Assembly: GCA_963675665.1 (NCBI GenBank)
Contig: OY776510.1
Span: forward strand, 339,467 to 403,466
Direction of reading: 5' to 3'
Source of the DNA: Spirochaetia bacterium
GTDB taxonomy: Bacteria; Spirochaetota; Spirochaetia; UBA9216
Length of the DNA: 64,000 nt
Translations under genes and position numbers: made by a program
Notes under the pieces: model-generated
What the model saw: only the letters and a program-made list of their open reading frames with translations
Told to the model about the DNA's origin: nothing
Database searches by the model: none
Shown here: positions 1 through 64,000 of the stretch, in pieces
Position numbering within the stretch: the first letter of the stretch is position 1
Layout: each line of letters begins with the position of its first letter

Positions 1-151
1 CCAAGAGCCATGGATGGCGAGTATAAGGGATTGAAAAGCCGGGCTTTTCAATCCAAAACATAAAAAGGCATGAATGACTTTTTATGTTCGTCCTCATTAT
101 TATGCTTTGAGTATTTTAACATAAAATTTGTAATAATAGTCGAGGTTTTTA

Positions 152-1021
152 TTAACTTTTACGCGACGAGATTAAAAATATCGCAATGCCAATCCAGACT
201 GAAGCAAAACCGAAGATGTCAAAAACCGTCATATTTTCATGATATATAAAGATACCGAAGATAAGCATCATTGTAGGCGCAATAAACTGAAGAAAACCTA
301 TCCAGGTCAGCGGTATTCGCGTTGTTCCCTTGGCAAATAAAACAAGAGGAACAACCGTAATAATTCCTGTCGTAAAAAACATCAGTTTCATTCCCGGTCC
401 CGAAGAAAGGAAACTGGCTGTTCCGGCTATTTCAGTGAAAACAAGATAAAAAGCCGCAAGAGGAAGAAGGAGAAAACTTTCAATCGTCATGCCTACAATA
501 CTGCCGTCTGCACTCTTCTTCTTCATCAAGCCGTAAAATCCGAAACTGAACGCGAGGATTACCGATACAACCGGAAAACTGCCGACAAGCGCCGTTTTAA
601 GAATAACTCCAAAGGCGGCAAAACCGACGGCGGCCCACTGAAAACCGGTTAAATTCTCTTTCATAAAAACAAGTCCAAGAAATATGCTTACAAGGGGGTT
701 CAGATAATAACCCAGGCTTGCTTCAAGAACGCGGCCGTGGCTTATCGCCCAGACATAGGTATACCAGTTAAATCCAAGAAGGACCGTTCGCAGTATAATC
801 CAGCCCATCTGGCTGCGATCAGATAAAACTTTTTTGAATCTTGCGAAACCGCCTGTTATTCCCAGCATAAACAGCGACACAAAGAATGCCCAGAAAATTC
901 TGTGAGCAATAATTTCAAGCGAGCCGATTCCCGAAAAGAACTTCCAGTAAACAGGAGTGAAGCCCCACCAAAGGTAGGATGCGGCCGCATAAATAACCCC
1001 GGCAGTTCGTTTGTTTTCCAT
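152..1021 (-). CDS. rarD: EamA/RarD family permease (10-TM drug/metabolite transporter)
   Basis: 289 aa, highly hydrophobic. N-terminal AASYLWWGFTPVYWK motif is typical of RarD/EamA transporters. Confidence 0.7.
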   Translation of the reverse strand: MENKRTAGVIYAAASYLWWGFTPVYWKFFSGIGSLEIIAHRIFWAFFVSLFMLGITGGFARFKKVLSDRSQMGWIILRTVLLGFNWYTYVWAISHGRVLEASLGYYLNPLVSIFLGLVFMKENLTGFQWAAVGFAAFGVILKTALVGSFPVVSVILAFSFGFYGLMKKKSADGSIVGMTIESFLLLPLAAFYLVFTEIAGTASFLSSGPGMKLMFFTTGIITVVPLVLFAKGTTRIPLTWIGFLQFIAPTMMLIFGIFIYHENMTVFDIFGFASVWIGIAIFLISSRKS

Positions 1022-1241
1022 ATACTGATCGAGATTACTTTAGAATCGGGAAAATGACAACACAGCCGGGGGAAGATTACTCAATGATAACTATCCTACC
1101 CTGAGGTTGAGAATGGACAACCCCGGAGGTTTATTCTAAAAGATATTGATATCTTCAATTTGAAGATTGCCTTAATGTTTATTAAAAAGCAATATATTAA
1201 ATTGCAGATAGTTATTTTAAGAATATTGTGATTGTAATATT

Positions 1242-1892
1242 TTATATATTCTTGTTAAAATCTTCGAGAAATCCTAAAATGTTTTGTATGTGCTTTTTTA
1301 GACTTTCTTCCACACATCTTGCCTCACGGTTACGAATTAGATCTATTATCTCGATATGTTCCAAACGACTTTTATCGCTTCTTAGAAAAGAATATTCTTT
1401 CGTGTAATTTCTTATTCGATACACATGATCTGAAAAATTCGACAATATTGCTATCAGGTACTGGTTTCTACTGTTGTTTGCAATCAATCTGTGAAAATTA
1501 TTATCGATCGAAATATGTTCGTTTAATTCTATTTCATTGTTATAATCCGGGTTCTTCCATAAATCATAGTAGTAATCCAACTCTGTAAGATCGATATAGT
1601 TCGTTGCGAGTCGGGCTGCATACGGTTCTATAAGCAGACGAATTGAATAAAGATCCAGTATTTCGGTTTTATATATCGTTGTGGCAAATATCCCGCGCTT
1701 AGGAAAAAACTTGACGAGATTCTCATTTTCCAATCGAGTTAAAGCCTCTCTAATAGGAGTTCTTCCGATTCCGAGGTCCTCACCCAGTTCCTTATCCGAT
1801 ACAGGATCTCCAGGTTTTATAGTAAGATTTAGAAGTCTTTTTTTAATTTCATTATATGCAATTTCAGATAATTTCATCCTGTTTTTATTCAA
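1242..1892 (-). CDS. GntR family transcriptional regulator (N-terminal wHTH, C-terminal FCD)
   Basis: 216 aa. wHTH signature ...GRTPIREALTRLENENLV... followed by an all-helical FCD-like C-terminal domain. Confidence 0.8.
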   Translation of the reverse strand: MNKNRMKLSEIAYNEIKKRLLNLTIKPGDPVSDKELGEDLGIGRTPIREALTRLENENLVKFFPKRGIFATTIYKTEILDLYSIRLLIEPYAARLATNYIDLTELDYYYDLWKNPDYNNEIELNEHISIDNNFHRLIANNSRNQYLIAILSNFSDHVYRIRNYTKEYSFLRSDKSRLEHIEIIDLIRNREARCVEESLKKHIQNILGFLEDFNKNI

Positions 1893-2097
1893 GAATCTCC
1901 TTCTTCAAAATAAAGATCCGCATTCCATTGCTAAGTATATTTTACATGTTCACATCATTCTTGCCAATACATTTCGAAAGATACCCGTATTATCAATTTC
2001 AAGTAAAAAGTCAAGGCTTTTTTATATAACACTTTTTAATTATCAATCCTTTTTTCCCCAAGATTTATTAACATTGCCTACATTTGAAATAGTATTT

Positions 2098-3153
2098 TCA
2101 CAGCCTGACACTTGCGCCGACTCTCGAAGCCAGCGCATTCAATTCGTCTATAAAAGATTCTTGTAAAGTAATCCCTTCTATTCTTCTTTTAGCCGAAATT
2201 TCCGATTCCGGTTCCCCAGGCCATTTAACCGTAACTTCACTACAGTTCGACGGGGTTTCTTTAAGGATTTTCTTGAATTCATCTATACGTTTATAGAAGT
2301 CTTCCATTTCTATTAGAGCATCAATTTTAATAGCCATCATTAAATGAGCTGTAACACTCGGGTCTTTTGGATATTTATACATACCTTTCAGATGATGCAG
2401 GAATGCCCCACCAGTGAAAACACCGCATAAAATATCTATAATTAAAGCAAGACCAAATCCTTTATGCCCCGCTATCGGCAATAGATATCCCTTTACAGCC
2501 GCTGCAGGATCTGTTGTAGGAATACCGTCAACATCTGTCGCCCAGTCATCAGGAATAGATCCGCCCATTTTTTCCGCCAGGAGGATTTTACCCAAAGCAA
2601 CATTTGAAAGAGAAATATCAAGAACTATAGGATCTCCCGACCTGACAGGAACAGCTATAGCAAAGGGATTATTACCGATGATAGCTTTTGGAACTCCAGG
2701 GACCGTCATCAGTGGAGCAACATTTGTCATGCAGATACCTATCATCCCTTCTTCTACGGCCATACGTGCGAAAATCCCGGCTGCTCCGAAATGATTGCTG
2801 TTGATTGCCCCGCATAATCCAATTTGGAATTCCTTTGCAGTCTGAATCGCTTCCCGCATCCCCCTGTATCCGACAAGCATTCCCGGCGCATTATCACCGT
2901 CTATTAGCGATATGCCTCCATTCTTTTTTATAACCCGAACATTAGGTTCACAGTTCATCGCACCTGATAAAATACGTTCTAGATAGATAGGCAGTCTTAG
3001 TATTCCATGAGAATCAATTCCTAATAAATTCGCCGCAATTAGTTTATCCGCGATAATCTCTCCATTCTTTTTACTCATCCCCGCCGCTTTGAAAATCTCT
3101 GATGTGAATGCTATTAAATCTTCATATGATTTCTTTTTTGAACCTGTATTCAT
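2098..3153 (-). CDS. Ldh_2 family malate/L-lactate/sulfolactate-type NAD(P)H-dependent 2-oxoacid dehydrogenase
   Basis: Ldh_2 signatures (IDSHGILRLP, GHKGFGLALIIDILCG). The ORF track starts at 3243, but ATG at 3153 is preceded by AAAGGAG and matches family N-termini. Confidence 0.75.
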   Translation of the reverse strand: MNTGSKKKSYEDLIAFTSEIFKAAGMSKKNGEIIADKLIAANLLGIDSHGILRLPIYLERILSGAMNCEPNVRVIKKNGGISLIDGDNAPGMLVGYRGMREAIQTAKEFQIGLCGAINSNHFGAAGIFARMAVEEGMIGICMTNVAPLMTVPGVPKAIIGNNPFAIAVPVRSGDPIVLDISLSNVALGKILLAEKMGGSIPDDWATDVDGIPTTDPAAAVKGYLLPIAGHKGFGLALIIDILCGVFTGGAFLHHLKGMYKYPKDPSVTAHLMMAIKIDALIEMEDFYKRIDEFKKILKETPSNCSEVTVKWPGEPESEISAKRRIEGITLQESFIDELNALASRVGASVRL

Positions 3154-3291
3154 TAATTTCTCCTTTTTTTCTTTTGCGTACAATTCAGCCCGCATTTCGG
3201 ATTCTCGATACGCTTCCTGTTTAGTCCATATATTTCTTTTCACGTGAAAATATTCGATGTTTTGACATCTTCTTTTTTTACGATATTATAA

Positions 3292-5238
3292 TTAAGGTAA
3301 AACTTCTTGTTGCCGTGTCTTTATGGTTTTTTTCAGATTAATGATCACACAAATTACGAGTATCACCAATCCTGCAATATCCGTTTTGTAGCCGGGGATA
3401 ACCAGAAATAACCCTCCTGCCAATGACATGATTCTCTCATAGACAGTCTGTTTAGAAAAAAGGAATCCGGTTAATGCGGACGCAATCGTTATGACTCCGA
3501 TTACCGCAGTTGGAATATTAAGCAAAACCCAGAGGAACCCTCTATCAAACATAATAAATGAAGGTTTAAAAGCAAAAATAAAAGGGACAACAAATGCAGC
3601 AACAGCTAATCGCGTTGACTGTATTCCTGTTTTAATAGGTTCACCTTTTGCTATTCCTGCTCCCGCCACAGCGGCCAAACATACTGGAGGAGTAATATCA
3701 GCAATTATCCCGAAATAGAATGCAAACATGTGGGAAACCAGAATAGGCACACCGAGTAATAATAATGCCGGAGCTGCTATTGTTGATGTGATGACATAAT
3801 TTGCAGTTGTCGGGACTCCCATTCCAAGGATTATCGAAGCAATCATTGTAAAGAACAATGTCAGAAAAAGATTACCGTGAGCAATGCTTACCAAAGCCGA
3901 TCCAAGTTTCAGACCTACCCCGGTTTGAGTAATAACCCCAATAATAATTCCGGCACATGCACATGCTGCAAGTACACCCAGAGTATTCAATGCGCCGACT
4001 CTGAGGCATTCTATAATATCCCGTAGCGTTAGGCGTGTACTTTTCCTGAATTGTGAACAAATTATTGTGATGATAATGGCAAATAATCCTGCTTTAATTG
4101 GAGTATATCCCATTACCAAAATTACTATGATTGCAATGATGGGTATCAGCAGGTGCCCTCTCTCTTTTAGCGTTTCCTTTATTTTAGGCAATTCATCTTT
4201 TCGCATTCCACGAAGTTTCAGTTTTTTTGCTTCAAAATGAACACCTGCCCAAAGACCCAAATAATAAAGCAACGCCGGAATGAACGCCGTTACCGCTACT
4301 TTAAGGTATGGTGTGTTTGTAAACTCAGCTATTAGAAACGCAGCCGCACCCATGATAGGAGGCATAATCTGCCCTCCCGTAGAAGCTGCCGCTTCTACAG
4401 CACCAGCAAACTCCGGAGAATATCCCAGCCGCTTCATCATCGGGATCGTAAAACTTCCTGTACCTACAACATTAGCCGTTGTACTGCCGGTAATTGTACC
4501 CATAAATCCACTAGCCATTACAGAAACTTTTGCCGGACCTCCAGTCGCAGAGCCGGCTATTGAGTTTGCCAGATCTATGAATAGTTGACCCATGCCGGAT
4601 TTTTCCAGAAAAGCACCGAACAGAATAAATAAAAAAACGAATGTTGCCGAAACGGAAATGGGTATCCCCATAATTCCTTCAAGAGTAAAAAATTGGTGCT
4701 GTATCAGATTTATTAGCGATAACCCCTTGTGAGCTATCGCCTTTGGAAAGTATCTTCCGAAAAGACCATAAAAAATAAATAGAAGTGCCAATATTATCAT
4801 TGGCCAACCGACTACGCGTCTTGTAATTTCCAATACAAGGATAATCGCAATTATTCCGACAATCATATCAATATATGTTATACTGCCTGCCCTTCTTACG
4901 ATATTTTCAAAGTTAAATACGATGTACATCGGAACAGCTGCGCTTATAGTTGCCAGGGTTATATCCAACACATGAATTTTTTTCAGATTCCCTTTTTTAC
5001 TTCCTGGAAAAATTAAAAAAATAAGCATAAAGCCGAATGAAAGATGAATACACCGAATAATCATAGTCTCCAGAGTATAAAAAGCGTTTACATAGATTTC
5101 AAAAACTGAAAAAAGAATAGCAATAATCGCAACTATTTTATAGGAAACTCCCGTCAGTTCTCGACGGTTAGATTCCTTATCAACAGAGCGAAGCACCTCC
5201 TCAGTACTCATGTCTTGTATCTTTCTTTTAGCAAACAA
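3292..5238 (-). CDS. TRAP transporter fused permease subunit (TAXI-type, DctQ-DctM fusion)
   Basis: 648 aa polytopic membrane protein. Size and architecture are typical of fused 4TM/12TM TRAP permeases; the partner TAXI solute-binding gene lies upstream. Confidence 0.75.
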   Translation of the reverse strand: MFAKRKIQDMSTEEVLRSVDKESNRRELTGVSYKIVAIIAILFSVFEIYVNAFYTLETMIIRCIHLSFGFMLIFLIFPGSKKGNLKKIHVLDITLATISAAVPMYIVFNFENIVRRAGSITYIDMIVGIIAIILVLEITRRVVGWPMIILALLFIFYGLFGRYFPKAIAHKGLSLINLIQHQFFTLEGIMGIPISVSATFVFLFILFGAFLEKSGMGQLFIDLANSIAGSATGGPAKVSVMASGFMGTITGSTTANVVGTGSFTIPMMKRLGYSPEFAGAVEAAASTGGQIMPPIMGAAAFLIAEFTNTPYLKVAVTAFIPALLYYLGLWAGVHFEAKKLKLRGMRKDELPKIKETLKERGHLLIPIIAIIVILVMGYTPIKAGLFAIIITIICSQFRKSTRLTLRDIIECLRVGALNTLGVLAACACAGIIIGVITQTGVGLKLGSALVSIAHGNLFLTLFFTMIASIILGMGVPTTANYVITSTIAAPALLLLGVPILVSHMFAFYFGIIADITPPVCLAAVAGAGIAKGEPIKTGIQSTRLAVAAFVVPFIFAFKPSFIMFDRGFLWVLLNIPTAVIGVITIASALTGFLFSKQTVYERIMSLAGGLFLVIPGYKTDIAGLVILVICVIINLKKTIKTRQQEVLP

Positions 5239-5386
5239 GGCTTCCTCCTCATATATGACTTATATATATCTTATATATAAGTCATATATTTGTCAAGTTT
5301 TTTCTTTTATACAAATACTTAAATTCAAAAATGACTCGTATTAGAGTATCATAATAACATTTAAAAAATAATTTTAGATTTTATAT

Positions 5387-6661
5387 CATAGCTGTCCAAA
5401 ACAATCATAACAGCTCCATTTGAAGTTTTAAGCCTGGCTCATTTCTGCCGGGCGGCGGTAGTTTATTCAGAATATTCCAGAGATCTTTTCTGGTCGTCAG
5501 GATTGATGGAAGCAATTTCATAAGCGAATAATGAGTCCATCCACCGGAAGATAACATCTTCAGATATTGCAGCATCAGATGAGTTATCAATGCTATCCAG
5601 ATCTGAGTCATTACTGCATTTTTCGTCGTTCCAAAAAACTTCTTTATTTTCAGGTTCTGTTTGATTGTTTTGAAGAATATTTCTATCTGCCATCTGTCCT
5701 TATAGACAGCAGCAACTGTTGTAGGTGCCCAATCAAGCTGATTTGTAAGAATTACAATATATTTTCCTGTTTCCGGATCTTTTATTCTAATTCGCCGTAA
5801 TTGGAGTGGACACTTCTTGCTGGTGTAGTATCCTCGCATTTCAATTATTTGATCTGATGAAATATTTTCATATTTTGAAACATTATTTCTTTGAAAAACT
5901 TTATAATCTGCATTCTTTTTCATACGAGTAATAAAATAAATGCCTGCAATACAATAACTTGCAAATAATTTGAAATCTGTATAGGCCCGATCGAATGCAA
6001 CTACATCACCTTTATTGAATTTCATTTTCTTGAGTGAATTAAGCTCATGGGTTTGAGCTGTTGTAACAGATACAAAGTCCGGAATATATCCGCTGTGATC
6101 AAGTTTTACATTAAGTTTGATTCCGCCTTTATTCTTTCTAAACTTCGCCCATGGAAATACTGACAGGCATAAATCGATGGTTGTCGCATCAACACTGTAC
6201 AGCGGATTTTTAAATCTATGCTTATGAGACCTTTTCATTTTAAGGATCTTTGTCAGCAGGTTATTGAATACATTTTCATAAATTTCTGAGGGTCTGTTGT
6301 TATTTGCATAGGAAAGTGTTGAGCGTTTAATCTTTTTTACCCCCAAATGATAAAGCATGTTTTTAATCGAATCCAATGCTGTTTCTATGCCTCTAAGTCC
6401 GGTCTGTCCTGTAAATTGGGCAAACAGCATTGAAACAAATTGTTCCCAACAGGAGAATCCTTTTGAAGCAAAATCTCCTTTATACTTTCTGACAGATCTT
6501 TCAAATTCATGTCTCGGAATGATTTGAAGTATCTGATTTAAAATGCTATTCTTATAACTCATTGCCTGTTTTCCTTCCGTTGTAATGATTTAAGCTTGCC
6601 CGCTCAATTCATTATAACCAGGGATTCAGGCTATTAATAGTCCTTATTTTGGACAGCTATG
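5387..6661 (-). mobile_element. Intact IS4-family insertion sequence (1275 bp)
   Basis: Terminal inverted repeats CATAGCTGTCCAAAAC (5387-5402) and its reverse complement (6646-6661) match 15/16. They are flanked by the 9-bp direct repeat ATTTTATAT (5378-5386 and 6662-6670). The element carries a single DDE transposase ORF. Confidence 0.85.
5405..6562 (-). CDS. IS4-family DDE transposase
   Basis: 385 aa. N-terminal DUF4372-like region (ILNQILQIIPRHEFERSVRKYKGD) and a C-terminal DDE_Tnp_1 domain, typical of IS4/IS1634-type transposases. Confidence 0.85.
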   Translation of the reverse strand: MSYKNSILNQILQIIPRHEFERSVRKYKGDFASKGFSCWEQFVSMLFAQFTGQTGLRGIETALDSIKNMLYHLGVKKIKRSTLSYANNNRPSEIYENVFNNLLTKILKMKRSHKHRFKNPLYSVDATTIDLCLSVFPWAKFRKNKGGIKLNVKLDHSGYIPDFVSVTTAQTHELNSLKKMKFNKGDVVAFDRAYTDFKLFASYCIAGIYFITRMKKNADYKVFQRNNVSKYENISSDQIIEMRGYYTSKKCPLQLRRIRIKDPETGKYIVILTNQLDWAPTTVAAVYKDRWQIEIFFKTIKQNLKIKKFFGTTKNAVMTQIWIALITHLMLQYLKMLSSGGWTHYSLMKLLPSILTTRKDLWNILNKLPPPGRNEPGLKLQMELL

Positions 6662-6697
6662 ATTTTATATTAAAAAAGCCACACAAACCGCGCGCTT

Positions 6698-7153
6698 CTA
6701 TTTCATAGAAATCGCAATTAATTCACCCGGCATGAAATAATCTAACAAATAAAATTCATTTCCGCCTACGACCAGTTTATGTTTTGGAATATCAATAACA
6801 GGAAGACGTATCAAATAATTTTCGAAAACAATATTCGTATTATTAATACATTTCCCATCTCGAAAAGAAATAATATTCTCCGATGATGAATAACTTGCCA
6901 TCCCTGATCCATATGAGGAATATTCTGTTTCTGATAAAATAATCGTATTATCGTTATTTATAACTAATTTTTCTGTTACTTCCGATATAGTGACTGAGTT
7001 TATATAGATATGATAGAAGCTTTCGCCCTCAATTTTAATTTCTAACGTCTTTCCATTCTCATTCCGTATACAGATATTTTTCTGAGCATCCAAACTCGAA
7101 CAGGAAAAATAAAGTATTGCAAAAATAAAAATTAATAAAATTCTTCTATTCAT
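6698..7153 (-). CDS. hypothetical lipoprotein
   Basis: 151 aa. Signal peptide with lipobox-like LYFSCSS; no recognisable domain. Confidence 0.45.
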   Translation of the reverse strand: MNRRILLIFIFAILYFSCSSLDAQKNICIRNENGKTLEIKIEGESFYHIYINSVTISEVTEKLVINNDNTIILSETEYSSYGSGMASYSSSENIISFRDGKCINNTNIVFENYLIRLPVIDIPKHKLVVGGNEFYLLDYFMPGELIAISMK

Positions 7154-7224
7154 AAAACACTACAATCACTACCAATACGGGTACAAAATAATTTTGTACC
7201 CGTATAATTATATCATTTCCCTAA

Positions 7225-8184
7225 TTACTTCAGGATTCCAACTTCTTTGAAGTATCTGGCCGCACCGGGATGAAGGTCGACCGGCATCCCCTTGAGAGCG
7301 TTCTCTAAAGTAATCTGACTTCCAACCGCATGAGAAGCCTTGACCCGATCCAGATTTTCGAATATTGCTTTTACCAATTTATAAGCCACTTCTTCATCCA
7401 TACTCTTATCAACGCAGAGCATGGCCTTTACGCTTATCATTTCAACATCTTCTGTTTGTCCTCTATATGTATTAGCAGGCAGTACATATTCAGCAAAGAA
7501 AGGATATTCTTTGATAACTTGATCTCTTAATTCGCCATCGATAGGGACAACATGCAATTCATGTTGAGCAGCAATATCCTGCATAATAGCAGCAGGAGCG
7601 CCTATAGTATTCATGAATGCATCAATTACCCCGTCTTTCAATGCAGCTGCTGCATCGGTATGCTGAAGAGTATACTTCTTAATATCTTCATCGATATCCA
7701 TTCCAGCCACTCTGAAAAGTTGTTTACAGTTTTCAGTGATTATACTGCCAATTCCACCAACCGAAACCCTTTTACCTCTTAAATCATATATTGAATTGAT
7801 ATTTTTATCCAAGGTTACTACATGAAAAGGTTCTACATGCATTGTAAAAAGCCCTCTCACATCTTCATATTTGTTGATTCCCGCTTTTCCTTGTACCGCA
7901 TAGAATACAGCATCATTCTGATTCAAGCTGGCTTCAATTTGGCCTTCTTTCATAAGATTCAGATTGGCAACTGAACATCCAGTACTTTGTGCGGTTGCGT
8001 TGATTCCTTCTATACTTGTATTCCAAATATCCGCAAACCCTCCGCCGATTGGGAAATACGTACCTGATGTTCCGCATGTCCCGAGATTGATGAAAACAAC
8101 ATCATCCTGCTGTCCGGTAGAATGAACATACCCGATAAAAAGCATGAACATTAATGCCAAACATAATAAAAACCTCTTTTTCAT
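7225..8184 (-). CDS. TRAP transporter solute-binding subunit, TAXI family
   Basis: 319 aa with signal peptide. TAXI/Imp-like signature ...VFINLGTCGTSGTYFPIGGG... Confidence 0.8.
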   Translation of the reverse strand: MKKRFLLCLALMFMLFIGYVHSTGQQDDVVFINLGTCGTSGTYFPIGGGFADIWNTSIEGINATAQSTGCSVANLNLMKEGQIEASLNQNDAVFYAVQGKAGINKYEDVRGLFTMHVEPFHVVTLDKNINSIYDLRGKRVSVGGIGSIITENCKQLFRVAGMDIDEDIKKYTLQHTDAAAALKDGVIDAFMNTIGAPAAIMQDIAAQHELHVVPIDGELRDQVIKEYPFFAEYVLPANTYRGQTEDVEMISVKAMLCVDKSMDEEVAYKLVKAIFENLDRVKASHAVGSQITLENALKGMPVDLHPGAARYFKEVGILK

Positions 8185-8315
8185 TTTCCATCTCCTAATT
8201 AATATATTTTGGTATTACCAGATACCATATTATAACTTAAGAATATTTTCTTGACAAGTTCTTTATCAAACAGAAAAAACTCATTAACGCTGCCTTGAAG
8301 ATCCCTTATCACAAC

Positions 8316-9707
8316 CTATTTTAAAAGTTTGTCAGAAGCTGCGTTTAACCCTTCTTTCAGGATTTTTATCAAATTTAAAATCTCTTCTTCCGTAACATTT
8401 AAAGGTGGCGCGATCAACAGGTTATCTCCTCCAGCCCCCCTGTTTACCATACCCATATACGGATACACTATTAGTCCCCTTTCAGCACACTCTTGTGTTA
8501 CTACAGATGAAGCTTTTACTGAAATTGGAAATGTCTCTTTTGTCGAAGCATCAGCCACAATTTCTATTCCATACATCAAACCAATCCCACGAATATCACC
8601 AACGATTGGAATACTTTTTAGTTTTGAAAGTTCTTTGTTCAGTAATTGTCCCTGCACTTCAACATTCTCAATAATTTTATTAGCTCTAATGTACTTTACA
8701 ACTTCAACTATAGCTGCAGCCGTTACTGGATTCGCATTGTATGTGTGCCCATGCATAAAATGCCCACTTCCGATTTTAATTGCATTCATTATTTCATCAC
8801 GTATAATAACACCTCCGGCAGGCGAATATCCCGCTGTTATTCCTTTAGCAGAAGTGATAATGTCGGGAACAATATCCCAATGATTTACACAGAACTCTTT
8901 ACCTGTCCGTCCCATTCCTGTCATAATCTCGTCTGCAATCAGAAGAATATCGTTCTCAGTGCATATTTTTCTAACCAGTGGCCAGTATTCATCCGGAGGC
9001 CTTAAAGCACCGACAGCCGACCCTACAACAGGTTCGGCTATGAATGCTGCAATATTTTCTGACCCATAAGAGTTTATTGTTTTCTGAAGTTCCTCGGCAC
9101 ACATCAAATTACAGCCTGGATATTCTTTTTCATAAGGACATCTATAACAATAATGTTCAGGTATCTTCGGATGATCCATAAACATTGGAGAAAATATTTT
9201 TCTTCTGGGGATATTCCCGCTTACTGCCATACAGCCTATTGTTGAACCGTGATACGAATTCCATCTTCCTATAATCAGACGTTTTCCATATGACATTTTA
9301 TCCCGCTCACAGTAATATTGTCTTGCCAATTTTATAGCTGACTCAATCGCCTCACTCCCCCCACTTACAAACCATATATGATTCATGCCATCGGGAGCAA
9401 ATTCCGCTAACAGACTCGCCGCTTCTTCAGTCTTCTTGTTTCTCCATCTTGACGGATGAGCAAAGTTTATAGTTTTTAGTTGTTCATACATTGCTTCAAT
9501 AATTTCCGAAACGCCATAACCCAGATTGTTTACAAGAGCTCCGCTACATCCATCGAAATACCTTTTACCGTCTTCATCAATAATATATTTTCCTTCAGCA
9601 CGTATTGCCAATTTTATATCTGCGTTGTAGTTGCGCGGTATGTTCTGCCCTTTTTCTTTCAAATTAAACTCCTTAATCGTGTTTTTGGTATTACCGGATA
9701 CAATCAT
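8316..9707 (-). CDS. class III (omega/acetylornithine-type) PLP-dependent aminotransferase
   Basis: Aminotran_3 fold motifs (GCSGALVNNLGYG, DEIMTGMGRTG, PLP-lysine region TSAKGITAGY). Start uncertain between 9707 and 9740. Confidence 0.8.
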   Translation of the reverse strand: MIVSGNTKNTIKEFNLKEKGQNIPRNYNADIKLAIRAEGKYIIDEDGKRYFDGCSGALVNNLGYGVSEIIEAMYEQLKTINFAHPSRWRNKKTEEAASLLAEFAPDGMNHIWFVSGGSEAIESAIKLARQYYCERDKMSYGKRLIIGRWNSYHGSTIGCMAVSGNIPRRKIFSPMFMDHPKIPEHYCYRCPYEKEYPGCNLMCAEELQKTINSYGSENIAAFIAEPVVGSAVGALRPPDEYWPLVRKICTENDILLIADEIMTGMGRTGKEFCVNHWDIVPDIITSAKGITAGYSPAGGVIIRDEIMNAIKIGSGHFMHGHTYNANPVTAAAIVEVVKYIRANKIIENVEVQGQLLNKELSKLKSIPIVGDIRGIGLMYGIEIVADASTKETFPISVKASSVVTQECAERGLIVYPYMGMVNRGAGGDNLLIAPPLNVTEEEILNLIKILKEGLNAASDKLLK

Positions 9708-10241
9708 ACTACAATGCTTACATTTTATCAAGAAAAACATTATAAGATTTCACATAACTATAAAAAGTTTCAAATGCTGGGCAGGTCACTTATTTTCAGG
9801 ATGCAGCCTTATAGCATAAACCTAAATGAAATTATTTGTTTTTTTAAAAAAAGCATAAGAATTTCTACTTTTTGCAATCATTTCAACTCATTTAATGAAA
9901 ATGATCTTATCGTCCTTAGATAATTCAAAAAGAGTGTATGCAAACACATTAATGACGAATAAAGGGACATTAAAATATCTTCCGGGAAACATTTTGAAAT
10001 CAGGGTAGTGCCAAGTTTTTACATCTGAGAGAAATAAACTTTATAAAAAAAGTAACCCCGTTTTAAAAAGTTTTGACTGATAATGAAGCAAGCCTGCCGG
10101 ACAGCTCTTGCCCGGATTAACAAAGTGCCGGGTTTTTTATGATCTTCCTTGAAGAACAATCTGAAAATTATAAGTAACCAAAAGGAGCTCAATCAGCTGA
10201 CATAACTAGTTTTTTAAATTGTTATTAAATTTAAAATATAT

Positions 10242-10952
10242 TTATTTTTGTCTTTTTTTTGTCAGTAGAGAAATTCTTTCAAAATTCTTCATATGTTTCT
10301 CCATCTCAACTGCAGCGCCTTCAATATCCTTGTTTACAATCCGCTTCAGTATAGCTTTATGGCTTTTCGCTGAAGCTTCGGTTCTTCCGGGAAGGATATT
10401 GCTGAATTCAACAAAACTTTCTATCAAATTGGAAAATAGTGTATAAATCAATTCCAGGAAAGTATTCTGCGTTGAATGAATGATTTCCATATGAAATTCT
10501 ATATCAAGCTTTGAAATCTTTTTTCTATTCGTCACATTTTCATCCATTCCTTCGATGATTTCCTGAAGTTTTTTGACGTTCTCATCTGTTCTGTTCGCTG
10601 CGGCTAATTTTGCAGATTGTATTTCTATTATTCTCCGAAATTCTGCAATTTTCTCGATTTCGTATTTATCTTTATTCCTTGCATAATACAGTTTAAAAAC
10701 CTCAGAAATATTATCGACTTCTATTTGCTGTATATATGTTCCGCTGCCTGGCTGTGTCTCAAGCAGACCTTTTGCATTCAGTATATTAAGTGCCTCTCTA
10801 ATAACGGTTCGGCTGACATTGAATTTTTCACATAATTCTCTTTCAGTAGCCAGCCTGCTTCCAGTTGCCAATTCCCCTTTCAAATATAACTCTTCTATTT
10901 GATTTGCAACCTGATACGATAATTTATCCTGCCTGAAAACCGGTTCATACAT
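10242..10952 (-). CDS. GntR family transcriptional regulator (FadR/FCD subfamily)
   Basis: 236 aa. wHTH (ERELCEKFNVSRTVIREALNILNAKGLL) plus helical FCD domain. Confidence 0.8.
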   Translation of the reverse strand: MYEPVFRQDKLSYQVANQIEELYLKGELATGSRLATERELCEKFNVSRTVIREALNILNAKGLLETQPGSGTYIQQIEVDNISEVFKLYYARNKDKYEIEKIAEFRRIIEIQSAKLAAANRTDENVKKLQEIIEGMDENVTNRKKISKLDIEFHMEIIHSTQNTFLELIYTLFSNLIESFVEFSNILPGRTEASAKSHKAILKRIVNKDIEGAAVEMEKHMKNFERISLLTKKRQK

Positions 10953-11005
10953 TTATAGCTCCTTGAAAATCCTATCTTATTACACAAATAATGTTTCATA
11001 TAATT

Positions 11006-11023
11006 TGGTATTATATATTACCA
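11006..11023. promoter_or_regulatory. near-palindrome TGGTATTATATATTACCA in divergent GntR/HMGL promoter region (candidate FadR-type GntR operator)
   Basis: The TGGTA...TACCA arms fit the TGGT-N-ACCA logic of FadR-subfamily GntR operators. Position is 50 bp upstream of the GntR start and 180 bp upstream of the HMGL-like gene. Confidence 0.3.
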
Positions 11024-11204
11024 GAAACATGTTTATACTTCAACACTGAATTTTCTGCTTCTTGTACATATTAAAATTCAGCAAATCTAACCAATATTAT
11101 TCTATAACCGACACTTTTCATAAACCTTGTTTTTTAAATTGTTAATTGACAAATATATTACTTTTATATATGTTATATATAACAGAATAAGGAGGAAAAT
11201 CCAC

Positions 11205-12419
11205 ATGAAAAATTATTACCGTAAAAAGGACGCATGGTGGGTAAGCCCATACAATTACTACCATGAAGTAATCGGAGAATTCTCTATTCCTGACAAGGTT
11301 TCAATACACGATGCGACGCTAAGGGATGGTGAGCAAACACCGGGAGTGGTATTCAGACCCGAAGATAAAATTAGTATAGCAAAGAAGTTATCATCCGTCG
11401 GGGTTGAAAGAATAGAAGCCGGAATGCCTGCTGTTTCACAAGATGACTATAAATCAATACAGGAAATTACCAAGCTGGGTTTGAATTCAAAAATTTACTC
11501 ATTTGCCAGAGCTCTCAATTCAGATATTGACAAAGCCGTCGAATGCGGAGTTGACGGTGTGGTTCTTGAAGTGCCAATCGGTTATCCTAAACTAAAATAT
11601 CAATTCAACTGGACATGGGAGGATGTTTTTAAAAAGAGTGCCGATGTAATCAACTATGCGAAGAGTAAAAATCTTGAAGTTGTCTATTTCCCCTATGATA
11701 CAACAAGAGCAAGAGAAGAAGATATAGACCAGCTTCTGTATAACATTATGAAATTCTCACCTCCTGATTCTATAGGCGTAGTAGACACAATGGGCTGTGC
11801 TTTACCTCAAGCTATTGTTTACCTCGTAAAAAAATTCAAGGATATGACAAATCTCCCCATAGAGATACATACCCATAACGATTTCGGAATGGCGGTTGCT
11901 ACGGAACTCATGGCTGTCACCGCAGGTGCCGAGGTAATACATTCTTGTGTAAACGGGTTGGGAGAAAGAACCGGCAACGCTGCACTTGAAGAATTAATGA
12001 TCTGCCTTCATATCCTCCTGGGAATAAAAACCAATTACAAGTTCGATCAGCTGATGGAACTTTCCGATCTTGTCCGCAGGCTTAGTAAAACAGATTATGC
12101 AAAAAATAAACCGGTTGTTGGTGAACGAAATTTCACAAGAGAATCGGGAATAGGCATAGATCTCGTTATAAACCAACCCCTCGCAATGTTCGGCACTTCA
12201 CCAAGCTTTACAGGAAGAAAAGGCGATATAGTTCTGGGGAAAAAAAGCGGGAAATTATCAGTCGAATACTTTCTAAAGAAACATGGATATGAAAATGATA
12301 TCGATGATACTATAAAAAACACAATTTTAGAGGAAATAAAAAAACTCGGCATCAAGAAACAGGGGCTCTTAACTGATGGAGAATTCGACAGTATAGTAAA
12401 AAAAATTCTTGAAAAGTAA
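11205..12419 (+). CDS. HMGL-like DRE-TIM metallolyase (2-isopropylmalate/homocitrate/citramalate synthase-like)
   Basis: IHDATLRDGEQTPGV and HTHNDFGMAVA...GLGERTGNAALEE motifs. ATG at 11205 follows AAGGAGGA; the ORF track 5' extension from 11127 was rejected. Confidence 0.75.
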   Translation: MKNYYRKKDAWWVSPYNYYHEVIGEFSIPDKVSIHDATLRDGEQTPGVVFRPEDKISIAKKLSSVGVERIEAGMPAVSQDDYKSIQEITKLGLNSKIYSFARALNSDIDKAVECGVDGVVLEVPIGYPKLKYQFNWTWEDVFKKSADVINYAKSKNLEVVYFPYDTTRAREEDIDQLLYNIMKFSPPDSIGVVDTMGCALPQAIVYLVKKFKDMTNLPIEIHTHNDFGMAVATELMAVTAGAEVIHSCVNGLGERTGNAALEELMICLHILLGIKTNYKFDQLMELSDLVRRLSKTDYAKNKPVVGERNFTRESGIGIDLVINQPLAMFGTSPSFTGRKGDIVLGKKSGKLSVEYFLKKHGYENDIDDTIKNTILEEIKKLGIKKQGLLTDGEFDSIVKKILEK

Positions 12420-12644
12420 ATATATTGATTCTTCAATAATCGAACCAGGATTAATTGTATATACAGTTAAACAATTATATTTATCTTTTTTAATCAATTG
12501 TTCTGGTTCTAATTTTTATACGTTAGGGTTTTCGGTATCAGCTATATGTTATTACATCAGTATTTGAAAACGAAGTTCAATAAACCACTATTATCCATAC
12601 TTTCCGTTTGCCCAGCTTGTCGAAACCGTGGCCAGGAACCCTCC

Positions 12645-12685
12645 AAATAAAAGGACCGCCCTTTCGGACGGTCCTTTTATTTTAT
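12645..12685. terminator. bidirectional rho-independent terminator between convergent genes
   Basis: AAAAGGACCGCCC-TTTC-GGACGGTCCTTTTATTTT: a GC stem flanked by an A-run on one side and a T-run on the other. Confidence 0.5.
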
Positions 12686-12693
12686 CAATGCTA

Positions 12694-15201
12694 CTATTCA
12701 ATTCCCGAAACGGCAAATTCAACCCTTCGGTTCTTCCACCTGATGCTTCGATCGGTGACCGATACCATCGGGTATTTTCCGCCGAAAGCTTCCATCTGTA
12801 TCCGATCCGGATCCATTCCCATTTCAACAAGGGTTTTCCGAACTTCCTGCGCGCGGTTTTCAGTCAGCGGATAGAGGATTTCCTCTTCTTTTTCTTCACG
12901 GTCTCCGCCGCGATATATATTCAGAGCATGAGCATCGAGGATCAACCCGTATTCGGGAAAACGCTCCGAAAGTTCTATAATTCTACCGAGTGAAGAAATG
13001 TTTTCCTTATACTGTGCAGGCCCTGCGGAATCGAGCTTATATTTATAGGCCCCGAAAATTATATTCGGTACCATAACAAAATACTTGCCGTCTTTCTTTA
13101 TAAGCATTACATCAATAGGAATCCTCTCCTGGAGGGTTGATGTATTGCCGGACTTGTCCGTTACCCTGAGCTTAATTGTATACTTCTCGCCGCTGACGAT
13201 GTTTATTCCGTTATCGGAGGTACTCCAGGTTATATCACCGCTCGGATTTCCTTCGCCGGCATATGTTCTGATATTATTGCCGTGCTCATCATAGATATCC
13301 ATCATCCAGCCGCGAACCGCCTGATCTTCTTCAACATCAACCGAGATAAAAACCGATCCTTCAAGGCCCTTTTCCGTTTCGGCGAAAGCATTGGTCCTGA
13401 CAACCATCCTGATTTTCGGCGGCTTGTTATCAAGAACAAAAAGATCAGATTCGGTTTTAACAAAATCTCCTTTCAGGTAATCTACATAAAGCACCGCCTG
13501 GTAAACGCCCTCAAGCGCCGGGGCAACATTACCTTCCTGAAGTATCATGCCGTCCCAGGACAGTTCGGCAGGAAGAGTATCGGTTCCCCTGAACGAGGTC
13601 AGAACCTCGCCGGAATCATCGATTACTACTATCTTCCATTCCTTGACATCGGTATGCAGATCAGATTCAATCTGAACATGAAGCTTGTCTTCAAATCCGT
13701 CCCCGTTGGGTGAAAAACCTGCCGGAACTTTCAGGACTGTTGAGACCGGGCGCCGATCAATTTTAAACGTTAAGGGTTCGGCATATGTAACATTTCCGGC
13801 AAGATCGGTAAATACTCCCAAAACAAGATACTCTCCGTCGGGTACTTCTTTACCGTCAGGGGCCCTGCCGTCCCATTTTACAAGCGACGTTGTTCTTGAA
13901 TAATCCGTTTCCATTACCACCTTGCCGGTCATATCGATGATACTGCCTTCCCAGGTAACAACTTCATTTGCCCGGTATCGTACGGAAACGGTATCTCCCA
14001 GGCCGTCGCCGTTGGGAGAGAACGCAAGGCGTTCGGGTATTATTTCAACATTGGGCGCGGTTATATCGATTATTATGTCCTTCTCTGCTACCGGGCGCCA
14101 TGAGTTTTCATATTGAACAGACATGGAAAACAGATAGTTTCCGGGGTAAAGCGGCAGCCCCGATTCATTCAGGCCGTCCAGAACAACTGTTTCAGGCAAA
14201 CCGTCGGATGCAGCGCCCTTTTTCTGCATTACCACGCCGCCGCCGTCTGCAAGCGACCAGCTCCATGAAACAATATCTTCCTTCAATTCATAGGCCGGGG
14301 TTATAACCACTTTGTCTTTTACACCGTCGGCATTGGGAGAAAAAACAGAAGTATCCGTTTCAAGAACAAGGCGGGGCGACATTCCGTTAATCACAATTCC
14401 CTGAATCTGATATTTATCAGACTTGTTTCCTGCAAGGTCGGTCGTTTGAATTTCATAACTGTATTTACCGTCGGAAAGCATCTTTCCGTCGTCATTCAGG
14501 CCGTCCCAGAGGACATCTCCCGGTGCTTCATTGCTCCAGTCAAAGGTTTTTACAGGTTTACCGGCGCTGTCTTTAAAAACGCCCTTCCATTCCTTTTCTA
14601 CGGTTCCGTCCGCCTGCAGAATAATCAGCACATCGCCGTTTCCGTCATTATTCGGAGAAAACAACAGCGACTCAGGCTTCTTAACCGATACGGACGGTTT
14701 TTTCGTATCGACAATAAAATCATCAACATCTATCTCTGTAATCTGGTCGGAAGCGTCCATAACCCAGACGGTAACTTTATAAACTCCGTCGGCAACCAGA
14801 TTGCCGTCGGGGTCGGTTCCGTCCCACGTAATCTTTTTCTCCAGATTAAACTCATCATATCCGCGAAAAATCTGAAAAAGCCAGAAAACATCGCTTTTTT
14901 CGGTCTCTATTTTTTCTGCTACGACATTTCCGGCGGAATCAGTAATTCTCAGACCATATTCGGGAACATACCCTTCTTCACTCTTTACATAAATCTTTAC
15001 GCTGAATTTAAGGGTAGCATCATCCATAACACCGTCTCCGTTGGGAGACAGGTACTGTGTTCCGGAGGTTACCGGCGGTATTTCGGGAACTTCCGCGGAT
15101 CCGAACGCAAACAGCGATAATCCTGATACTGATAAAAACAGCACTGTTAAAAGGGCCGCTTTTTTAAATACAGACATGAACTTCCTCCAAATATGCTTCA
15201 A
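12694..15201 (-). CDS. OmpA-family outer-membrane/cell-surface protein with multiple FlgD-Ig-like repeats
   Basis: 835 aa with signal peptide. At least six repeats carrying SPNGDGxxD motifs (FlgD_ig-like). C-terminal OmpA-like peptidoglycan-binding domain (...NRRVEFAVSGIE). Confidence 0.65.
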   Translation of the reverse strand: MKHIWRKFMSVFKKAALLTVLFLSVSGLSLFAFGSAEVPEIPPVTSGTQYLSPNGDGVMDDATLKFSVKIYVKSEEGYVPEYGLRITDSAGNVVAEKIETEKSDVFWLFQIFRGYDEFNLEKKITWDGTDPDGNLVADGVYKVTVWVMDASDQITEIDVDDFIVDTKKPSVSVKKPESLLFSPNNDGNGDVLIILQADGTVEKEWKGVFKDSAGKPVKTFDWSNEAPGDVLWDGLNDDGKMLSDGKYSYEIQTTDLAGNKSDKYQIQGIVINGMSPRLVLETDTSVFSPNADGVKDKVVITPAYELKEDIVSWSWSLADGGGVVMQKKGAASDGLPETVVLDGLNESGLPLYPGNYLFSMSVQYENSWRPVAEKDIIIDITAPNVEIIPERLAFSPNGDGLGDTVSVRYRANEVVTWEGSIIDMTGKVVMETDYSRTTSLVKWDGRAPDGKEVPDGEYLVLGVFTDLAGNVTYAEPLTFKIDRRPVSTVLKVPAGFSPNGDGFEDKLHVQIESDLHTDVKEWKIVVIDDSGEVLTSFRGTDTLPAELSWDGMILQEGNVAPALEGVYQAVLYVDYLKGDFVKTESDLFVLDNKPPKIRMVVRTNAFAETEKGLEGSVFISVDVEEDQAVRGWMMDIYDEHGNNIRTYAGEGNPSGDITWSTSDNGINIVSGEKYTIKLRVTDKSGNTSTLQERIPIDVMLIKKDGKYFVMVPNIIFGAYKYKLDSAGPAQYKENISSLGRIIELSERFPEYGLILDAHALNIYRGGDREEKEEEILYPLTENRAQEVRKTLVEMGMDPDRIQMEAFGGKYPMVSVTDRSIRWKNRRVEFAVSGIE

Positions 15202-15235
15202 CTTATAAATTATCTCATTCTACCATATAAAACAT

Positions 15236-16417
15236 TCATGAGGCAAAGAAGTTACCTCTTTTAAATGTTGTCACCCCAAAAAATGACGTCAAATTCCGTG
15301 GAAGATCGGTAAAAGATGCTCTGATTCCCAGATTCTGCGCCTTTTTTCCTTTTACGTAATAAAGAAGAGGAACATATTCACGTGTATGGTCTGTCCCCTT
15401 AAAAGTCGGATCACATCCGTGGTCGGCTGTAATAACAAGAAGGTCGCCTTCATCCATAAGTTCAATCATTTCGGGCAGTCTGTCGTCTACAGCCCTGACA
15501 GCATCATGATACCCCTGAACATCGCGCCTGTGCCCGTAGACCATATCGGTATCAACCAGATTCACAAAAATAAACTCGGCCTTTTCCGGTTTTACGGAAA
15601 GCAGCTTCAACGTCCTGTCGATACATGCGGGATTTCCTTTATCAGGCCAGGTTTCATCTATGCCCTGTCCATTGAATATATCGCCTATCTTGCCTACGGC
15701 TATGGTTTTAACTCCTTCCGTCCGCAGATGGTCAAGAATTGATTCTTCCGGCAGCGCAATGCTGTAATCATGGCGCCGGCTGGTTCGACTGAAAGCTCCC
15801 GGACGGCCTTCAAAAGGTCTGGCGATTATACGGCCGACCATGTAAGAATCACATAACCGGCGCGTAATTTCACAAATGCGGTAAAGTTCATCAATCGGAA
15901 TAATGTCTTCATGCGCAGCAATCTGAAAAACCGAATCGGCTGATGTGTAACAGATGGGCGCACCTGTTTTCATATGTTCTTCGCCCAGTTCTTCTATTAT
16001 AGCGGTGCCCGACGCAGCTTTATTTCCGAGAATGGTCCGACCGGTTTCTCTTTCAAAAGCATCAACCAGCTCAGACGGAAAAGACGGATATTCCGGCGGA
16101 AAGACAGGAAAAGGTTTATCCAGAACAATACCGGCAAGTTCCCAGTGACCCGTCGTCGTATCCTTTCCGGGAGAAGATTCGTTCATAACGCCGTATGAAG
16201 CAAGCGGGGCGTCGACCGGGGGGCAGCCTTTCAGCTCGTTCCCAAGCAGCATGGACGCGTTGCCGAGTCCGAGTTTCTGTAAACTGGACCAGTCGGCTCC
16301 GCCGGGTACATTTTCACTTATGTGCAGTGCTGTATTCGAACCGACATCCCCGTATCTGTCGGCATCCGGCAGCTCTCCGATCCCGAAACTGTCTATTACA
16401 AGTACTGTCGCACGCAT
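15236..16417 (-). CDS. deoB: phosphopentomutase
   Basis: 393 aa. Alkaline-phosphatase-superfamily DeoB N-terminus MRATVLVIDSFGIGELPDA and conserved metal-binding regions. Confidence 0.85.
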   Translation of the reverse strand: MRATVLVIDSFGIGELPDADRYGDVGSNTALHISENVPGGADWSSLQKLGLGNASMLLGNELKGCPPVDAPLASYGVMNESSPGKDTTTGHWELAGIVLDKPFPVFPPEYPSFPSELVDAFERETGRTILGNKAASGTAIIEELGEEHMKTGAPICYTSADSVFQIAAHEDIIPIDELYRICEITRRLCDSYMVGRIIARPFEGRPGAFSRTSRRHDYSIALPEESILDHLRTEGVKTIAVGKIGDIFNGQGIDETWPDKGNPACIDRTLKLLSVKPEKAEFIFVNLVDTDMVYGHRRDVQGYHDAVRAVDDRLPEMIELMDEGDLLVITADHGCDPTFKGTDHTREYVPLLYYVKGKKAQNLGIRASFTDLPRNLTSFFGVTTFKRGNFFAS

Positions 16418-16557
16418 TATATTAACCTCCGAACTTTGCTGCCGGGGAGGGCAGCTCTACAAAAATATCGGCAAATGCCCTGTTAATATCAATATACTCC
16501 ATTTTCAGCCTTATTCAAAAAAGATTTGCCGTCGGACAGGCTTATGTTATAATTTTC

Positions 16558-18101
16558 TTATGAATACCCATTTCGCTCTTGAAAATCCGATAGAAGTTCT
16601 TACCGGTAAAAAAAGGTCGGAACTTACCAGAGACGATCTTATCAATATTATCAATAAAAAACAGATCGAACGAATTACGTTTCACTACACTGCCATAGAC
16701 GGCAGGGTGAAAGAACTCAGGCTGCCGATTACCGGCCATGAGCAGGCTGAAATAATTCTGGCTGAGGGAGAACGCGTCGACGGCTCTTCGCTTTTCAAGG
16801 GAGTTGTGGACGCCGGTAAATCCGATCTTTACGTAATTCCCGTTTATAAATCCGCTTTCATAAACCCCTTTGATCAGACAAGCCTGGATTTTATCTGCCG
16901 GTTCGTCACAGGCGACGGCGAACTTGCTCCGTTTGCACCGGACAATCTGCTCTCTATTACTCACCAGATACTGAAAGAAGAATTCGACGTGGAATTCAAC
17001 GCGCTTGGAGAACTTGAGTTTTATCTTATCGGGAACCAGGATGTTAATCTTTACCCGCTGCCGAACCAGAAGGGCTATCACGGAAGCAGCCCCTACGTTA
17101 AAACAACCGACATTGTAAACGAAATGCTCCGGGTTATGACCAATATTACAAGCGAAATAAAGTATGCACATAATGAAGTGGGACTCATCAACCGGCTTGA
17201 GAGCGACAACCCCCTTCTCAACGGCAAGCTTGCCGAGCAGGTTGAGATTGAGTTTCTTCCCGCCCCGATTGAAGATGCTGCTGATGTAGTTGTTCTCGGC
17301 AAGTGGCTGTGCCAGAGCATTGCGAACCAGTACGGACTGATTGCCACTTTTTATCCGAAGATTCAGATAGGAGATGCCGGAAGCGGGCTCCATTTTCACA
17401 CAATGCTGAGAAGAAACAATAAGAACATAATGCTGAATGCCGATCAGGAACTTTCCGAGGAAGCGCTGAAACTTATAGGCGGGTTATGCAGATACGCGCC
17501 TACGCTTTCGGCATTCGGTAATATGACCGCAGGTTCTTTTCTCAGACTGGTTCCTCACCAGGAAGCGCCGACAAAGGTCTGCTGGGGATATTCAAACCGC
17601 AGCGCCCTGATAAGGGTACCGCTGGGCTGGCGCAATCTTGACAACCTTGCAATGAAGGTCAATCCGCAGCAGAGACTGAAGGCTGATATCAAGGACAGCC
17701 GGCAGACCGTCGAGTTACGAAGCGCCGACGGAAGCGCAAATACCCACCTGCTGCTTGCCGCCATGACTACCGCCGTGCTATGGGCCTTCCGCAATCCCGA
17801 AGAATCCCTTAAACTGGCGAAGAAAAACTTTGTTGCGGGAAATATTCACAGCGATCCTGAAATGGAAAAGAAACTTATCGATATTGCGACCAGCTGCGTT
17901 GAAACGTCTGAAACCCTTAATGAGCACCGGTCCTATTACGAAGAAGACGGATATTTTACCGAAACACTAATCAACAAGGTTATAGAACTGCTCGAGGCCG
18001 AAAACGACAGGGGTCTTAATAAAAAAATAATATCACTGCCGCCGGAAGACGGCAGGATGCTGGCTGAAGACTTTATAAAAAAAGGATTCAGCAAGTATTA
18101 A
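16558..18101 (+). CDS. glutamine synthetase family protein (divergent GS / gamma-glutamyl ligase)
   Basis: GS-family motifs FDGSS-like (VDGSSLF), GELEFYLI, GSGLHFH and NRSALIRVP. The ORF track 5' extension to 16251 overlaps deoB and is rejected; start taken at ATG 16558. Confidence 0.65.
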
Positions 18102-19325
18102 TCAGCGTAACGGCACCTCAATTTCAATATCGCTCAGCGGATACGAAGAACACGTATGGATATACCCGAATTTTTTGTCGGCTGCCCTGCGCCCGTCGGT
18201 ATTTTCAGGAATAAAAACGTCGCCGCTGATGAGACGGCTGCGACAGAACCCGCATTCGCCGCTTCTGCACCTCGAAGGCGCCTTTACGCCGCCGCGTTCA
18301 AGAGAGGTCAGCAGACTCTCGGTTGCTGCCGCTTCAAGCTGATACGTTTCCCCGTTTATATGGACCTTCAAATTGAATGTTTTACTTTCATAACCGGCCG
18401 GATATTTTTCGTCCGCAGAGACGTTATCCGCCTCTCCGAATAATTCTCTCCGGATAAATTTCTTCTGAATCTGCATTTGAACAAGCTCTTTTTCAACAAA
18501 ATTGTACATCGCCTGCGGACCGCACATAAATACCGAGAACGGTTTATCCGAATGCGCATATCTGCTTATCAGTTCCCTGGTTATAAAGCCTGTCTCAACG
18601 TTACCGCCCGGGTTCTCATCCGAAATAACATTAATCAGCTGGATTTTGCCGTCGGTTCTTTTCATCAGTTCGTCAAATTCATTCCGGAAGATAATATCCT
18701 TTTCGCGGCGATTTCCGAACAGAACAATCAGATTAAAATCCTCAGTTCCCTCCGCTATCGCTCTTGCCATTGCCCGAAAGGGCGTGATTCCGCATCCGCC
18801 GGCAATTCCTATAACCGTATCGGAATCGCGCAGAGATTCATAATAAAAATCGCCTTCGGGGCCGGAAACTTCAACACCGGTCCCTTTTTTCCAGTTGCCC
18901 TGAATAAAAGGAGAGACAAAACCGTCGGCCTGCTTCTTAATGCTTATGATATAAAAACCTGAAAGGGCGTCTTTCGGCGAGGAGCTTATGGATACGGGAC
19001 GGGTAACGAATGCGCCGTCAATCTCAAGGCTGACGCTCAGGTACTGTCCCGCCCTGAAATACGCACATTTTTCCGTACCCTTACCGGTGTCGGGAACCAG
19101 CCTGTAGGAAATTATATCGCCGCCTTCATCAATTACTTCGCTTACAATCATATACTGGACCTTCGGATGCAGCGACCTTGCCAGAAGATTCATCGGCAAA
19201 TCAACCGTTAAAGGCGAAGCCTCTGCCGCTTCAATCCTCTTCCTTCTTTCCGGCACCAGGTTTTTAAACGCAAGAAGATCAAGAAATCCGAAAGCTTTTA
19301 CCTTTACATTCAATCTATTATCCAT
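18102..19325 (-). CDS. flavodoxin/ferredoxin-NAD(P) reductase-like oxidoreductase with C-terminal 2Fe-2S ferredoxin domain
   Basis: FAD/NAD-binding FNR-like core (GIAGGCGITP) and C-terminal CRSGECGFCRS cysteine cluster typical of plant-type 2Fe-2S domains. Confidence 0.6.
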   Translation of the reverse strand: MDNRLNVKVKAFGFLDLLAFKNLVPERRKRIEAAEASPLTVDLPMNLLARSLHPKVQYMIVSEVIDEGGDIISYRLVPDTGKGTEKCAYFRAGQYLSVSLEIDGAFVTRPVSISSSPKDALSGFYIISIKKQADGFVSPFIQGNWKKGTGVEVSGPEGDFYYESLRDSDTVIGIAGGCGITPFRAMARAIAEGTEDFNLIVLFGNRREKDIIFRNEFDELMKRTDGKIQLINVISDENPGGNVETGFITRELISRYAHSDKPFSVFMCGPQAMYNFVEKELVQMQIQKKFIRRELFGEADNVSADEKYPAGYESKTFNLKVHINGETYQLEAAATESLLTSLERGGVKAPSRCRSGECGFCRSRLISGDVFIPENTDGRRAADKKFGYIHTCSSYPLSDIEIEVPLR

Positions 19326-20848
19326 CAGTTTTTCTCCATTCTGTCTTTCAATGTAAGAAGCGCAGCTGTTTCCCCCGAAAGATACGAGGAGCTGTACCCG
19401 AACAATCTGAACGCAAAGCCTCCGCAGAACCTCAGCCCCTGAAGCCTGTGATCTTCATCCATCATCATCATCCGCGGAAGAAGCGAATCCCAGGAATCGG
19501 CTTCATACCCGTATATGCTTCCGTTATTCGCCCCGGTATATCGGGCAAAGGTAGCGGGACTTGCAACCGATATTTCTTCTATCGCATCCCTGATATGAAT
19601 ACCGGTGGTTTTTTCAAAATTATCAATTACTTCACCGGCTATTTCGTTCTTGGTCCGATAGTACTTCTCAGCTGAAATGTCCGACCATGCGTCATCGGTG
19701 TACAGTGTGGTGAACGACATTATGGATGTTCCCGGGGGAGAACAGTCCGGGATGGCCTTGTTCAGACAGACGGTGGCCTGTATCGGTTTCTTGTCTATCT
19801 TTTTCAAATCCGAATAAAGCTTCCCGGTGTCCATCGACGGATATATAAAGTAGCTGTAATCGGTAATACCCAGTTCCTCAGGGGTTTTGTTTAATCCCAG
19901 GTAGAGCACCCACCCCTGGGCCCCTGATCTTCGCGCGTTACCGGCCCTGATTTCTATTTCCGGGACTGCTTCTGGCGGCGTTACCATTGATGAAAAAACT
20001 ACATGCCGCGGAATGTTTGCTATCACATGTTCGGTCTTAAACTCGCCCTTATCGGTCAGAACGCTCTTAACCGCCCCGTTTTGCGTGTTTATTTTTTCGG
20101 CCTTCGTATTAAACATTACAGTGCCGCCGAGCTTTTGGAATTCATCAATGAGCGCCGAAGAAATTTCATGCGAACGGAGTTTCGGGATATATGCTCCCTT
20201 ATCCATGTATTTATATACCATTGCGGCGAAAATTGTAAAATTCAGCCTGCTGACGGGAAGCCCTATATAACACCAGTATGCGTTCAGTATCCTGCGCGCT
20301 TTTGCCGGAATTTTCAGTGATTTTTCAACCTGCTCAACCGAATAGGATGCCGTTTTAAGAAAATTTGGATATTCTTTCATAAGGACTTTTTTATCCGGAT
20401 GCCCCTTTGACGCACCAAGATAGTTTAATCCGGCCAGAATTTCTTCCGCAAGCGCGAAAAAACTCTCAATCGACACCCTTGAGCCCGGCACCTGCTTCTC
20501 CATCTCGTCTACATACTCTTTAAGGCCGAACGGCATTCTTACGTCAAGAATTCCTTCCGGGTCGTCGGTTGTTATCAGGCGGTAAGCCTCGGGAACGGGA
20601 ACAAAATCCACCTCAATATTCAGCCTTTTAAAAAGCTCCCCTACGCCTCCCGGATTATCAGCCGAACCGACATCGCAAAGTTCATGCAGGGACGGCTCAA
20701 ACTCAAAACGCCCCCTGATAAAACTGGAAGCAAATCCTCCCGGCAAATTATGCTGTTCAACAAGAAGCGTTTTCAGACCTTTTTGAGCTGCTGTAACGGC
20801 AGCCGTAAGCCCGCCGTTACCGGCTCCCAAAACAACTACATCATACAT
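19325..20848 (-). CDS. FAD-dependent oxidoreductase, phytoene-desaturase (CrtI)-like / COG1233 family
   Basis: N-terminal dinucleotide-binding motif MYDVVVLGAGNGGLTAA. Start set at ATG 20848, which is preceded by GGAGAG. Confidence 0.7.
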   Translation of the reverse strand: MYDVVVLGAGNGGLTAAVTAAQKGLKTLLVEQHNLPGGFASSFIRGRFEFEPSLHELCDVGSADNPGGVGELFKRLNIEVDFVPVPEAYRLITTDDPEGILDVRMPFGLKEYVDEMEKQVPGSRVSIESFFALAEEILAGLNYLGASKGHPDKKVLMKEYPNFLKTASYSVEQVEKSLKIPAKARRILNAYWCYIGLPVSRLNFTIFAAMVYKYMDKGAYIPKLRSHEISSALIDEFQKLGGTVMFNTKAEKINTQNGAVKSVLTDKGEFKTEHVIANIPRHVVFSSMVTPPEAVPEIEIRAGNARRSGAQGWVLYLGLNKTPEELGITDYSYFIYPSMDTGKLYSDLKKIDKKPIQATVCLNKAIPDCSPPGTSIMSFTTLYTDDAWSDISAEKYYRTKNEIAGEVIDNFEKTTGIHIRDAIEEISVASPATFARYTGANNGSIYGYEADSWDSLLPRMMMMDEDHRLQGLRFCGGFAFRLFGYSSSYLSGETAALLTLKDRMEKN

Positions 20849-20993
20849 ATTTCTCTCCAGATTTGTGGTATGGCCAGAGACCACTAGAACTATAAACTGT
20901 ATTTCTTTATTTTGTAAAGAAAAATATTTTTATACAAAGTTTATATTCCAATTTACCGGCTGTGGTATATAATATGTCCACAAAGGAGCGCTG

Positions 20994-21716
20994 ATGAACA
21001 ACAAGAATTTCAGGGAATTGAAGTCTCCCAGCCTGAAGGAATTATTTGTACAGGAAATTGAATCAATGATTATATCCGGGCAGCTGCAGACGGGCGAACG
21101 CCTTCCCCCGGAAAGGGAGCTTTCCGAAAAAATGCATGTCAGCCGCAGTGTTATAAATTCAGGCGTTTCAGAGCTTGCAGCAAAGGGATTTCTTGAAGTT
21201 GTACCCAGACAGGGGACCTTTATTTCCGATTATAAACGTAAAGGCTCTTTTGGAATTCTCTCATCAATCATGAATTATCACGGGGGCAAGCTTGACCATG
21301 AAATATTTCAGTCGCTGATGGCAATCCGCCAATTAATTGAAATAGAAAGCGCCAGCCTTGCGGCCGTCAAGAGAACGGATGAAGATCTGAAAGAACTTGA
21401 AGAGATAGTAAACAATAAAATGCTCCTGGATATCAGTAACCCCGATTATATTGCGGAACAGAATTTCCTGTTTCACTACAAAATTACCCTTGCGTCGGGG
21501 AATATCCTTTATGCGCTGTTGATGGGATCTTTCGAGCCGCTCTGTATTGAATTGATTCGGAAATATTTTCATGCCGGGGAGAATTCAGAAATATCAGTCC
21601 ACAGGCATAAAAAACTGTTTAATGCGATAAAGGCCCGCGACCCTGAAAAGGCAGCACAGCAAATGAAGGAAATTCTGACGCACGGGGCTTCAATACTGTC
21701 ACGTATAGCCCAATAG
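20994..21716 (+). CDS. GntR family transcriptional regulator (FCD subfamily)
   Basis: 240 aa. wHTH (ERELSEKMHVSRSVINSGVSELAAKGFL) plus FCD domain. Divergent from the oxidoreductase pair. Confidence 0.8.
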   Translation: MNNKNFRELKSPSLKELFVQEIESMIISGQLQTGERLPPERELSEKMHVSRSVINSGVSELAAKGFLEVVPRQGTFISDYKRKGSFGILSSIMNYHGGKLDHEIFQSLMAIRQLIEIESASLAAVKRTDEDLKELEEIVNNKMLLDISNPDYIAEQNFLFHYKITLASGNILYALLMGSFEPLCIELIRKYFHAGENSEISVHRHKKLFNAIKARDPEKAAQQMKEILTHGASILSRIAQ

Positions 21717-21749
21717 TCCGTTTATGCTTCGAACTGCTTCCGTTCTGAT

Positions 21750-23105
21750 TTAAATCACAAGCATTATCTGAACGTCGCAGACATTTGTATTTGTCGGACC
21801 TGTTACAAGGAGTCCCCCGGTCTGTCTGAAGTAATTGTATGAATCGTTATTGTCCAGGTAATCCTGAATGCTCAGCCCGGCAGCCCTTCCGGCGGCGGCT
21901 ATGTCGTCCGCGGCGAATGCTCCGGCGGCATCGGTCGGCCCGTCGTTACCGTCGGTACCGCCTGAAAGAAAATAAATCTGCGGCGTATCTTTCAGTTCAT
22001 TCAGAAACGCCAGCGCCATCTCCTGATTTCGGCCGCCCAGGCCTTTACCCTTTATCGTAACGGTTGTTTCGCCGCCGCCGATTATACAGGCAGGCCGCGG
22101 AAGCATACCCTGATCTCGAAGGATGTCGCGGCCTATACCCAGGTAGAACTTCGCCGCTTCGGATGCTTCTCCGGTTATCTGTGACGACAGGATTTTTGTG
22201 TTATAACCCAATTCAACAGCCTTGTTCTCCGCAGAGCGGAGCGCCGCGAGGTTTGTCCCGATAAGGATATTCTTTACCCGCTGAAAAACCCCGGAGCCTG
22301 ATTTCGGCGTTTCCGGGACTTCACCGGCAACACCTTTTTCGATAAGTTCGCGGACGGCAGCGGGAAGACGTTCCCCGATTTTGTATTTGGAAATTATCGC
22401 GGCGGCATCGGAAAAGAAGGACCCGTCGGGCACTGTCAGGCCCGATGCTATCGAATCAAGCCTGTCGCCGATTACATCGGACAGAATCAGGTTCAGGACC
22501 TCGGCAGGGAACATTGCCTCGGCAAGCCGGCCGCCCTTGATCCCGGAGAGATGCTTTCTGATGGTATTTATTTCTGCGATTTCAGCTCCGCATTCAAGAA
22601 GCAGTTTCGTTGTCTGCTGTTTTTCATCAAGGCTGAGATTAATTCCGCCGGAAGCATAGGGTTTACACAAAAGGGCTGAGCCCCCGCCCGAGATAAGGTT
22701 GATTACAAGCGACTTTTCATCGGCGGAAGACACGAGCTTCAGAATTTCGGAGGCGGCCCGGCTGCTTTGATCATCGGGTACGGGGTGTCCGGCCTCGATT
22801 GTTTTTATATATTCCAGCCTCTCGGTATGTCCGTATTTTACAGAGATAAGCCCGGCGGTAATCCGTTCACCAAGAATTGCCTCCAGCCCCTTTGCCATCC
22901 TGGCCGTGGCCTTGCCGGCCCCGGTTACAATTATCCGGTTGAACGCAGACAAGTCGTATTCCGCCTTCTGATCCGGCAGAGTTACAGAAAAACGATCTCC
23001 GTCAAGCCTACACTGCTGAAGAAGCATGGCTTCCGGGTCAACCCGTCTTACCGAGGCGTTGAATATCGCCTTAAGATCCTCTCTATACTCTCTGCCTTTA
23101 GTCAT
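21750..23105 (-). CDS. glycerate 2-kinase, MOFRL family (DUF4147 + MOFRL)
   Basis: 451 aa. GckA/TtuD-like architecture; glycine-rich GGGETTV and GGTDGNDGPTD motifs. Confidence 0.7.
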   Translation of the reverse strand: MTKGREYREDLKAIFNASVRRVDPEAMLLQQCRLDGDRFSVTLPDQKAEYDLSAFNRIIVTGAGKATARMAKGLEAILGERITAGLISVKYGHTERLEYIKTIEAGHPVPDDQSSRAASEILKLVSSADEKSLVINLISGGGSALLCKPYASGGINLSLDEKQQTTKLLLECGAEIAEINTIRKHLSGIKGGRLAEAMFPAEVLNLILSDVIGDRLDSIASGLTVPDGSFFSDAAAIISKYKIGERLPAAVRELIEKGVAGEVPETPKSGSGVFQRVKNILIGTNLAALRSAENKAVELGYNTKILSSQITGEASEAAKFYLGIGRDILRDQGMLPRPACIIGGGETTVTIKGKGLGGRNQEMALAFLNELKDTPQIYFLSGGTDGNDGPTDAAGAFAADDIAAAGRAAGLSIQDYLDNNDSYNYFRQTGGLLVTGPTNTNVCDVQIMLVI

Positions 23106-23137
23106 ATATTTCTCCCGTCCGTTCTGATCTTGATATT

Positions 23138-24496
23138 CTAGTGATACGACGGACCTATCAGCTTTTCAGGAAGCCAGGTTATAATCTCCGGAAAAACTAT
23201 ACAAAGTACCAGCACCAGCATGATAATAAGAACAAAAGGAATAACTCCTTTTATTATATCACCCATGGTAAGCCCCAGTTTGGGATCAGCTGTCCCTTTA
23301 AGCACAAATATCGACATGGCCATAGGCGGCGTCTGAAAAGCCATCTGAAGGTTTATACAAATCATCATTCCCGCCCACAGGGGATTAAAACCAAGCTGAG
23401 TAAGTATCGGGGAAAAAATCGGAACAATGATAAATACAATACCTATCCATTCTATGAACATCCCAAGCAGAAATACAATAAGCATAATAACCGCAAAAGA
23501 GGCCCATTTGCCGCCGGGAACTGCAAGGATGAGCTTTGTTACAACATCTCCTGATCCGGCGCTCATAAATATTCCGACAAAAGCATAACATAAAGCAGCT
23601 ATTATAACAACAAAGGAACTTACCCTAAGGGTTTCGATCGCGGCATGCTTAATAAGGCTCCAGCTGAATTTCCTGTATATTATCGCCAGAATAACTGCTG
23701 CAAGACTTCCTACAGCGGCAGCCTCGGTAGGAGGCGCCATTCCTGAAAAAATTGTACCCAAAACAGCAATAATCAGGGCAACCGGAGGAACAAGGGATTT
23801 CATAAGTTTTACGAATTTGGCCATAGAAAACGGAGTTATTTCACTTTCAGACATTGCAGGTCCCGCTTCCGGCTGCAGACGGCACCTTATTGCAATATAT
23901 GCAACATAGAGCGCCGAAAGCAGCAGTCCGGGGAAAATAGCGCCCATGAACATCTGGCCGATCGAAAGCCCGGCCTGGGGTCCGTAGACTACAAGCATTA
24001 TACTCGGAGGAATAAGAATCCCCAGGGTTCCGGAGGCTACTATGGTACCTGCTGCAAGCGGCTTGTTATATCCGCGTGTTATCATGGGACCTAACGCTAT
24101 AAGCGTAAGTATGGTAACGGAAGCCGCAATTACCCCCAGGCAAGCAGCAAGGATAGTCCCGAATATAACGGTAACTATGGCAAGTCCGCCCTTAAGACCT
24201 CCGAGCGATTCGTACAGACTTTCATACAGCGTTTTCGTTATTCCCGAATGCTGGAGTATTACCCCCATAAAAGTGAACAGAGGTACCGCCAGATAAGGAT
24301 AATTAAGCGAAAGGCCGTAAAAACGGCTGTAAAGAATGTGAAAAGTTGTTTCAGGCCCGAAAACGAGAAATCCGACAATGAACGAAACACTTCCGATTAC
24401 AAAAGCGATGGGGAAACCGGTTAAGACCAGTGCAAAAACTCCCCCGAGCATTAAAAAGGTTACGAGTTCTGCGCTTATATCAATCAATTTTCTCAC
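23138..24496 (-). CDS. dctM: TRAP transporter large permease subunit
   Basis: 452 aa, 12-TM DctM family. Confidence 0.85.
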   Translation of the reverse strand: MRKLIDISAELVTFLMLGGVFALVLTGFPIAFVIGSVSFIVGFLVFGPETTFHILYSRFYGLSLNYPYLAVPLFTFMGVILQHSGITKTLYESLYESLGGLKGGLAIVTVIFGTILAACLGVIAASVTILTLIALGPMITRGYNKPLAAGTIVASGTLGILIPPSIMLVVYGPQAGLSIGQMFMGAIFPGLLLSALYVAYIAIRCRLQPEAGPAMSESEITPFSMAKFVKLMKSLVPPVALIIAVLGTIFSGMAPPTEAAAVGSLAAVILAIIYRKFSWSLIKHAAIETLRVSSFVVIIAALCYAFVGIFMSAGSGDVVTKLILAVPGGKWASFAVIMLIVFLLGMFIEWIGIVFIIVPIFSPILTQLGFNPLWAGMMICINLQMAFQTPPMAMSIFVLKGTADPKLGLTMGDIIKGVIPFVLIIMLVLVLCIVFPEIITWLPEKLIGPSYH

Positions 24497-24998
24497 CCCT
24501 TATCAAAAAATAAAAATCTCGAATAAATTTAGCCAATCCCTGCAGAATCAGCATCAACAACCCCAGGGCGAATATAATTCTGTACGGAGCCGCCGGAGGA
24601 TACCAGAAGCTGTTGAACATCACCTCATTAACCATCACAGCCTTTACAGACCACTTCACCGCAAGCTTAAACATGATGATCATCAGCGGAAAAAACAGAA
24701 TCAATGAACAGATTACATCCATAAGTGCCTGTTTTCTCTCAGACAGCTGGCTGTAGATAAGATCAACTCTGGTATGAGAATCTTTCAGATAAGTGTATGA
24801 GGCTCCGAGCAGATACAGGGCGCCTCCGGCCATACAGAGGCTGTCATAGGCCCAGATTGTAGGAGCGTTAAAGAAATGTCTGGATATGGTTTCGTACGAT
24901 CCTATCAGAACAAGGAGCACAGCAAACCACTTACCCACCTGCCCGGCTTTTTCACTTATCATATCAATCGTTTTTATCAATATTCTTAAAAAGGTCAT
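24480..24998 (-). CDS. dctQ: TRAP transporter small permease subunit
   Basis: 172 aa, 4-TM protein. Lies immediately upstream of dctM and overlaps it. Confidence 0.7.
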   Translation of the reverse strand: MTFLRILIKTIDMISEKAGQVGKWFAVLLVLIGSYETISRHFFNAPTIWAYDSLCMAGGALYLLGASYTYLKDSHTRVDLIYSQLSERKQALMDVICSLILFFPLMIIMFKLAVKWSVKAVMVNEVMFNSFWYPPAAPYRIIFALGLLMLILQGLAKFIRDFYFLIRGEKID

Positions 24999-25068
24999 GC
25001 TATGACTCCTTATAAAACAGGCCCCCGCTGCCGTTTTGACAGTAGGGACCCGTATTAAAAATAGTTAA

Positions 25069-26142
25069 TTAATGAACTGCGTCGTATGCTTCACCATATT
25101 CTTTCATCGACTGGTAGATTTTGCCGAAAATAGGATCTTCCGTAGCAGACTTCTCTTTATAGAAGGCTGCAGCTTCTGCTGTAAGAGCTTCTTCAATGTC
25201 GGACGGTACCTTGTATACTTCTACACCCGCTCCCCTGAATTTCTCAATAGCGTTTACTGATTCATAAACAAGGTATTCATGCTGGGCCTGGGTCCATCTG
25301 TCTATTTCACTCTGAACAATTTCCTTCAGATCATCCGGAAGTTCATTCCATGCGTCCTTGTTAACAAAGAACACCTGCGGATCACTGGGAGCTCTTGTCG
25401 GTGAGATGTAAAGATAAGGCGCTACTTCATTAAAATGCATGTTCCAGTTTGTCGCCAGGGTTGAGTATTCAAAGGCGTCGATAGTACCACGCTGCATGGC
25501 TTCATAACATTCGCTGCCCGGGATTATAACGGTTGCCGCACCCATTCTCTTAAGTACTTCACCTCCGTCGCCCATACATCTTGCCTTAAGACCTTTAATA
25601 TCCGCAAGACTTTCAAGCTTGACTTTGGAATGAAAGAAAACTTCTTCCGGGAGCGGAGACAGCGCTCCGGGGAACGTGATTACATCATAGCCTTCCATCA
25701 TTTCATTCATCAGGTCAGCTCCGCCGCCGTAGTTGAACCAGGTTCTAAGCGATTCTCCCGGTAGTCCGCCCGGACGGGAGCTTATAAGGCCGGCTGCAGG
25801 CCATTTATCCAGATTGTACATCGGACAGGTATAACCCATCTGAAGAACACCTTCGTTAATGGCATCAAGTTCTTTGTATGCCGGAACAATCGAACCTCCG
25901 ACAAACGGTTTAACCTCAAGTCTTCCGCCGCTGGCAAGCGTGATGGCTTCACAGCATTTATCATGAAAAATCTGTGACGGATCAGTTGCCGGTCCATGTC
26001 CTGAAGATTTCCAGACAATCTTTTCAACCTTCTTTACAGGTTCATCACCTGCCGCTGCAGTTTCTTTTTCTGCACAAGAAGTCATCCCGAACACAAGAAG
26101 CACAGCAAGCAGAATTAATACAGCTTTTTGTCTTTTAAACAT
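25069..26142 (-). CDS. dctP: TRAP transporter solute-binding subunit, DctP family (lipoprotein)
   Basis: 357 aa. Signal peptide with lipobox (GMTSC); DctP-family fold motifs. Confidence 0.8.
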   Translation of the reverse strand: MFKRQKAVLILLAVLLVFGMTSCAEKETAAAGDEPVKKVEKIVWKSSGHGPATDPSQIFHDKCCEAITLASGGRLEVKPFVGGSIVPAYKELDAINEGVLQMGYTCPMYNLDKWPAAGLISSRPGGLPGESLRTWFNYGGGADLMNEMMEGYDVITFPGALSPLPEEVFFHSKVKLESLADIKGLKARCMGDGGEVLKRMGAATVIIPGSECYEAMQRGTIDAFEYSTLATNWNMHFNEVAPYLYISPTRAPSDPQVFFVNKDAWNELPDDLKEIVQSEIDRWTQAQHEYLVYESVNAIEKFRGAGVEVYKVPSDIEEALTAEAAAFYKEKSATEDPIFGKIYQSMKEYGEAYDAVH

Positions 26143-26190
26143 CTATTCCCTCCTGAATAATTAATAATGAGCTGCGGGATTTCCGCCGAC

Positions 26191-27024
26191 TCAATAATCC
26201 AAAAAAATACTGCTTCCGGTGCTGTTATGAAAAAAACTGCTGCCTTCACGTTCAAGCCTCTTCATTCCATCAACACCGGTACAGTGAGAAACTCCCAGTA
26301 TTTTAATATTGTCGTTGCTGAGATATTTAATGGACATCTCAAGGTTCTCACCAGAAGCCTCAACCAGGTGAGTTCCCCCGAGAACCGCATATACAGGCTT
26401 ATCAAACTCTGCATATACAGTATCAATCATATTTTTAACCCCCGGATGAGAGCATCCAAGCAACACGACCATGCCCAGAGGAGTTTCTATTGCGATTAAA
26501 ATTTCATCGTTAAAAGGATCGCTTACAAACCGGTTGTTTTTTTTCAGTTTAAAGCGGGAATTAATTGTTTCGTCTGTATTACTGCGAATAAAATCCGTAA
26601 TTATAAAGATTCCGTTCCCAAGATCTGTCTTCCGGCTTTCAATAAAGCTGTGTTTGATATTTTTTTCCGTCAAATCCGCTTCAATGAAATTGTTTCCAAG
26701 GTATTCATATGAATTGTTCCGGTATCCGTATTTTTCTTCGAAAAAACCGTTTCCTAGAAAAAGTTTAAAATCATCGTTTATATCAGCCAAAGCCATCAGA
26801 CCGCCGGTGTGATCATAGTGACCGTGGCTGAGTATAACCTTCTCAACCCTTCTCAAATCCAAATTGAGCTGGGCAGCATTGTATAAAAAAGCATCAGTCT
26901 GCCCTGCATCGAACAACAGCATCGAACCATCCTTTTCGATGCAGAATGAAATGCCATGCTCGGTTTTTAACCCAAGGTGTTCACCCCGGCTGTTTTCAAT
27001 CAACGTAGTAATCTTCAATGGCAT
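26191..27024 (-). CDS. MBL-fold metallo-hydrolase
   Basis: HxHxDH motif (SHGHYDHTGG) and downstream His/Asp ligands. Confidence 0.7.
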   Translation of the reverse strand: MPLKITTLIENSRGEHLGLKTEHGISFCIEKDGSMLLFDAGQTDAFLYNAAQLNLDLRRVEKVILSHGHYDHTGGLMALADINDDFKLFLGNGFFEEKYGYRNNSYEYLGNNFIEADLTEKNIKHSFIESRKTDLGNGIFIITDFIRSNTDETINSRFKLKKNNRFVSDPFNDEILIAIETPLGMVVLLGCSHPGVKNMIDTVYAEFDKPVYAVLGGTHLVEASGENLEMSIKYLSNDNIKILGVSHCTGVDGMKRLEREGSSFFHNSTGSSIFLDY

Positions 27025-27046
27025 AATGCTTTTTATTCTCCTCTTT

Positions 27047-27745
27047 TCAGTTGCTTTGCATTGACCTCCTGATATCCTCTACGGCATTATTCAGATGCTC
27101 CAGCATCGCCGCTTCCGCTTTTTCAGGATTGCCGGCCTTTATGGCCTTTACAATGGCTTTATGCTCACCAACGGTTTTCTCTATTCTTCCCGGAACATGC
27201 AGACTTGAAATCCACCCTTCCGGAAGCGATTTGGTCATCGCTTTCATTATGAAATAAAGGGTCCTGTTTTTGGTTGATTTCGCGAGCAGTTCATGGAACC
27301 TCTCATCACACTTTATAAGGCTCCCGGTGCTTCCCCCCGGCATTTCCGCCTCAAAATCGCTACAGGCTTTCTCCAGCTTTTCGATATCATGATCATCAGC
27401 TTTCATAGCGGAGTGCGCAGCAGCTTTCGGATCGATAATCAGCCTTACTTCAAAATGATCAAAAATAGATTCTTCATTTGATCTAAGCCATTCCTGAAAA
27501 GCCGCCAGCTCATGCTGGATCGAATCAGCTATAAAGATTCCCTTTCCGTGCTTAACGGAAACATACCCGGTTGCTTCAAGAATCCTGACAGCTTCCCTTA
27601 TTGAAGACCTGCTGACTTCAAGTTTTTTTGTCAGTTCATTCTCTGAGTAAAATTTATCGCCCGGGGAAAAGCCGTCTTCGCTAATCATCTGCTTGATTGC
27701 TTCGATAACCCGATCCGACAGTCTGATTTTTTTTATCGGTTCCAT
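27047..27745 (-). CDS. GntR family transcriptional regulator (FCD subfamily)
   Basis: wHTH (ENELTKKLEVSRSSIREAVRILEATGYV) plus FCD domain. ATG at 27745 is preceded by AAGGTGG; the track's GTG at 27754 is less likely. Confidence 0.8.
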   Translation of the reverse strand: MEPIKKIRLSDRVIEAIKQMISEDGFSPGDKFYSENELTKKLEVSRSSIREAVRILEATGYVSVKHGKGIFIADSIQHELAAFQEWLRSNEESIFDHFEVRLIIDPKAAAHSAMKADDHDIEKLEKACSDFEAEMPGGSTGSLIKCDERFHELLAKSTKNRTLYFIMKAMTKSLPEGWISSLHVPGRIEKTVGEHKAIVKAIKAGNPEKAEAAMLEHLNNAVEDIRRSMQSN

Positions 27746-27759
27746 TTTTACCACCTTAT

Positions 27760-27782
27760 AGATATCTTATCATCAGATATCT
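27760..27782. promoter_or_regulatory. twin self-complementary AGATATCT octamers (7-bp spacing) just upstream of the GntR start
   Basis: AGATATCT at 27760-27767 and 27775-27782; each is its own reverse complement. Candidate operator. Confidence 0.3.
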
Positions 27783-27873
27783 ACTCATCAGACAAGTTGA
27801 TTCTACACCTGCCTGAATAATATGTCAAGATTTATTGAATACATTTTAAGTCCTTTTTTGGAGATACTAACTG

Positions 27874-27907
27874 TTAGCAGCATGTATGCTCATCAGACAT
27901 GCTGCTA
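27874..27907. promoter_or_regulatory. perfect 11-bp inverted repeat TTAGCAGCATG(12)CATGCTGCTAA in deoC-GntR intergenic region
   Basis: Stem-loop or operator. No T-tract follows, so it is not a canonical terminator. Confidence 0.3.
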
Positions 27908-28052
27908 ATGATAATGAAATTAAATCCGTGAGTCAATTCAACTTTTTATTCAGTGATTAGTTATCAAATCCGCATGTAAATAAAAAATAAACCCCGAATC
28001 AACTCTTTCGAATTCACCCGGGGCTGTCGGTATGCAGGAAAACCGAATCTGC

Positions 28053-28832
28053 CTAATACCCGCTCTCAATCGTCTGGCCGCTGATTATTTTTATTCCGCC
28101 GCTGGTGCCCAGCCTTGTAGCTCCGGCTTTGATCATTGCAACAGCATCATCAAATGTCCGGACCCCTCCGGCAGCCTTTACTTCGGCATGTGCACCTACA
28201 GTCTTTTTCATCAGCGCAACATGTTCGGGTTTTGCACCGGCAGTTGAGAACCCGGTTGAGGTTTTTACAAAGTGCGCCCCCGTTTCCTTGCAGATCTGAC
28301 AGGCAAGAATAATTTCCTCTTCCGTAAGAAGGGCGGTTTCTATTATGACTTTCAGTTTCGCCCTCTGGCCGCATGCCCGAAGGACCCAAAGCACATCGTC
28401 TTTAACAAGTTTCAGGTCCCGTGATTTAAGGGCGCCGATATTCATTACCATATCGATTTCGTTTGCCCCGTCCTCAATAGCATGACGTGCTTCAAAATGT
28501 TTGCTTCGACTGTTCATGGCGCCGAGAGGAAAGCCTACAACGGAACAAACCTTTACATCCGTTCCCCGAAGGTTCCCGGCACAGCGTTCAACCCAGGTTG
28601 TATTCACGCATACTGAATAAAACCCGTACTCTTTAGCCTCGCTGCAGAGCTTGTCTATATCCTCAGCTGTCGCCTCAGGCTTCAGCAATGTATGATCTAT
28701 ATATTTGGCCAGTTCCGAAGGCCTAATGCTCAAGCTATCTCCGGTGTTTTTCCCGGTAGAAAAAGCCGGTTCAGCTTTCAGCCTGCTGACAACCTCTTTG
28801 GTTATGCTCTCAATCAGTTCATTTTCATCCAT
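28053..28832 (-). CDS. deoC: deoxyribose-phosphate aldolase with ~40-aa N-terminal extension (putative encapsulation peptide)
   Basis: Short-type DeoC core (KYIDHTLLKPEAT, VCVNTTWV, KVCSVVGFPLGA, FVKTSTGF). It is preceded by the amphipathic helix MDENELIESITKEVVSRLKAE and a low-complexity linker that free-standing DeoC lacks. Confidence 0.85.
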   Translation of the reverse strand: MDENELIESITKEVVSRLKAEPAFSTGKNTGDSLSIRPSELAKYIDHTLLKPEATAEDIDKLCSEAKEYGFYSVCVNTTWVERCAGNLRGTDVKVCSVVGFPLGAMNSRSKHFEARHAIEDGANEIDMVMNIGALKSRDLKLVKDDVLWVLRACGQRAKLKVIIETALLTEEEIILACQICKETGAHFVKTSTGFSTAGAKPEHVALMKKTVGAHAEVKAAGGVRTFDDAVAMIKAGATRLGTSGGIKIISGQTIESGY

Positions 28833-28837
28833 AATTT

Positions 28838-29338
28838 TTATCCGTTTCCCCTTTCCACAGCCATCATTTTATTAATCCTCGGCCAGTGCCTGCCGCCTTC
28901 GAAGCGTGTCTCAAGCCATATTTTTACCATTTCGCACAGCTCCCGGGGCTGGTGCAGCGGTCCTCCGAGTGTTAATACATTTGCGTTATTGTGTAATCGG
29001 CTGTTTTTCACCGTTACTATATCATAACACAGAGCGGCGCGTATACCTCTTACCTTGTTGCAGACCATCGACGATCCTATTCCGGCGCCGTCTATCATTA
29101 TTCCGCGCGAATCATCTTCAGCGGCCACCTTTCTGGCAACCTTCACCGCATAATCAGGGTAATCCACGCTTTCTTTTGAAAAAGTGCCTACGTCCTCCAC
29201 CCTGTAACCGAGCGTTTCAATATATCTTTTCAGGATTTCCTTGGATTCGAAACCTCCGTGGTCCGAGCCGATATATATCTTTGTAATCTTATCGGTACTG
29301 TTCTTTTCACTGAAATCAACACTGTTATACATAATCAC
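28838..29338 (-). CDS. rpiB: RpiB/LacA/LacB family sugar-phosphate isomerase
   Basis: 166 aa. IGSDHGGFE and GxGxG motifs of ribose-5-phosphate isomerase B. Confidence 0.8.
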   Translation of the reverse strand: MIMYNSVDFSEKNSTDKITKIYIGSDHGGFESKEILKRYIETLGYRVEDVGTFSKESVDYPDYAVKVARKVAAEDDSRGIMIDGAGIGSSMVCNKVRGIRAALCYDIVTVKNSRLHNNANVLTLGGPLHQPRELCEMVKIWLETRFEGGRHWPRINKMMAVERGNG

Positions 29339-29607
29339 CCCGCTGTTGTAATTTCATCAATTATTCCGACAATTACCGTCCGTATCGGTAGCCCCGACGA
29401 GTTTAAAACCAGGTTTGCCGAACCGCCCTCGTCAATAACAAGCACCCTGTCTCCCGTGCCGGCCTGCACCGTATCCACTGCGATAAAAGACGCTCCGGCC
29501 CTGCCGCCGTCCGGGGCTTCCGGCGTTACGATCAATAATTTCAGATTCTTCAGAGCTCCAATTTTCGCATCGGCGACAACAGTTCCGGTAACCCTGCCTG
29601 CAATCAT
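29335..29607 (-). CDS. BMC vertex protein (BMC-P, EutN/CcmL/PduN family)
   Basis: 90 aa. MIAGRVTGTVVA... GxVxxT motif and EutN_CcmL fold. Confidence 0.85.
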   Translation of the reverse strand: MIAGRVTGTVVADAKIGALKNLKLLIVTPEAPDGGRAGASFIAVDTVQAGTGDRVLVIDEGGSANLVLNSSGLPIRTVIVGIIDEITTAG

Positions 29608-29876
29608 ACTTCCGCCTTTTCCAGCTGATCAATAATACCGATTACCGCGGCATCAGCCGGATTAAACTGATTTCTCATCGACATCGCGGCCTCTCTGCCG
29701 CCCTCGTAAATCACCAAATCGCCGGGACCCGCCTGGACCGTATCGCAGGCAACTATCGGAGGGCCCTTTTCTTTCATTTCATCATCAAGCGGCTGGATAA
29801 GAAGCAGGATTTCTCCTTCAAAAGATTCCACCTTGACGGAACATACAACCGAACCCGTTACTCTTGCTATCTTCAT
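29604..29876 (-). CDS. BMC vertex protein (BMC-P, EutN/CcmL/PduN family)
   Basis: 90 aa. MKIARVTGSVVC...DTVQAGPGD; paralog of the adjacent BMC-P. Confidence 0.85.
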   Translation of the reverse strand: MKIARVTGSVVCSVKVESFEGEILLLIQPLDDEMKEKGPPIVACDTVQAGPGDLVIYEGGREAAMSMRNQFNPADAAVIGIIDQLEKAEV

Positions 29877-29888
29877 ATCTCAACCGCC

Positions 29889-31307
29889 TCAGACTATCCT
29901 GAAATTATCAACCAGAACGCACCGCCGTTCCCTGGTAAATGTCCTTGCCCTGGTGAACCCTTCCCCGGTAGGGCTGGCTATCGTAAAAGACGTGAACCCT
30001 GAACCGCCGTAACCCATACCGTTGAAATTCGAACCGTTTTTAACAAACAGCGAACAGTTCATAATTCTGGCCATTTTTGAGAGCTTGTCGATGTTGGTTG
30101 AATGTATCGACGCGCTGTGCCTGAAACCGTGTTCAACTTCAAAAGCAAAATCAATCGCTTCGTCTACATTGTTCATTCTTACAAGCGGGATTACGGGCAT
30201 CAGCTGCTCGGTCCATACCAGGGGATGAGAACCGTCGACTTCGCACAGCAGGATTCGCGTTTCCTCCGGAATATCAAGCCCTATCATTCCGGCAATTACC
30301 GATGCGTTTTTACCAACATATTTTTTGTTTATCGCACCTTCATCGCCTTTTCTTCCGGGCCGTTCGATAACCATATCCGTAACCGCCTTAATCTGTTCCG
30401 AACCCAGTTCAAAAGCTCCCTGTCTGCACATTTCCGTTTTCAGAAGGTCGGCCACCTGCCTGACGACAAAGATTTCCTTTTCGCAGATACAAACGATATT
30501 GTTGTCAAAACCTGTGCCGGCAACTATGTCCCTTGCGGCTTTAGGAATATCAGCTGTTTCATCAACAACTACCGGCGGATTTCCGGGACCGGCGGCTATT
30601 ACTTTTTTTGAGGACTGCCGCGCAAGGTTAACCACTGCCGGACCGCCCGTAACCGTAAGCAAGTCTACCAGCGGGTGCTTCATAAGCATCTGACCGGACT
30701 CTATTGTAGGTGCATCAACAGTAGTTATTACGTTATCAGGGCCCCCGGCTTCGGCAATTGCCCTGTTCAATATGCCTACCGTAAAAACCGATACCTTTTT
30801 AGCCGCCGGATGCGGGTTAAAAACCACCGTATTGCCGGCGGCAAGCATACTGATGGAATTATTGATTATGGTTTCGGTCGGATTAGTACTGGGCGCAATT
30901 GCCCCTATTACGCCGTACGGCGCATTTTCCACCAGCGTCAGCCCGTGATCATCGGTAAAACTCTGCGGCTCCAGGTCTTCCACGCCGGGAGTTAAATCGG
31001 CGGCAAGGGCGTTCTTTTTTAATTTATCTTCATACCGCCCCATTCCTGTTTCTTCCACAGCCATGGCGGCCAGTTTTTCCACGTTGGCATGAACTGCTGC
31101 TCGCATTTCCTTTATCATCTTTCGCCGGACTTCCAGACTTGTCTTCCGGTAAACGCCGAATGCTTTCGAGGCCTCATAGACGGCCTTGTTGATATCAGGA
31201 AAGACTCCGGGCACACTGTAAGCCGCCGCTTCTTTCCTGCCGTCGGTATTTAATTCCTCAATTACATTTTTCACTATCTCACTGACAGCTTTTTCATCAA
31301 TTTCCAT
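29889..31307 (-). CDS. CoA-acylating aldehyde dehydrogenase (EutE/PduP-like) with N-terminal encapsulation helix
   Basis: 472 aa ALDH fold with catalytic-Cys region NNIVCICEKE and AAGPGNPP. N-terminal amphipathic helix EKAVSEIVKNVIEEL. Confidence 0.85.
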   Translation of the reverse strand: MEIDEKAVSEIVKNVIEELNTDGRKEAAAYSVPGVFPDINKAVYEASKAFGVYRKTSLEVRRKMIKEMRAAVHANVEKLAAMAVEETGMGRYEDKLKKNALAADLTPGVEDLEPQSFTDDHGLTLVENAPYGVIGAIAPSTNPTETIINNSISMLAAGNTVVFNPHPAAKKVSVFTVGILNRAIAEAGGPDNVITTVDAPTIESGQMLMKHPLVDLLTVTGGPAVVNLARQSSKKVIAAGPGNPPVVVDETADIPKAARDIVAGTGFDNNIVCICEKEIFVVRQVADLLKTEMCRQGAFELGSEQIKAVTDMVIERPGRKGDEGAINKKYVGKNASVIAGMIGLDIPEETRILLCEVDGSHPLVWTEQLMPVIPLVRMNNVDEAIDFAFEVEHGFRHSASIHSTNIDKLSKMARIMNCSLFVKNGSNFNGMGYGGSGFTSFTIASPTGEGFTRARTFTRERRCVLVDNFRIV

Positions 31308-31860
31308 TGAAAAACCCCTTAAGGTCCGGATGCGGGCCCGGTATTATCACTCTGCTGTAAAGCATGCCCTTGCTGAAAAGCGGTTCTGCCGCTGCGTCAA
31401 CCGCAGGCTGTACATCGCTTACCGGCCCGTTTATCATCAAAATTCCCCGGCCGCCTGTTTCGTTCCCTGCCTTGATGGATACTATGTCGATTTCAGCCTT
31501 CTTTGCGGCCCTGTCAGCGGCTTCTATGGCGCCGGCAACGGACACTGATTCGACTATACCCAGCGCGTCGGGGGCCCGGGGGGCGCGGAACGTCTGCAGG
31601 GCCGGCAGAATACTACCGTCCAGAGCAGTGAGCAGCAGATGATCAAGTATCATGCTGCTGTTTTCAACAGCCCCGATTCCGGCATCAAGCGCTATTTCCG
31701 TCGACGCGACATCGCCGGTAACAAGAATCAGGAATTTACCCGGATTGACAATGTCCGCCTTCAATACTGAAACCGGAGCCGACTTTATCATTGCATCAAG
31801 GCACACATAACCGTCTGCGATGCTGAGCAGTTCAAGAACACCAAGAATTTCAGCATTCAT
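31297..31860 (-). CDS. BMC-T shell protein, tandem-BMC-domain PduT-like
   Basis: 187 aa with two PF00936 repeats. Alignable end-to-end with PduT (ILGVLELLSIADG...PGKFLILV...). Confidence 0.75.
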   Translation of the reverse strand: MNAEILGVLELLSIADGYVCLDAMIKSAPVSVLKADIVNPGKFLILVTGDVASTEIALDAGIGAVENSSMILDHLLLTALDGSILPALQTFRAPRAPDALGIVESVSVAGAIEAADRAAKKAEIDIVSIKAGNETGGRGILMINGPVSDVQPAVDAAAEPLFSKGMLYSRVIIPGPHPDLKGFFNGN

Positions 31861-32144
31861 TTTCTGTATACTTCCCTTCCGTTTTCAACTACAGAATCGA
31901 CAATTCCTACTATGAGCGCATCAACGGGTTTGTCGATCGTAGAGGGCGTCTGCCTTGTTGACGAGCCCTGTGAAACCATAACAATCTCGTCTTTACCGGC
32001 GCCGATTATATCCAGCGCTATCATGTCGCCGCCTGCCGTTTTGCCTTCGGGCGTCAGCGGGGACACAACCAGATACGCCGGCGAATCAAGTCCGTCCGCT
32101 CTGACTGCCGCAACAACCGTGCCGCTTACTTTTGCCAGCAGCAT
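31857..32144 (-). CDS. BMC vertex protein (BMC-P)
   Basis: 95 aa EutN/CcmL-like (MLLAKVSGTVVAAV...DIIGAGKDE). Confidence 0.8.
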   Translation of the reverse strand: MLLAKVSGTVVAAVRADGLDSPAYLVVSPLTPEGKTAGGDMIALDIIGAGKDEIVMVSQGSSTRQTPSTIDKPVDALIVGIVDSVVENGREVYRK

Positions 32145-32446
32145 TATTTTAAGCCCGCCTTTGAATAAACGATCTTTCCGTCGATTTCCAGATTATCAAC
32201 TATGGCTGTTATTGTCGCGTCGCTCGGTTTTCCACTTGTAACATCAGTCTGCCGGCTGCTGCTTCCGGTCACATAGAATACTATCTCGCCCATCCCTGCG
32301 CCTACGGCATCCATTGCGACAATAAAATCGTTTTTACCTTTCATTGTCTTCGGATCCAGTTTTTCAACCAGAAGGAATTTAATTCCGTCAAGCCTCGGCT
32401 CTTTCATAGTCGAGACTACCGTGCCGACCACTTTTGAAAGTACCAT
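32144..32446 (-). CDS. BMC vertex protein (BMC-P)
   Basis: 100 aa EutN/CcmL-like (MVLSKVVGTVVST...DAVGAGMGE). Confidence 0.8.
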   Translation of the reverse strand: MVLSKVVGTVVSTMKEPRLDGIKFLLVEKLDPKTMKGKNDFIVAMDAVGAGMGEIVFYVTGSSSRQTDVTSGKPSDATITAIVDNLEIDGKIVYSKAGLK

Positions 32447-32449
32447 CGG

Positions 32450-32749
32450 TTACTTCTTGCCTTCGGCTCTTCCAAGCGGATAGACAGCGTCAACGCTTTC
32501 ATGGGGCCTGGGTATAATACTCACTGAAATAATTTCGCCCACACGCTCTGCTGCGCGGTTGCCCGCATCAAGAGCAGCCCTGACTGCCGCCACATCTCCC
32601 CTTATCACGGACGTTGTATACCCGCCGCCGATTTTAACCTGGCCGATGAGTTCAACATTGGCCGCTTTTACCATTGCATCCGAGGCTTCAACCATTGCGG
32701 CGAATCCTCGTGTCTCTATCATTCCCAAAGCATTTTCAGTTATTGCCAT
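32450..32749 (-). CDS. BMC-H hexameric shell protein (PduA/EutM-like)
   Basis: 99 aa. ALGMIETRGFAAMVEASDAMVKAANV...GGGYTTSVIRGDVAAV. Confidence 0.9.
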   Translation of the reverse strand: MAITENALGMIETRGFAAMVEASDAMVKAANVELIGQVKIGGGYTTSVIRGDVAAVRAALDAGNRAAERVGEIISVSIIPRPHESVDAVYPLGRAEGKK

Positions 32750-33376
32750 TTATTCCTCCCTTCCGTTTATATCAGCAAGCCTTGCTTCGACCACATCCTT
32801 GCTTACAAGCACTTCGGCCTCTTCACCCGCGATATAAACTCTTCCGTATTTACCATACCCAGTTACATTTATAATCTTGATAGTGGACGCTTTCTCTGCT
32901 TCATTAGCCGCATAAAAAGCATATCCGGCCGGTTCGATCTCAAGAACAAACAGGGTATCTCCCCTCAGCACCATATTCCCATACCGGACTTTATTTACAA
33001 GCTGTGCATGGTGATCACTGACGTTTTTGATAAGCTGGCTTGTAAGAACGCGGGGTTTCATCCTGCTGGCCTCTTCCAGTTTCAGCTCTTCAAGGACGGC
33101 ACTCCCGGCCTGCCTTACATCGGCCTGACTGTCTGAATGGACCTCCAGCAGGCCGAAGGAGCGCTCAACTATCTGTATACCCGGGACCACATTCGTGGCC
33201 TTCAGGGCAATATCGGTAAGCCTGTTTATTTCTATTCCCGGTGAGATCTCAATAAACGCGCAGGCCTGGCCTCCCACAGGGAAATACCCCCGTGAAATAG
33301 TGCACATATACGACGCCATCTGAAGCTGCAGCGAATCAATAAAATTATAAGTTCGAAGATCTACGTTGTTCATCAT
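32750..33376 (-). CDS. BMC-T shell protein, circularly permuted tandem BMC (EutL/PduB-like)
   Basis: 208 aa; permuted BMC-domain signatures. Lacks the RHxH motifs of PduL, which excludes a phosphotransacylase. Confidence 0.55.
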   Translation of the reverse strand: MMNNVDLRTYNFIDSLQLQMASYMCTISRGYFPVGGQACAFIEISPGIEINRLTDIALKATNVVPGIQIVERSFGLLEVHSDSQADVRQAGSAVLEELKLEEASRMKPRVLTSQLIKNVSDHHAQLVNKVRYGNMVLRGDTLFVLEIEPAGYAFYAANEAEKASTIKIINVTGYGKYGRVYIAGEEAEVLVSKDVVEARLADINGREE

Positions 33377-33382
33377 TCACAC

Positions 33383-33670
33383 TCAGCCGTTCAGCGGCAG
33401 TTTCGCGTCTACAGAAGAATCCGGCCGGGGTATCAGGTGTACTGAAATAACCTCCCCAATTTTTTCGCCGGCCCTGCTTCCTGCATCAAGAGCAGCCTTT
33501 ACAGCGGCAACGTCTCCCCGGATTACGGCGGTAACGTATCCCCCGCCGGTTTTTTCCCAGCCTTTCAAATCGACTTTCGCAGCTTTTACCATCGCATCCG
33601 AAGCTTCAACAAGAGCGGCGAACCCCTTTGTTTCTATCATACCTAATGCTTCCGTCTGTATGTCAGCCAT
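33383..33670 (-). CDS. BMC-H hexameric shell protein (PduA/EutM-like)
   Basis: 95 aa. ALGMIETKGFAALVEASDAMVKAAKV...GGGYVTAVIRGDVAAV. Confidence 0.9.
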   Translation of the reverse strand: MADIQTEALGMIETKGFAALVEASDAMVKAAKVDLKGWEKTGGGYVTAVIRGDVAAVKAALDAGSRAGEKIGEVISVHLIPRPDSSVDAKLPLNG

Positions 33671-33681
33671 ACAACCTCCTG

Positions 33682-34461
33682 TTAAACAGTAAATAATTCT
33701 ATGCCATAATCCCTGATAATACGTTCATATTCTTCAGGAATACCGGTATCCGTTATAATTGCACTGAAATCTTCAAGTGAAGCAAAATAATTGGTCTGGA
33801 CCTTTCCGAATTTACTCGAATCAATCAGCAGAATCCTTTTCTGGCTGGATTCCATTATCGCTTCCTTTACAGCCCTCTCGTGGTGAATCTTTGTCGTCAC
33901 TCCCAGCTCTGCGGTTGCTCCGCTGGCCGAGACAAAGGCTGTAACCGCCCGTGTCCGCCTGATAAGAGACAAACCCTCGGGACTTTCAAACATCTGGGAA
34001 CGTTCATGAAACAACCCCCCGGCAAACAGCACCTGGCAGTTTTTCTTTCTGGTCATTTCATTCAGCACATTAAGCGAGTAGCAGAGTACTGTCAGGGGAA
34101 AATCAGCCGGAATCAGCCTGGAAACCAGTTCCATCGTCGAACCGGAATCGAGAGTGATAACATCGTCGGGGTCGATAAGGGAAACAGCTTTTTCGGCTAT
34201 CCTCTTTTTTTCGGCCATCCTGATCGTTCCCGCGACAGGCAGAGTATAATCCGCTTCCGGGTTTCTGCCTGTCGTTCCGGAATTGTAAAATACCCCTCCG
34301 TGCCTTGAAAGAACAAGATTCTGATCTTCAAGGATTCTCAGATCACGGCGTATCGTCATCTCTGATACCTGCAGCTTCCCGGAAAGATACTTTACATCCG
34401 CTGATTTGTTTTCTTCGAGATATTCAACTATCGAATTCAGCCGCCTGATTTTCTTGTTCAT
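33682..34461 (-). CDS. DeoR/GlpR family transcriptional regulator (first gene of BMC operon)
   Basis: 259 aa. N-terminal HTH (ADVKYLSGKLQVSEMTIRRDLRILE) plus DeoR C-terminal sugar-phosphate sensor domain. Stop lies 11 bp from the first shell gene. Confidence 0.8.
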   Translation of the reverse strand: MNKKIRRLNSIVEYLEENKSADVKYLSGKLQVSEMTIRRDLRILEDQNLVLSRHGGVFYNSGTTGRNPEADYTLPVAGTIRMAEKKRIAEKAVSLIDPDDVITLDSGSTMELVSRLIPADFPLTVLCYSLNVLNEMTRKKNCQVLFAGGLFHERSQMFESPEGLSLIRRTRAVTAFVSASGATAELGVTTKIHHERAVKEAIMESSQKRILLIDSSKFGKVQTNYFASLEDFSAIITDTGIPEEYERIIRDYGIELFTV

Positions 34462-34656
34462 TGCAATAAGTCAGTGTAGATCCGGAAGTGTTATTTGTCA
34501 AACATTTTATCATTTTTTGTTATTATTTTGTTACTTTTAACATTTTGAGTTTTGAACTGATCCAATAAAAAAGGAGGCTGTCGCCCCCTTATATCCAATA
34601 ACGCAAATCCTGCTCAAATTACTAATCCAAGCAAGACTTCGAGAACTGATTTTTTT

Positions 34657-34678
34657 AACTGCAGTTTTTAGAAGTCTC
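34657..34678. repeat. partial copy of the palindromic repeat family (AACTGCAGTTTTTAGAAGTCTC) at the galE 3' end
   Basis: Shares 20 bp with the perfect palindrome at 46929-46958. GACTTC...GAAGTC arms form a hairpin at the gal/BMC operon boundary. Confidence 0.4.
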
Positions 34679-35668
34679 CTATTTAAGAAGCTCGTCCAGT
34701 TTGTCCCTGTAAACTTCCCATGAAGTTGCGATAAGTGTCTCACAGTCGCTGTATTCGGCAACCCAGCCGAGCTTCTCTTTGGCCATTGCAGACGATGCAA
34801 CAAGTTTTGCAGGGTCCCCGGGTCGTCTGCCTACAATTTCGGAAGGAATCTCGCGTCCTGAAATTCTGCGTGCTTCTTCCAGCAGTTCCAGCACCGACAG
34901 CCCGTTTTCAGAACCAAGGTTAACGGTAAGGCTCTCGTCTTTCTCATTAATATATTTCAGGGCCCTGACATGGGCATCGGCCAGGTCAGTCACATGAACG
35001 TAATCACGCACCCCGGTTCCGTCTTTTGTGTCGTAGTCGTTACCGAAAATCTGGAGCTTTTCACGTATCCCCGCGGCAGTCTCCATTATCACAGGAAGCA
35101 GATTAGCCGGGTTGCGTTCAAGGCCCCTGATTTCACCGTCAACATCGTAGCCGGCTGCATTGAAGTATCTTAAAGCTGCATATTTCAAGCCCTTAAGTTT
35201 ATCATACCAGGAAAGGAACCGTTCAATCTCAAGCTTGGTGAAACCGTAGTAGTTTTCCGGGTTTTTAGGGTGCTCTTCGTCTACCGGAAGCCTTTTCGGT
35301 TCACCGAAAATAGCTGCTGACGAGGAAAAAACAAGCTTTTTCACACCGGCATCACAAAGAGCGTTAAGAATATTAATGGTGCCTGAGATATTGTTAACCG
35401 AATACTTCTCCGGATGAATCATCGACTCGCCTGCGGCTTTGAAGGCGGCAAGATGCACTGCCGCATCAAACTTATCAGACTGGAATGCATCTGAAAGTTC
35501 CAGCTGATTCAGAATATCCCCCTCAATAAACCCGGCTTCACTGAAAAGATTTTCTTCACGGCCCGAGGAAAGGTTGTCGAATACGGTTATTTTATGTCCC
35601 GCGTTTAAAAAAGCCTTTACAACATGGCTGCCGATATACCCGGCGCCGCCTATTACCATTACTTTCAT
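34679..35668 (-). CDS. galE: UDP-glucose 4-epimerase
   Basis: 329 aa SDR family. N-terminal MKVMVIGGAGYIGSHVV and YxxxK active site. Confidence 0.85.
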   Translation of the reverse strand: MKVMVIGGAGYIGSHVVKAFLNAGHKITVFDNLSSGREENLFSEAGFIEGDILNQLELSDAFQSDKFDAAVHLAAFKAAGESMIHPEKYSVNNISGTINILNALCDAGVKKLVFSSSAAIFGEPKRLPVDEEHPKNPENYYGFTKLEIERFLSWYDKLKGLKYAALRYFNAAGYDVDGEIRGLERNPANLLPVIMETAAGIREKLQIFGNDYDTKDGTGVRDYVHVTDLADAHVRALKYINEKDESLTVNLGSENGLSVLELLEEARRISGREIPSEIVGRRPGDPAKLVASSAMAKEKLGWVAEYSDCETLIATSWEVYRDKLDELLK

Positions 35669-35688
35669 TTAATACTCCCGTCCCTGCA

Positions 35689-36966
35689 CTACAATACTCT
35701 GCAGGCAGGTTTATTTCTGATTCCGAGCTCTGCGCAACATCCTTCTCCAAAAATACGCTCCATGTAAACAGTATACTCGTTTACACGGTTTACTGGAATA
35801 TATGCCTGGACAGTTCCGGCAAATCCTCCGCCCTGCACACGGCAGGCGCCGTCGCCGGATAGAAACTGCTCACTGAATGCGAGTCCGATACTCAAAGCCT
35901 GTTCAGCCGGCCTTCTTCCGATATATATGTTCTGAAGATATTTAAACGACGAATTACCCGATTCATTTACCAGCCTTAAATATTCGGCAAAATCATCATT
36001 TTCAAGAGCCTTAAACTGGGCAACTGTCCTTTTGTTTTCGTTGATAAAATGAAAAGCCCGAAGAACGGCCCTGTCTCCGCAGCTTTCGCGAATACCCCGG
36101 ATATTATCCGACAGCTGGTCCATTGTGATTCCGCGGCAGACATCCCTTCCGAGCCTCCCGGCTGCACAGCGCATTTCTTTCGGTATTGCGCTGTATTCAT
36201 CCGACAAATCTGCGTGGCTCGATCCGACTGCGGTGACCATCAGGCTGTAGCCTTTCGCGGCAAAACTGTAGCTGATCGGTTTTATAACAGGCGCTTCCGG
36301 ATTTTTAAAATCGATGCCCACTACACCGCCTGCAGCACAGGCTACCTGGTCCATCAGGCCGCAGGCCTTGCCGAAATATTGGTTTTCGGCAAACTGACCT
36401 ATCTGTGATACCTCGACATAGCCGACTTTTCCGTTGTTATACAATTCGCTCAACACCGTTCCAATCAGAACTTCTATTGATGCCGAAGAGCTTAACCCGG
36501 ATCCGGGCAGGACCTTTGAATCCATATTGCAGTTAAACCCGCCGGTTTTATAACCAAGCTCTTTGAAGCGGAAAAGAATGCCTCTGAGCAAAGCTGTAGT
36601 TGTGTCTTTTTCGCCTGCACGCACCGAAAGATCTGCCGTATCGAGCGTTACGGGATCATAGCCTTCGGAGATAAACCTAACCTTGCTTCCATCCGTTTTG
36701 GAAGCAACACATACTGAATCAAGCTCTACACTTCCTGCCAGTACATTTCCATGATTGTGATCCGTATGGTTTCCTCCCAGTTCAGTACGTCCCGGAGTAC
36801 TGATCACCATTGCTTCCGTATCGCCGAATAACTCATTATGCATATTCAACAATTTAAGATACCGTTCTCTTTGGGCCGGAAGCGCAGCCTCATTGTAGAT
36901 TTCACCAAGAACGACATCGGCTGAACAGGTTGTTACATCCCTGATAAGTTCTTTAATCGTCTTCAT
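35689..36966 (-). CDS. galK: galactokinase (GHMP kinase)
   Basis: Galactokinase signature PGRTELGGNHTDHN, PGSGLSSSASIEV and GGGFAG motifs. Confidence 0.75.
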   Translation of the reverse strand: MKTIKELIRDVTTCSADVVLGEIYNEAALPAQRERYLKLLNMHNELFGDTEAMVISTPGRTELGGNHTDHNHGNVLAGSVELDSVCVASKTDGSKVRFISEGYDPVTLDTADLSVRAGEKDTTTALLRGILFRFKELGYKTGGFNCNMDSKVLPGSGLSSSASIEVLIGTVLSELYNNGKVGYVEVSQIGQFAENQYFGKACGLMDQVACAAGGVVGIDFKNPEAPVIKPISYSFAAKGYSLMVTAVGSSHADLSDEYSAIPKEMRCAAGRLGRDVCRGITMDQLSDNIRGIRESCGDRAVLRAFHFINENKRTVAQFKALENDDFAEYLRLVNESGNSSFKYLQNIYIGRRPAEQALSIGLAFSEQFLSGDGACRVQGGGFAGTVQAYIPVNRVNEYTVYMERIFGEGCCAELGIRNKPACRVL

Positions 36967-38006
36967 TCTGCTGCCTCCCTGCTGAAGTGGATTTCCGGTA
37001 CTGCCCGGAGGGTTGAAGCCGCACCTTCCGCGCTGATATCCCTTTGCGGCATTGCAAGAAGCTCATACCCAACCATAAATTTCCTTATTTCGGCGGATCG
37101 CAGCAGCGGAGGGAAATAGTGAAAGTGAAAATGTACTTCAGGATACTCGCCGCCGTCGGTAGGTTTCTGATGGATTCCCATCGAATACGGAAATCTTGTC
37201 TGAAAAAGATTATCGTATTTGATGCCGAGCAAACGCAGAACGACTGCAAGATCCGTCTTCTCTTTATCATTCATAAGCGAAATACTGCCCATATGCCGTT
37301 TCGGCAGGATCATTGTTTCATATGGCCAGACGGCCCAGAACGGAACCAGAACTACGAAGCTTTCATTTTCATGAATTACCCTGCTGCCGTCTTCAAGTTC
37401 CTGCTTCAGATAATCGCATAGCATACATGAATTCTTCTCTTCATAATGCATTTTTTGATTTAAAAGTTCCATAGCCGGAAGCACCGGTATTTCACGCTCG
37501 GCCCATATCTGGCCGTGGGGGTGCGGATTTGAGCAGCCCATCATCGAGCCCCGGTTTTCAAAAATCTGTACATGATTTATGAATTCCATTGAACCGAGTT
37601 CTATATACTGGTCAACCCAAAGCTGAACTACATTTTTTATATCTTCTGTTTTCATCAATGCAAGGGTAAGATCATGCCTGGGAGAAAAACAGATTACACG
37701 GCATAAACCCTGTTCGGTTTTAGCCTGCAGAAGTCCGTTCTTATACACGCCTTCTTCTGTTTTCGGGAGAATGGCCATAAAATCATTATCAAAAACAAAA
37801 GTCCCGCTATAGTCGGGGTTCTTTATATCTCCGGCCCTTTTATTCCCCGGACAAAGATAACAGCCCGGATCATATTCCGGTAATCTTTCAGTAACGCTCT
37901 TGTCGACCTGTCCGTTCCACGGTCTTCTTGTCCGGTGCGGCGACACCTTTACCCATTCTCCCGTCAGGATATTCAGTCTGCGGTGAGGGTCTTCATTGAA
38001 ATTCAA
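36963..38006 (-). CDS. galT: galactose-1-phosphate uridylyltransferase
   Basis: HPHGQ active-site motif; N-terminus aligns with E. coli GalT (NFNEDPHRRLNILTGEWV). Likely TTG start at 38006 behind GGAGG gives 347 aa. The track's 38066 start falls inside the operator palindrome and was rejected. Confidence 0.8.
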   Translation of the reverse strand: MNFNEDPHRRLNILTGEWVKVSPHRTRRPWNGQVDKSVTERLPEYDPGCYLCPGNKRAGDIKNPDYSGTFVFDNDFMAILPKTEEGVYKNGLLQAKTEQGLCRVICFSPRHDLTLALMKTEDIKNVVQLWVDQYIELGSMEFINHVQIFENRGSMMGCSNPHPHGQIWAEREIPVLPAMELLNQKMHYEEKNSCMLCDYLKQELEDGSRVIHENESFVVLVPFWAVWPYETMILPKRHMGSISLMNDKEKTDLAVVLRLLGIKYDNLFQTRFPYSMGIHQKPTDGGEYPEVHFHFHYFPPLLRSAEIRKFMVGYELLAMPQRDISAEGAASTLRAVPEIHFSREAAE

Positions 38007-38039
38007 ATTTCTGCCTCCGGTTTGAATATAAATAAATGC

Positions 38040-38067
38040 TTGACAATAATATGTACACGTGTACAAT
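38040..38067 (+). promoter_or_regulatory. sigma70-like promoter (TTGACA-16-TACAAT) overlapped by perfect 14-bp palindrome TGTACACGTGTACA (38052-38065), a putative LacI-family operator
   Basis: -35 at 38040-38045 and -10 at 38062-38067, upstream of the LacI-family gene. The palindrome fits the LacI/GalR-family operator architecture and lies between the divergent regulator and galTKE. Confidence 0.45.
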
Positions 38068-38092
38068 ACTATGAGATGAGGCGCAGGTCAAT

Positions 38093-39088
38093 ATGAAAAA
38101 AGCTGATTCAGATAAATCAGTCCCGCTCAGGGACCAGGTTGCCGCGGCAGCAAATGTCAGCAGCGCAACGGTTTCCAGGGTTTATAATAATCCTTCAAGT
38201 GTAAGCAGGGAAAAATGCGAAGCAGTCAGAAATGCCGCAGAAGCTCTGGGCTATGTTCCGAACAAGTCGGCAAGTGCTCTCAGACGTAACGGCAGCGGTA
38301 TAATCACCCTTGTTGAACTTAAAAAAAAGCAAAGACAATACTACTGGGCAGATCTGCCGATTTTCAAATGGTTTTATGCCGATGTTCTTCACTCGGTAAA
38401 AAATGTAATTGACGGCAGTATGTACCAGCTGAATATAGCCTCGGTCAAAGGCCCGGATGATTTGAAAGCATTAAAAGCCGGAACAGACGGTCTTATCTGC
38501 TATGATGTTGACGAGCCCGCAGAGGCTGAAATGATCGCGGAGGCCGGCATTCCTTACGTTATAGGCCACCACACAAAATCGTTCGCCGGCTTTTCAAGAT
38601 GCAGTACCGATAATTTTGAGGGGGGCCGTATCCAGGCCTTAATGCTTAAAGATGTCGGCTGCAACCGGCCGGCCTATATAACAGCTCATCTTGATATGGT
38701 CCGGCCCCACCGGGAGCGGCTTGAAGGATTTTTATCGGTATATTCCGAACAGAATGTGATAATTACCGGAGACGGAGTTGGCCGTGAAGCCGGATACAAA
38801 GCGGTGCATAATCTTGCAGACACTGTAGACGGCATTGCTGCAGTAAACGACATTACAGCTGCCGGCGCAGGATACGCATTAATGGAATCCGGGCTAAAGG
38901 TGCAGCAGGATATTCCGCTGGCAGGCTATGATAATATGCCTTTAAGCATTGCTCTTCCGTTCAGGCTTTTATCCGTTGATCTGAAACCGTCCATTATATA
39001 TGAAAAAGCGGCCGATAAACTTTTGGAACTTCTATTAGGAAAAAAACCGGAAGAAAATTCAACTGTACTTCCTGAAAAAATAATTTAA
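38093..39088 (+). CDS. LacI family transcriptional regulator (GalR-like)
   Basis: 331 aa. N-terminal HTH (VAAAANVSSATVSRVYNN) plus periplasmic-binding-protein-like sugar-binding domain. Confidence 0.85.
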   Translation: MKKADSDKSVPLRDQVAAAANVSSATVSRVYNNPSSVSREKCEAVRNAAEALGYVPNKSASALRRNGSGIITLVELKKKQRQYYWADLPIFKWFYADVLHSVKNVIDGSMYQLNIASVKGPDDLKALKAGTDGLICYDVDEPAEAEMIAEAGIPYVIGHHTKSFAGFSRCSTDNFEGGRIQALMLKDVGCNRPAYITAHLDMVRPHRERLEGFLSVYSEQNVIITGDGVGREAGYKAVHNLADTVDGIAAVNDITAAGAGYALMESGLKVQQDIPLAGYDNMPLSIALPFRLLSVDLKPSIIYEKAADKLLELLLGKKPEENSTVLPEKII

Positions 39089-39154
39089 TCTTCTTTTCAT
39101 GATCTTGACAAATTTCCATGATAATTATATATTTACATATGAACAATTGCTCAT

Positions 39155-39529
39155 ATGTTCAAGCATGGAGGCGAAATGACTGAGAATGAAATTAAAATAT
39201 CATGCAACCTGACGGAAAATGATGCCGGAGAACTGAGAAAAAAATTTCCCATAGAAGAGGAAATCCAGGATCTTTCAGAGTTCTTCAAGGTTTTCGGTGA
39301 TTCGACCCGCCTCAGAATTCTTTTCCTGCTTAAAGAAGGAGAATTCTGCGTTCATGACATATCAATAATGGTTGACATGAACCAGACGGCAGTAAGCCAT
39401 CAGCTGAAATCACTCAGACAGGCGCGACTGGTAAAATACCGGAAAGACGGGAAACAGGTTTTTTATTCGCTTAATGATGAGCATATCAACGAGATACTGG
39501 CCATCGGACTCCGTCATATAAATGAATAA
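39155..39529 (+). CDS. ArsR/SmtB family metalloregulatory transcriptional repressor
   Basis: 124 aa. FKVFGDSTRLRILFLL...CVHDIS...VSHQLKSL wHTH. Confidence 0.8.
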   Translation: MFKHGGEMTENEIKISCNLTENDAGELRKKFPIEEEIQDLSEFFKVFGDSTRLRILFLLKEGEFCVHDISIMVDMNQTAVSHQLKSLRQARLVKYRKDGKQVFYSLNDEHINEILAIGLRHINE

Positions 39530-39559
39530 TATAACGGCTGATTTTTACAGGAGAAACTG

Positions 39560-40912
39560 GTGATAATTACTTATATAAAACTTTTTTTAAGCGAAGCAGT
39601 GTCGCTCTTCTTCGATATGGCTCCATATATCATGCTTGGCATAGGTATTGCCGGACTGCTGCATGTAATTCTGAGCAAGGATTTTGTAGCCCGGCATATC
39701 GGAGGCAATAATATTGCTTCTGTTTTTAAGGCTGCTCTTTTCGGCGTTCCTCTGCCGTTATGCTCATGCGGAGTGGTTCCTACTGCAGTCTATCTGAAAA
39801 ACTCGGGCGCCTCAAAAGCCGCTGTTACATCATTTCTTATATCAACGCCTCAGACGGGGATAGACAGTATCTCCGCAACCTGGGGAATGCTGGGCCCGGT
39901 ATTCGCCGTATTCAAAGCCTTTGCAGCCCTGATAATAGGAATGGCCGGAGGAATGGCCGATTATCTGCTGGACAGGAAGGCGGAAACAAAAGGCCCTGTT
40001 TCCGGCGCCCCAACAGCAAACAACCGCAGCGTTGTAGATACTGAAGGGATAACTCAATACAAGGGAGCAGGCGGAAAGATAAAAGAAGCCTTTAATTATG
40101 CTTTCTTTGAGCTTCTCGATGATATTGCTGTAAACTTTATTATCGGCCTTGCAATAGCCGCAGTTATATCAATTGTAATTCCTGATAACTTCTTCGAAGG
40201 ATCTTTTCTTTCAAATCCGCTGGTGAGCATGGCTGCAATGGTAATAATCGGGATACCCATGTATATCTGCTCAACCTCAAGCATTCCGATTGCCGTTGCA
40301 TTGATTGTGAAAGGAATATCTCCCGGCGCCGCCTATGTCTTCCTGGTGGCGGGACCGGCAACAAACGCTGCTTCCCTGGCAATAATTGGCAGGGCGCTAG
40401 GAAGAAAGACGACGATCAGGTATCTTATAACAATAATTTCCGGTTCGCTTGTATTCGGCTTTACCATGGACCTTATCTATACACAACTCGGGATATCCCC
40501 GTTCGGCGCTGCCATGGCCCACCATCACGGCGAAACGGCTCCGGGGCCTTTTCTGACGGCAGTATCCGTTTTCTTTCTGATAATGCTGATTGTACTGTTT
40601 TATCGAAGGATAAGAACAAAAATTAAAGGAGACCGATCGAAATGCGAATGCGGCGGGGAAGAAAGCTGTGAAACTGATAAATCCGTTAAGGAGAAAATAA
40701 TGACGAGAATAAATATTGAAGGAATGAGCTGCAGCCACTGCACTGCAAGCGTTGAAAAGGCCCTGAGTACGGTAAGCGGAATAAATGCAATAGCTGTCAG
40801 CCTCTCGGGCAAATATGCTGATATCGACGGAGAATTTGATCAGTCAGCTGCCGAAGCTGCAATCAGAAACGCAGGCTATGAGGTTGCAGGAAGCAGGGAA
40901 CAACCTTTTTAA
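39560..40912 (+). CDS. PF03773 (DUF318/ArsP-like) permease fused to C-terminal heavy-metal-associated (HMA) domain
   Basis: Membrane core with LPLCSCGVVP motif. C-terminal GMSCSHCTASVEKAL HMA fold and a Cys-rich linker (KCECGGEESCE). Confidence 0.7.
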   Translation: MIITYIKLFLSEAVSLFFDMAPYIMLGIGIAGLLHVILSKDFVARHIGGNNIASVFKAALFGVPLPLCSCGVVPTAVYLKNSGASKAAVTSFLISTPQTGIDSISATWGMLGPVFAVFKAFAALIIGMAGGMADYLLDRKAETKGPVSGAPTANNRSVVDTEGITQYKGAGGKIKEAFNYAFFELLDDIAVNFIIGLAIAAVISIVIPDNFFEGSFLSNPLVSMAAMVIIGIPMYICSTSSIPIAVALIVKGISPGAAYVFLVAGPATNAASLAIIGRALGRKTTIRYLITIISGSLVFGFTMDLIYTQLGISPFGAAMAHHHGETAPGPFLTAVSVFFLIMLIVLFYRRIRTKIKGDRSKCECGGEESCETDKSVKEKIMTRINIEGMSCSHCTASVEKALSTVSGINAIAVSLSGKYADIDGEFDQSAAEAAIRNAGYEVAGSREQPF

Positions 40913-40941
40913 GCGAACGTTTATATAATGATTCGGAACCA

Positions 40942-42552
40942 TCAATATACACTTTTTCTGTATTCAGTCGGGGTTACGCCGAAGTACTTCTTGTATACCC
41001 TGAAAAAATAATCGGGTTCGTTGTATCCGACTTTATAACAAATCTCAGAGACATTTATTTCGGTTTCTTCCAATAGCCTGTTGGCTTCCTTCATTCTCAC
41101 CTTCGTGAGGTATTTAACAAAGTTAACTCCCGTCTTTTCCTTGAAAATCTTGCTGAAATACTGCGGGCTCAGCAACACGCTCTCGGCCAGATCTTCAAGT
41201 GAAATCTCGGTATAGTAATGACTGTTTATATACTTTTTCACCCTGTCCATTATTCGTTCAATCTTGTCTTCATGACTGCTGCCCAGCAGATCTATAGCTT
41301 CATCAACAGATTTCTGTATTATCTTTTTCAGCCTTACAATACCGTCAAGCGATTTAATTTCTTCATAGACATTAATATTGAGGATGTCATATTCCCGGGT
41401 TATTTTTAACTTGTCGATAATCAGCTTCTGAATATCGGTTATCATTGAATTCATATAGACCCGGGTATTGACCAGATTATCCGATTCCCGGTTTATCAGG
41501 ATAAACCAGTTGAATATATCCTCAATATAATTATGACAAGATTCTTTATCTCCCATTTTAATCGCGAATATCAGGCCCTCTTCTTTATGGGCCGGATATC
41601 TGTCAATATCTCTCAACTCAATAGCAATATCGTTACACTGCCTGATGGATTTTGTATTTTCCAGCGACATTAGATCCTTGTTGGCTTCTTCATATGCGAA
41701 GACAAGGTTATTAATGCCCTTGTAGGGATTGCTCATTCCCATGTCTACTTTCTCTTTATATAAATTCCCGATTCTTGTACATAACCGGGAACCGGTTTTC
41801 ATTGAATAGGTTCTTACGGAATATTCTTTTTTAAAATCTTTTGTTGAGATAATTAATGCTATTTTATTTGAGGAAATTATCGATAACGCACATTTGAACT
41901 CTTTATGCAATTCGCCTGATAAGAAATTGAAAATTTGTTTTATCGTCGGCTCTCGTTTATTGTTATTATCAACGACAAAATCAATTTGCTCATGTATTCT
42001 GAACAGAATTACAATACCACTTGAAAAATCTTTATCCATTATTTTGAAATAACTGGACATTTCTTCTTTAAAAATATTTCCCTCAACTGCCAGTGTCGTA
42101 AACTGACTTTCCACCAGAGGAAGAGCTACTTTTAATTTATTGTCTAATAACTGTTTTGTTTTTCGTTCCTGCTCTTCTTTCTCTATCTTGAGTATTGTAT
42201 TATCCAGAGCTTTTTTTAACTGTTCCAGGGTATAAGGTTTTAAGAGATAATTATCTATACCCAACACAATAGCATTATTCATATAATCAAAATCACTATA
42301 AGCGCTTGAAATAATTACATGTATTTCTTTTTCATTTCCCTTGATAAATCTTGAAGCTTCAATTCCATTTAATATAGGCATTTTAATATCCATTATGACT
42401 ATATCAGGAAGTTTCTGTTCGCACAATTTAACCGCATCTCTGCCGTTTTCGACTTCTCCGATTAATTCTATTTCGGGAAAATAATCTTCTATTAATTTTC
42501 TTAAACCGTTTCTTTCTATTTTTTCATCATCGGCAATTATTATGCTATACAT
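40942..42552 (-). CDS. two-component response regulator, REC + AraC-type HTH (YesN-like)
   Basis: 536 aa. N-terminal receiver (IIADDE...D at IMDIKMP) and C-terminal HTH_AraC (ISLEDLAESVLLSPQYFSKIFKE). Confidence 0.85.
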   Translation of the reverse strand: MYSIIIADDEKIERNGLRKLIEDYFPEIELIGEVENGRDAVKLCEQKLPDIVIMDIKMPILNGIEASRFIKGNEKEIHVIISSAYSDFDYMNNAIVLGIDNYLLKPYTLEQLKKALDNTILKIEKEEQERKTKQLLDNKLKVALPLVESQFTTLAVEGNIFKEEMSSYFKIMDKDFSSGIVILFRIHEQIDFVVDNNNKREPTIKQIFNFLSGELHKEFKCALSIISSNKIALIISTKDFKKEYSVRTYSMKTGSRLCTRIGNLYKEKVDMGMSNPYKGINNLVFAYEEANKDLMSLENTKSIRQCNDIAIELRDIDRYPAHKEEGLIFAIKMGDKESCHNYIEDIFNWFILINRESDNLVNTRVYMNSMITDIQKLIIDKLKITREYDILNINVYEEIKSLDGIVRLKKIIQKSVDEAIDLLGSSHEDKIERIMDRVKKYINSHYYTEISLEDLAESVLLSPQYFSKIFKEKTGVNFVKYLTKVRMKEANRLLEETEINVSEICYKVGYNEPDYFFRVYKKYFGVTPTEYRKSVY

Positions 42553-42567
42553 TTCCCGCCCGCCGGA

Positions 42568-44046
42568 TCATATTGCTTCAACATTCCTGTTTGTATATGG
42601 GATCAATATTTTCACGAAAGTTCCATGTTTCTTTAAATTATTAATATGAAATAAATCTTTTCGTCCAAAAAAATATTCTATCCTCTTTTTTACATTATTA
42701 ATTCCTATTCCCCCGTTATCGCTTGAGAGGATGTCCTGCAGTTTACGTTCATCAATTCCAACACCGTTATCGATAATTTCTATTACCGCCACATCTTCAT
42801 CACAAAAACAGTCCGGATACACGTTTATCTCAAGGGTCCCCTTCTCCGGCATGGGTTCAATTCCGTGAATTATTGCATTCTCGACCAAAGGCTGCAGAAT
42901 AAAATAAGGAACCCTGATATCCAGAAGCGAATTCTCAATATTAAATTTATAATCAAAATTTTCAAGAAACCTTGTTTTATAGATCAGGATATATTCTTTA
43001 ATATTCTCAATTTCATCGCGTAAAAAAATTCTTTCCTTTCTTTCATTTTCCAGATTATACCTGAGCAGCTGTGATGTGGACTGGATTAAGCTGTTCGTGG
43101 TCATTGCATTTTCAATCATTGATATCTTTGATATTGTATTCAGGGTATTAAAAAGAAAATGCGGGTTCATCTGTGATCTCAGCATTTTTATTTCCGCTTC
43201 CTTGATCATGTTTACATTTCTGAGGTTCTTCATCTCTTCTTCTTTAAGTTTCTTTTCAAGTTCAGACTGATCTATTATTTTCTGTATTAGTAACCTGATC
43301 TTTCGCAACATTTCGTTAAAGGAATTTGCCAGTACTGAAATTTCATCATTGGATTTGACGATTACCTCGGACACATTAATATCTCCTGAAGCAAATCGTT
43401 CAGCTTTTTTTGATAAATTCATTACCGGAGTTGATATATGTTCCGAGAACTTGTAAATATAAAATACCAATAATGAAATCAACATTATCAAAGAGAAAAC
43501 CAGCATAATATTGAGTTTTTCACCCAGGCTGCTCATTTTTTCATATAAAGCGGAACTGTCGTCAAGAAGCGTTGAGACAATAAGATCTATTCTTTTATTA
43601 ATATATACCGCAACACTTCTGTTGTACTTGAGCGCATCATAATACGGCTCGCCTTTGCCGATCAGTATAAACAGCTTGTTTATATTATTTTCGTATGTCC
43701 CCAGCATATTCCCAAGACCATATATCTCCGACCATCCCGCAGAATAATAAACCTTTTCAGCATAACGATTGACTTCAGAATGAAGATCTTGAAGTTCAAT
43801 AATCTTTTCATTCCTTTTCTCCAACTCTTTCGATCGTACAAATAATGAATTAAAGTCGTAATCCAGCCTGTTGAAAGATGCGGACAACTCTTTATAAAAA
43901 AACAAATTGTCCAGGATTTCCTTGTGTTCATTAACAATATAATCATTATATATCATTACCCCGAACACAATTACGGTCATAACCGCAAAAGGTATAATTG
44001 ACAATATAATCAGTTTCTTCTTTAAAGTCTTAATTTGTAAAAACAA
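42568..44046 (-). CDS. sensor histidine kinase (YesM-like: TM-periplasmic sensor-TM-HAMP-His_kinase-HATPase_c)
   Basis: 492 aa. Phospho-His region (MNPHFLFNTL) and ATPase G-boxes (DNGVGID). Confidence 0.85.
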   Translation of the reverse strand: MFLQIKTLKKKLIILSIIPFAVMTVIVFGVMIYNDYIVNEHKEILDNLFFYKELSASFNRLDYDFNSLFVRSKELEKRNEKIIELQDLHSEVNRYAEKVYYSAGWSEIYGLGNMLGTYENNINKLFILIGKGEPYYDALKYNRSVAVYINKRIDLIVSTLLDDSSALYEKMSSLGEKLNIMLVFSLIMLISLLVFYIYKFSEHISTPVMNLSKKAERFASGDINVSEVIVKSNDEISVLANSFNEMLRKIRLLIQKIIDQSELEKKLKEEEMKNLRNVNMIKEAEIKMLRSQMNPHFLFNTLNTISKISMIENAMTTNSLIQSTSQLLRYNLENERKERIFLRDEIENIKEYILIYKTRFLENFDYKFNIENSLLDIRVPYFILQPLVENAIIHGIEPMPEKGTLEINVYPDCFCDEDVAVIEIIDNGVGIDERKLQDILSSDNGGIGINNVKKRIEYFFGRKDLFHINNLKKHGTFVKILIPYTNRNVEAI

Positions 44047-44096
44047 TTCCGCCCCTGTTAATGCTATTAATGATATTTAAAATTTTAAAGATTTAA

Positions 44097-45620
44097 TTAA
44101 ACAACCCCCGTAGCAGCAGCCATTATCAATTCTTCAGTAGCTTCATCAGAATCAAATTCACGTACAATTGTGCCGTTATTTAAAACGACGAACCTGTCGC
44201 AAATGCCGAGCAGCTCCGGTAATTCGGAAGAAATAATGATAAATGATACCCCGTCGCTTGTCAATTTGTTAATGATGTTGTAGATTTCGTATTTCGCCCC
44301 TACATCGATACCCCTGGTCGGTTCATCCAGGATCATTATACGGGGCTGCTGCAGAAGCCATCTTGCCATGATTACTTTCTGTTGGTTGCCTCCGCTCAGG
44401 TTTTTGATCTTCGTCTCAACATCCGGCGCTTTAATATTTAACTTATCCATAAGTTCATTAACAATCCCGGTTTCTTCTTTTCTTTTAATCACACCGGTTT
44501 TAAACATCCTGTTAAGCATTACTATGGTTGCGTTTTCCCTGATACTTAAAGCCGGAATTATTCCTGAAGCCCTTCGATCTTCAGTAAGCAAGGCTATACC
44601 ACCGGAAATGGCCTTGCGTATGGAGTTTATTTTCTCCTTGTTTTTATTTACATAAATACTATAACCTGCTTCAATATCAAGATTCCCGAAAATTGCGTTT
44701 ACCAGTTCGCTTCGTCCGGAGCCGACCAAACCAGCTATTCCCAGTATCTCGCCTTTTTTAAGTACAAAAGAAGCCGAATCAATAATTTTTTTACCGTCAA
44801 TGTATTTATGCATAACAGTTAAATTCTCAATTTTTAAAACCTCGTCTCCAATATCACGATTTCGCTTTGGATACCGGTTTTCCAGAGATCTTCCGACCAT
44901 CATTTTTATTACAAGATCTACATCAAAGTCTTTCTTCTCCAGAGTTCCAATCTTACACCCGTCCCTCATAACCGTTATACGATCGCTTATTTCCATAACC
45001 TCTTCAATCTTGTGGGATATATAAATACAGGAAAGCCCTGAATTTCTAAGCTCATTGATTATATTGAAAAGATATTCCTTTTCATTCTCAGTAAGAGATG
45101 ATGTCGGTTCATCCAGAACCAGCAACCTGGGTTTTTTTATAACGGCCTTTGCAATTGCAACCATCTGTTGTCTGCTGGTGCTTAGATTCTTTATTTTTTC
45201 ATGAACATCGGCATCCAGGCCAACTTTATCCAAAATCTTCTCAGCATCGTCATACATTTTTTTCCAGTCGACCAGAACCCTGTTCTTTCTTCTGATATTA
45301 CCCACAAGCACATTCTCACATACGCTTAAATCAGGAATAAGATCTATTTCCTGATAAATCATTTCTATCCCGGCGGCCTGGGCCTGACCAGGATTGTTAA
45401 AACTTACATTCTTCCCGTCGATAATTATTTCTCCCGAATAGGAAGATGAAGGGTAAGCACCGCTCAGTATTTTCATCAGGGTTGTTTTACCGGCCCCGTT
45501 TTCACCCACAATGGCATGAACTTCACCCTTCCTGACATCCATGGATATCGAATCAAGAGCTTTCACTCCGATAAAACATTTATCAATGTTCTTTAATTCA
45601 AGTATAACTTTCTCAGCCAC
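44097..45620 (-). CDS. sugar ABC transporter ATP-binding protein (duplicated ABC domains, CUT2/MglA-RbsA type)
   Basis: 507 aa. Two Walker A/ABC signature sets (GENGAGKTT; LSGGNQQK). Confidence 0.85.
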   Translation of the reverse strand: MAEKVILELKNIDKCFIGVKALDSISMDVRKGEVHAIVGENGAGKTTLMKILSGAYPSSSYSGEIIIDGKNVSFNNPGQAQAAGIEMIYQEIDLIPDLSVCENVLVGNIRRKNRVLVDWKKMYDDAEKILDKVGLDADVHEKIKNLSTSRQQMVAIAKAVIKKPRLLVLDEPTSSLTENEKEYLFNIINELRNSGLSCIYISHKIEEVMEISDRITVMRDGCKIGTLEKKDFDVDLVIKMMVGRSLENRYPKRNRDIGDEVLKIENLTVMHKYIDGKKIIDSASFVLKKGEILGIAGLVGSGRSELVNAIFGNLDIEAGYSIYVNKNKEKINSIRKAISGGIALLTEDRRASGIIPALSIRENATIVMLNRMFKTGVIKRKEETGIVNELMDKLNIKAPDVETKIKNLSGGNQQKVIMARWLLQQPRIMILDEPTRGIDVGAKYEIYNIINKLTSDGVSFIIISSELPELLGICDRFVVLNNGTIVREFDSDEATEELIMAAATGVV

Positions 45621-45648
45621 GATGCTTCTCCTTATATTACTTCCGCAT

Positions 45649-46914
45649 TTACTCTGCTGTAACCGCTACTAAAAACTGTCCGGCCGTTTCAAGATGCGAG
45701 TTAATGTCAATTGAAGCAATTTTCCTGTCCACATGGGGGTTGCTCCAGCTGAATTTCAGTAACTGCACTTTAACCCCGAGATTATGACAAAAGGAATTGT
45801 CTCCCTTCCATACAACCTCTGTGTTCTCGTCAAAATCATTATCGGGAGTTTCCCACCAGTCAGCCGTGTTTCGTCCGTATACCAGCGGAATAATCTCTTT
45901 TTCGACGTCGGTGTAATTAATAACATATTCTCCTATCTCTACATCCATATCCGTAAACCACCCGCAAGCGTGAAGGAAATGCAGCTTGTTACAACACTGT
46001 TCAACCTTTATCCCCCTGATACTCTCCGGATAAATTGAACCGGTTCTTCTGAGAGAAATATTTCCTGCTGCAACCTGGATTAGTCCCCTGACATCAAAAG
46101 CAACGTCACCGAAAACCTGTATGCCTTTGGGAACATTCTGAAGATCATGACCTTCATGGTTGTGCCAGTCGTCGTCCAGCGATGCGGTATAATAATCAGA
46201 TAAATCAACCAGCCTTTTATCAGCCCATTGATTTCTCGGCATTACAGTGTTTACAGGTTTCGAACCATCGGAAAAATTCAAATAAATAGTTTCAACCGGT
46301 TCAACAGTAACGGCCAGAAGGAAGGGCGCAGCCCCTGTTAACTCTGATATAAAATCAATGGTGTTAAGTTCCGCATCCGGAAGCGGATTATTTACAGTAT
46401 ATTTATAAAATATCAACTCGCAATCTGAAGAATTATTCTTATAACCTTTCCAGGCAACATCTGCGTCGGTAAGACTTAAATCACCCGTATCCGCCGTTAC
46501 TGTTTTTGTGTTTTTTCCGTAAATAATCGGGACTGTTCTTTTTCGGCCGTCTTTATAATTAAGTAAATAATACCCGATTTTCATCCCCTCTTCTTCCACG
46601 CCGGCTGAACCGTGAAGAAAATGCAGTTTGCGAAAATCGGTATTTACGCTAATACCGGTTACCGATACCGGATAATCGGTATTATTCTTTATATATTTTT
46701 TATTGCCCGCAAGCTGAATTATTCCTCTCACATCAAATGCAACATTTGAATATATTTGCAGTCCGGACGGGATGTTGCTGAAACTCAAATCGTCAGTCCC
46801 GTATATATTCTCATCGAGGTATCCGTTATAATATTCCGATAAATCCAGTAAATCCGGAAATGCCTGCTTGCTTCTTTTTAAAATCTCCATAGTTTTCCTC
46901 CGTTCCAATATCAA
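45649..46914 (-). CDS. hypothetical cytoplasmic protein with internal tandem duplication of a ~200-aa domain (paralog of 48144-49409)
   Basis: Both halves begin DLS[ED]YY..LD[ED][ND]W...P.G[IL]Q.F..V.FD.RG.IQ.A and end NP.PD.E...IDF/I.S.L...PFL.A.T. No signal peptide and no recognised domain. Confidence 0.5.
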   Translation of the reverse strand: MILERRKTMEILKRSKQAFPDLLDLSEYYNGYLDENIYGTDDLSFSNIPSGLQIYSNVAFDVRGIIQLAGNKKYIKNNTDYPVSVTGISVNTDFRKLHFLHGSAGVEEEGMKIGYYLLNYKDGRKRTVPIIYGKNTKTVTADTGDLSLTDADVAWKGYKNNSSDCELIFYKYTVNNPLPDAELNTIDFISELTGAAPFLLAVTVEPVETIYLNFSDGSKPVNTVMPRNQWADKRLVDLSDYYTASLDDDWHNHEGHDLQNVPKGIQVFGDVAFDVRGLIQVAAGNISLRRTGSIYPESIRGIKVEQCCNKLHFLHACGWFTDMDVEIGEYVINYTDVEKEIIPLVYGRNTADWWETPDNDFDENTEVVWKGDNSFCHNLGVKVQLLKFSWSNPHVDRKIASIDINSHLETAGQFLVAVTAE

Positions 46915-46928
46915 CTCTCTATTATGGG

Positions 46929-46958
46929 GACTTCTAAAAACTGCAGTTTTTAGAAGTC
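46929..46958. repeat. perfect 30-bp palindrome GACTTCTAAAAACTGCAGTTTTTAGAAGTC
   Basis: Self-complementary over all 30 bp. A related 8-bp-arm inverted repeat (TACTTATT...AATAAGTA) lies 23 bp away, and a partial copy sits at 34657-34678. Confidence 0.6.
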
Positions 46959-47016
46959 TACTTCAGATGTAATGGATGTTTACTTATTGACTGATAAGGA
47001 AATAAGTAAACTCCAA

Positions 47017-47057
47017 GCAACCTCTAAAAACCCCAGTTTAGGATTTTTAGAGGTTGC
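47017..47057. terminator. hairpin GCAACCTCTAAAAA-(13)-TTTTTAGAGGTTGC immediately 3' of the ABC permease gene
   Basis: Perfect 14-bp stem sharing the CTAAAAA/TTTTTAG core with the 46929 palindrome. Likely an intra-operon terminator/attenuator. Confidence 0.45.
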
Positions 47058-47058
47058 C

Positions 47059-48021
47059 TTATTCTATATCCCCGGTTTTTCTTCTTTTATAATGATCTAT
47101 TCCAACAGCCAGGATTATGATTATTCCCGTTACAATATTTTGCCAATAGGTTGAAATTCCCATGAGAACTATACCGTTCGATATTACGCTCAACAGTACA
47201 GCCCCTATCACCGTGCCGAGTATTGTTCCGGTTCCTCCGAACATGCTTGTTCCGCCTATTATTACAGCTGCTATTATCGTCATCTCCCAGCCCAGTCCCA
47301 ACGAAATCTGGGCTGAGGTAATTCTTGATGTCATAATAATTCCGGAAAAAGTTGCACATACAGCCGAAAGAACATATACCGAGATCTTAACCATATCAAC
47401 ATTTATTCCGGACAATCTCGAAGCTTCATTGTTCCCGCCCACGCAATAGACATAACGCCCGTAAACTGTATGGTTCAGCACAAAGACCGCCAATAGAGCA
47501 AGAGCTGCCGCAAACCAGACCGAATAAGGTATTCTTAAAAAAGCCCCGCTGCCGATCAGATTAAACCCGGCCGGCAACGGAAACACAGGTTTGCCTTTTG
47601 TAACAACATTCATAATACCTCTTGCGATATACATACTTCCAAGCGTAACTATCATTGCGGGTATTTTAAGTTTTACAATTATAACCCCGTTAAAAACACC
47701 GAACAGGGCCCCGACAAAAACACCCGCGGCTATTGATAAAGGTACCGGCATATTAAAATGCTTCATACAGATTGCGGTTATTAATCCTCCAAGACCGATT
47801 AATGAACCGACGGTAAGATCCAGACCTCCTGAAATAAAAACAAAGGTCACGGCTATTCCGACAATTACCAGATACGAGCTTGTTCGTAAAATATTTACAA
47901 TATTTATCCAGGAATAAAACGACTGATTGACCAATGCTATTAATACACATATTGCCGCCAGCACAATAATTATTCCCAATTCATTTATTGTTTTTATATT
48001 TAGCATAATTTTCTTTTGCAT
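47059..48021 (-). CDS. sugar ABC transporter permease (BPD_transp_2, RbsC/AraH-like)
   Basis: 320 aa polytopic membrane protein of the ribose/monosaccharide ABC permease type. Confidence 0.8.
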   Translation of the reverse strand: MQKKIMLNIKTINELGIIIVLAAICVLIALVNQSFYSWINIVNILRTSSYLVIVGIAVTFVFISGGLDLTVGSLIGLGGLITAICMKHFNMPVPLSIAAGVFVGALFGVFNGVIIVKLKIPAMIVTLGSMYIARGIMNVVTKGKPVFPLPAGFNLIGSGAFLRIPYSVWFAAALALLAVFVLNHTVYGRYVYCVGGNNEASRLSGINVDMVKISVYVLSAVCATFSGIIMTSRITSAQISLGLGWEMTIIAAVIIGGTSMFGGTGTILGTVIGAVLLSVISNGIVLMGISTYWQNIVTGIIIILAVGIDHYKRRKTGDIE

Positions 48022-48143
48022 AATTTTCCCTTTTTCTGAACATAAACCTGACGATATTTTTCTGTTATTATTCCCGCACTATCCTTCAGTGTTTCAGACA
48101 AATTATCGGGGAGGGAATAATACCCTCCCCTGTCAATCTCCTT

Positions 48144-49409
48144 CTATACAACTGTAATAGCAAATAAAATCGGCGCGGAATTTTCAAGTTTGGAGATATA
48201 GTCTATTTTTGTAATCTCAACATCCGGATAAGGATTCTGCCATGCATATTTAATTACCCTTGTTCTTAATCCGAACCTTCTGCTTGCGGCATTTGAGCCG
48301 AACCATGCTTCTTCAGCATCGCTGACCCTCCCTTCTTCAACGCGTTCCCACCAGTCCATTACGTTGACTCCGTATTCTACGGGAATAACCTCCTGCTTAT
48401 TATTGGCATAATGCACAATGTATTCCGCTATTCTTGTTCCGCGTTCCGAATCGAAAGCGCAGGCATGCAGAAAATTAACGGTTTTTCCGGATCTGTTGAT
48501 TTTGATACCCTTAAGCTCTTCAGGTAATGCAAGACCTGTAATTTTCAGGGAGGTTTTTCCTCCCGCAAGTACCAGCAGTCCCCTCACATCAAATTTTACT
48601 CCGCCGAATTCCTGAATTCCCTTGGGCAGATCATGCAGGTCGTGCCCGGCATGATTAAACCAGTCGTCATCAGGCGAAGCGGCAAAATAGTCAGACAGAT
48701 CTATCTGTTCAGGCCTTGCTTCGGGACTTCTCGGAATTATATCGTTGTAGATCCTGATGGAATCAAACCACTCATGCTCCATTGTTGTCTGGAATGTTTC
48801 CATTGTCAGGGCGATCAGGAAAGGAGCCGATTCGGTTAAATCTGAGATAAAATCAATCTCTTTAATTTCCAAATCCGGAAGCGGATTGTTTACTGTATAT
48901 TTATAGATCTTTCGGCCGTCGGTTATGCTAACAACATCTGAACCCAGGGGCTGAAAACCCTTTTTCTCTACTGTAAAATCCAGCACATTTTGATTGTAAA
49001 CAATGGGAATTCTTTCCGCTGCCCCGTTTTCATAATGAATAATATATTCACCAATTTTTGTGTCGTCGGCAACGGAACCTGCCGTCCCCTGAAGGAAATC
49101 TATTTTTTCCGCTTTAAAGTTTACTTTAATTCCCTTAACAGATTCAGGATAATCATACCCCGTTATTTCGGCTGTATTTTTCCCGGCCAGCTGAATCATT
49201 CCCCTGAGGTCAAAGGCCCCCCGGAAATATGCATGAATTCCTTTAGGCAGCAGGGAAAGATTAACGCCGGGCCGGCCGGTCCAGTCATCATCAAGGGCTG
49301 TTGTATAGTAATCCGACAGATCTACAAGATCATCTATAGCCTGCCTGCTGCGCGCAGGGATTTTATTTACAGGTTCAGCCTTGTTTAAATTTGTATCAGA
49401 GTTTTTCAT
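48144..49409 (-). CDS. hypothetical cytoplasmic protein with internal tandem duplication (paralog of 45649-46914)
   Basis: 421 aa, the same length as its paralog. Same two-repeat architecture and conserved motifs (DLSDYY, LDDDW, FDxRG, NPxPD). Confidence 0.5.
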   Translation of the reverse strand: MKNSDTNLNKAEPVNKIPARSRQAIDDLVDLSDYYTTALDDDWTGRPGVNLSLLPKGIHAYFRGAFDLRGMIQLAGKNTAEITGYDYPESVKGIKVNFKAEKIDFLQGTAGSVADDTKIGEYIIHYENGAAERIPIVYNQNVLDFTVEKKGFQPLGSDVVSITDGRKIYKYTVNNPLPDLEIKEIDFISDLTESAPFLIALTMETFQTTMEHEWFDSIRIYNDIIPRSPEARPEQIDLSDYFAASPDDDWFNHAGHDLHDLPKGIQEFGGVKFDVRGLLVLAGGKTSLKITGLALPEELKGIKINRSGKTVNFLHACAFDSERGTRIAEYIVHYANNKQEVIPVEYGVNVMDWWERVEEGRVSDAEEAWFGSNAASRRFGLRTRVIKYAWQNPYPDVEITKIDYISKLENSAPILFAITVV

Positions 49410-49508
49410 TGTAATTACCTCAAGTAAAATATTTAATTTTTGATTGTAAAATCAGGAATAATATATGAAGAAAATCTTCTTATATTATTCCTGTAAGAGT
49501 TAAACCAT

Positions 49509-50510
49509 TTATTTATTTTTATATGTATCGATATTCTCTTTGGTTACAAGCGTAACTCCTGAATCCACAATATCCGGAACGGAATTGCCGTTTAAATGCT
49601 CAATAATGTTCTTTGCTCCAAGATATCCCATTTTATAAAAATCCTGGGCCATTACTCCGTATATCGTGCCTTCTTTAACCGGAGCAAGATTTGTCTCAAC
49701 ATCATCCATTCCTATTGCCATAACTTTTTCCGTTAAACCCATCTCCTTCAGAACAATTCCATAGCTTGCCGGGCCCGCTCCTTCTGTTCCAAAGATTGCG
49801 TTTATCTGGGGGTTTGCTGTCAGCATTGCCGTTAAAACCTCAATAGTCTTTACAGCATCTGCATCGTTATCCTGAACATCAACTATTTCAGCTTTATCAA
49901 GATTTTTCTCTGCAAGATATTTTTTTAAACCTTCTACCTGCAGGATCTGATCCTGAGCATCAAGGTTGCTCATTATAACCCCGATTTTTAATTCTTCACC
50001 GACTTTCTCATGCAGCGCAGCGGCTTCAGCCATTCCGCATGCAATCTTGTCAGTTCCTATAAAAGATATCCTCTGAGACGGATCTTCTGCATCACAACAT
50101 ACGCATGTAACTACTATTCCGGCCTCTTTTGCTCTTTTTAACGCTTCAGTAAAAGCGCTCGGAGCAAACGGGTCTACAATTATACCGTCAGGTCTCTCGG
50201 CAATGGCGGTTTCCAGAGCTTCCAGTGTTTTTTCAAGGCCATGGTCATCGGCACCTATCCACCTTCCGTCAAAACCGAATTCCTCAATGGCTGCGTCCAT
50301 TCCGTATTTTGCTCCCAGCCATACCGGATGGGCCGTCATCGGCGTTACGAAAATAATTCTTACAGGTTTTTCGTCCGCTGCTTTCTGTGATACAGCGCTG
50401 CTTTTTTCTTTTGAGCAACCCGACAATCCCATAAAAAGAACCATGCTAATGCAGATCGCAAACAGAAATAATCTTGTAATCCCCTTCTTCATTCTTTTTC
50501 TCCTGTTCAT
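49509..50510 (-). CDS. sugar ABC transporter substrate-binding lipoprotein (periplasmic-binding-protein type I, RbsB-like)
   Basis: 333 aa. Signal peptide and lipobox LSGCSKEK; PBP1 fold motifs. Confidence 0.8.
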   Translation of the reverse strand: MNRRKRMKKGITRLFLFAICISMVLFMGLSGCSKEKSSAVSQKAADEKPVRIIFVTPMTAHPVWLGAKYGMDAAIEEFGFDGRWIGADDHGLEKTLEALETAIAERPDGIIVDPFAPSAFTEALKRAKEAGIVVTCVCCDAEDPSQRISFIGTDKIACGMAEAAALHEKVGEELKIGVIMSNLDAQDQILQVEGLKKYLAEKNLDKAEIVDVQDNDADAVKTIEVLTAMLTANPQINAIFGTEGAGPASYGIVLKEMGLTEKVMAIGMDDVETNLAPVKEGTIYGVMAQDFYKMGYLGAKNIIEHLNGNSVPDIVDSGVTLVTKENIDTYKNK

Positions 50511-50899
50511 ACAGACTCCCTTTTTGATAAACGGGAACGCCTGCTTATTTTAATACTATTTATAGTATTCTGTTTATGAAATCGAATTTTATTTAATTAT
50601 CAAAAAGATAACTGTTAAAACCGATTTTGTAATTGTATTTTAATATGTAAAATTTCACTCTGCATCATGAGATTCTTAGTATTAACTGTAATTTTTTAAT
50701 ATGTAATTTTAATTATTTAATTGTTTTCGATATTAATAATCAAACTGGTCCTGATTCTGTTTACCATTTTGTTGCCTGAATATTGGTATTAATTTTTTAC
50801 AGCAAATGAGAAAAATCTCATGATGTCCGTGCAGCAGTTAACCGTTATAATTTAGACAACAAAATCATTTTTAATCTAAATAAATAACAGAGGTACCCA

Positions 50900-52081
50900 A
50901 TGAGAGCATTTAATTATTATTCACCTACAAATATTGTATTTGGAAACGGTCGTATAAGTGAAATCGGAAATCTAATCAACAGTGAATGCAGAAAACCGCT
51001 GCTTGTCATGAATAAAGGTCCTTTCAGACAGAATGGAATTTATGATCAAATCAAAAAGTATATTGTTTCAAGTGGTCGTGAATTAATAGAGATGAATGAT
51101 ATAGATTCCAATCCCAGACTTTCAAGCGCAAGAGAAGGAACAAGAATCTGTAAAGAGAAAAAAGCCGACTGCATTATTGCAGTCGGCGGAGGAAGCGCAA
51201 TGGACTGCGCCAAGGTCATTGGAGCTTCGGCTGCATCGGGAACAGATCCTTACGAACTTCTCTGGGGGTCCAAACCTGAAGTAACTGTATCGCTGCCCGT
51301 CATAGCTGTTCCAACTATTGCCGCAACAGGTTCTGAATGCAACCCCACTGCCGTAATTGTTAATGATGAAACAAAAGAAAAGTATTTCTGCAACTGCATT
51401 CATCCTGTAACAACTATTCTTGATCCGGAACTGACCTTAACTGTTCCTCTCAAACTGGCAATATGGGGCACAATGGACATCTTAAGCCATACATTTGAAT
51501 ACTACTTTAACGGAGATACAAATTCGGAATCACAGCTGCGTTTATCAGAATCGATTATACATGCGACAATGAAAGCGCTTGATGATCTTGTTAAAAATCC
51601 CGATGACGTACAGGCCCGTGGAGAATTAATCTGGTGTTCAATCATGGCCTGGGGCGGACTTACAAAAATCGGCCGCGGCGAACCGGACATGGCCTGTCAC
51701 GGACTGGAGGAATCATTCTCAGGCTGGTTTGATACTCACCACGGAGCATGCCTCGGTGTGTTGACTCCGAGATGGATGGATATTGTAAGCAAAAAAATAC
51801 CGGAGCCGTTTGCCAGGTTCGGCCGGAATATTTTTTACATAGAAGAAAAAGATAACATAAAAGCGGCTGCCGCGGCTGTTGCCGAATATAAAACATGGCT
51901 TAAACAGGTTGGAGCCCCCGACACATATTTTGATATAGGGTCAAAAGATTTCTCTGATGAAGATCTAAAACATGTAGCAGAAACAAGCTGCAGAATATAT
52001 AACGGTGCTGTCGGAAGGTTATATAAATTTGATAAAGAAGAATCCCTCAACCTTCTTAAAAGTGGAAAGGTAAAGCTATAA
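50900..52081 (+). CDS. iron-containing alcohol dehydrogenase (Fe-ADH family)
   Basis: 393 aa. N-terminal Fe-ADH Rossmann region (GGGSAMDCAKVIG) and His-rich metal site. Confidence 0.85.
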   Translation: MRAFNYYSPTNIVFGNGRISEIGNLINSECRKPLLVMNKGPFRQNGIYDQIKKYIVSSGRELIEMNDIDSNPRLSSAREGTRICKEKKADCIIAVGGGSAMDCAKVIGASAASGTDPYELLWGSKPEVTVSLPVIAVPTIAATGSECNPTAVIVNDETKEKYFCNCIHPVTTILDPELTLTVPLKLAIWGTMDILSHTFEYYFNGDTNSESQLRLSESIIHATMKALDDLVKNPDDVQARGELIWCSIMAWGGLTKIGRGEPDMACHGLEESFSGWFDTHHGACLGVLTPRWMDIVSKKIPEPFARFGRNIFYIEEKDNIKAAAAAVAEYKTWLKQVGAPDTYFDIGSKDFSDEDLKHVAETSCRIYNGAVGRLYKFDKEESLNLLKSGKVKL

Positions 52082-52236
52082 CTCCATCCTTACAACTTAA
52101 TAAAATTCTGATTCCGCCTGATCAGGGAAGACTCCTGTTAACCTGATTTCGGCGGGGTCTTTTCCCCAGCCTTTTAACCGTTTCTTTTTATACCGAAGGA
52201 GATTGGTTTGCAGAGCATACAAACAGTCCCGGAAGT

Positions 52237-52953
52237 TTACCGTAACCCTTTAAGTCTGCCGCGCAGTAGACCCACTCTCTCTTCCGTTGGAGGAAGAACT
52301 CCGTCAAGGGGATACTCCTTCCCGCAATTCGCCCACTTGTTTTTTCCCATATCGTGATACGGAAGAAGTTCCACCCTTTCGGGAGGGTTATCTGATTCAA
52401 GTATTTCAGCCAGATGATCTACCTGTTCAACAGTATCTGTATAACCCTCAACAATTACCTGTCTTACCCGGTATCTTATGTTGCTGTTCTGCAGATACTC
52501 CAGGCAGCAGAATGCCGAATCCCCTGAAAATGAGCAAATGCGCCCGTATTGGTTCATGTCGGAATGCTTGATGTCCAGAATTACAAGATCAACCAGGCGA
52601 AACAGCTCGGCGACTTTCCTGTTAAAAACGGATCCGGAAGTATCGACAGCCGTGCTGATTCCGTATTTCTTCAAGGACGCTGCCGCTTCGAAAAGAAAAT
52701 CTCCCTGCAGCAGCGGCTCGCCGCCGGAAAATGTAACTCCGCCGTCCTCTCCGTAGTACTCCCGGTAAGACAGGGCCGTAGAAACCACCTTACCAACAGT
52801 ATAGAGTTCACCGCCGTTGAGACTCCAGCTGTCGCGGTTATGGCAGTAAACGCACTGCATGTTACAGCCCTGAAGAAAAAAAACGGTTCTTATCCCGGGC
52901 CCGTCCAGGGTTCCCATGGTTTCTATAGAATGAATTCGACCCTGAATCATCAT
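52237..52953 (-). CDS. pflA: pyruvate formate-lyase activating enzyme (radical SAM glycyl-radical activase)
   Basis: 238 aa. CxxxCxxC cluster ([11 protein letters not shown]) and SAM-binding motifs. Overlaps pflB. Confidence 0.85.
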
Positions 52954-55178
52954 ATTCTCTCAAAATAGGTTCTGGCGATAATTTCTTCCTTCTGAATTTT
53001 TGTAAGCTTGTGAAAATTTACGGCATAGCCGGAAACCCTGACAGTCAGGTTCGGATACTTTCCCGGATTCTCCATTGCATCTTTTAACGTCTGCCTGTCC
53101 AGTACATTCACATTAAGATGATGCCCTGATTTTTTAAAATATCCGTTGATAATGTTGACAAGGTTCTTTTCCGACGACTGCTCATCCGGACCAAGCGTCC
53201 GCGGTGAAACCGAGAAAGTGCAGGAGATACCGTCGCGACAGCAGTCGAATGGAATCTTGGATACCGAGTTAAGCGAAGCAAGGGCCCCCATCTTTTCCCT
53301 GTTATGCATCGGGTTTGCTCCCGGAGCAAATGGTTCGCCGCGCTTCCTGCCGTCCGGGGTTGAACCTGTTTTTCTGCCGTAAACAACATTAGACGTAATA
53401 GTGAGAATTGACAGGCTGTGTTCGGCTTCTCTGTATGTCTCCGTTTCCCTCAACAGGGAAATAAACTCCCCGGTCAGTTCGGCTGCAATTGTGTCTACCC
53501 TGTCGTCATCATTACCGAACTTCGGGAAATCGCCCTCTATCGAGTAATCGGTAATCAGCCCGGTTTTATCGGTAACCGGAGTAACCCTGGCATATTTAAC
53601 AGCCGAAAGGGAATCGGCGGCGACCGACAGCCCGGCTATACCGAAGGCCATAAAGCGTTTTACATCGGTATTGTGCAGGGCCATCTGGGTTTTCTCGTAG
53701 GCGTATTTGTCATGCATATAATGAATAATATTCATCGTGTTGACATATTTTTCACATAACCACTTCAGGTAGAAGGAAAACCGGCTGCGAACCCTGTCAT
53801 AGTCAAGCGGACCCTGGTTCAGCGGCTCCCGGGCCGGGGCGATATATTCCCCGTCCAGTTCATCTCTGCCGCCGTTAAGCGAAACCAGCAGGGTTTTGGC
53901 CAGGTTGCAGCGGGCTCCGAAAAACTGCATTTCTTTTCCTATTTTCATGGCCGATACGCAGCAGGCTATGGCGTAATCATCGCCGTAATCGCTGCGCATA
54001 AGATCATCGTTTTCATACTGGATTGAATCAGTATCGATTGACACCCTTGCGCAGAATTCCTTGAACCCGGAAGGAAGATCTTCCGACCACAGCACAGTAA
54101 GGTTCGGTTCTGCCGAGCTTCCGAGATTGTAAAGGGTCTGAAGCATTCTGTAGGAGGTTCTTGTTACCATAGGAACACCTTCTTCGGTCATTCCACCTAT
54201 AACCTCGGTAATCCACATCGGATCTCCTGCAAAAAGCTCATTGTAATCCGGCGTGCGCAGCTGACGGGCACAGCGCAGTTTCAGAACAAAATCATCGACA
54301 ATCTCCTGGATCCGGCTTTCAGTAATAACACCCTCGCTGAGGTCCCGTTCAAAATAGACGTCGAAGAAGGTACTGACCCGTCCGAGAGACATAGCCGCCC
54401 CGTTCTGCTCCTTGATTGCGCCGAGGTACGCAAAATAAGTCCACTGCACGGCCTCTTTCCCGTTTGCAGCCGGCCTCGATATATCGATTCCGTAGAGCAG
54501 CGCCATTTTTTTCAGCTTTTCAAGAAAATCTATCTGTCTGTACAGTTCCTCAAGCAGACGGATAATTTCGTCGTTCATCTGCTTCTTCGACAGGTTGTCC
54601 TTGTCGCTGATTTTTTCGCCGATAAGCCTGTCGACACCGTAAAGCGCTACTCTTCGATAATCGCCGATTATACGTCCCCGGCCGTAGGCATCCGGCAGCC
54701 CGGTAATAAGCCCCGAACGCCTGAGGGTTTTGATTTCGTCGTCATAAACACGGAAAACCCCGTCGTTATGCGTGGTCCTGAACCGGAAATGGTTCTCAAT
54801 CTCTTCCGAAAGGACCGCCCCGTAGGAAGCGCAGGCGTCCCGGGCCATCCGTATTCCGCCGAAAGGGTTTACACCTCTCTTCAAAGGTTCGTCGGTCTGA
54901 AGTCCGACGATAATTTCGTTGTCTTTATCAATGTATCCTGCCGGATAACTGAGCAGCGACGAGACCTTTTCGGTGTCGATGGACAGCACCCCGTTGTTTT
55001 CGCTTTCAGTCTGCAACAGCTTATCAAGCCGGGCATTTAACAATTCGGTTCGTCGGGTCGGGCCGCACAGGAAATTGCCGTCTTCATAATAGGGGGTATA
55101 ATTAGTTTTAATGAAATTCCGGACATCGATTTCTTCAGTCCAAAGTCCTGCATTGAAATTTCGCCATTCTTTTCGCAT
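52950..55178 (-). CDS. pflB: formate C-acetyltransferase (pyruvate formate-lyase)
   Basis: 742 aa. C-terminal glycyl-radical motif RVSGYAVNF and PFL N-terminus similar to E. coli PflB. Confidence 0.9.
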
Positions 55179-55400
55179 CGGTGACTCCTTTAATAAGTCT
55201 GCCCGGCAAAAAAAACGTCCGGACAGATACTAAAATCTGCCCAGACGGTCGGCATTAAACTTCAACTCCTGATCCCCTGCGGTTTACCCGCTGATCCGTC
55301 AGTCTCAGGATGTTTATATGATAACGGATAATATTCTTTTAGTCCAGTTTCAATCCGGATGCTTCTTGATTTTTACAAATGGTATCATTATAATACCAGT

Positions 55401-55631
55401 ATGAGTTCAATACACATTCGAAACATTGATGAAAAAACACTATCATCGCTGAAAAACCTCGCCGCCCGGCATCACAGGTCCCTGCAGGGAGAGCTGCATT
55501 TCATCCTGGATAGAGCAGCAGAACTGGATATTGAAGAAGATTCCGATGAGGAGCTGAATCTGATAACAGTCAATTCAGGACTTGATTCTTCATGGAGCAG
55601 AGAGGACATATATGACAATAACAGCAGGTGA
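55401..55631 (+). CDS. ribbon-helix-helix antitoxin (VapB/FitA-like)
   Basis: MSSIHIRNIDEKTLSSLKNLAARHHRSLQGE, a typical RHH antitoxin N-terminus. Overlaps the downstream PIN gene by 20 bp. Confidence 0.55.
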   Translation: MSSIHIRNIDEKTLSSLKNLAARHHRSLQGELHFILDRAAELDIEEDSDEELNLITVNSGLDSSWSREDIYDNNSR

Positions 55632-56079
55632 GCTGATATTCATTGATACGAATATCCTTCTTTCAGCCACAGACAGCTCAAGAAAAAACCATGACGAGGC
55701 AAGAAAGCTGCTGAGGGTTATACCGGAAGCGGGATTCAATCCTATATTCTGCGGACAGGTTATCAGGGAATATCTTGTTGTTGCTACCCGCCCCGTCGAA
55801 GCAAACGGCTTCGGCATGTCTGCAGGAGATGCCATCCATAATATTAAACAATTTCAAAAAAGAATTGTTGTCTATGAAGAAAAACGCTCTTCAACTGAAA
55901 TTCTGCAGCATCTGGTAATAAAACATCAGCTGAACGGAAAACGAATACATGATGCAAACATCGCGGCGGTGATGATTACAAACGGAATCAAATACATCCT
56001 AACCGATAATCCTTCGGATTTCAGCTGTTTTGAGGATATAACAGCCGTCAGCTGCATGGAGGCAGTCAAAATCTTTTAG
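55612..56079 (+). CDS. PIN-domain ribonuclease toxin (VapC-like)
   Basis: 155 aa. PIN acidic residues in ELIFIDTNILL... context; translationally coupled to the upstream RHH gene. Confidence 0.7.
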   Translation: MTITAGELIFIDTNILLSATDSSRKNHDEARKLLRVIPEAGFNPIFCGQVIREYLVVATRPVEANGFGMSAGDAIHNIKQFQKRIVVYEEKRSSTEILQHLVIKHQLNGKRIHDANIAAVMITNGIKYILTDNPSDFSCFEDITAVSCMEAVKIF

Positions 56080-56099
56080 TAGTATAAATATTACCTGAC

Positions 56100-56495
56100 T
56101 TATTCATCCTTACAGCAGTTGTCCAGAAGAATATTCAGCGCCCCGATTGATATCGTAATCTCATAGATTGAAAGCCCCAGCGACAACAGCAGAAGGGCCA
56201 GGCTGGCTCCGAAAATAATTTCTCCTGCAAAGGTCAGCCCAAGGAAGATAAGCAGCATTGTTAGAACGCAGCAAAAAAAGCTCAGGACCCCGAGTATCTG
56301 CATATTTTTTATAATATTGATTCGCTTTCTGAGATTGGATATCTGATCTGAAAACAGGCTGCTTCTGTTCTCTTCATACCTGGAATACAGGTCCCTAATC
56401 AGTCCCGCAAGAGTCAGATACCTGTTGGTATATGCAAGAAGCAGCAAAGATATTGCCGGAAAGAGGAGCGCCGGCGTGGTTAAAGTGAAGTTCAT
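56100..56495 (-). CDS. hypothetical small membrane protein
   Basis: 131 aa; three or four predicted TM helices and no recognised motif. Confidence 0.4.
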   Translation of the reverse strand: MNFTLTTPALLFPAISLLLLAYTNRYLTLAGLIRDLYSRYEENRSSLFSDQISNLRKRINIIKNMQILGVLSFFCCVLTMLLIFLGLTFAGEIIFGASLALLLLSLGLSIYEITISIGALNILLDNCCKDE

Positions 56496-56498
56496 AAA

Positions 56499-57803
56499 CT
56501 ACTCCACAACCCTGTAGATGAGCGGCAGTTTTTCCGGTGCTTTTCCACTGATTTTTACAGCCGCTTTAAAGCGACTTACAGCTTCACCAAGATTTTTTTC
56601 ATCATTTACATGGAATACTGCTGTTTCTTCTCCTGCCGAAACCTTGTCGCCCAGCCTTTTTTTCATCCACAACCCCACCGCCGGATCTATCACATCGGAT
56701 TTTGTCTGCCGTCCGGCGCCCAGCAGCATTGCCGATATGCCGATCTCGGTATTATCCATTTCTGAAATCCATCCGTCCGCATCGGCCTTTACCGGTACAA
56801 GCTTTTCCGCCTGCGGCAGTTTTAAAACATCCCTGCAGACTGCCTCATCTCCACCCTGCGCCTTTATCATCTTCGACAGCGCTTCAAGCGCAGCGCCACT
56901 TTCAAGAGCCTTCGTCAGCATAGACATGGCGTCTACCTCGGTTTCGGCAATATCCGCAAACCTCAACATCCAGGCCGATAGCGCGAATGCCACATCCTTC
57001 AGGTCTCCGGGATGCCCGCCGCGCAGTATTTCAATCGCTTCCTGTACTTCAAGCGCATTGCCGACGGCATTGCCGAGCGGCTGGTTCATATCGGTCACAA
57101 GAGCCACCGTTCTGCGGCCGGCAAGTTTTCCGATATCGACCATGGCGCGGGCAAGTTCATATGATTCTTCAGCGGTTTTCATAAACGCGCCGCTGCCTGT
57201 TTTAACATCAAGAACAATGGCGTCAGCACCGGATGCGATCTTTTTGCTCATAATGCTCGCCGCGATGAGCGACATATTATCAACTGTTACTGTTACGTCA
57301 CGCAGCGCATACAGCTTTTTATCGGCCGGCACAAGGTTGCCGGTCTGTCCAATTACCGACAAACCGATTGAGTTGACGAGGTCCTGAAACGCATTCATCG
57401 TCTGTTCAATCGAAAGCCCCGGAATCGATTCGAGCTTGTCGAGGGTTCCTCCGGTGTGCCCAAGTCCCCTTCCCGACATCTTTGCCACCCTTCCGCCGCA
57501 TGCGGCTACCAGGGGCGCCGCCACAAGGGTCGTGGTATCGGCGACACCGCCGGTTGAATGTTTGTCGACCTTTATACCCTTGATGCCGGACAGATCAATC
57601 GTATCGCCGGAGGCAACCATTGAAAGGGTCAAATCAGTTGTTTCCTGCGGGTCCATCCCGTTAAACCAGATTGCCATCAGCAAAGCCGAAGCCTGGTAAT
57701 CGGGAATGCTTCCGTCTACATAACCTTTTATAAAAAAATCAATTTCTTCCTTATCGAGCGCTTCTCCGCTCCTTTTTTTCAGGATTATATCGGTAACGTG
57801 CAT
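56499..57803 (-). CDS. deoA: thymidine/pyrimidine-nucleoside phosphorylase
   Basis: Aligns with E. coli DeoA from MHVTDIILKKRSGEAL... (KHSTGGVADTTTL, SGRGLGHTGGTLDKLESIPG). ATG at 57803 preceded by GGAGGG; the track's 5' extension was rejected. Confidence 0.85.
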   Translation of the reverse strand: MHVTDIILKKRSGEALDKEEIDFFIKGYVDGSIPDYQASALLMAIWFNGMDPQETTDLTLSMVASGDTIDLSGIKGIKVDKHSTGGVADTTTLVAAPLVAACGGRVAKMSGRGLGHTGGTLDKLESIPGLSIEQTMNAFQDLVNSIGLSVIGQTGNLVPADKKLYALRDVTVTVDNMSLIAASIMSKKIASGADAIVLDVKTGSGAFMKTAEESYELARAMVDIGKLAGRRTVALVTDMNQPLGNAVGNALEVQEAIEILRGGHPGDLKDVAFALSAWMLRFADIAETEVDAMSMLTKALESGAALEALSKMIKAQGGDEAVCRDVLKLPQAEKLVPVKADADGWISEMDNTEIGISAMLLGAGRQTKSDVIDPAVGLWMKKRLGDKVSAGEETAVFHVNDEKNLGEAVSRFKAAVKISGKAPEKLPLIYRVVE

Positions 57804-57877
57804 AGGGCCCTCCTGCATTGTTTCAGTATAATCCATATCGGCTGCAAGATCGAATCTTATCATTATTTTTGGAAGTT

Positions 57878-58633
57878 TCAGTTGTCAAGCCTGATCTTTA
57901 CCGATGAGACAATCTCCAATGCCGATGTTAAACCGTCCAGCTCATTTACAAGATCACCGTCACTTCCGTCCGCCGAACTCCTGCCTATAAGCTTCAACTC
58001 AACAGCGCCGGAATCGATTTCGGACGGGACAAATTCAGCCGCATAAACAACCGCGGGTTGACCGCTGCCGTATTCACCTCCGGACCAGTTAGACGCTCTC
58101 GGAACTGCATCTGCAGGCCAGTTTTCATTGAAATCGGTGGAATGATTAAATTCCGCGACTATCCTTACAGGAATGTTTTCGTCCGCCTGAGCCGGATTAT
58201 AATAGACAGTTGAGCTTTTTGTTGCCGTTGCGGAAGTTACAGAATCGGGCAACGGCTCGTTACCACTCGGTAACATCAGGCCGTCGGAATAGCTGATACC
58301 TCTTCGAAACATCCAGTACGGCAACGCCTCTACGCGCCTGTTGCCTCCGTTAAAAATCCATTTCTCTTTTGCTATCTTTTCACTGACAACAACTGTATCA
58401 AGGTAGTTGCCGTCAAGATCTTCAATCCAGACTGCATACTGCGGAGGGTTTTTGGAATGGAATCCCGCAAAAAGCCGAAAGTCGTGAAGCCAGGCCTCAC
58501 CGGCTTCTATTTCAATCATATATTTCCCTTCAGGAACACTTATAAGATCCCTGTTCCCGGCACAACTGCCTGCCAGCAGGCTGAAGATTGCCGTATTTAC
58601 CAGCAATACCAAAATTAATTTCCTATTTTTCAT
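57878..58633 (-). CDS. hypothetical lipoprotein
   Basis: 251 aa. Signal peptide with lipobox LLAGSCAG; no recognised domain. Confidence 0.4.
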   Translation of the reverse strand: MKNRKLILVLLVNTAIFSLLAGSCAGNRDLISVPEGKYMIEIEAGEAWLHDFRLFAGFHSKNPPQYAVWIEDLDGNYLDTVVVSEKIAKEKWIFNGGNRRVEALPYWMFRRGISYSDGLMLPSGNEPLPDSVTSATATKSSTVYYNPAQADENIPVRIVAEFNHSTDFNENWPADAVPRASNWSGGEYGSGQPAVVYAAEFVPSEIDSGAVELKLIGRSSADGSDGDLVNELDGLTSALEIVSSVKIRLDN

Positions 58634-59273
58634 TATTGTCCTCCATTGTTCTGAAAATCATTTCCATCAGTTCTGTCCTGAAAATCATTTCCATCAGTTC
58701 CCCTACCGATTTTTTTATTCTGGACCACCCTTCTTCCGTTTCAAGACTGACTCCGTTGTACACCGGAGCATAATCCGCCTGTAAAGCCAGATAATATATT
58801 CCGGAGGTAATTACAGCTATGGTTGCGTGAATATCTATTTCGGTAGAAGTTCCTTCGGCAAGAGCATTCGTCAGCATCAACCCCTGCTCTTCCGCTTTTT
58901 CCATTATCTTTTTACAGATCTTGTTTCCGGAAGATATCTGCCATCTCAATAATTCTCTCATAACAGCAGAACTTCGGATTTCGTCAATCTGATCAGTTAA
59001 AACCGAAATCGCCGTTTCCCTTTTTTGTTGCAGACTCATACGGTTCTTCAGTAATTCATCCATACCGCCTACCTTCTTAATCCAGTAGTTGTTATCTTCA
59101 GCCCAGCGCTGTATCAGGCCGTCAAAATCTCCGAAATAGCGGTAGATAAGCATCTTTGAGCATCCGGCTTTCTCAGCCACCCTGTTCACCCCTATCCCGG
59201 AAATTCCCGATTCAACCATCACGGAAGTAACGGCGTCAATCAGTCTTTGTTCAGTCTCGGTTCTGTTTTTCAT
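58623..59273 (-). CDS. TetR/AcrR family transcriptional regulator
   Basis: N-terminal TetR HTH (GISGIGVNRVAEKAGCSKMLIYRYF). C-terminus carries an in-frame 27-bp tandem duplication. Confidence 0.8.
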   Translation of the reverse strand: MKNRTETEQRLIDAVTSVMVESGISGIGVNRVAEKAGCSKMLIYRYFGDFDGLIQRWAEDNNYWIKKVGGMDELLKNRMSLQQKRETAISVLTDQIDEIRSSAVMRELLRWQISSGNKICKKIMEKAEEQGLMLTNALAEGTSTEIDIHATIAVITSGIYYLALQADYAPVYNGVSLETEEGWSRIKKSVGELMEMIFRTELMEMIFRTMEDNNEK

Positions 59274-59373
59274 GGATCTCCTCCGGTAACAGGCTCATGT
59301 TACCATTCGGTAACATTAATGTCAACTGAAAAGCGAATAATGATGGAAAAGATTTAGAGTTAACAGGATTTAT

Positions 59374-60522
59374 TCAGCTGAACAGCTCAAGCTGTTCAAA
59401 ATTTACGGGCCGGCGGTTGTCTTCAAGCGTCCGTGTAATATATTCGATATCAAGATGCAGCTCTTCTGAAAGACGTTTCAGCTGGTCCTCGGCCAGCAGA
59501 TTTTCTTCGGCAAACAGGTAGATCAGAGCCTTCTCGGCTATACACGGAACATTAAGCGAATTCATACAGATAGGCTGGGCAGGTTCCGTATCAATGAAAG
59601 CCTCTTTCAAAACCTGATACAGCCGGGAACGCTCCATTTCATTCTTAATTGAAAACAGCTCCTGCTTCAGCGGATCAATATCACCCCGCGAGGCTGCCTG
59701 CCCAAGGGGTTTTAGCACAAGAAAGGTATAATCCTTGCCCGGCAGGTAATGGTGTTCATCACAACGCGTACAGTAATTCGGCTCAAGCGGGTTTTCCTTT
59801 ACCGAATCACCGCCTATTACGATAAGCGGATCGAAATAAAGCGCCGGACATTCTTTTCCGTCAACAAGATAATAGCGGTATGTATAAAATGAATCTGCAA
59901 TGCAGTCGTCATGTTCACAGTAGGCCGTCAGGGTAAAAACATCGGTTGAAACGCCGAGCAGAAACCTGGCTGCAGCATTGAAAATATCACGTCTGAAGTT
60001 CAAAATAAGAGTGGGAAAGATGAAATTCATACCGTACTGCTCGGAATAGCGGTTTACGACGTAGGCTATACGTTCGTCGTAGAAAGATGCTTCATCTATT
60101 ATCCAGGTGCCTGTTTCGAGATGCTTTTCAATAAGCGCCTCAAGTTCAAAAGAGTCCCGGATTGCCGCGATGCTGCCTCCGCAGCGCTCATAGCCCCCTC
60201 GGTATGCAAGAGCATCTTCCGGGTAATCGGGAAAACGTCCGGAATCAAGCGATGAACGGACAAAAAAGACACGGCGCCGGTCCGCTCCGGCAGTGGTCGT
60301 CAGTTCTGCTACTTCCTCGGATTTCATAAGCGCAACACGTGAATCACGCCAGACACGGGAGGAAAATTCCGTTTTCCCTGATCCCATCGGACCTATAACC
60401 AGAATCCGTCGGGATGGGCGTGTGAAATCATGGTGATTGTTCGAATTATGAACATTAACAACCGGAAAGCCTAGGCTCTTTAAAAAACGTTCGGTTTCCG
60501 GGTTCCGTTTCGATTCAACCAA
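59374..60522 (-). CDS. thymidine kinase (TK1) family P-loop protein with ~140-aa C-terminal extension
   Basis: GPMGSGKTE (TK1 GPMFSGKS), IIDEASFYDE (TK1 IDEAQFF) and Cys pairs CEHDDC / CTRCDEHH at TK1 zinc-ribbon positions. Length is 382 aa, against ~200 for typical Tdk. Confidence 0.5.
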   Translation of the reverse strand: MVESKRNPETERFLKSLGFPVVNVHNSNNHHDFTRPSRRILVIGPMGSGKTEFSSRVWRDSRVALMKSEEVAELTTTAGADRRRVFFVRSSLDSGRFPDYPEDALAYRGGYERCGGSIAAIRDSFELEALIEKHLETGTWIIDEASFYDERIAYVVNRYSEQYGMNFIFPTLILNFRRDIFNAAARFLLGVSTDVFTLTAYCEHDDCIADSFYTYRYYLVDGKECPALYFDPLIVIGGDSVKENPLEPNYCTRCDEHHYLPGKDYTFLVLKPLGQAASRGDIDPLKQELFSIKNEMERSRLYQVLKEAFIDTEPAQPICMNSLNVPCIAEKALIYLFAEENLLAEDQLKRLSEELHLDIEYITRTLEDNRRPVNFEQLELFS

Positions 60523-61393
60523 TTTCTACTCCGTTATACCCTTTCAAAAAATCTATCAGAACCCTGTCGCGATCGCCGGATTCCGCATAGTCATTTATAA
60601 ATTTATCATACCATATTCTAACATGTTTACGGACTTTATCTACTTCTTTAATTCCCTTGGCGTCATCAACAAACATCTCATCGATAAAACGATCAGCCCA
60701 TTCTTTCCGAAAGCTTTCAAAAAGAACTGAATTCATATAGTAGCCGGCGGGGATGCAGTTTACGCTGTGCTGCTTAACCAGAAGCACCGATTCAATAATC
60801 TCAAGGGCGTTTTTAAAAACCCAGCCGGTTTCAGCGGTGAAATCTGCCGGATTATCAGCGTGTTTTTCAATAAGCTCGCAGGCTATAAAAGCGGTATAGG
60901 CGCATACCATGACGTGAAGACTCGGAACACAGTGCAGATGCGGGTCAAAAGCATGGATGACAATAAAATGAAAATTAGCAGTTACTGGCGGCCGGCTTGT
61001 AGTCGACTGGCACCTTTTGTATACATCCCCGGCGGCGTTGTACATCAACGCCATATCATTAACAAAAGCAGCTACGTCTAAAACAGCCTTTCTTCCGAAC
61101 GTTTTAAGAAGCCACCCGGCGGTCTGCATCCAGAAAACGGTAAATGTATTATAAAGCCCCACCCATGAAGGATCAAAAGGAATATTCCGGTCCAGCTGAT
61201 GATCAACATTAACAACAGGCCTTGTTTTGGGAAAAAGAACCGTCTGTATCTGCAGAAAAAAGAATTTTGTAAAAATAGCGGCTAAAGTTTTGCCGAGCCC
61301 TGCCAGTATTCGGGGCATGAATAAAGCGGATATCCATAAAAAAACCGGAGTAGTTTTCAGTATTCCATTTTTATTCTGGTTTCTTTTTTTCAT
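60515..61393 (-). CDS. hypothetical protein (His/Cys-rich; co-operonic with the TK-like gene)
   Basis: 292 aa with no recognised family. Stop overlaps the TK-like start by 8 bp. Confidence 0.35.
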   Translation of the reverse strand: MKKRNQNKNGILKTTPVFLWISALFMPRILAGLGKTLAAIFTKFFFLQIQTVLFPKTRPVVNVDHQLDRNIPFDPSWVGLYNTFTVFWMQTAGWLLKTFGRKAVLDVAAFVNDMALMYNAAGDVYKRCQSTTSRPPVTANFHFIVIHAFDPHLHCVPSLHVMVCAYTAFIACELIEKHADNPADFTAETGWVFKNALEIIESVLLVKQHSVNCIPAGYYMNSVLFESFRKEWADRFIDEMFVDDAKGIKEVDKVRKHVRIWYDKFINDYAESGDRDRVLIDFLKGYNGVEIG

Positions 61394-61481
61394 TCCATCA
61401 GATTTATAGCCCGCAACCGGTAAAAAATCAAGGCTTTTTGATCCATTGACTATACGCCGGGCAATTGTTATTTTCTAATTC

Positions 61482-62423
61482 ATGATAGCAGAGAAACTTA
61501 CTGAACCCGTCTTCTGGGTGCTTGCAGCCACAGCCATTCTTAATATAATGCAAAGAAGACACCATAAACACTGTGTTAAGAAGAGAACCTCCACCCTTAT
61601 ATGGGCTGTAATGGTGTTCGCTTTTTATGTAATTGTAATAGTAGTCGCTTCGAACGAAAAGATATCGGACTATTTTCTCATCGCCGGTGTAGCCGGTGTG
61701 GGAATAGCGCTATATTTTCTTCGTGAAAAAGCATTGCCGTACAAGATCAAATGTACATCCTGCGGGGAAAGAATGAACTTCGACAGGATCCTGTACTACG
61801 ATTCGAATATGTGCGAGAAATGCGATCCTCCCGTTGAAGAGGAAGAACCGAAACCCGGTTTCCTTTCGAAATTCATGAAGCCGCCCGAAGCTCCCGAACC
61901 GGAACCGGAAGAACCGGTTGTCGTTCCCGATACCGTCGATGAGGTTGACTGGGACAGCTGGAAATTCACCGAACAGGCAGTGATTTGTTATATCAAGGAT
62001 CCTGGCAAAAACCAGGTTCTGCTAATCAACAAAAAAACCGGCCTGGGCGCGGGCAAGGTAAATGCCCCCGGCGGAAGAATTGAACCCGGTGAAATGCCTC
62101 TTGAAGCGGTTGTCCGTGAATGTCAGGAAGAAGTAGGCCTTACCCCGACAGATCCTGTTCATATCGGAGATCTCTATTTCATATTCAAAAACGGCCATTC
62201 GCTTCGCGGCTTTGTATATACCGCCGAGGCCTTCGAGGGAGAATTGATCGAAACGGATGAAGCCGAGCCGTTCTGGTGTGAGATGGACAGAATACCGTAC
62301 GATAAAATGTGGGCAGACGATGAATTGTGGCTTGAAAAAGCCCTCAGCGGAGTCAGCATCAGCGGACGTTTCATCTTTGATGAAGACGAAATGCTCAGCG
62401 ATGACGTTAAGATTGAAGAATAA
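61482..62423 (+). CDS. NUDIX hydrolase with N-terminal membrane anchor, zinc-ribbon and Pro/Glu-rich linker
   Basis: Two N-terminal TM helices; CTSCGERMN...CEKCD zinc ribbon; linker PPVEEEEPKPG...PEAPEPEPEEP. Nudix box GGRIEPGEMPLEAVVRECQEEVGL. Confidence 0.7.
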   Translation: MIAEKLTEPVFWVLAATAILNIMQRRHHKHCVKKRTSTLIWAVMVFAFYVIVIVVASNEKISDYFLIAGVAGVGIALYFLREKALPYKIKCTSCGERMNFDRILYYDSNMCEKCDPPVEEEEPKPGFLSKFMKPPEAPEPEPEEPVVVPDTVDEVDWDSWKFTEQAVICYIKDPGKNQVLLINKKTGLGAGKVNAPGGRIEPGEMPLEAVVRECQEEVGLTPTDPVHIGDLYFIFKNGHSLRGFVYTAEAFEGELIETDEAEPFWCEMDRIPYDKMWADDELWLEKALSGVSISGRFIFDEDEMLSDDVKIEE

Positions 62424-62446
62424 CATGCAACATTGCAGGAGAAGAA

Positions 62447-63619
62447 ATGTACTGTATTAAAACTCTGAATAAAATTTCCAAAAAAGGCCTGAATCTTTTT
62501 GATTACAGCAAGTATTCCGTTGACGGTACCGAAGATTTCACAGACGCAATAATTTTACGCAGCTTTAAAATGCACGATATGGAAATACCCGCAGGGTTGA
62601 AAACGGTTGCGCGTGCCGGGGCAGGCACCAATAATATTCCGGTATCTGATTATACCGAAAAAGGTATTGTAGTTTTCAATACCCCCGGGGCAAACGCCAA
62701 CAGCGTCAAGGAACTGGTTCTGATGAGCCTTTTCATATCTTCCCGCAAGATCATCCGCGGCGTTTCCTGGGCCAATGAGCTACTCGGCAAGGGCGAGGAA
62801 GTTCCAAAACTTATTGAAAAGGGCAAATCCAATTTCAGCGGCAGCGAAATCAAAGGGAAAACACTGGGGGTTATCGGACTTGGGGCGATAGGCGTAATGG
62901 TTGCAAATGATGCTATCGCTCTGGGAATGAACGTAATCGGGTATGATCCCTATATTTCAATTGACGCGGCCTGGGGACTTTCACGACAGGTGAAAAAATC
63001 CGAAAATCTGGAATCTCTTCTTTCCAAATGTGATTACCTTACAATGCACATGCCCCTGAACGATTCGACAATAGATTTTCTTAACGATGATACTCTTGCA
63101 ATGATGAAAAAGGGCGTTAAAATTCTTAACTTTTCGCGCGGAGGGCTGGTCGACAATAAAGCAATAAAACGGGCCATCGACAACGGGACTGTAGATCGTT
63201 ACGTTACTGACTTTCCCGAAGAAGAACTGCTCGGTATTGAAAATGTAATCCCGATTCCCCATCTTGGAGCATCTACACCTGAAGCCGAGGAAAACTGTGC
63301 CGTAATGGCTGTCAACCAGTTGATGGACTTTCTTGAAACCGGAAACATTAAAAATTCCGTGAATTTCCCTGACTGCCGGATGGATATGAACGGAGAAACC
63401 AGGATAACAATAGGGAACCGCAATGTACCCAACATGGTAGGCCAGATATCTTCGGTACTTGCCGATGCGGGCCTTAATATTGCCAATATGATTAATCGCA
63501 ATAAAGGTAATTATGCCTACAATATAATCGATATCGACGGGAAGGTTCAGGAGAACGTTATTAAAAAAATTGAAGATATCGACGGTGTTATTTTTACCAG
63601 AATAATAAACGGAAAATAG
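62447..63619 (+). CDS. serA: D-3-phosphoglycerate dehydrogenase (D-isomer-specific 2-hydroxyacid DH plus C-terminal ACT domain)
   Basis: 390 aa. NAD-binding GLGAIG and catalytic His/Glu region, with C-terminal ACT-like ~70 aa. Confidence 0.75.
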   Translation: MYCIKTLNKISKKGLNLFDYSKYSVDGTEDFTDAIILRSFKMHDMEIPAGLKTVARAGAGTNNIPVSDYTEKGIVVFNTPGANANSVKELVLMSLFISSRKIIRGVSWANELLGKGEEVPKLIEKGKSNFSGSEIKGKTLGVIGLGAIGVMVANDAIALGMNVIGYDPYISIDAAWGLSRQVKKSENLESLLSKCDYLTMHMPLNDSTIDFLNDDTLAMMKKGVKILNFSRGGLVDNKAIKRAIDNGTVDRYVTDFPEEELLGIENVIPIPHLGASTPEAEENCAVMAVNQLMDFLETGNIKNSVNFPDCRMDMNGETRITIGNRNVPNMVGQISSVLADAGLNIANMINRNKGNYAYNIIDIDGKVQENVIKKIEDIDGVIFTRIINGK

Positions 63620-63634
63620 ACAAGGGGAGGATAA

Positions 63635-64000
63635 ATGCTGAAAAGAAAAAATACAGCCGTCCTGTTGGTTGTTCTTTCATTTTTTATTATTTCCTGCGCC
63701 GCCGCTGATAAGGGAAAAACATCAGTTGCGACAGAAAAAACAACCAAAACAGAAAAGGAGGCGCAAATGGCGCTTAACGACGGTCTTTATGCTGAAATGA
63801 AAACAAGCAGAGGAACTATTTTGCTTGAACTGGAGTTTGAGAAAACCCCGATGACGGTAACAAACTTTGTGGGTCTGGCTGAAGGCACTATCAAAAACTC
63901 AAAGGGCGACGGGCCTTTTTACGACGGACTTAAATTTCACAGGGTTATAGACAACTTTATGATTCAGGGCGGATGCCCACTTGGAACAGGGACCGGCGAT
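63635..64000 (+). CDS. cyclophilin-type peptidyl-prolyl cis-trans isomerase lipoprotein (partial; runs off the window end)
   Basis: Signal peptide with lipobox (IISCAAA). Cyclophilin motifs [15 protein letters not shown] present; the 3' end is truncated by the window. Confidence 0.7.

Follow-up and report, generated by a model that had tools for sequence, protein, structure and literature searches.

A bacterial microcompartment (BMC) operon containing a deoxyribose-phosphate aldolase (DERA, deoC) gene shares a 64,000-nucleotide stretch of a Spirochaetia genome (hereafter the window) with genes of nucleoside metabolism, raising the question of whether the latter supply the substrate of the compartment, as a preliminary description had claimed. 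The operon comprises 12 genes from 34461 to 28053, with the aldolase gene last:

34570–34590, minus strand: terminator 3' of galE, at the boundary between the gal and BMC operons
34529–34542, no strand assigned: second palindrome, TGTTA-N4-TAACA, upstream of the BMC promoter
34473–34504, minus strand: BMC-operon promoter, TTGACA-N17-TACACT, overlapped by a DeoR-like box
33682–34461, minus strand: DeoR-family regulator, first gene of the operon (Pfam HTH_DeoR and DeoRC)
33383–33670, minus strand: BMC-H shell protein 1 (PF00936)
32750–33376, minus strand: CcmP-like BMC-Tdp shell protein (NF053796 CcmP, 268 bits, cut-off 340; no Pfam match)
32450–32749, minus strand: BMC-H shell protein 2 (PF00936)
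32144–32446, minus strand: BMC-P pentamer protein 1 (PF03319)
31857–32144, minus strand: BMC-P pentamer protein 2 (PF03319)
31297–31860, minus strand: BMC-Ts, PduT-like tandem BMC domain (two PF00936 domains)
29889–31307, minus strand: acylating aldehyde dehydrogenase, AldDH (NF011927, 663 bits, cut-off 403)
29604–29876, minus strand: BMC-P pentamer protein 3 (PF03319)
29335–29607, minus strand: BMC-P pentamer protein 4 (PF03319)
28838–29338, minus strand: RpiB-family protein (RPI), catalytic Cys replaced by Asp (TIGR01120, 152 bits, cut-off 139)
28053–28832, minus strand: DERA, the signature enzyme (TIGR00126, 285.6 bits, cut-off 117)
27978–28023, minus strand: hairpin and U-tract terminator at the operon end (fold and sequence)

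The set of two BMC-H, one BMC-Tdp (termed CcmP-like because its score lies below the cut-off), one BMC-Ts, four BMC-P, an AldDH bearing an encapsulation peptide (EP), DERA and RPI matches the published description of SPU2, a subtype known from Spirochaetes and Bacteroidetes (Axen 2014 PMC4207490; Sutter 2021 PMC8217296; Dwyer 2024 PMC11585597). By its gene content, the operon reads as a textbook SPU2-type BMC around DERA. [quoted passage not shown] No structural difference was found, except that the BMC-Ts here has Asn at the PduT Cys38 position (alignment to 3pac) and lacks the Fe-S pore cysteine retained by ~80% of SPU2 Ts proteins. The residence of deoC in a BMC operon, previously taken as a peculiar capture, is instead what defines a BMC type already known to be widespread, for which DNA-derived dR5P has already been proposed as substrate (PMC4207490, PMC8217296, PMC11585597). 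For none of the SPU microcompartments has the physiological substrate in vivo been demonstrated yet.

The alignment of DERA to TIGR00126 starts at residue 40, preceded by a 39-residue encapsulation-peptide-like extension (N-terminus MDENELIESITKEVVSRLK) that SPU2 relatives share and free-standing DeoC lacks. The best matches in a genome-contig scan are full-length, covering the extension as well, and come from Spirochaetales MAGs (81% and 78% identity); the core is 54–62% identical to free-standing DeoC, that of B. subtilis included. Searching the 64 kb by tblastn with three different DERA queries revealed no second deoC, so the claim that the only deoC lies inside the BMC operon holds within the window. 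The N-terminus of AldDH, MEIDEKAVSEIVKNVIEEL, likewise resembles an encapsulation-peptide helix, and both enzymes are thus candidates for co-encapsulation. The RpiB-like protein has Asp at the catalytic Cys position (alignment to RpiB 3he8), a substitution found in 29 of 29 BMC-linked RPIs from the fetched loci; devoid of the catalytic cysteine, it has no obvious role. Almost all SPU subtypes keep RPI alongside DERA, with which it forms a complex, but no role has been assigned to it. In SPU6, DERA activity was shown in vitro, and RPI proved barely active or inactive as an isomerase, perhaps serving only as a packaging partner. As the BMC locus is without PTAC, alcohol dehydrogenase and PduS and its Ts has no Fe-S pore cysteine, recycling of NAD+ and CoA inside the shell is unexplained.

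The putative supply genes, listed here with some of their neighbours, flank this operon on both sides:

15236–16417, minus strand: phosphopentomutase DeoB, without encapsulation peptide, with its own promoter
21750–23105, minus strand: MOFRL/DUF4147 glycerate-2-kinase-like gene, kept downstream of SPU2 DERA in close relatives
56499–57803, minus strand: pyrimidine-nucleoside phosphorylase (Pdp/PyNP), without encapsulation peptide
57878–58633, minus strand: function-unassigned lipoprotein between the TetR gene and PyNP (signal peptide and lipobox)
58623–59273, minus strand: TetR-family regulator heading the pdp unit (PF00440)
59297–59325, minus strand: near-consensus promoter TTGACA-N17-TAACAT, between TK and the TetR-lipoprotein-PyNP unit
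59374–60522, minus strand: long TK1-family thymidine kinase (TK) homologue of 382 residues (P-loop, Walker B, Pfam TK, PDB match)

The deoB product clears both curated family cut-offs, with 505.8 bits on NF003766 against a threshold of 256, and 452 bits on TIGR01696 against one of 341, as expected from the earlier annotation. The PyNP reading frame spans 56499–57863; since the first 20 residues fall outside the family alignment and the ATG at 57803 has a GGAGGG Shine-Dalgarno motif on its 5' side, the gene is likely 56499–57803. With 584 bits, its product exceeds the cut-off of the pyrimidine-nucleoside phosphorylase equivalog (559), and its 474 bits on the strict thymidine phosphorylase model stay below the 571 required there. 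By family it is hence assigned as a Pdp/PyNP acting on uridine and thymidine, so that of the thymidine phosphorylase described earlier the coordinates and the phosphorylase family stand, but not the strict DeoA identity. The TK homologue has the motifs GPMGSGKT (P-loop) and IIDEASFY (Walker B), exceeds the 20.6-bit cut-off of Pfam TK with 29.1 bits and has a PDB match in TK1 1xx6 (E=6.6e-7), yet lies far under the NCBIfam equivalog cut-off (37 bits vs 183). The TK1-like gene was thus rightly recognized and appears to be a divergent long TK1; however, its inclusion in a catabolic pathway is not upheld, as it is rather a salvage (anabolic) enzyme, with 64–70% identity kept across Spirochaetota. 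PyNP and DeoB themselves also act in ribonucleoside catabolism and salvage. No nucleoside transporter, nuclease, purine nucleoside phosphorylase, cytidine deaminase or deoD was found in the window. Assuming random placement, three single-copy genes would fall within 42.6 kb of a ~5.4 Mb genome with a probability of ~2e-4.

Related loci show a tighter arrangement. In four Spirochaete SPU2 loci (L005, L007, L008, L009) deoB lies directly 3' of DERA, and in L001 it is one gene away (DERA-GlyK-DeoB). The Spirochaete SPU2 locus L006 has a TK-like gene and PyNP adjoining DERA (DERA-TK-PyNP), and an SPU locus of Kiritimatiellia (L078) closes with DeoB-PyNP. The order TK, TetR-lipoprotein-PyNP, gal operon and SPU2 is kept in two relatives. 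As related loci keep deoB, or TK-like plus PyNP, next to DERA, the window looks like a loosened ancestral cluster, dispersed through insertions. The separation into three loci pointed out before is thus real, with deoB, pdp and DERA in three transcription units over 42 kb, but it probably reflects decay of such a cluster rather than a designed layout. Overall, deoB or pdp lies within 10 kb in 7 of 26 BMC-linked DERA loci, compared to 10 of 54 free-standing deoC loci; the linkage thus concerns only about a quarter of the BMC-linked loci, which counts against the explanation that we favour.

A DeoR-family gene does head the operon containing deoC, as had been claimed. Its product is 31% identical to E. 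coli DeoR over the full length, and falls under every NCBIfam equivalog cut-off, so the assignment is at the family level only. A candidate DeoR-like box, TGTTTGACAAATAACA, at 34489–34504 overlaps the operon promoter. Such a TGTTA-N6-TAACA box, with the geometry of the E. coli DeoR palindrome TGTTAGAA-TTCTAACA, was found in all the promoter regions of Spirochaete SPU2 loci that we inspected, with further exact boxes in L008 and L010, and is absent from Bacteroidota and Kiritimatiellia loci without a DeoR gene. We counted nine sites in 1.9 kb of promoter DNA vs 0.07 per kb elsewhere, a count reached by none of 2000 shuffles, and the enrichment is specific to the N6 spacing. The role of the TGTTA-N4-TAACA palindrome is uncertain because its spacing differs from the conserved N6.

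By contrast, the suggested search for DeoR boxes at the supply genes found none upstream of deoB, pdp or TK in this genome, even with two mismatches allowed. A perfect palindrome, ATGTTACC-N4-GGTAACAT (59298–59315), overlaps the promoter at 59297–59325 and also precedes the TetR gene in L081 and L082; it is probably a TetR-family operator, and a TetR-family repressor most likely controls pdp. The TetR-lipoprotein-PyNP order is kept in L082, L084 and L085, and the lipoprotein shows only a faint DUF2271 match and no other domain match. As PyNP lies behind its own palindrome-bearing promoter, neither a shared TK/PyNP operon nor DeoR co-regulation is supported; in a 91%-identical relative, moreover, TK and the TetR-lipoprotein unit lie ~9 kb apart, with other genes in between, at odds with the claim of a common operon. 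With the box test negative and pdp likely under TetR control, there is no sign in this genome of a DeoR regulon common to the three loci, nor support for co-induction of supply and consumption.

Taken with the published SPU model, these gene identities and the synteny in relatives agree with deoxynucleosides as the BMC substrate, although the DeoR co-regulation formerly attached to this idea is not supported. We consider it likely that the SPU2 BMC consumes dR5P supplied by PyNP and DeoB, and that the DeoR-family protein encoded in the operon represses it. We propose that cytosolic PyNP splits pyrimidine (deoxy)nucleosides, possibly derived from environmental DNA, into base and (deoxy)ribose 1-phosphate, and that cytosolic DeoB converts deoxyribose 1-phosphate to dR5P, which may enter the shell via BMC-H pores or the gated CcmP-like Tdp. 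Encapsulated DERA would then cleave dR5P into acetaldehyde and glyceraldehyde 3-phosphate (G3P), the latter exiting to glycolysis, and co-encapsulated acylating AldDH would turn acetaldehyde into acetyl-CoA ahead of its escape. Repression would act at the TGTTA-N6-TAACA box over the -35 element and presumably be lifted by dR5P or another sugar phosphate; deoB and pdp would be transcribed from separate promoters, with pdp probably TetR-repressed.

It is also conceivable, though rather unlikely, that deoB, pdp and TK serve ordinary salvage and ribonucleoside catabolism and lie near the BMC by inherited synteny, with no functional tie here, the compartment receiving dR5P or another 2-deoxy sugar phosphate from elsewhere, for instance from a kinase acting on free deoxyribose. 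The separate promoters, the TetR-type operator, the missing DeoR boxes, the housekeeping-like TK, the predicted use of uridine by PyNP and the majority of BMC-linked DERA loci without deoB or pdp inside 10 kb all agree with this. However, four related loci have deoB within the operon, immediately behind DERA, PyNP follows DERA and TK in L006, and DeoB-PyNP closes an SPU locus in another phylum; because the linkage recurs independently, a functional tie is favoured. Moreover, no PfkB-type deoxyribokinase was seen in the window.

Two further readings are less likely still. The compartment might mainly handle fermentation aldehydes, as already proposed in print for Atribacteria SPU loci ("secondary fermentation"), with AldDH oxidising acetaldehyde or DERA condensing acetaldehyde and G3P to dR5P. 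The DERA reaction is reversible (Dwyer 2024 PMC11585597) and the organism is fermentative, encoding PflB and its activase (52237–55178; TIGR01255, 1089 bits) in addition to an Fe-ADH, but the DeoR-type regulator with its E. coli DeoR-like operator and the link of deoB and pdp to the operon in relatives argue against a compartment not dedicated to deoxynucleosides, and condensation would spend G3P for no evident gain. We regard this as improbable. Least probable of all, and very much so, is that the DERA annotation misleads and a rare pentose or hexose phosphate is handled by the RpiB-like protein and the aldolase. The co-conservation of DERA with a role-less RPI that complexes with it, the universal Cys-to-Asp substitution, which suggests altered chemistry, and the conserved glycerate-kinase-like neighbour would fit, whereas the score of DERA is over double the equivalog cut-off, its core is close to free-standing DeoC, and RPI may be a mere packaging partner.

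The main texts of PMC4207490, PMC8217296 and PMC11585597 mention neither phosphopentomutase, nucleoside phosphorylase nor DeoR operators; the deoB/pdp linkage and the operator data thus add to the published SPU2 model and do not contradict it. Compared to E. coli deoCABD, the window has the same nucleoside phosphorylase, phosphopentomutase and DERA activities, a DeoR-family repressor and a TGTTA-N6-TAACA operator at the promoter of the DERA-containing operon, but differs in its three units without deoD, its PyNP-type phosphorylase, its regulator with only 31% identity to DeoR, the lack of a box at deoB or pdp, and the encapsulation-type extensions of DERA and AldDH, which sit among shell genes. 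The same reconstruction, with dR5P supplied for encapsulated DERA and AldDH by a nucleoside phosphorylase and a phosphodeoxyribomutase whose genes lie apart from the compartment operon, was made for SPU-type loci of the archaeal Hodarchaeales (Asgard; preprint PMC12747264), whose DERA-flavoprotein domain fusion, BMC-P with DNA-binding disordered tail and PduS/MNdh are not seen here. Eut and Pdu metabolosomes differ in having PTAC and alcohol dehydrogenase partners for cofactor recycling and a small neutral substrate instead of a charged sugar phosphate, yet there, too, the signature enzyme frees a volatile toxic aldehyde in the shell, which an acylating AldDH of the PRK15398 family converts to acyl-CoA.

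Gene mapping of the window by ORF listing together with Pfam and NCBIfam scans, covering about 60 genes, revealed a tightly packed bacterial microcompartment (BMC) operon on the minus strand, bounded by clear start and end signals:

34590-34570, minus strand: terminator after galE, marking the start of the BMC operon
34501-34473, minus strand: operon promoter TTGACA-N17-TACACT, also marking the start
34461 to 28053, minus strand: BMC operon, in the order DeoR-family regulator, BMC-H, CcmP-like BMC-Tdp (208 aa), BMC-H, two BMC-P, PduT-like BMC-Ts, acylating aldehyde dehydrogenase (AldDH), two BMC-P, RpiB-family protein (RPI), DERA
27978-28023, minus strand: hairpin with U-tract, end of the BMC operon

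The shell genes are clustered with the enzymes within 29335-33670 and comprise two BMC-H (PF00936), one Ts, one Tdp and four BMC-P (PF03319), the last sharing pairwise identities of only 33-48% according to cross-matches in the tblastn comparison. The top NCBIfam match of the Tdp is CcmP, with 268 bits against an equivalog cut-off of 340, and the protein is therefore named CcmP-like rather than CcmP. The BMC-Ts (31297-31860, minus strand) matches PduT 3n79 with E=1.4e-32, and its alignment to PduT places an Asn at the Fe-S pore cysteine (Cys38), which fits the missing PduS. The AldDH scores 663 bits on NF011927 (cut-off 403). Every ORF within 28053-34461 could be assigned, and none of them encodes PTAC, an alcohol dehydrogenase (AlcDH) or PduS.

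The locus agrees on every point with the published description of SPU2, a subtype of sugar-phosphate-utilising (SPU) BMC loci (Sutter 2021 supplement, PMC8217296). [quoted passage not shown] The window locus is a new member of this known type, neither a new type nor a new idea, and what looks like a scattered deo pathway around such shell genes should be annotated as SPU2. Some Spirochaete/Treponema SPU2 loci (L003/L004 at ~4345-5100; L012 at ~9225-10000) also carry a short-chain dehydrogenase gene that is not in the window, located between a divergent DeoR and the first shell gene or directly 5' of DERA.

DERA, the deoC product and signature enzyme, is encoded by the final operon gene (28053-28832) and scores 285.6 bits on TIGR00126 (cut-off 117) in an alignment that begins only at residue 40. 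The preceding residues 1-39 (MDENELIESITKEVVSRLK...) resemble an encapsulation peptide, as does the N-terminus of AldDH (MEIDEKAVSEIVKNVIEEL), and from these amphipathic extensions both enzymes are predicted to be encapsulated. A scan for DERA homologues in species-representative genomes gave full-length matches including the extension in Spirochaetales and Spirochaetia MAGs (81%, 78%, 72% identity and lower), with remoter ones in Lentimicrobiaceae/Bacteroidales and one Kiritimatiellia. Free-standing DeoC proteins align to the window DERA only from about residue 40, with 53-62% identity. On these matches, the window is of Spirochaete origin. The preliminary description had placed the only deoC within the BMC operon; tblastn with three DERA queries indeed detected a single DERA in the 64 kb, a claim that covers the window only.

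Two further genes could supply deoxyribose 5-phosphate (dR5P) to this enzyme. DeoB (15236-16417) passes its equivalog cut-off. The product of 56499-57803 (minus strand), initially called thymidine phosphorylase, reaches 474 bits on the strict model TIGR02643 against a cut-off of 571, but passes the pyrimidine-nucleoside phosphorylase (PyNP) equivalog NF004747 (584 against 559), and on these scores is a PyNP rather than a strict thymidine phosphorylase. Neither DeoB nor PyNP carries an encapsulation-type extension. The deo genes do lie in three separate units (15.2-16.4, 28.0-34.5 and 56.5-59.3 kb), in contrast to the E. coli deo regulon, where deoC, deoA, deoB and deoD form one operon. No nucleoside or DNA transporter, nuclease, deoD or cdd was found in the window.

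The PyNP gene (pdp) belongs to a unit encoding TetR, a lipoprotein, PyNP and DUF2721, which is preceded by the following feature:

59298-59315 (palindrome): near-consensus promoter with the perfect palindrome ATGTTACC-N4-GGTAACAT, 5' of the TetR-lipoprotein-PyNP unit

The palindrome 5' of the TetR gene is kept in the related loci L081 and L082, and a near-copy is located about 1 kb downstream (58258-58275) within the lipoprotein coding sequence. A 98% relative keeps both copies and a 91% relative keeps the promoter copy as well; both are probably TetR operators. The 251-aa lipoprotein has only a faint DUF2271 match, and no relative was found in the PDB. Its Bacteroidota homologue is not adjacent to PyNP, which makes the lipoprotein-PyNP link clade-specific.

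The neighboring TK-like gene is, judged from its sequence, a long TK1 homologue: the P-loop and Walker B are intact, in addition to extra insertions and a C-terminal extension of ~120 aa, with scores of 29.1 bits on Pfam TK (cut-off 20.6) and 37 bits on NCBIfam (against 183). It has 1729 homologues, named thymidine kinase in public sources, the closest among the matches listed being 64-70% identical and mostly from Spirochaetota. The TK gene (382 aa; 59374-61393 with its neighbor, minus strand) overlaps by 8 bp the gene of a 292-aa membrane protein without family match, and the pair faces a divergent gene (61482-62423, plus strand) for a 313-aa NUDIX protein whose 160-aa N-terminal region has no assignment. 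This trio is kept in all four relatives examined. As a kinase, the TK-like protein would compete with PyNP for thymidine in salvage rather than supply the compartment. The proposal that TK shares an operon with deoA did not hold up, as the TetR-lipoprotein-PyNP genes have a near-consensus promoter of their own, and TK and the pdp unit are ~9 kb apart in L081, which leaves a shared operon unsupported. No terminator was detected between TK and the pdp unit, and read-through is possible.

Synteny analysis, in which every window protein was compared to the fetched related loci by tblastn, revealed recurrent associations of DERA with the supply genes. In L005, L007, L008 and L009, deoB is the next gene 3' of DERA, in the same orientation and 5-78 bp away. 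The closest relative, L001, has the order DERA, glycerate-kinase-like, DeoB, with a DeoB 84% identical to that of the window; in L006, DERA is followed by TK-like (62% identity) and PyNP (67%), and the Kiritimatiellia SPU locus L078 ends in DeoB and PyNP. In addition, L030, a Spirochaetia contig with a free-standing DERA, reads PyNP, DeoB, OmpA/Ig-like gene, DERA, and its DeoB-OmpA/Ig adjacency is also present in the window. In the sample as a whole, deoB or pdp lies within 10 kb of DERA in 7 of 26 BMC-linked loci, compared to 10 of 54 ordinary deoC loci.

The window order of TK, TetR-lipoprotein-PyNP, gal operon and SPU2 is found in two relatives as well (L084 and L085/L002). L084, which lies on a 5.38 Mb contig and has a lipoprotein 99% identical to that of the window, is devoid of two window segments, the 11.3 kb low-GC segment 40942-52081 and the FitA/PIN pair 55359-56079. 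Compared to L001, the window has between DERA and deoB an additional GntR, MBL-fold protein, TRAP transporter, second GntR, two oxidoreductases and glnA. The separation into three loci most plausibly reflects insertions that loosened an ancestral neighborhood. If genes were placed at random, the chance of finding three such genes within 42.6 kb in a genome of 5.4 Mb would be ~2e-4. Altogether, the comparative context supports a link between DERA and deoB/PyNP, the main addition made here.

The DeoR-family regulator of the window shares 31% identity with E. coli DeoR and scores about equally on the SrlR, GlpR, DeoR and AgaR models, each below cut-off. The promoter regions of Spirochaete SPU2 loci were searched for TGTTA-N6-TAACA with at most one mismatch, giving 9 sites in 1.9 kb of promoter DNA compared to 0.07 per kb in the remainder of the same loci, a count equalled in none of 2000 shuffles. 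In L008 and L010, exact copies are located 32 bp 5' of the first shell gene. The window copy, which has one mismatch and lies at 34489-34504, overlaps the -35 hexamer of the BMC operon promoter. The palindrome of E. coli DeoR, TGTTAGAA-TTCTAACA, has the same geometry. The enrichment is confined to the N6 spacing. N4 and N8 searches gave counts at chance level with the exception of the TetR palindrome. The latter, which has the half-site ATGTTAC in common with the DeoR boxes, was ruled out as a DeoR site by its N8 spacing, by its retention in three genomes specifically 5' of the TetR gene, and by the lack of N8 boxes at SPU2 promoters. No box was found upstream of the Bacteroidota/Kiritimatiellia SPU2 loci, which are without a nearby DeoR gene. 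At the supply genes, where the preliminary description had suggested looking for DeoR boxes, none was found 5' of deoB, PyNP, the TetR gene or the TK unit even at two mismatches, and the window genome thus gives no sign of their co-regulation by DeoR.

We propose that PyNP and DeoB would produce dR5P in the cytosol, which would then pass into the shell, where DERA would yield G3P and acetaldehyde, and AldDH would capture the acetaldehyde as acetyl-CoA; the build-up of sugar phosphate would in turn cause DeoR to derepress the BMC operon. We consider this model as a whole probable. It does not account for the recycling of NAD+ and CoA within the shell, given a Ts without the Fe-S cysteine in a locus without PduS, PTAC and alcohol dehydrogenase. 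The more specific reading, in which the Spirochaete SPU2 operon is controlled by a DeoR orthologue that responds to dR5P at an E. coli-type TGTTA-N6-TAACA operator, with deoB or TK plus PyNP recruited into or beside the operon, is put forward tentatively, at somewhat less than even chances. If true, evidence from regulation and genomic context would for the first time bear on the physiological substrate of this BMC type, which has never been characterised in vivo, and the operator, repressor and inducer would be a simple handle for testing.

The supply genes might instead be ordinary salvage genes, functionally untied to the compartment. Given the synteny among the relatives, we regard this explanation as unlikely. 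Aldehyde scavenging, as proposed for Atribacteria, appears less likely still, and the routing of another sugar phosphate via RPI very improbable.

Alignment of the window RPI (28838-29338, minus strand) to 3he8/3ph3 places an Asp at the catalytic cysteine (Cys65/66), with the HMM cut-off still passed. The same Asp is present in 29 of 29 BMC-linked RPIs of the fetched loci. The replacement (motif xDGAGIG) is shared by every BMC-linked RPI examined, in the window and 28 related loci, spanning Spirochaetes, Bacteroidota, Chloroflexi, Acidobacteriota and others. This agrees with the SPU6 RPI, in which the active-site cysteine is non-conserved and isomerase activity is almost absent (Dwyer 2024, PMC11585597). 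Genome annotation should not treat the RpiB-like gene of an SPU2 locus as coding for a functional ribose-5-phosphate isomerase.

The preliminary description is for the most part borne out at the level of what was observed. The idea that deoxynucleosides are the BMC substrate is reasonable and fits both the gene identities and the synteny of the relatives, but had already been published for the SPU type. SPU compartments were proposed to metabolise products of DNA degradation (Sutter 2021, PMC8217296), and a later study proposed that deoxyribonucleosides are broken down and that dR5P passes into the shell, and showed an SPU6 DERA to be active in vitro (Dwyer 2024, PMC11585597). A 2025 preprint on an Asgard SPU-type compartment (PMC12747264) describes nucleoside phosphorylase, phosphodeoxyribomutase and encapsulated DERA in succession, a supply route identical to that proposed for the window. 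The main texts of the Kerfeld-lab papers make no mention of phosphopentomutase, nucleoside phosphorylase or DeoR operators. The added value here is modest, and consists of the linkage of deoB/PyNP seen in relatives and of a putative DeoR-type operator. Few microcompartment types are as widely distributed as SPU compartments, with >280 loci in 26 phyla and recent additions from Asgard archaea, and their in vivo substrate is still without demonstration. Compared to published locus surveys, the Spirochaete clade offers cleaner circumstantial evidence (an in-operon deoB, TK-PyNP immediately 3' of the operon, and a putative DeoR operator of E. coli type), which makes the DNA-scavenging hypothesis directly testable by a repressor-operator-inducer assay.

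Several neighbors of the deo genes are also of note. A MOFRL/DUF4147 glycerate-2-kinase-like gene (window 21750-23105, minus strand; L001 2135-3490; L002 11739-13103) is a conserved downstream neighbor of the SPU2 DERA in the two closest relatives, separated from DERA in the window by GntR, the MBL-fold protein and the TRAP transporter. A glycerate kinase is not required at any step of dR5P catabolism. An 835-aa OmpA-like protein (12694-15201, minus strand), which carries FlgD-Ig, CHU_C and Big domains and is weakly similar to the Leptospira adhesin Lsa66, is encoded 34 bp 3' of deoB; its homologue in L030 (2625-5630) lies between DeoB and the free-standing DERA. These glycerate-2-kinase-like and OmpA/Ig-like neighbors could represent extra steps, such as glyceraldehyde handling or surface DNA capture, but a role of the OmpA-like protein in capturing nucleic acids is purely speculative. 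The intergenic region 27755-28052, which separates DERA from the adjacent GntR gene, contains two strong promoter-like sites along with repeats of the motif TCATCAGA(C/T)A. These repeats are likely operators through which this GntR/FCD regulator would control the MBL and TRAP genes.

The low-GC segment has a GC content of 0.33-0.41, compared to 0.44-0.50 in its flanks:

40942-52081: genes for an AraC-type response regulator, histidine kinase, CUT2 sugar ABC transporter, two 421-aa proteins without family match, and Fe-ADH

Missing in L084, this segment and the FitA/PIN toxin-antitoxin pair look like strain-specific insertions. The CUT2-type ABC transporter (44-50.5 kb) was ruled out as a nucleoside or deoxyribose importer, as the island that carries it is missing from the closest relative and the transporter's binding protein shows only weak similarity to ribose, allose and rhizopine binders. 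PflB (52950-55178) was likewise rejected as a BMC glycyl-radical signature enzyme, being a true pyruvate formate-lyase. In addition, a DDE transposase (5405-6562, minus strand; DUF4372 and DDE_Tnp_1) separates the DUF1850/TAXI binding-protein genes from the fused TRAP permease gene, and appears to be an IS insertion within a TAXI-TRAP transporter operon.

Follow-up and report, generated by a model that had tools for sequence, protein, structure and literature searches.

An intact SPU2-type bacterial microcompartment operon in a Spirochaetia-like genome

Introduction

Does a run of shell-protein and enzyme genes in Spirochaetia contig OY776510.1 encode a bacterial microcompartment (BMC) of a known class, and which chemistry would such an organelle enclose? 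We addressed this question in a window of 64,000 nucleotides, the whole stretch of DNA analysed, for which a preliminary description had proposed a complete sugar phosphate utilisation (SPU) operon acting on deoxyribose 5-phosphate (dR5P).

Organization of the operon

Twelve co-directional minus-strand genes extend from position 34461 to 28053, in the transcription order DeoR regulator, BMC-H, permuted BMC-T, BMC-H, BMC-P, BMC-P, PduT-like BMC-T, CoA-acylating aldehyde dehydrogenase (AldDH), BMC-P, BMC-P, RpiB-like protein and DeoC. This is the arrangement originally described, and all 12 open reading frames proved intact at their coordinates. Intergenic spacing ranges from −11 to +12 nt (from gene 1 to gene 12: 11, 6, 0, 3, −1, −4, −11, 12, −4, −4 and 5 nt), and translational coupling is tight. 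A promoter-like site (TTGACA-17 nt-TACACT; 34473..34501, minus strand), identified by consensus scan and sequence as a pattern match only, lies 12 nt 5′ of the DeoR start codon and just downstream of the galE terminator (34571-34590). At the other border, RNA folding and sequence revealed an intrinsic-terminator-like hairpin with a U-rich tract (27976..28025, minus strand; hairpin 27990-28025; −21.6 kcal/mol, z = −3.45 versus shuffles), which begins 28 nt past the DERA (DeoC) stop codon and marks the operon end. Judged from its sequence, the operon is one transcription unit comprising a full shell kit and three cargo proteins, and it lies far beyond chance; its eleven-gene shell and enzyme order is kept in other genomes. 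All genes passed their family models in HMM scans, the permuted BMC-T doing so through the CcmP model while falling below the Pfam cutoff.

The first gene (33682..34461, minus strand) encodes a 259-aa DeoR-family regulator matching PF00455 (E 6e-44) and PF08220 (E 4e-14). It scores equally against SrlR, GlpR, DeoR and AgaR, in every case under the NCBIfam equivalog cutoff, which limits its placement to the family level. Genes of this family also lie beside related loci, either co-directionally (L002) or divergently (L003, L004, L007 and L013). This repressor, encoded by the first gene, would probably de-repress the operon upon binding a sugar phosphate, for which dR5P is the obvious candidate.

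Composition of the shell

All shell genes lie on the minus strand. The two BMC-H hexamers (33383..33670, 95 aa, interface motifs KAAK and PRPD, 99.8 bits to PF00936; 32450..32749, 99 aa, KAAN and PRPH, 97.8 bits) are 71% identical. Four BMC-P vertex pentamers match PF03319: two lie mid-operon (32144..32446, 100 aa, 87.1 bits; 31857..32144, 95 aa, 80.7 bits) and share 44% identity, and an adjacent pair lies beside the signature enzymes (29604..29876, 90 aa, 90.8 bits; 29335..29607, 90 aa, 77.8 bits). Pfam E-values are 8e-29, 4e-28 and 2e-34 for PF00936 and 1e-24, 1e-22, 8e-26 and 9e-22 for PF03319.

The 208-aa permuted tandem-BMC trimer (BMC-Tdp; 32750..33376) misses its Pfam cutoff (19.3 versus 24.5 bits). 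It scores 268 bits against the CcmP model NF053796 and matches the CcmP structures PDB 4ht5 and 5lsr at E 3e-65, and its gate pair Glu71-Arg72 aligns with CcmP E69/R70 and is invariant in 17 orthologues. By these alignments it is unambiguously of the double-stacking CcmP type despite the sub-cutoff Pfam score.

The second tandem-BMC trimer (BMC-Ts; 31297..31860, 187 aa) matches PF00936 twice (117.8 bits) and aligns with PDB 3pac and 3n79. The PduT homology of the preliminary description holds, but Asn39 occupies the place of the 4Fe-4S-binding pore residue Cys38 of PduT, so no 4Fe-4S site is expected. The orthologues carry Asn in seven Spirochaetia loci and Ser in five Bacteroidota loci; the pore Cys occurs only in L013, the locus that also has PduS. 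In all, the shell set combines a pair of BMC-H hexamers and four BMC-P pentamers with two trimers, a gated, stacked one of the CcmP type and a PduT-like one.

DERA and AldDH as core enzymes

The predicted signature enzyme is DERA (28053..28832, minus strand; 259 aa), which scores 285.6 bits against TIGR00126 deoC (cutoff 117.3) and E 2e-18 against PF01791. Residue mapping located the full catalytic set, Asp127, the Schiff-base Lys190 and Lys219. Both TIGR00126 and the PDB DERAs align from residue 40 onward, leaving a 39-aa N-terminal extension that combines the conserved helix motif MDENELIESITKEVVSRLK with a variable linker. A single-sequence AlphaFold model places a helix at residues 3-19, but with low confidence (mean pLDDT 46.9). 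When 80 DERA loci were scored by nearby shell genes, the 26 with such genes all (26/26) combined an extension of at least 40 aa with an Asp-type RPI, and the extension was at most 13 aa in 47 of the 53 scorable loci without them (Fisher p = 2e-15). By this survey, the extension is tied to the presence of shell genes.

The CoA-acylating AldDH (29889..31307, minus strand; 472 aa) matches PF00171 (E 3e-41) and NF011927 (663 bits), and aligns with the BMC-associated AldDH structure 5jfl at 448 bits, with its catalytic Cys273 in register. Residues ~3-20 form an amphipathic, encapsulation-peptide-like helix with a conserved motif, whose hydrophobic moment of 0.65 is the maximum of the whole protein. 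Conservation of the catalytic and gate residues extends from the operon's own proteins to 17-24 orthologues. The core chemistry proposed earlier, cleavage of dR5P to acetaldehyde and GAP by DeoC and conversion of acetaldehyde to acetyl-CoA by AldDH, is supported by domain content, catalytic residues, the N-terminal encapsulation-type extensions and the published catalogue.

The RpiB-fold protein

The gene between DERA and the pentamers (28838..29338, minus strand) encodes an RpiB-fold protein of 166 aa from GTG (PF02502, 173.8 bits, E 2e-51), although its start is probably the ATG at 29332, giving 164 aa. Its assignment to the family stands; its assignment as a working R5P isomerase does not, since alignment to RpiB structures places Asp83 and Ala85 at the catalytic Cys66 and Thr68 of E. 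coli RpiB. The Asp, the Ala and a His are invariant among 19 BMC-linked orthologues, and the Cys/Thr change is common to all SPU RPIs (Dwyer 2024, PMC11585597). Because of this SPU-typical replacement, the protein is probably a scaffold or DERA partner and not an R5P isomerase.

Alternatively, the organelle may process a different or additional sugar phosphate, with the Asp83/Ala85 protein an active isomerase that has gained a new specificity and either supplies DERA or draws from it. The score above the TIGR01120 rpiB cutoff and the retention of the other phosphate- and sugar-binding residues (Asp26, His27, His116, Asn117, Arg150 and Arg154) are consistent with this; the invariance of the Asp/Ala pair across phyla suggests selection on the site, the Asp could serve as a general base, and Dwyer et al. 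leave open an activity on rare sugar phosphates (PMC11585597). The same study, however, found negligible R5P isomerase activity in the SPU6 homologue and DERA kinetics unchanged by complex formation, and noted that LacA, the Asp-bearing subunit of LacAB, is a non-catalytic partner (PMC11585597). The absence of an RPI from SPU5 and the RPI-DERA fusion of SPU3 (PMC11585597) suit a structural role, and such fusions were seen in L024, L029 and L078. No known pathway links an RPI product to DERA, and we regard the active-isomerase reading as unlikely.

Conservation of the locus and assignment to SPU2

At least 14 genomes of Spirochaetia and Bacteroidota share this gene order, with identities of 55-88%. 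The order H-Tdp-H-P-P-Ts-AldDH-P-P-RPI-DERA recurs in the Spirochaetia loci L002-L004, L007, L008, L010 and L013 and in the Bacteroidota loci L014 and L016-L019. SPU2, a class of 53 loci mostly from Bacteroidetes and Spirochaetes, contains only AldDH, PF01791 and PF02502 enzymes, and its shell comprises one or two BMC-H, a triplet of BMC-P with a single additional copy, a Tdp resembling CcmP, and a Ts that has frequently lost its partner PduS (Sutter et al. 2021, Nat Commun 12:3809, Supplementary Data 2). The present operon matches this catalogue feature by feature in its enzymes (AldDH, PF01791 DERA and PF02502 RPI), its two similar BMC-H, four BMC-P (triplet plus extra), CcmP-clade BMC-Tdp and single BMC-Ts, its N-terminal AldDH encapsulation peptide, its host group, and its lack of PduS, as in about three-quarters of SPU2 loci. 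The SPU assignment is thereby confirmed and refined to subtype SPU2. Against the catalogue, the BMC-Ts lacks the pore cysteine still present in ~80% of SPU2 BMC-Ts, the RPI is without an encapsulation peptide, as in ~2/3 of SPU2 RPIs, and the DeoR gene is the first cistron. There is no substantive difference between the operon and SPU2, of which it is a confirmed, intact and routine member.

A relic gained by horizontal transfer, silent or no longer assembling an organelle, is a very unlikely explanation of the cluster. In its favour, operon GC (~49-50%) is slightly above that of the flanks (41-46%), closely similar loci in two phyla imply transfer, accessory parts (PduS, the pore Cys) have been lost, and electron microscopy saw no BMC-like bodies in Atribacter laminatus, the single cultured organism to carry a cluster of this kind (PMC7736352). 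Yet the twelve frames are intact and tightly coupled, the operon has its own promoter-like site and terminator-like hairpin, and every catalytic, gate and targeting motif is kept in this operon and, at 55-88% identity, in at least 14 genomes, which indicates purifying selection.

Comparison with other microcompartments

To our knowledge, no whole native SPU organelle has been isolated. The earlier statement that no SPU microcompartment had been characterised biochemically is nonetheless outdated: in 2024 SPU6 DERA was purified and found active on dR5P, and the SPU6 RPI was inactive on R5P and formed a complex with DERA (Dwyer, Sutter, Kerfeld 2024, Commun Biol 7:1562, PMC11585597). The present operon resembles that of SPU6 (Chloroflexi bacterium GWB2_54_36) in the DERA Asp/Lys/Lys set and N-terminal extension, the RPI Cys-to-Asp change at the catalytic base, adjacent RPI and DERA genes, a BMC-Tdp and the absence of PTAC. 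In contrast, the SPU6 shell is built from one BMC-H and three BMC-P and lacks a BMC-Ts. SPU6 further has a GntR/UTRA-type instead of a DeoR-family regulator, a DERA extension of ~70 instead of 39 aa, a C-terminal instead of N-terminal AldDH encapsulation peptide, and an encapsulation peptide on its RPI.

As in EUT and PDU systems, a signature enzyme would free an aldehyde inside a BMC-H/T/P shell for an acylating AldDH (448 bits to 5jfl, as above) to convert to acyl-CoA, and the BMC-Ts is homologous to PduT. Unlike them, the signature enzyme here is a class I aldolase that needs no cofactor and has a sugar phosphate as its substrate, PTAC, alcohol dehydrogenase and PduS for internal CoA/NAD+ recycling are absent, the PduT-like protein has no Fe-S cysteine, the BMC-Tdp is of the gated carboxysome type, and the pentamer genes comprise four paralogues instead of a single copy. 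SPU-type loci of Hodarchaeales (Asgard) share the DERA and AldDH core and BMC-H, BMC-P and BMC-Ts genes, with DNA-derived dR5P as proposed substrate; only they have a DERA-flavoprotein domain fusion and a pentamer fused to a Lys/Arg-rich, DNA-binding disordered tail (bioRxiv 10.1101/2025.11.08.687404).

Direction of flux and proposed function

The term "complete" is apt by the standard of the minimal SPU2 gene set and overstated in that the operon encodes no PTAC, alcohol dehydrogenase or PduS, which leaves cofactor recycling unexplained. Neither deoB nor deoxyribokinase was found among the scanned window ORFs; a pyrimidine-nucleoside phosphorylase gene lies 22 kb from the operon.

The DERA and acylating AldDH reactions are both reversible, which favours a quite unlikely alternative: an organelle run in the reductive, condensing direction. 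AldDH would then serve as an NADH sink by reducing acetyl-CoA to acetaldehyde, and DERA would join the acetaldehyde to GAP, storing or detoxifying it as the sugar phosphate dR5P. Without PTAC and alcohol dehydrogenase, nothing ties the locus to the usual oxidative branch. Nobu et al. 2016 proposed this model for Atribacteria, and it is cited (PMC6281690) for their BMC loci with DERA and RPI, which are SPU2 by the Sutter 2021 taxon list. However, in L007, L008 and L009 the gene next downstream of DERA is deoB (436-506 bits, above equivalog cutoffs), whose product supplies dR5P when deoxynucleosides are broken down, a DeoR-family sugar-phosphate regulator at the operon head is typical of catabolic operons, the locus encodes no onward route from dR5P, and the RPI-like protein has no catalytic Cys and cannot act on a 2-deoxy sugar. 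Catabolism is also favoured by the catalogue authors and the 2024 study (Sutter 2021; PMC11585597).

The function of the organelle is predicted from its genes, the only biochemistry being that of the SPU6 homologue from another phylum, and the lack of visible BMC-like bodies in A. laminatus weighs against it. In the catabolic reading, which we prefer, the organelle would break down DNA-derived dR5P. Nucleoside phosphorylase and then phosphopentomutase would generate this compound from deoxynucleosides in the cytoplasm, and it would enter the shell through hexamer pores or the gated trimer. The N-terminal amphipathic helices of DERA and AldDH would direct both enzymes to the lumen. For the RpiB-fold protein, which has neither the catalytic Cys/Thr nor a targeting peptide, the likeliest way in is as a stoichiometric DERA partner, a role in which it would help pack the core. 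Volatile, toxic acetaldehyde would be kept within the shell, where AldDH (Cys273) would convert it to acetyl-CoA and NADH, and GAP would exit to glycolysis. Given the missing recycling enzymes, NAD+/NADH and CoA/acetyl-CoA presumably exchange with the cytoplasm via the CcmP-like trimer and its gated pore of ~14 Å. Overall, we consider it likely that this Spirochaetia-like genome carries an intact SPU2 sugar phosphate utilisation BMC that would work in this way.

Organization and Boundaries of the Operon

The open reading frames between 34461 and 28053 all lie on the minus strand (12 of 12 in the ORF listing) and are transcribed in the order DeoR-family regulator, BMC-H, a 208-aa permuted BMC-T (Tdp), BMC-H, two BMC-P, a 187-aa tandem BMC-T (Ts), AldDH, two further BMC-P, an RpiB-fold protein (RPI) and DeoC (DERA), with intergenic distances, from 5′ to 3′, of 11, 6, 0, 3, −1, −4, −11, 12, −4, −4 and 5 nt. 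The twelve co-directional genes of the preliminary description, overlapping or separated by a few nucleotides, were thus recovered in the same order and on the same strand. Eleven of the twelve encoded proteins pass the Pfam scan that it had proposed, with E-values of 1e-18 to 1e-51; the permuted trimer falls below and is rescued by the CcmP model.

The operon starts after the intrinsic terminator of the upstream galT-galK-galE genes, placed at 34571–34590 (minus strand) by a terminator scan, and a promoter-like site, TTGACA-17-TACACT, was located at 34473–34501 (minus strand) by a consensus scan and from the sequence itself. At the other end, a hairpin with a U-tract occupies 27976–28025 on the minus strand (fold −21.6 kcal/mol, z = −3.45); its loop is too long for the pattern-based terminator scan, and it came to light on inspection and folding of the sequence. 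A search of the promoter region for operator-like repeats returned weak AT-rich repeats only, and no riboswitch or leader RNA turned up inside or ahead of the operon when the whole window was scanned with Rfam. The listed GTG start of the RPI gene (29332–29338, minus strand) overlaps the stop codon of the fourth BMC-P gene; orthologues begin with the Met encoded two codons further on (MY...), which makes the ATG at 29332 the probable true start.

The first gene encodes a regulator that is a DeoR family member, assigned at the family level only from its sequence: it scores 138 bits against the E. coli-type DeoR equivalog NF007961, for which the cutoff is 244, and performs alike against SrlR (143.5 bits), GlpR (139.8 bits) and AgaR (135.1 bits). 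Several relative loci from Spirochaetia are flanked by DeoR-family genes.

Shell Proteins

Four proteins of the PF00936 fold (two BMC-H, one Tdp and one Ts) and four PF03319 proteins are encoded within 4.3 kb, a cluster of at least one of each being the generic mark of a BMC locus. Pfam recognizes the permuted trimer weakly (19.3 bits); its best NCBIfam and PDB matches are CcmP (268 bits to the NCBIfam model and E 3e-65 to the crystal structures), and it keeps the gate pair as Glu71-Arg72, aligning with CcmP E69/R70. The four BMC-P paralogues share 29–44% mutual identity, and the third and fourth adjoin each other directly upstream of RPI and DERA.

The Ts protein has the PduT fold only: alignment to 3pac places Asn39 at Cys38, the pore 4Fe-4S ligand of Citrobacter freundii PduT. 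Among the loci compared that resemble SPU2, a catalogue subtype of the sugar phosphate utilisation (SPU) class, this residue is Cys only in the Spirochaetia locus L013, Asn in the spirochaete clade of the window and Ser in Bacteroidota. In L013 (4661–7343), genes for PduS and triose-phosphate isomerase lie within the locus, and the Asn- or Ser-bearing loci all lack PduS; in the loci compared here, the pore Cys tracks PduS.

Catalytic Residues of the Encoded Enzymes

DERA matches TIGR00126 at 285.6 bits, and its Asp127, Lys190 and Lys219 align with D102, K167 (the Schiff-base lysine) and K201 of an E. coli reference sequence that was checked by its numbering. All three residues are invariant in 23 orthologues. 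The catalytic Asp and both Lys are intact, and the loss of the Schiff-base lysine or catalytic residues that had been named as counter-evidence is not seen. AldDH matches NF011927 at 663 bits; among solved structures it is nearest to 5jfl, a BMC-associated CoA-acylating enzyme (448 bits), whose catalytic Cys, like that of 5jfn, aligns with Cys273.

The protein encoded next to DERA had been called RpiB. It does have the PF02502 fold (173.8 bits), but a functional R5P isomerase is not indicated: alignment to solved RpiB structures places Asp83 and Ala85 at the positions of the catalytic E. coli Cys66 and Thr68. Neither that Cys/Thr pair nor the Mycobacterium-type Glu75 of functional RpiB proteins is present, Ser89 being the presumed counterpart of Glu75 in M. 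tuberculosis. The protein preserves the fold and the phosphate-binding residues, with E. coli-numbered His99, Asn100, Arg133 and Arg137 kept, and 19 BMC-linked orthologues all show the Asp/Ala/His pattern. Given this retention, the protein might be an active isomerase acting on another substrate, a reading that we consider unlikely. In SPU6, another subtype, the same Cys-to-Asp change is found in an RPI with essentially no activity on R5P, and the change is stated for all SPU RPIs; the SPU6 DERA cleaves dR5P and forms a stable complex with this RPI (Dwyer, Sutter, Kerfeld 2024, PMC11585597). Given this enzyme work, the earlier statement that no SPU microcompartment had been characterised is out of date.

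N-Terminal Extensions and Their Association with Shell Genes

In DERA, 39 residues precede the start of the deoC model and of every PDB DERA. A conserved helix motif, MDENELIESITKEVVSRLK, comes first, and the rest is a variable linker rich in Ser, Ala and Pro; in the alignment, the motif M-D-E-x-E-L-I-E-x-I-T-K-E-V is kept across Spirochaetia and Bacteroidota. A single-sequence AlphaFold2 model of DERA places a helix at residues 3–19 with low confidence (mean pLDDT 46.9). The N-terminus of AldDH, MEIDEKAVSEIVKNVIEEL, is the most amphipathic 14-mer of that protein (hydrophobic moment 0.65) and is conserved in orthologues. RPI has about 18 residues ahead of its core and no amphipathic helix there.

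We classified 80 DERA loci from reference genomes by nearby shell genes, DERA extension and RPI type. In all loci with nearby shell genes (26 of 26), the RPI is of the Asp type and DERA either has an extension of at least 40 aa or is fused to RPI; among scorable loci without shell genes, 47 of 53 have an extension of at most 13 aa (Fisher p = 2e-15). The six exceptions, which combine a long, encapsulation-type DERA extension with an available flank (up to 10 kb) free of shell genes, are L011, L012, L037, L064, L066 and L072. The DERA gene of L011 lies 352 nt from a contig end, and an Asp-type RPI is present in four (L037, L064, L066 and L072); the six are probably split loci or satellites.

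Conservation of the Locus in Related Genomes

The nearest DERAs were found in Spirochaetales and Spirochaetia MAGs at identities of at most 81%, the highest value belonging to a Spirochaetales MAG. The order H-Tdp-H-P-P-Ts-AldDH-P-P-RPI-DERA is kept in the Spirochaetia loci L002–L004, L007, L008, L010 and L013, and recurs in loci of Lentimicrobiaceae, Bacteroidales and Draconibacterium (L014 and L016–L019); identities across these loci are 55–88%. Against L002, amino-acid identity is 60–88%, a divergence at which synonymous sites are expected to be saturated. Such retention argues that the cluster is probably neither silent nor decaying and has moved between phyla. The preliminary description had named a silent, degenerate locus in related genomes as the outcome that would count against it; the relatives instead keep the gene order intact, and that the cluster is a silent relic seems highly improbable.

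Three related Spirochaetia loci carry deoB (phosphopentomutase) as the next gene after DERA on the same strand (L007, 10876–12057; L008, 9342–10523; L009, 4272–5450), with scores of 436–506 bits, above the equivalog cutoffs. As evidence from gene context, this placement directly 3′ of DERA independently favours dR5P as the substrate. The SPU2 catalogue text consulted (Sutter 2021) makes no mention of a deoB–DERA link. Operation in the reductive, condensing direction has been proposed for Atribacteria (PMC6281690); for the present locus we regard it as distinctly unlikely. No BMC bodies were seen in cultured Atribacter laminatus (PMC7736352).

Genomic Surroundings

The BMC operon is directly preceded, on its own strand, by the Leloir genes galT-galK-galE (34679–38066, minus strand), with the terminator in between, and a putative LacI-like ORF (38093–39088, plus strand) diverges from galT. 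Downstream of DERA, genes for a GntR/FCD regulator, an MBL-fold hydrolase, the TRAP components DctP/DctQ/DctM and a DUF4147/MOFRL glycerate-kinase-like protein occupy 21750–27754 on the minus strand. The closest relative, L002 (10864–13106), keeps DERA, the MBL-fold and the glycerate kinase genes but has neither the GntR nor the TRAP genes, an absence suggesting that these were inserted in the window. A pyrimidine-nucleoside (thymidine) phosphorylase gene (56499–57863, minus strand), 22 kb from the operon, could supply deoxyribose 1-phosphate.

No PduL/Pta, PduS, TPI, deoB or other BMC-related gene was found elsewhere among the larger ORFs of the 64-kb window with Pfam, and none of the window ORFs scanned matched PF06130, PF01512 or PF00121. 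An Fe-ADH gene (50900–52081, on the strand opposite to the operon) and the pyruvate formate-lyase (PFL) gene (52950–55178, minus strand), the latter accompanied by its activating enzyme (52237–52953, minus strand), were considered as sources of BMC cargo and rejected: they lie at least 16 kb away, the ADH gene is on the other strand, and N-terminal extensions are absent. The Pfam domains begin at residue 9 in the ADH (matching residues 9–387 of 393) and residue 15 in PFL, too early for any such extension, and the C-terminus of the ADH is likewise without one. Directly upstream of the PFL and activating-enzyme genes, in the classic 'pfl motif' arrangement, lies a ZMP/ZTP riboswitch (RF01750; 55232–55316, minus strand; 64.7 bits against a gathering threshold of 39), the sole Rfam match in the window.

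Other features of the window were also recorded. A DDE transposase gene (PF01609 + DUF4372; 5405–6562, minus strand) lies in a low-GC region at 4000–12000 (36–37% against 45–50% elsewhere), a combination that may point to a mobile segment or a recent acquisition. Inside an ABC sugar-transporter cluster are two 421-aa ORFs with alike N-termini (45649–46914 and 48144–49409, both minus strand), the first of which has no Pfam match at E ≤ 1e-5. An 835-aa secreted-looking protein (12694–15201, minus strand) has FlgD-Ig, Big_13 and internal CHU_C-like matches. The CHU_C match was rejected as a sign of type IX secretion that would speak against a spirochaete origin, being internal rather than C-terminal, lying in Ig-like repeats and lacking any significant single stretch.

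Subtype Assignment and Proposed Function

The comparison of the locus with SPU2 as described in Sutter 2021 Supplementary Data 2 covered the number and order of the genes and their nearest homologues among solved structures and curated families; the catalogue itself sorts shell proteins into HMM 'colour' clades (e.g. P_kermit, Tdp_petrol, Ts_dullYellow) assigned by BMC Caller. SPU2 comprises 53 loci, mostly from Bacteroidetes and Spirochaetes, with AldDH, PF01791 and PF02502 as the only enzymes and PTAC, TPI, AlcDH and PduS usually absent; the shell combines a BMC-P triplet with one additional copy, a BMC-Tdp of the CcmP clade and a BMC-Ts accompanied by PduS in only one locus out of four, and encapsulation peptides are present on all AldDH, on about half of the DERAs and on one RPI in three (Sutter et al. 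2021). Every item fits: the operon encodes no enzyme beyond AldDH, DERA and RPI, and its shell includes a CcmP-like Tdp with the Glu71-Arg72 gate and one PduT-like Ts. The features of the SPU class at large are likewise present, namely a catalytic DERA with its extension, an acylating AldDH with an N-terminal peptide-like helix, an Asp-type RPI and BMC-P paralogues. The SPU assignment of the preliminary description is therefore upheld at the level of sequence and can be narrowed to SPU2. Its word "complete" holds for the intact SPU2 gene set but not for PTAC, AlcDH or PduS, which the operon lacks. PDU/EUT metabolosomes encode PTAC (PduL/Pta) and AlcDH for internal recycling of CoA and NAD+, whereas the operon encodes neither, nor was a copy bearing an encapsulation peptide found among the window ORFs scanned.

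The best-supported model, which we hold to be likely, is a dR5P-degrading SPU2 metabolosome in which DERA acts before AldDH, cofactors are exchanged through a gate and a DeoR-family protein exerts control. Gene content, conserved residues and cross-genome conservation are observed; its flux direction, encapsulation, cofactor route and DeoR effector are inferred. Targeted by their N-terminal helices, DERA and AldDH would reside inside the shell, with RPI carried in as the partner of DERA. On entering, dR5P would be cleaved by DERA into GAP and acetaldehyde, and AldDH would trap the acetaldehyde as acetyl-CoA with formation of NADH. This DeoC-to-AldDH core, already outlined in the earlier account, appears well founded in domain content, catalytic residues, extensions and the catalogue match. 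Because PTAC, AlcDH, PduS and an Fe-S pore are all absent, cofactors are proposed to pass the gated CcmP-like trimer; loci without PTAC typically encode a BMC-Tdp, a possible exit for acetyl-CoA (PMC11585597). A sugar phosphate would be the signal through which the DeoR-family protein controls the operon.

We tentatively entertain a more specific possibility, that this spirochaete clade carries a stripped-down, 'cofactor-open' SPU2 metabolosome. Every known internal recycling device (PTAC, AlcDH, PduS and the Fe-S pore, Cys to Asn) would have been lost, NAD(H) and CoA/acetyl-CoA would be exchanged via the CcmP-like trimer, and the Asp/Ala RPI would serve as a scaffold organising the DERA core or as an isomerase of other specificity.

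Significance

SPU is among the most widespread microcompartment classes; its presumed role is to allow anaerobes to use deoxyribose from environmental DNA as food and to keep the acetaldehyde contained. We know of no native SPU organelle that has been isolated intact, nor of any biochemistry on the SPU2 subtype. The locus is real, correctly classified and routine within the published SPU2 subtype. The inactive-type RPI, the Cys-less PduT-like trimer and the absent recycling enzymes are all already described for the class; class, subtype, proposed pathway and inactive-looking RPI are published, and the locus changes none of them. As a compact SPU2 example that is fully intact and clearly bounded, it is a reasonable template for heterologous expression. 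If the cofactor-open possibility were true, it would challenge the model of metabolosomes as holders of private cofactor pools and would give gated trimers a defined role in transport.

Follow-up and report, generated by a model that had tools for sequence, protein, structure and literature searches.

Predicted N-terminal encapsulation peptides on the aldolase and the aldehyde dehydrogenase of a spirochaete sugar-phosphate-utilisation metabolosome

The aldolase DERA (DeoC) is the signature enzyme of the sugar-phosphate-utilisation (SPU) metabolosome, which is among the most prevalent types of microcompartment (PMC11585597). Dwyer, Sutter and Kerfeld (2024, Commun Biol; PMC11585597) described an N-terminal extension that is present on all SPU aldolases and missing from DERAs outside microcompartments, and found that the SPU6 DERA became soluble once this extension was deleted. 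The same study reported that the aldehyde dehydrogenase peptide is N-terminal in every SPU subtype but SPU6, that all SPU RPIs carry a Cys-to-Asp change, and that DERA and RPI form a complex. Encapsulation peptides reveal which enzymes are inside a microcompartment and thereby define its chemistry, and they also serve as tags in the engineering of synthetic nanoreactors.

Here we describe an SPU locus in a 64,000-nucleotide stretch of DNA from a Spirochaetia bacterium (contig OY776510.1), the whole of which is called the window below. The locus is an operon of 12 genes on the minus strand that runs from the DeoR regulator gene at 34461 to the DeoC gene ending at 28053, with a promoter-like site (34501-34473) and a terminator-like site (34590-34571) upstream of the DeoR gene. 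The region 28053-31307, with both enzymes of main interest, is the 3' half of the operon. The features are as follows.

28053..28832, minus strand: DeoC (DERA), 259 aa; PF01791 at residues 42-248, TIGR00126 deoC at residues 40-250 (E = 1.9e-85)
28719..28772, minus strand: linker of DeoC (residues 21-38), predicted to be disordered (pLDDT ~42) and rich in Gly, Ala, Ser, Pro and Thr
28773..28832, minus strand: DeoC residues 1-20 (MDENELIESITKEVVSRLKA), conserved helix (AlphaFold2 helix at 3-20)
28838..29338, minus strand: RpiB-like protein; PF02502 at residues 21-158, likely start ATG at 29332
29335-29607 and 29604-29876, minus strand: two tandem BMC-P (EutN/CcmL) pentamer genes; PF03319 (E = 9e-22 and 8e-26)
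29889..31307, minus strand: CoA-acylating aldehyde dehydrogenase of the EutE/PduP type, 472 aa; PF00171, NF011927 from residue 4 (E = 1.4e-199)
31212..31247, minus strand: short linker of the aldehyde dehydrogenase (residues 21-32); alignments to solved homologues start at residues 27-33
31248..31307, minus strand: aldehyde dehydrogenase residues 1-20 (MEIDEKAVSEIVKNVIEELN), predicted encapsulation helix with the hydrophobic pattern of the PduD tag
31297..31860, minus strand: PduT-like BMC-T with two tandem BMC domains; PF00936 twice, TIGR02526 (E = 4e-24, under the curated cut-off)
31857-32144 and 32144-32446, minus strand: two further BMC-P genes; PF03319 (E = 1e-22 and 1e-24)
32450..32749, minus strand: BMC-H hexamer protein; PF00936 (E = 3.6e-28)
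32750..33376, minus strand: CcmP-like double-stacking BMC-T (BMC-Tdp); no Pfam match, PDB CcmP 4ht5 (E = 2.7e-65), NF053796 (E = 5.8e-80, under the curated cut-off)
33383..33670, minus strand: BMC-H hexamer protein; PF00936 (E = 8.4e-29)
33682..34461, minus strand: DeoR-family regulator, first gene of the operon; PF08220 and PF00455

Matches in Pfam, NCBIfam and the PDB identify eight of these genes as shell genes, namely two for BMC-H, two for BMC-T (PduT-like and CcmP-like) and four for BMC-P, which is an unusually large number of shell paralogues; the non-shell genes encode the aldehyde dehydrogenase, RpiB, DeoC and the DeoR regulator. The operon is an SPU metabolosome operon: it joins a DeoC-family aldolase (pfam01791) to PF00936 and PF03319 genes and to an acylating aldehyde dehydrogenase, the gene adjoining that for DERA is of the RpiB family (pfam02502) and has a Cys-to-Asp change at the catalytic base, and at least three BMC-P paralogues (here four) accompany BMC-H and BMC-T. 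Several features hint at subtype SPU2 or SPU3: a BMC-Tdp of the CcmP-like kind, DERA and RPI that are not fused, an aldehyde dehydrogenase whose peptide is N-terminal, and an operon that lacks a phosphotransacylase (PTAC) gene. No PduS homologue was found in Pfam scans of the operon genes and of the window's open reading frames of at least 180 aa. A phosphopentomutase and a pyrimidine-nucleoside phosphorylase are also encoded in the window and would supply deoxyribose 5-phosphate. DeoC itself matches PDB DERAs with E values down to 1e-77, and its residues D127, K190 and K219 are invariant across a 41-sequence DeoC alignment (A1).

The aldolase barrel is preceded by an N-terminal extension. Alignments of DeoC with solved DERAs and with the TIGR00126 deoC model start only at residue ~40, and Foldseek matches span ~210-220 of its 259 residues. 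Because 45 residues stand before the DHTLLK motif in the window DeoC and mostly ~7-14 in DeoCs outside microcompartments, the extension amounts to ~31-38 residues, close to the ~40 extra residues of the first-pass annotation, and the alignment that had been proposed there as a check finds it missing from the non-microcompartment enzymes. The N-terminal peptides quoted in that annotation, ELIESITKEVVSRLKAE (DeoC residues 5-21), PAFSTGKNTGDSLSIRPSE (DeoC residues 22-40) and EKAVSEIVKNVIEEL (aldehyde dehydrogenase residues 5-19), are all encoded on the minus strand where it had placed them. AlphaFold2, run on DeoC with a 41-sequence alignment, predicted a helix at residues 3-20 (pLDDT ~70), disorder at 21-37 (pLDDT ~42) and the barrel from residue 38. 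The helix has a hydrophobic face composed of L6, I7, I10, V14, V15 and L18, and its best 11-residue hydrophobic moment is as high as the one calculated for the validated PduP peptide (0.61 in both); the 18-residue moment of 0.33 is not significantly above that of shuffled sequences when the single sequence is considered (z = 0.73). The proposal of an amphipathic helix followed by a linker was thus borne out by the predicted structure and the 11-residue moment, and not by the 18-residue moment. An HMM of the DERA helix matched only DeoC among the 130 open reading frames of at least 80 aa in the window (E = 2e-13), and a scan of all open-reading-frame termini for the hydrophobic pattern found, besides DeoC and the aldehyde dehydrogenase, just three more matches, namely two BMC-P beta-strands and one unrelated C-terminus.

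Conservation follows the same division into helix, linker and barrel. The helix is in register in 94 of 120 homologues, with positions 6, 7, 10, 14, 15 and 18 hydrophobic in 94-100%, and pairwise identity among homologues falls from 71% (barrel) to 50% (helix) and 16% (linker). The linker is 16-63 residues long in A1, with Gly, Ala, Ser, Pro and Thr making up 63% of the homologues' linker residues, and the spacer from the end of the helix to DHTLLK ranges from 1 to 70 residues among DeoC homologues. At the helix positions the same or a similar residue is kept by up to seven different codons; this synonymous variation at core positions shows that the extension is translated and under selection. 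The helix is also tied to shell genes. Among 80 genomic loci examined to 10 kb on each side, the counts of helix-HMM positivity (E < 1e-3) against the presence of at least two shell genes were 26/2/7/45 (Fisher p = 1.6e-12), the 45 being loci that lack shell genes and fall under the HMM threshold. Of the two exceptions, one (L005) has a gene for BMC-H immediately upstream of that for DeoC, and the other is a 2.8 kb contig. A spirochaete DeoC that is 72% identical to that of the window (P0074) has no extension and a non-microcompartment context. The extension thus appears, within the 10 kb examined on each side, to be absent from homologues outside microcompartments, apart from similar extensions at a few loci (L039, L077, L078 and the short contig L055).

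Three readings would detach the extension from encapsulation. The annotated start might be wrong, with the true start at an in-frame TTG at codon 34 and the upstream peptide an untranslated leader. That TTG is present, the Shine-Dalgarno-like sequence ahead of the DeoC ATG at 28832 is weak or distant, and Dwyer et al. noted that start sites of such genes are often mis-assigned, albeit in the opposite direction (too short). The ATG, however, lies just 5 bases past the RpiB stop codon, the frame stays open throughout linkers of widely differing length, and a peptide kept at the amino-acid level in 94 of 120 homologues, whose hydrophobic periodicity survives many synonymous codons, makes such an artefact very improbable. 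A secretion signal or membrane anchor has in its favour the N-terminal position alone and can be discounted almost completely; it was already excluded by composition, given a net charge of -2 over residues 1-20, a negative mean hydrophobicity over residues 3-20, and neither a hydrophobic core stretch nor a positively charged N-region in what is predicted to be a helix and then a disordered linker.

In the third such reading the helix would serve oligomerisation or stability within a DERA subfamily, unrelated to microcompartments and comparable to the N-terminal segment that the Thermotoga maritima enzyme carries. The solved T. maritima chain 3r12 has ~41 residues, tag included, before the DHTLLK motif, and Foldseek aligns 248 columns of the DeoC model to this DERA. 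Similar DeoC extensions also occur with no shell gene in the DNA examined at L039, L077 and L078 and on a short contig, L055. On the other side, no PDB chain, 3r12 included, is similar in sequence to DeoC residues 1-31, and Sutter et al. (2021, PMC8217296) interpreted remote DeoC genes with an extension as encoding cargo for HO microcompartments whose own genes lie at another genomic site. Together with the strong tie between the helix motif and shell genes and the non-microcompartment setting of the closest homologue that lacks the extension, this leaves a general DERA element improbable.

Like DeoC, the aldehyde dehydrogenase appears to begin with a short helix that precedes its catalytic domain. 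It has ~26-32 extra N-terminal residues relative to solved homologues (PDB 5jfl aligns from residue 27, E = 2.8e-133), and its catalytic Cys (NNIVCICEKE), conserved relative to 5jfl, matches the position of the modified Cys in 5jfn. The hydrophobic pattern of its N-terminus, h.h...hh..hh..hh..h, matches that of the PduD tag MEINEKLLRQIIEDVLRDMK exactly, and the five highest 18-residue hydrophobic moments in the protein belong to segments starting at residues 6-10, with residues 8-25 at the top. The helix analogous to that of DeoC which the first-pass annotation had proposed here is well matched by these features. Aldehyde dehydrogenases encoded at other SPU loci, those of SPU6 type excepted, conserve this helix, and the linker behind it varies widely in length among loci. 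The AlphaFold2 model of this protein, made from the single sequence, was too poor to use (pLDDT 35).

The RpiB-like protein is different. Its tail, which has 18 residues if translation starts at the ATG at 29332 and 20 if it starts at the GTG, is hydrophilic and contains no helix pattern and no encapsulation helix, with the frame closed just upstream by a stop codon; the earlier description of an extension of about 20 residues that is not obviously helical was accurate. Asp occupies the catalytic Cys position (IMIDGAG, compared with ICGTG of PDB 3he8). Most of the spirochaete loci closest to this one (L001-L003, L006-L008) likewise encode an RpiB that lacks the helix; RpiB proteins with a helix occur at L004, L009, L013-L015, L019 and the SPU6-type loci.

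The extensions of DeoC and the aldehyde dehydrogenase have the sequence-level properties of encapsulation peptides throughout, in support of the targeting signature that had been read into them. Both are N-terminal and belong to enzymes encoded within a contiguous operon with eight shell genes, both contain a predicted amphipathic helix of ~18 residues, and both have a poorly conserved, length-variable linker between helix and catalytic domain. We consider it highly probable that the operon specifies an SPU metabolosome in which DeoC and the aldehyde dehydrogenase are packaged by their N-terminal peptides and the RpiB-like protein enters on DERA. Packaging of each of the two tagged enzymes would rely on a helix of ~18 residues, hydrophobic on one face and joined to the enzyme through a flexible linker (helix 3-20 and linker 21-38 in DeoC; helix ~4-19 and linker ~20-32 in the aldehyde dehydrogenase). 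By analogy with PduP, PduD and EutC, the helices may bind the luminal face of shell proteins, bundle the cargo, or both. The RpiB-like protein, with neither helix nor catalytic Cys, would most likely enter bound to DERA. What the analysis shows is how the extensions are built and conserved, which structure is predicted for that of DeoC, and that they go together with shell genes; encapsulation as such, the partner bound and this mode of RpiB entry are inferred. The aldehyde dehydrogenase would convert acetaldehyde to acetyl-CoA, and the tags imply that the acetaldehyde-producing aldolase step and the acetaldehyde-consuming step would both be internal to the compartment, consistent with the published SPU model of deoxyribose 5-phosphate (DNA/nucleoside) catabolism.

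How the helices act can be conceived in other ways. They may be mainly cargo-to-cargo condensation elements that nucleate an enzyme core, with the shell forming afterwards, and not shell-docking tags; this would be a variant of encapsulation-peptide function and not a denial of encapsulation. Dwyer et al. found the SPU6 DERA insoluble at full length and soluble without its N-terminal extension, and reported that encapsulation peptides promote core-protein aggregation; the DeoC and aldehyde dehydrogenase helices, being similar in length and charge, could bundle together. Against this, the PduP, PduD and EutC tags were shown to direct heterologous proteins into shells and to associate with shell proteins, in a paper that is silent on docking versus bundling, and a predominantly condensing role seems to us possible but rather unlikely. 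A more speculative and still less likely idea is that packaging differs from that in SPU6, with the RpiB-like pseudo-enzyme having lost its targeting helix and serving only as a DERA-bound passenger or adaptor, and with two helix registers that address different shell paralogues and so order the cargo. The hydrophobic registers do differ (hh..h...hh..h in DeoC, h.h...hh..hh..hh..h in the aldehyde dehydrogenase). Packaging of DeoC and the aldehyde dehydrogenase by their own peptides, with RpiB carried in on DERA, is the reading we retain.

Aldolase extensions, aldehyde dehydrogenase peptides and a Cys-to-Asp RpiB are already known for SPU loci (PMC11585597). The first-pass annotation therefore overrated the novelty of an encapsulated aldolase, the DERA extension having been described for SPU subtypes (PMC11585597), and since the tags of the SPU type were published in 2024, the window locus is an ordinary member of a known system. 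With both the SPU model and the peptides in print, it adds only a well-defined short-form example. The short-form aldolase tag and the untagged RpiB are its local details, and the DeoC extension might be used as a compact tag of 38 residues or be compared with the 70-residue SPU6 form.

Set beside the SPU systems of PMC11585597, the window DeoC resembles SPU DERA in having an N-terminal helix before an intact barrel, and its gene likewise lies beside those for RPI and aldehyde dehydrogenase, among BMC-H, BMC-T and at least three BMC-P genes. The RpiB-like gene adjoins that for DERA, 5 bases upstream of it, and has Asp in place of the catalytic Cys, as in SPU RPIs; the SPU6 RPI bears an N-terminal encapsulation peptide, whereas the window protein has no helix and only a short hydrophilic tail. 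DeoC genes with the same kind of extension have been described away from HO-microcompartment loci (Sutter et al. 2021, PMC8217296), whereas the window aldolase lies inside the shell operon; at the Kofleriaceae locus L077, too, a DeoC with the extension is flanked on each side by 10 kb free of shell genes. The window peptides share with the Salmonella tags PduD(1-20), PduP(1-18) and EutC(1-19) an N-terminal position, a helix of 18-20 residues and pairs of hydrophobic positions, although those tags belong to another microcompartment type and other cargo enzymes and are validated, whereas the window peptides are predicted; the register hh..h...hh..h of DeoC also differs from the h..hh..hh of PduP and PduD. 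The helix core motif E-L-I/V-x-x-I-T-x-E-V-L is common to the window DeoC and SPU6-type loci. The SPU6 extension comprises ~70 residues, with a helix of 25-30 and two beta-strands (PMC11585597), whereas that of the window comprises ~38, with an 18-residue helix, a disordered linker and no predicted strands. A four-Cys motif found in 13 of the Chloroflexi- and Actinobacteria-type SPU loci examined is absent from it as well. Being short, strandless and without that motif, the window DeoC tag is closer to the textbook short encapsulation peptide.

The best-supported reading of the window operon is the published model for sugar-phosphate-utilisation (SPU) metabolosomes. The operon consists of 12 closely spaced genes that run on the minus strand from 34461 to 28053, with a promoter-like site (34501-34473) and a terminator-like site (34590-34571) directly upstream of the first gene:

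33682-34461, minus strand: DeoR-family regulator, first of the 12 genes
33383-33670, minus strand: BMC-H shell protein
32750-33376, minus strand: CcmP-like double-stacking BMC-T of 208 aa (PDB 4ht5, E = 2.7e-65)
32450-32749, minus strand: BMC-H
32144-32446 and 31857-32144, minus strand: two BMC-P
31297-31860, minus strand: PduT-like tandem BMC-T
29889-31307, minus strand: acylating aldehyde dehydrogenase, 472 aa
29604-29876 and 29335-29607, minus strand: two further BMC-P
28838-29338, minus strand: RpiB-like protein
28053-28832, minus strand: DeoC (deoxyribose-phosphate aldolase, DERA), 259 aa

The CcmP-like BMC-T would be called "hypothetical" by domain-based annotation: the reading frame has no Pfam match, and its product matches the NCBIfam CcmP model with a score under the curated cut-off. 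The four BMC-P paralogues form two tandem pairs with overlapping stop and start codons (29335-29876 and 31857-32446, minus strand); an icosahedral shell needs only 12 pentamers. At least three BMC-P genes are present in SPU loci according to the literature, for a reason that is left unexplained there. The gene content, with a CcmP-like BMC-T, unfused enzymes and an operon without a phosphotransacylase gene, tentatively suggests subtype SPU2 or SPU3. Genes for PduS, the phosphotransacylase PTAC and triosephosphate isomerase were sought among the scanned reading frames of the window and none was found.

The first-pass annotation had proposed that DeoC carries an N-terminal helix followed by a low-complexity linker, and the peptides it quoted lie exactly where it placed them. 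Alignments to DERAs of solved structure and to the NCBIfam deoC equivalog begin only at about residue 40. An AlphaFold2 model built with 41 homologues bears out the proposed architecture, with a helix at residues 3-20 (pLDDT ~70), disorder at 21-37 (pLDDT ~42) and, from residue 38 onwards, a barrel modelled with confidence. Foldseek matched the model to 50 DERA chains of known structure; most of the matches spanned ~210-220 of its 259 residues, with TM-scores of ~0.95 (target) and 0.80 (query). A PDB search with residues 1-62 gave no match to residues 1-31. The catalytic residues of both enzymes look intact from the alignments: D127, K190 (in FVKTSTGF) and K219 of DeoC are invariant among 41 aligned sequences, and the Cys in NNIVCICEKE of the aldehyde dehydrogenase is aligned to the Cys that is modified in PDB 5jfn.

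The helix is conserved in register. Among the 120 best DeoC homologues, 94 start with M-D-x-K-E-L-I-E/D-K-I-T-x-E-V-L-x-K-L, and the hydrophobic share at positions 6, 7, 10, 14, 15 and 18 is 94-100%. The spacer between the helix and the DHTLLK motif ranges from 1 to 70 residues (median 32). In the 41-sequence alignment, mean pairwise identity falls from 71% in the barrel to 50% in the helix and 16% in the linker, which is 16-63 residues long and consists of Gly, Ala, Ser, Pro or Thr at 63% of its residues. Across nine DNA sequences, the helix core positions keep the same or a similar residue through up to seven different codons, and therefore the N-terminal segment is translated and under selection.

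Two other accounts of the segment were rejected. The TTG at codon 34 is excluded as the DeoC start by this same codon variation, and a signal peptide is ruled out by composition. The hydrophobic face of the DeoC helix comprises L6, I10, V14, I7 and L18, and the Eisenberg moment of the 18-residue window is 0.33, not above shuffles (z = 0.73); the corresponding value for the aldehyde dehydrogenase is borderline (z = 1.66). Amphipathicity was assessed not by the 18-residue moment but by positional conservation across homologues and by calibration on validated Salmonella encapsulation peptides (sequences from PMC5405515). The best 11-residue moment of DeoC (0.61) equals that of PduP (0.61), with PduD at 0.82 and EutC at 0.79. 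The feature is rare within the window: DeoC is the sole match to the DERA helix HMM among 130 reading frames (E = 2e-13), and a scan of termini for the hydrophobic pattern returned DeoC, the aldehyde dehydrogenase, two BMC-P beta-strands and one unrelated C-terminus.

The extension is strongly associated with shell genes. We scanned 80 DeoC loci, from one genome per species and with flanks of up to 10 kb, using tblastn with the window shell proteins and the helix HMM (positive at E < 1e-3) on the longest possible DeoC N-termini (Fisher p = 1.6e-12):

Helix HMM against shell genes at 80 DeoC loci
Helix positive: 26 loci with at least two shell genes, 2 with fewer than two
Helix negative: 7 loci with at least two shell genes, 45 with fewer than two

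The two positive loci without the shell-gene count are L005 and L021, the latter a contig of 2.8 kb. Six of the seven negative loci with shell genes are SPU6-like Chloroflexi, whose longer extensions still have a recognisable helix with a weaker score (E = 0.001-0.7); the seventh is L050, an apparent RPI-DERA fusion. In line with the expectation that DeoC proteins outside microcompartments lack the extension, a Spirochaetales homologue (P0074) has 72% barrel identity and no extension. It adjoins a PF01676 metalloenzyme gene resembling the window phosphopentomutase, among otherwise ordinary neighbours without shell genes, and is the best negative control. Satellite-type arrangements were seen at L005 (9686-10798) and L072 (9527-10660), where a BMC-H and a BMC-P gene, respectively, lie directly upstream of an extension-bearing DeoC gene with no further shell gene within 10 kb on either side. 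Three more loci (L039, L077, L078) have extension-like DeoC N-termini and no shell genes in the flanking DNA examined; Sutter et al. 2021 (PMC8217296) regard remote DeoC genes of this kind as probable HO-microcompartment cargo.

The aldehyde dehydrogenase had also been credited with an analogous helix, and this holds: homologues of solved structure align from residues 27-33, leaving MEIDEKAVSEIVKNVIEELNTDGRKE and a few further residues as an extra N-terminal segment. The helix has a moment of 0.68 and shares the hydrophobic pattern h.h...hh..hh..hh..h with the PduD tag, MEINEKLLRQIIEDVLRDMK. It recurs across SPU loci with greatly differing linker lengths (at least 20 N-termini show the pattern) and is absent from the aldehyde dehydrogenases of the SPU6-type loci compared. 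This distribution agrees with Dwyer et al. 2024 (PMC11585597), who place the peptide at the C-terminus in SPU6 and at the N-terminus in the other subtypes. An AlphaFold2 model of the aldehyde dehydrogenase without an alignment had a mean pLDDT of 35, and the helix it drew at 5-27 carries no weight.

RpiB is different, as had been noted: its extension is not obviously helical, with 18 hydrophilic residues (MYNSVDFSEKNSTDKITK) ahead of the first strand. A stop directly upstream closes the frame, and GGGGTG precedes the likely start, an ATG at 29332. In the window, as in most of the spirochaete loci nearest to it (L001-L003, L006-L008), RpiB begins with no more than a short hydrophilic tail; a clear helix and linker are found on RpiB at L004, L009, L013-L015, L019 and SPU6-type loci. 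Asp occupies the catalytic Cys position (IMIDGAG, aligned with ICGTG of PDB 3he8), and the Cys-to-Asp change, with loss of the catalytic Cys, was reported in all SPU RPIs (PMC11585597). The window RpiB has the look of a DERA partner that is non-catalytic or has been re-purposed. At L050 (uncultured Acidobacteriota), upstream of 10001-10675, RpiB and DeoC share one continuous open frame with a helix-like segment, DDLSRVLARVKQMV, between the two domains; the apparent fusion matches the chimera described for SPU3.

In 13 SPU loci, the long-form DERA extension has a conserved four-Cys motif after the targeting helix and before the barrel (for example CKVECVDDLCVTTC, then FD..G....AGAER). By assignment these loci belong to Chloroflexi, Actinobacteria and a single Bacteroidetes bin:

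C-x3-C-x4-C-x3-C: L029, L030, L047, L054, L061, L062, L068, L069, L071, L073
C-x2-C-x3-C-x3-C: L022, L036, L038

The motif could be a site for a metal, an iron-sulfur cluster or a disulfide. Dwyer et al. 2024 (PMC11585597) do not mention it in their main text, and the window DeoC linker contains no Cys.

Nucleoside salvage and catabolism genes are scattered through the window outside the operon, and are listed here together with glycyl-radical enzyme and alcohol dehydrogenase genes:

15236-16417, minus strand: phosphopentomutase deoB (E = 7e-152)
50900-52081, plus strand: Fe-alcohol dehydrogenase
52237-55178, minus strand: pyruvate formate-lyase-like glycyl-radical enzyme and activase
56499-57863, minus strand: pyrimidine-nucleoside phosphorylase (E = 1e-175)
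59374-60522, minus strand: weak thymidine-kinase domain protein
61482-62423, plus strand: NUDIX protein

A second, housekeeping deoC beside deoB was sought in the window and none was found; a related spirochaete (L081) has an ordinary extension-free deoC in a deoB-like neighbourhood. The glycyl-radical enzyme, its activase and the Fe-alcohol dehydrogenase, ~20 kb from the shell operon, have no terminal extension and are therefore probably cytosolic rather than cargo. Towards the left end, where the window is AT-richer, a DDE transposase gene (DUF4372 and DDE_Tnp_1; 5405-6562, minus strand) is flanked by genes for a TRAP-transporter DctM (3292-5238) and an NMT1-like protein (7225-8184).

Phosphopentomutase and pyrimidine-nucleoside phosphorylase would make deoxyribose 5-phosphate from nucleosides. 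Under the SPU model, this would pass into the shell, and acetaldehyde would be trapped as acetyl-CoA by the aldehyde dehydrogenase. The analysis establishes the anatomy of the tags, their conservation, the predicted structure and the link with shell genes, whereas encapsulation, the partners bound and the way in for RpiB are inferences. By analogy with PduP, PduD and EutC, the helix-plus-linker tags on DeoC and the aldehyde dehydrogenase would serve for docking to shell proteins, for bundling of cargo, or for both. The SPU6 DERA and RPI form a complex (Dwyer et al. 2024, PMC11585597), and for this reason the tag-less RpiB is likely to enter on DERA. That the tags divide the labour between them, and that RpiB is a tag-less passenger, is a possible but improbable reading.

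The name SPU goes back to Axen et al. 2014 (PMC4207490); Sutter et al. 2021 (PMC8217296) enlarged the set to over 280 loci, which fall into seven subtypes. Dwyer et al. 2024 (PMC11585597) reported an amphipathic N-terminal extension, often missed by automated annotation, on every SPU DERA and on none of the non-microcompartment DERAs, and predicted encapsulation peptides on SPU aldehyde dehydrogenases. The sequence features support reading both extensions as encapsulation peptides, and since SPU extensions are stated in that paper, the interpretation of the first-pass annotation appears right and was already published. The subtype-level peptide comparison is based on the main text of that paper. 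The characterised SPU6 DERA extension has ~70 residues that form a helix and two strands, whereas that of the window DERA has ~38 residues, with a helix and a disordered linker. The local particulars of the window locus are this short-form DERA tag, the tag-less RpiB and the four BMC-P genes.
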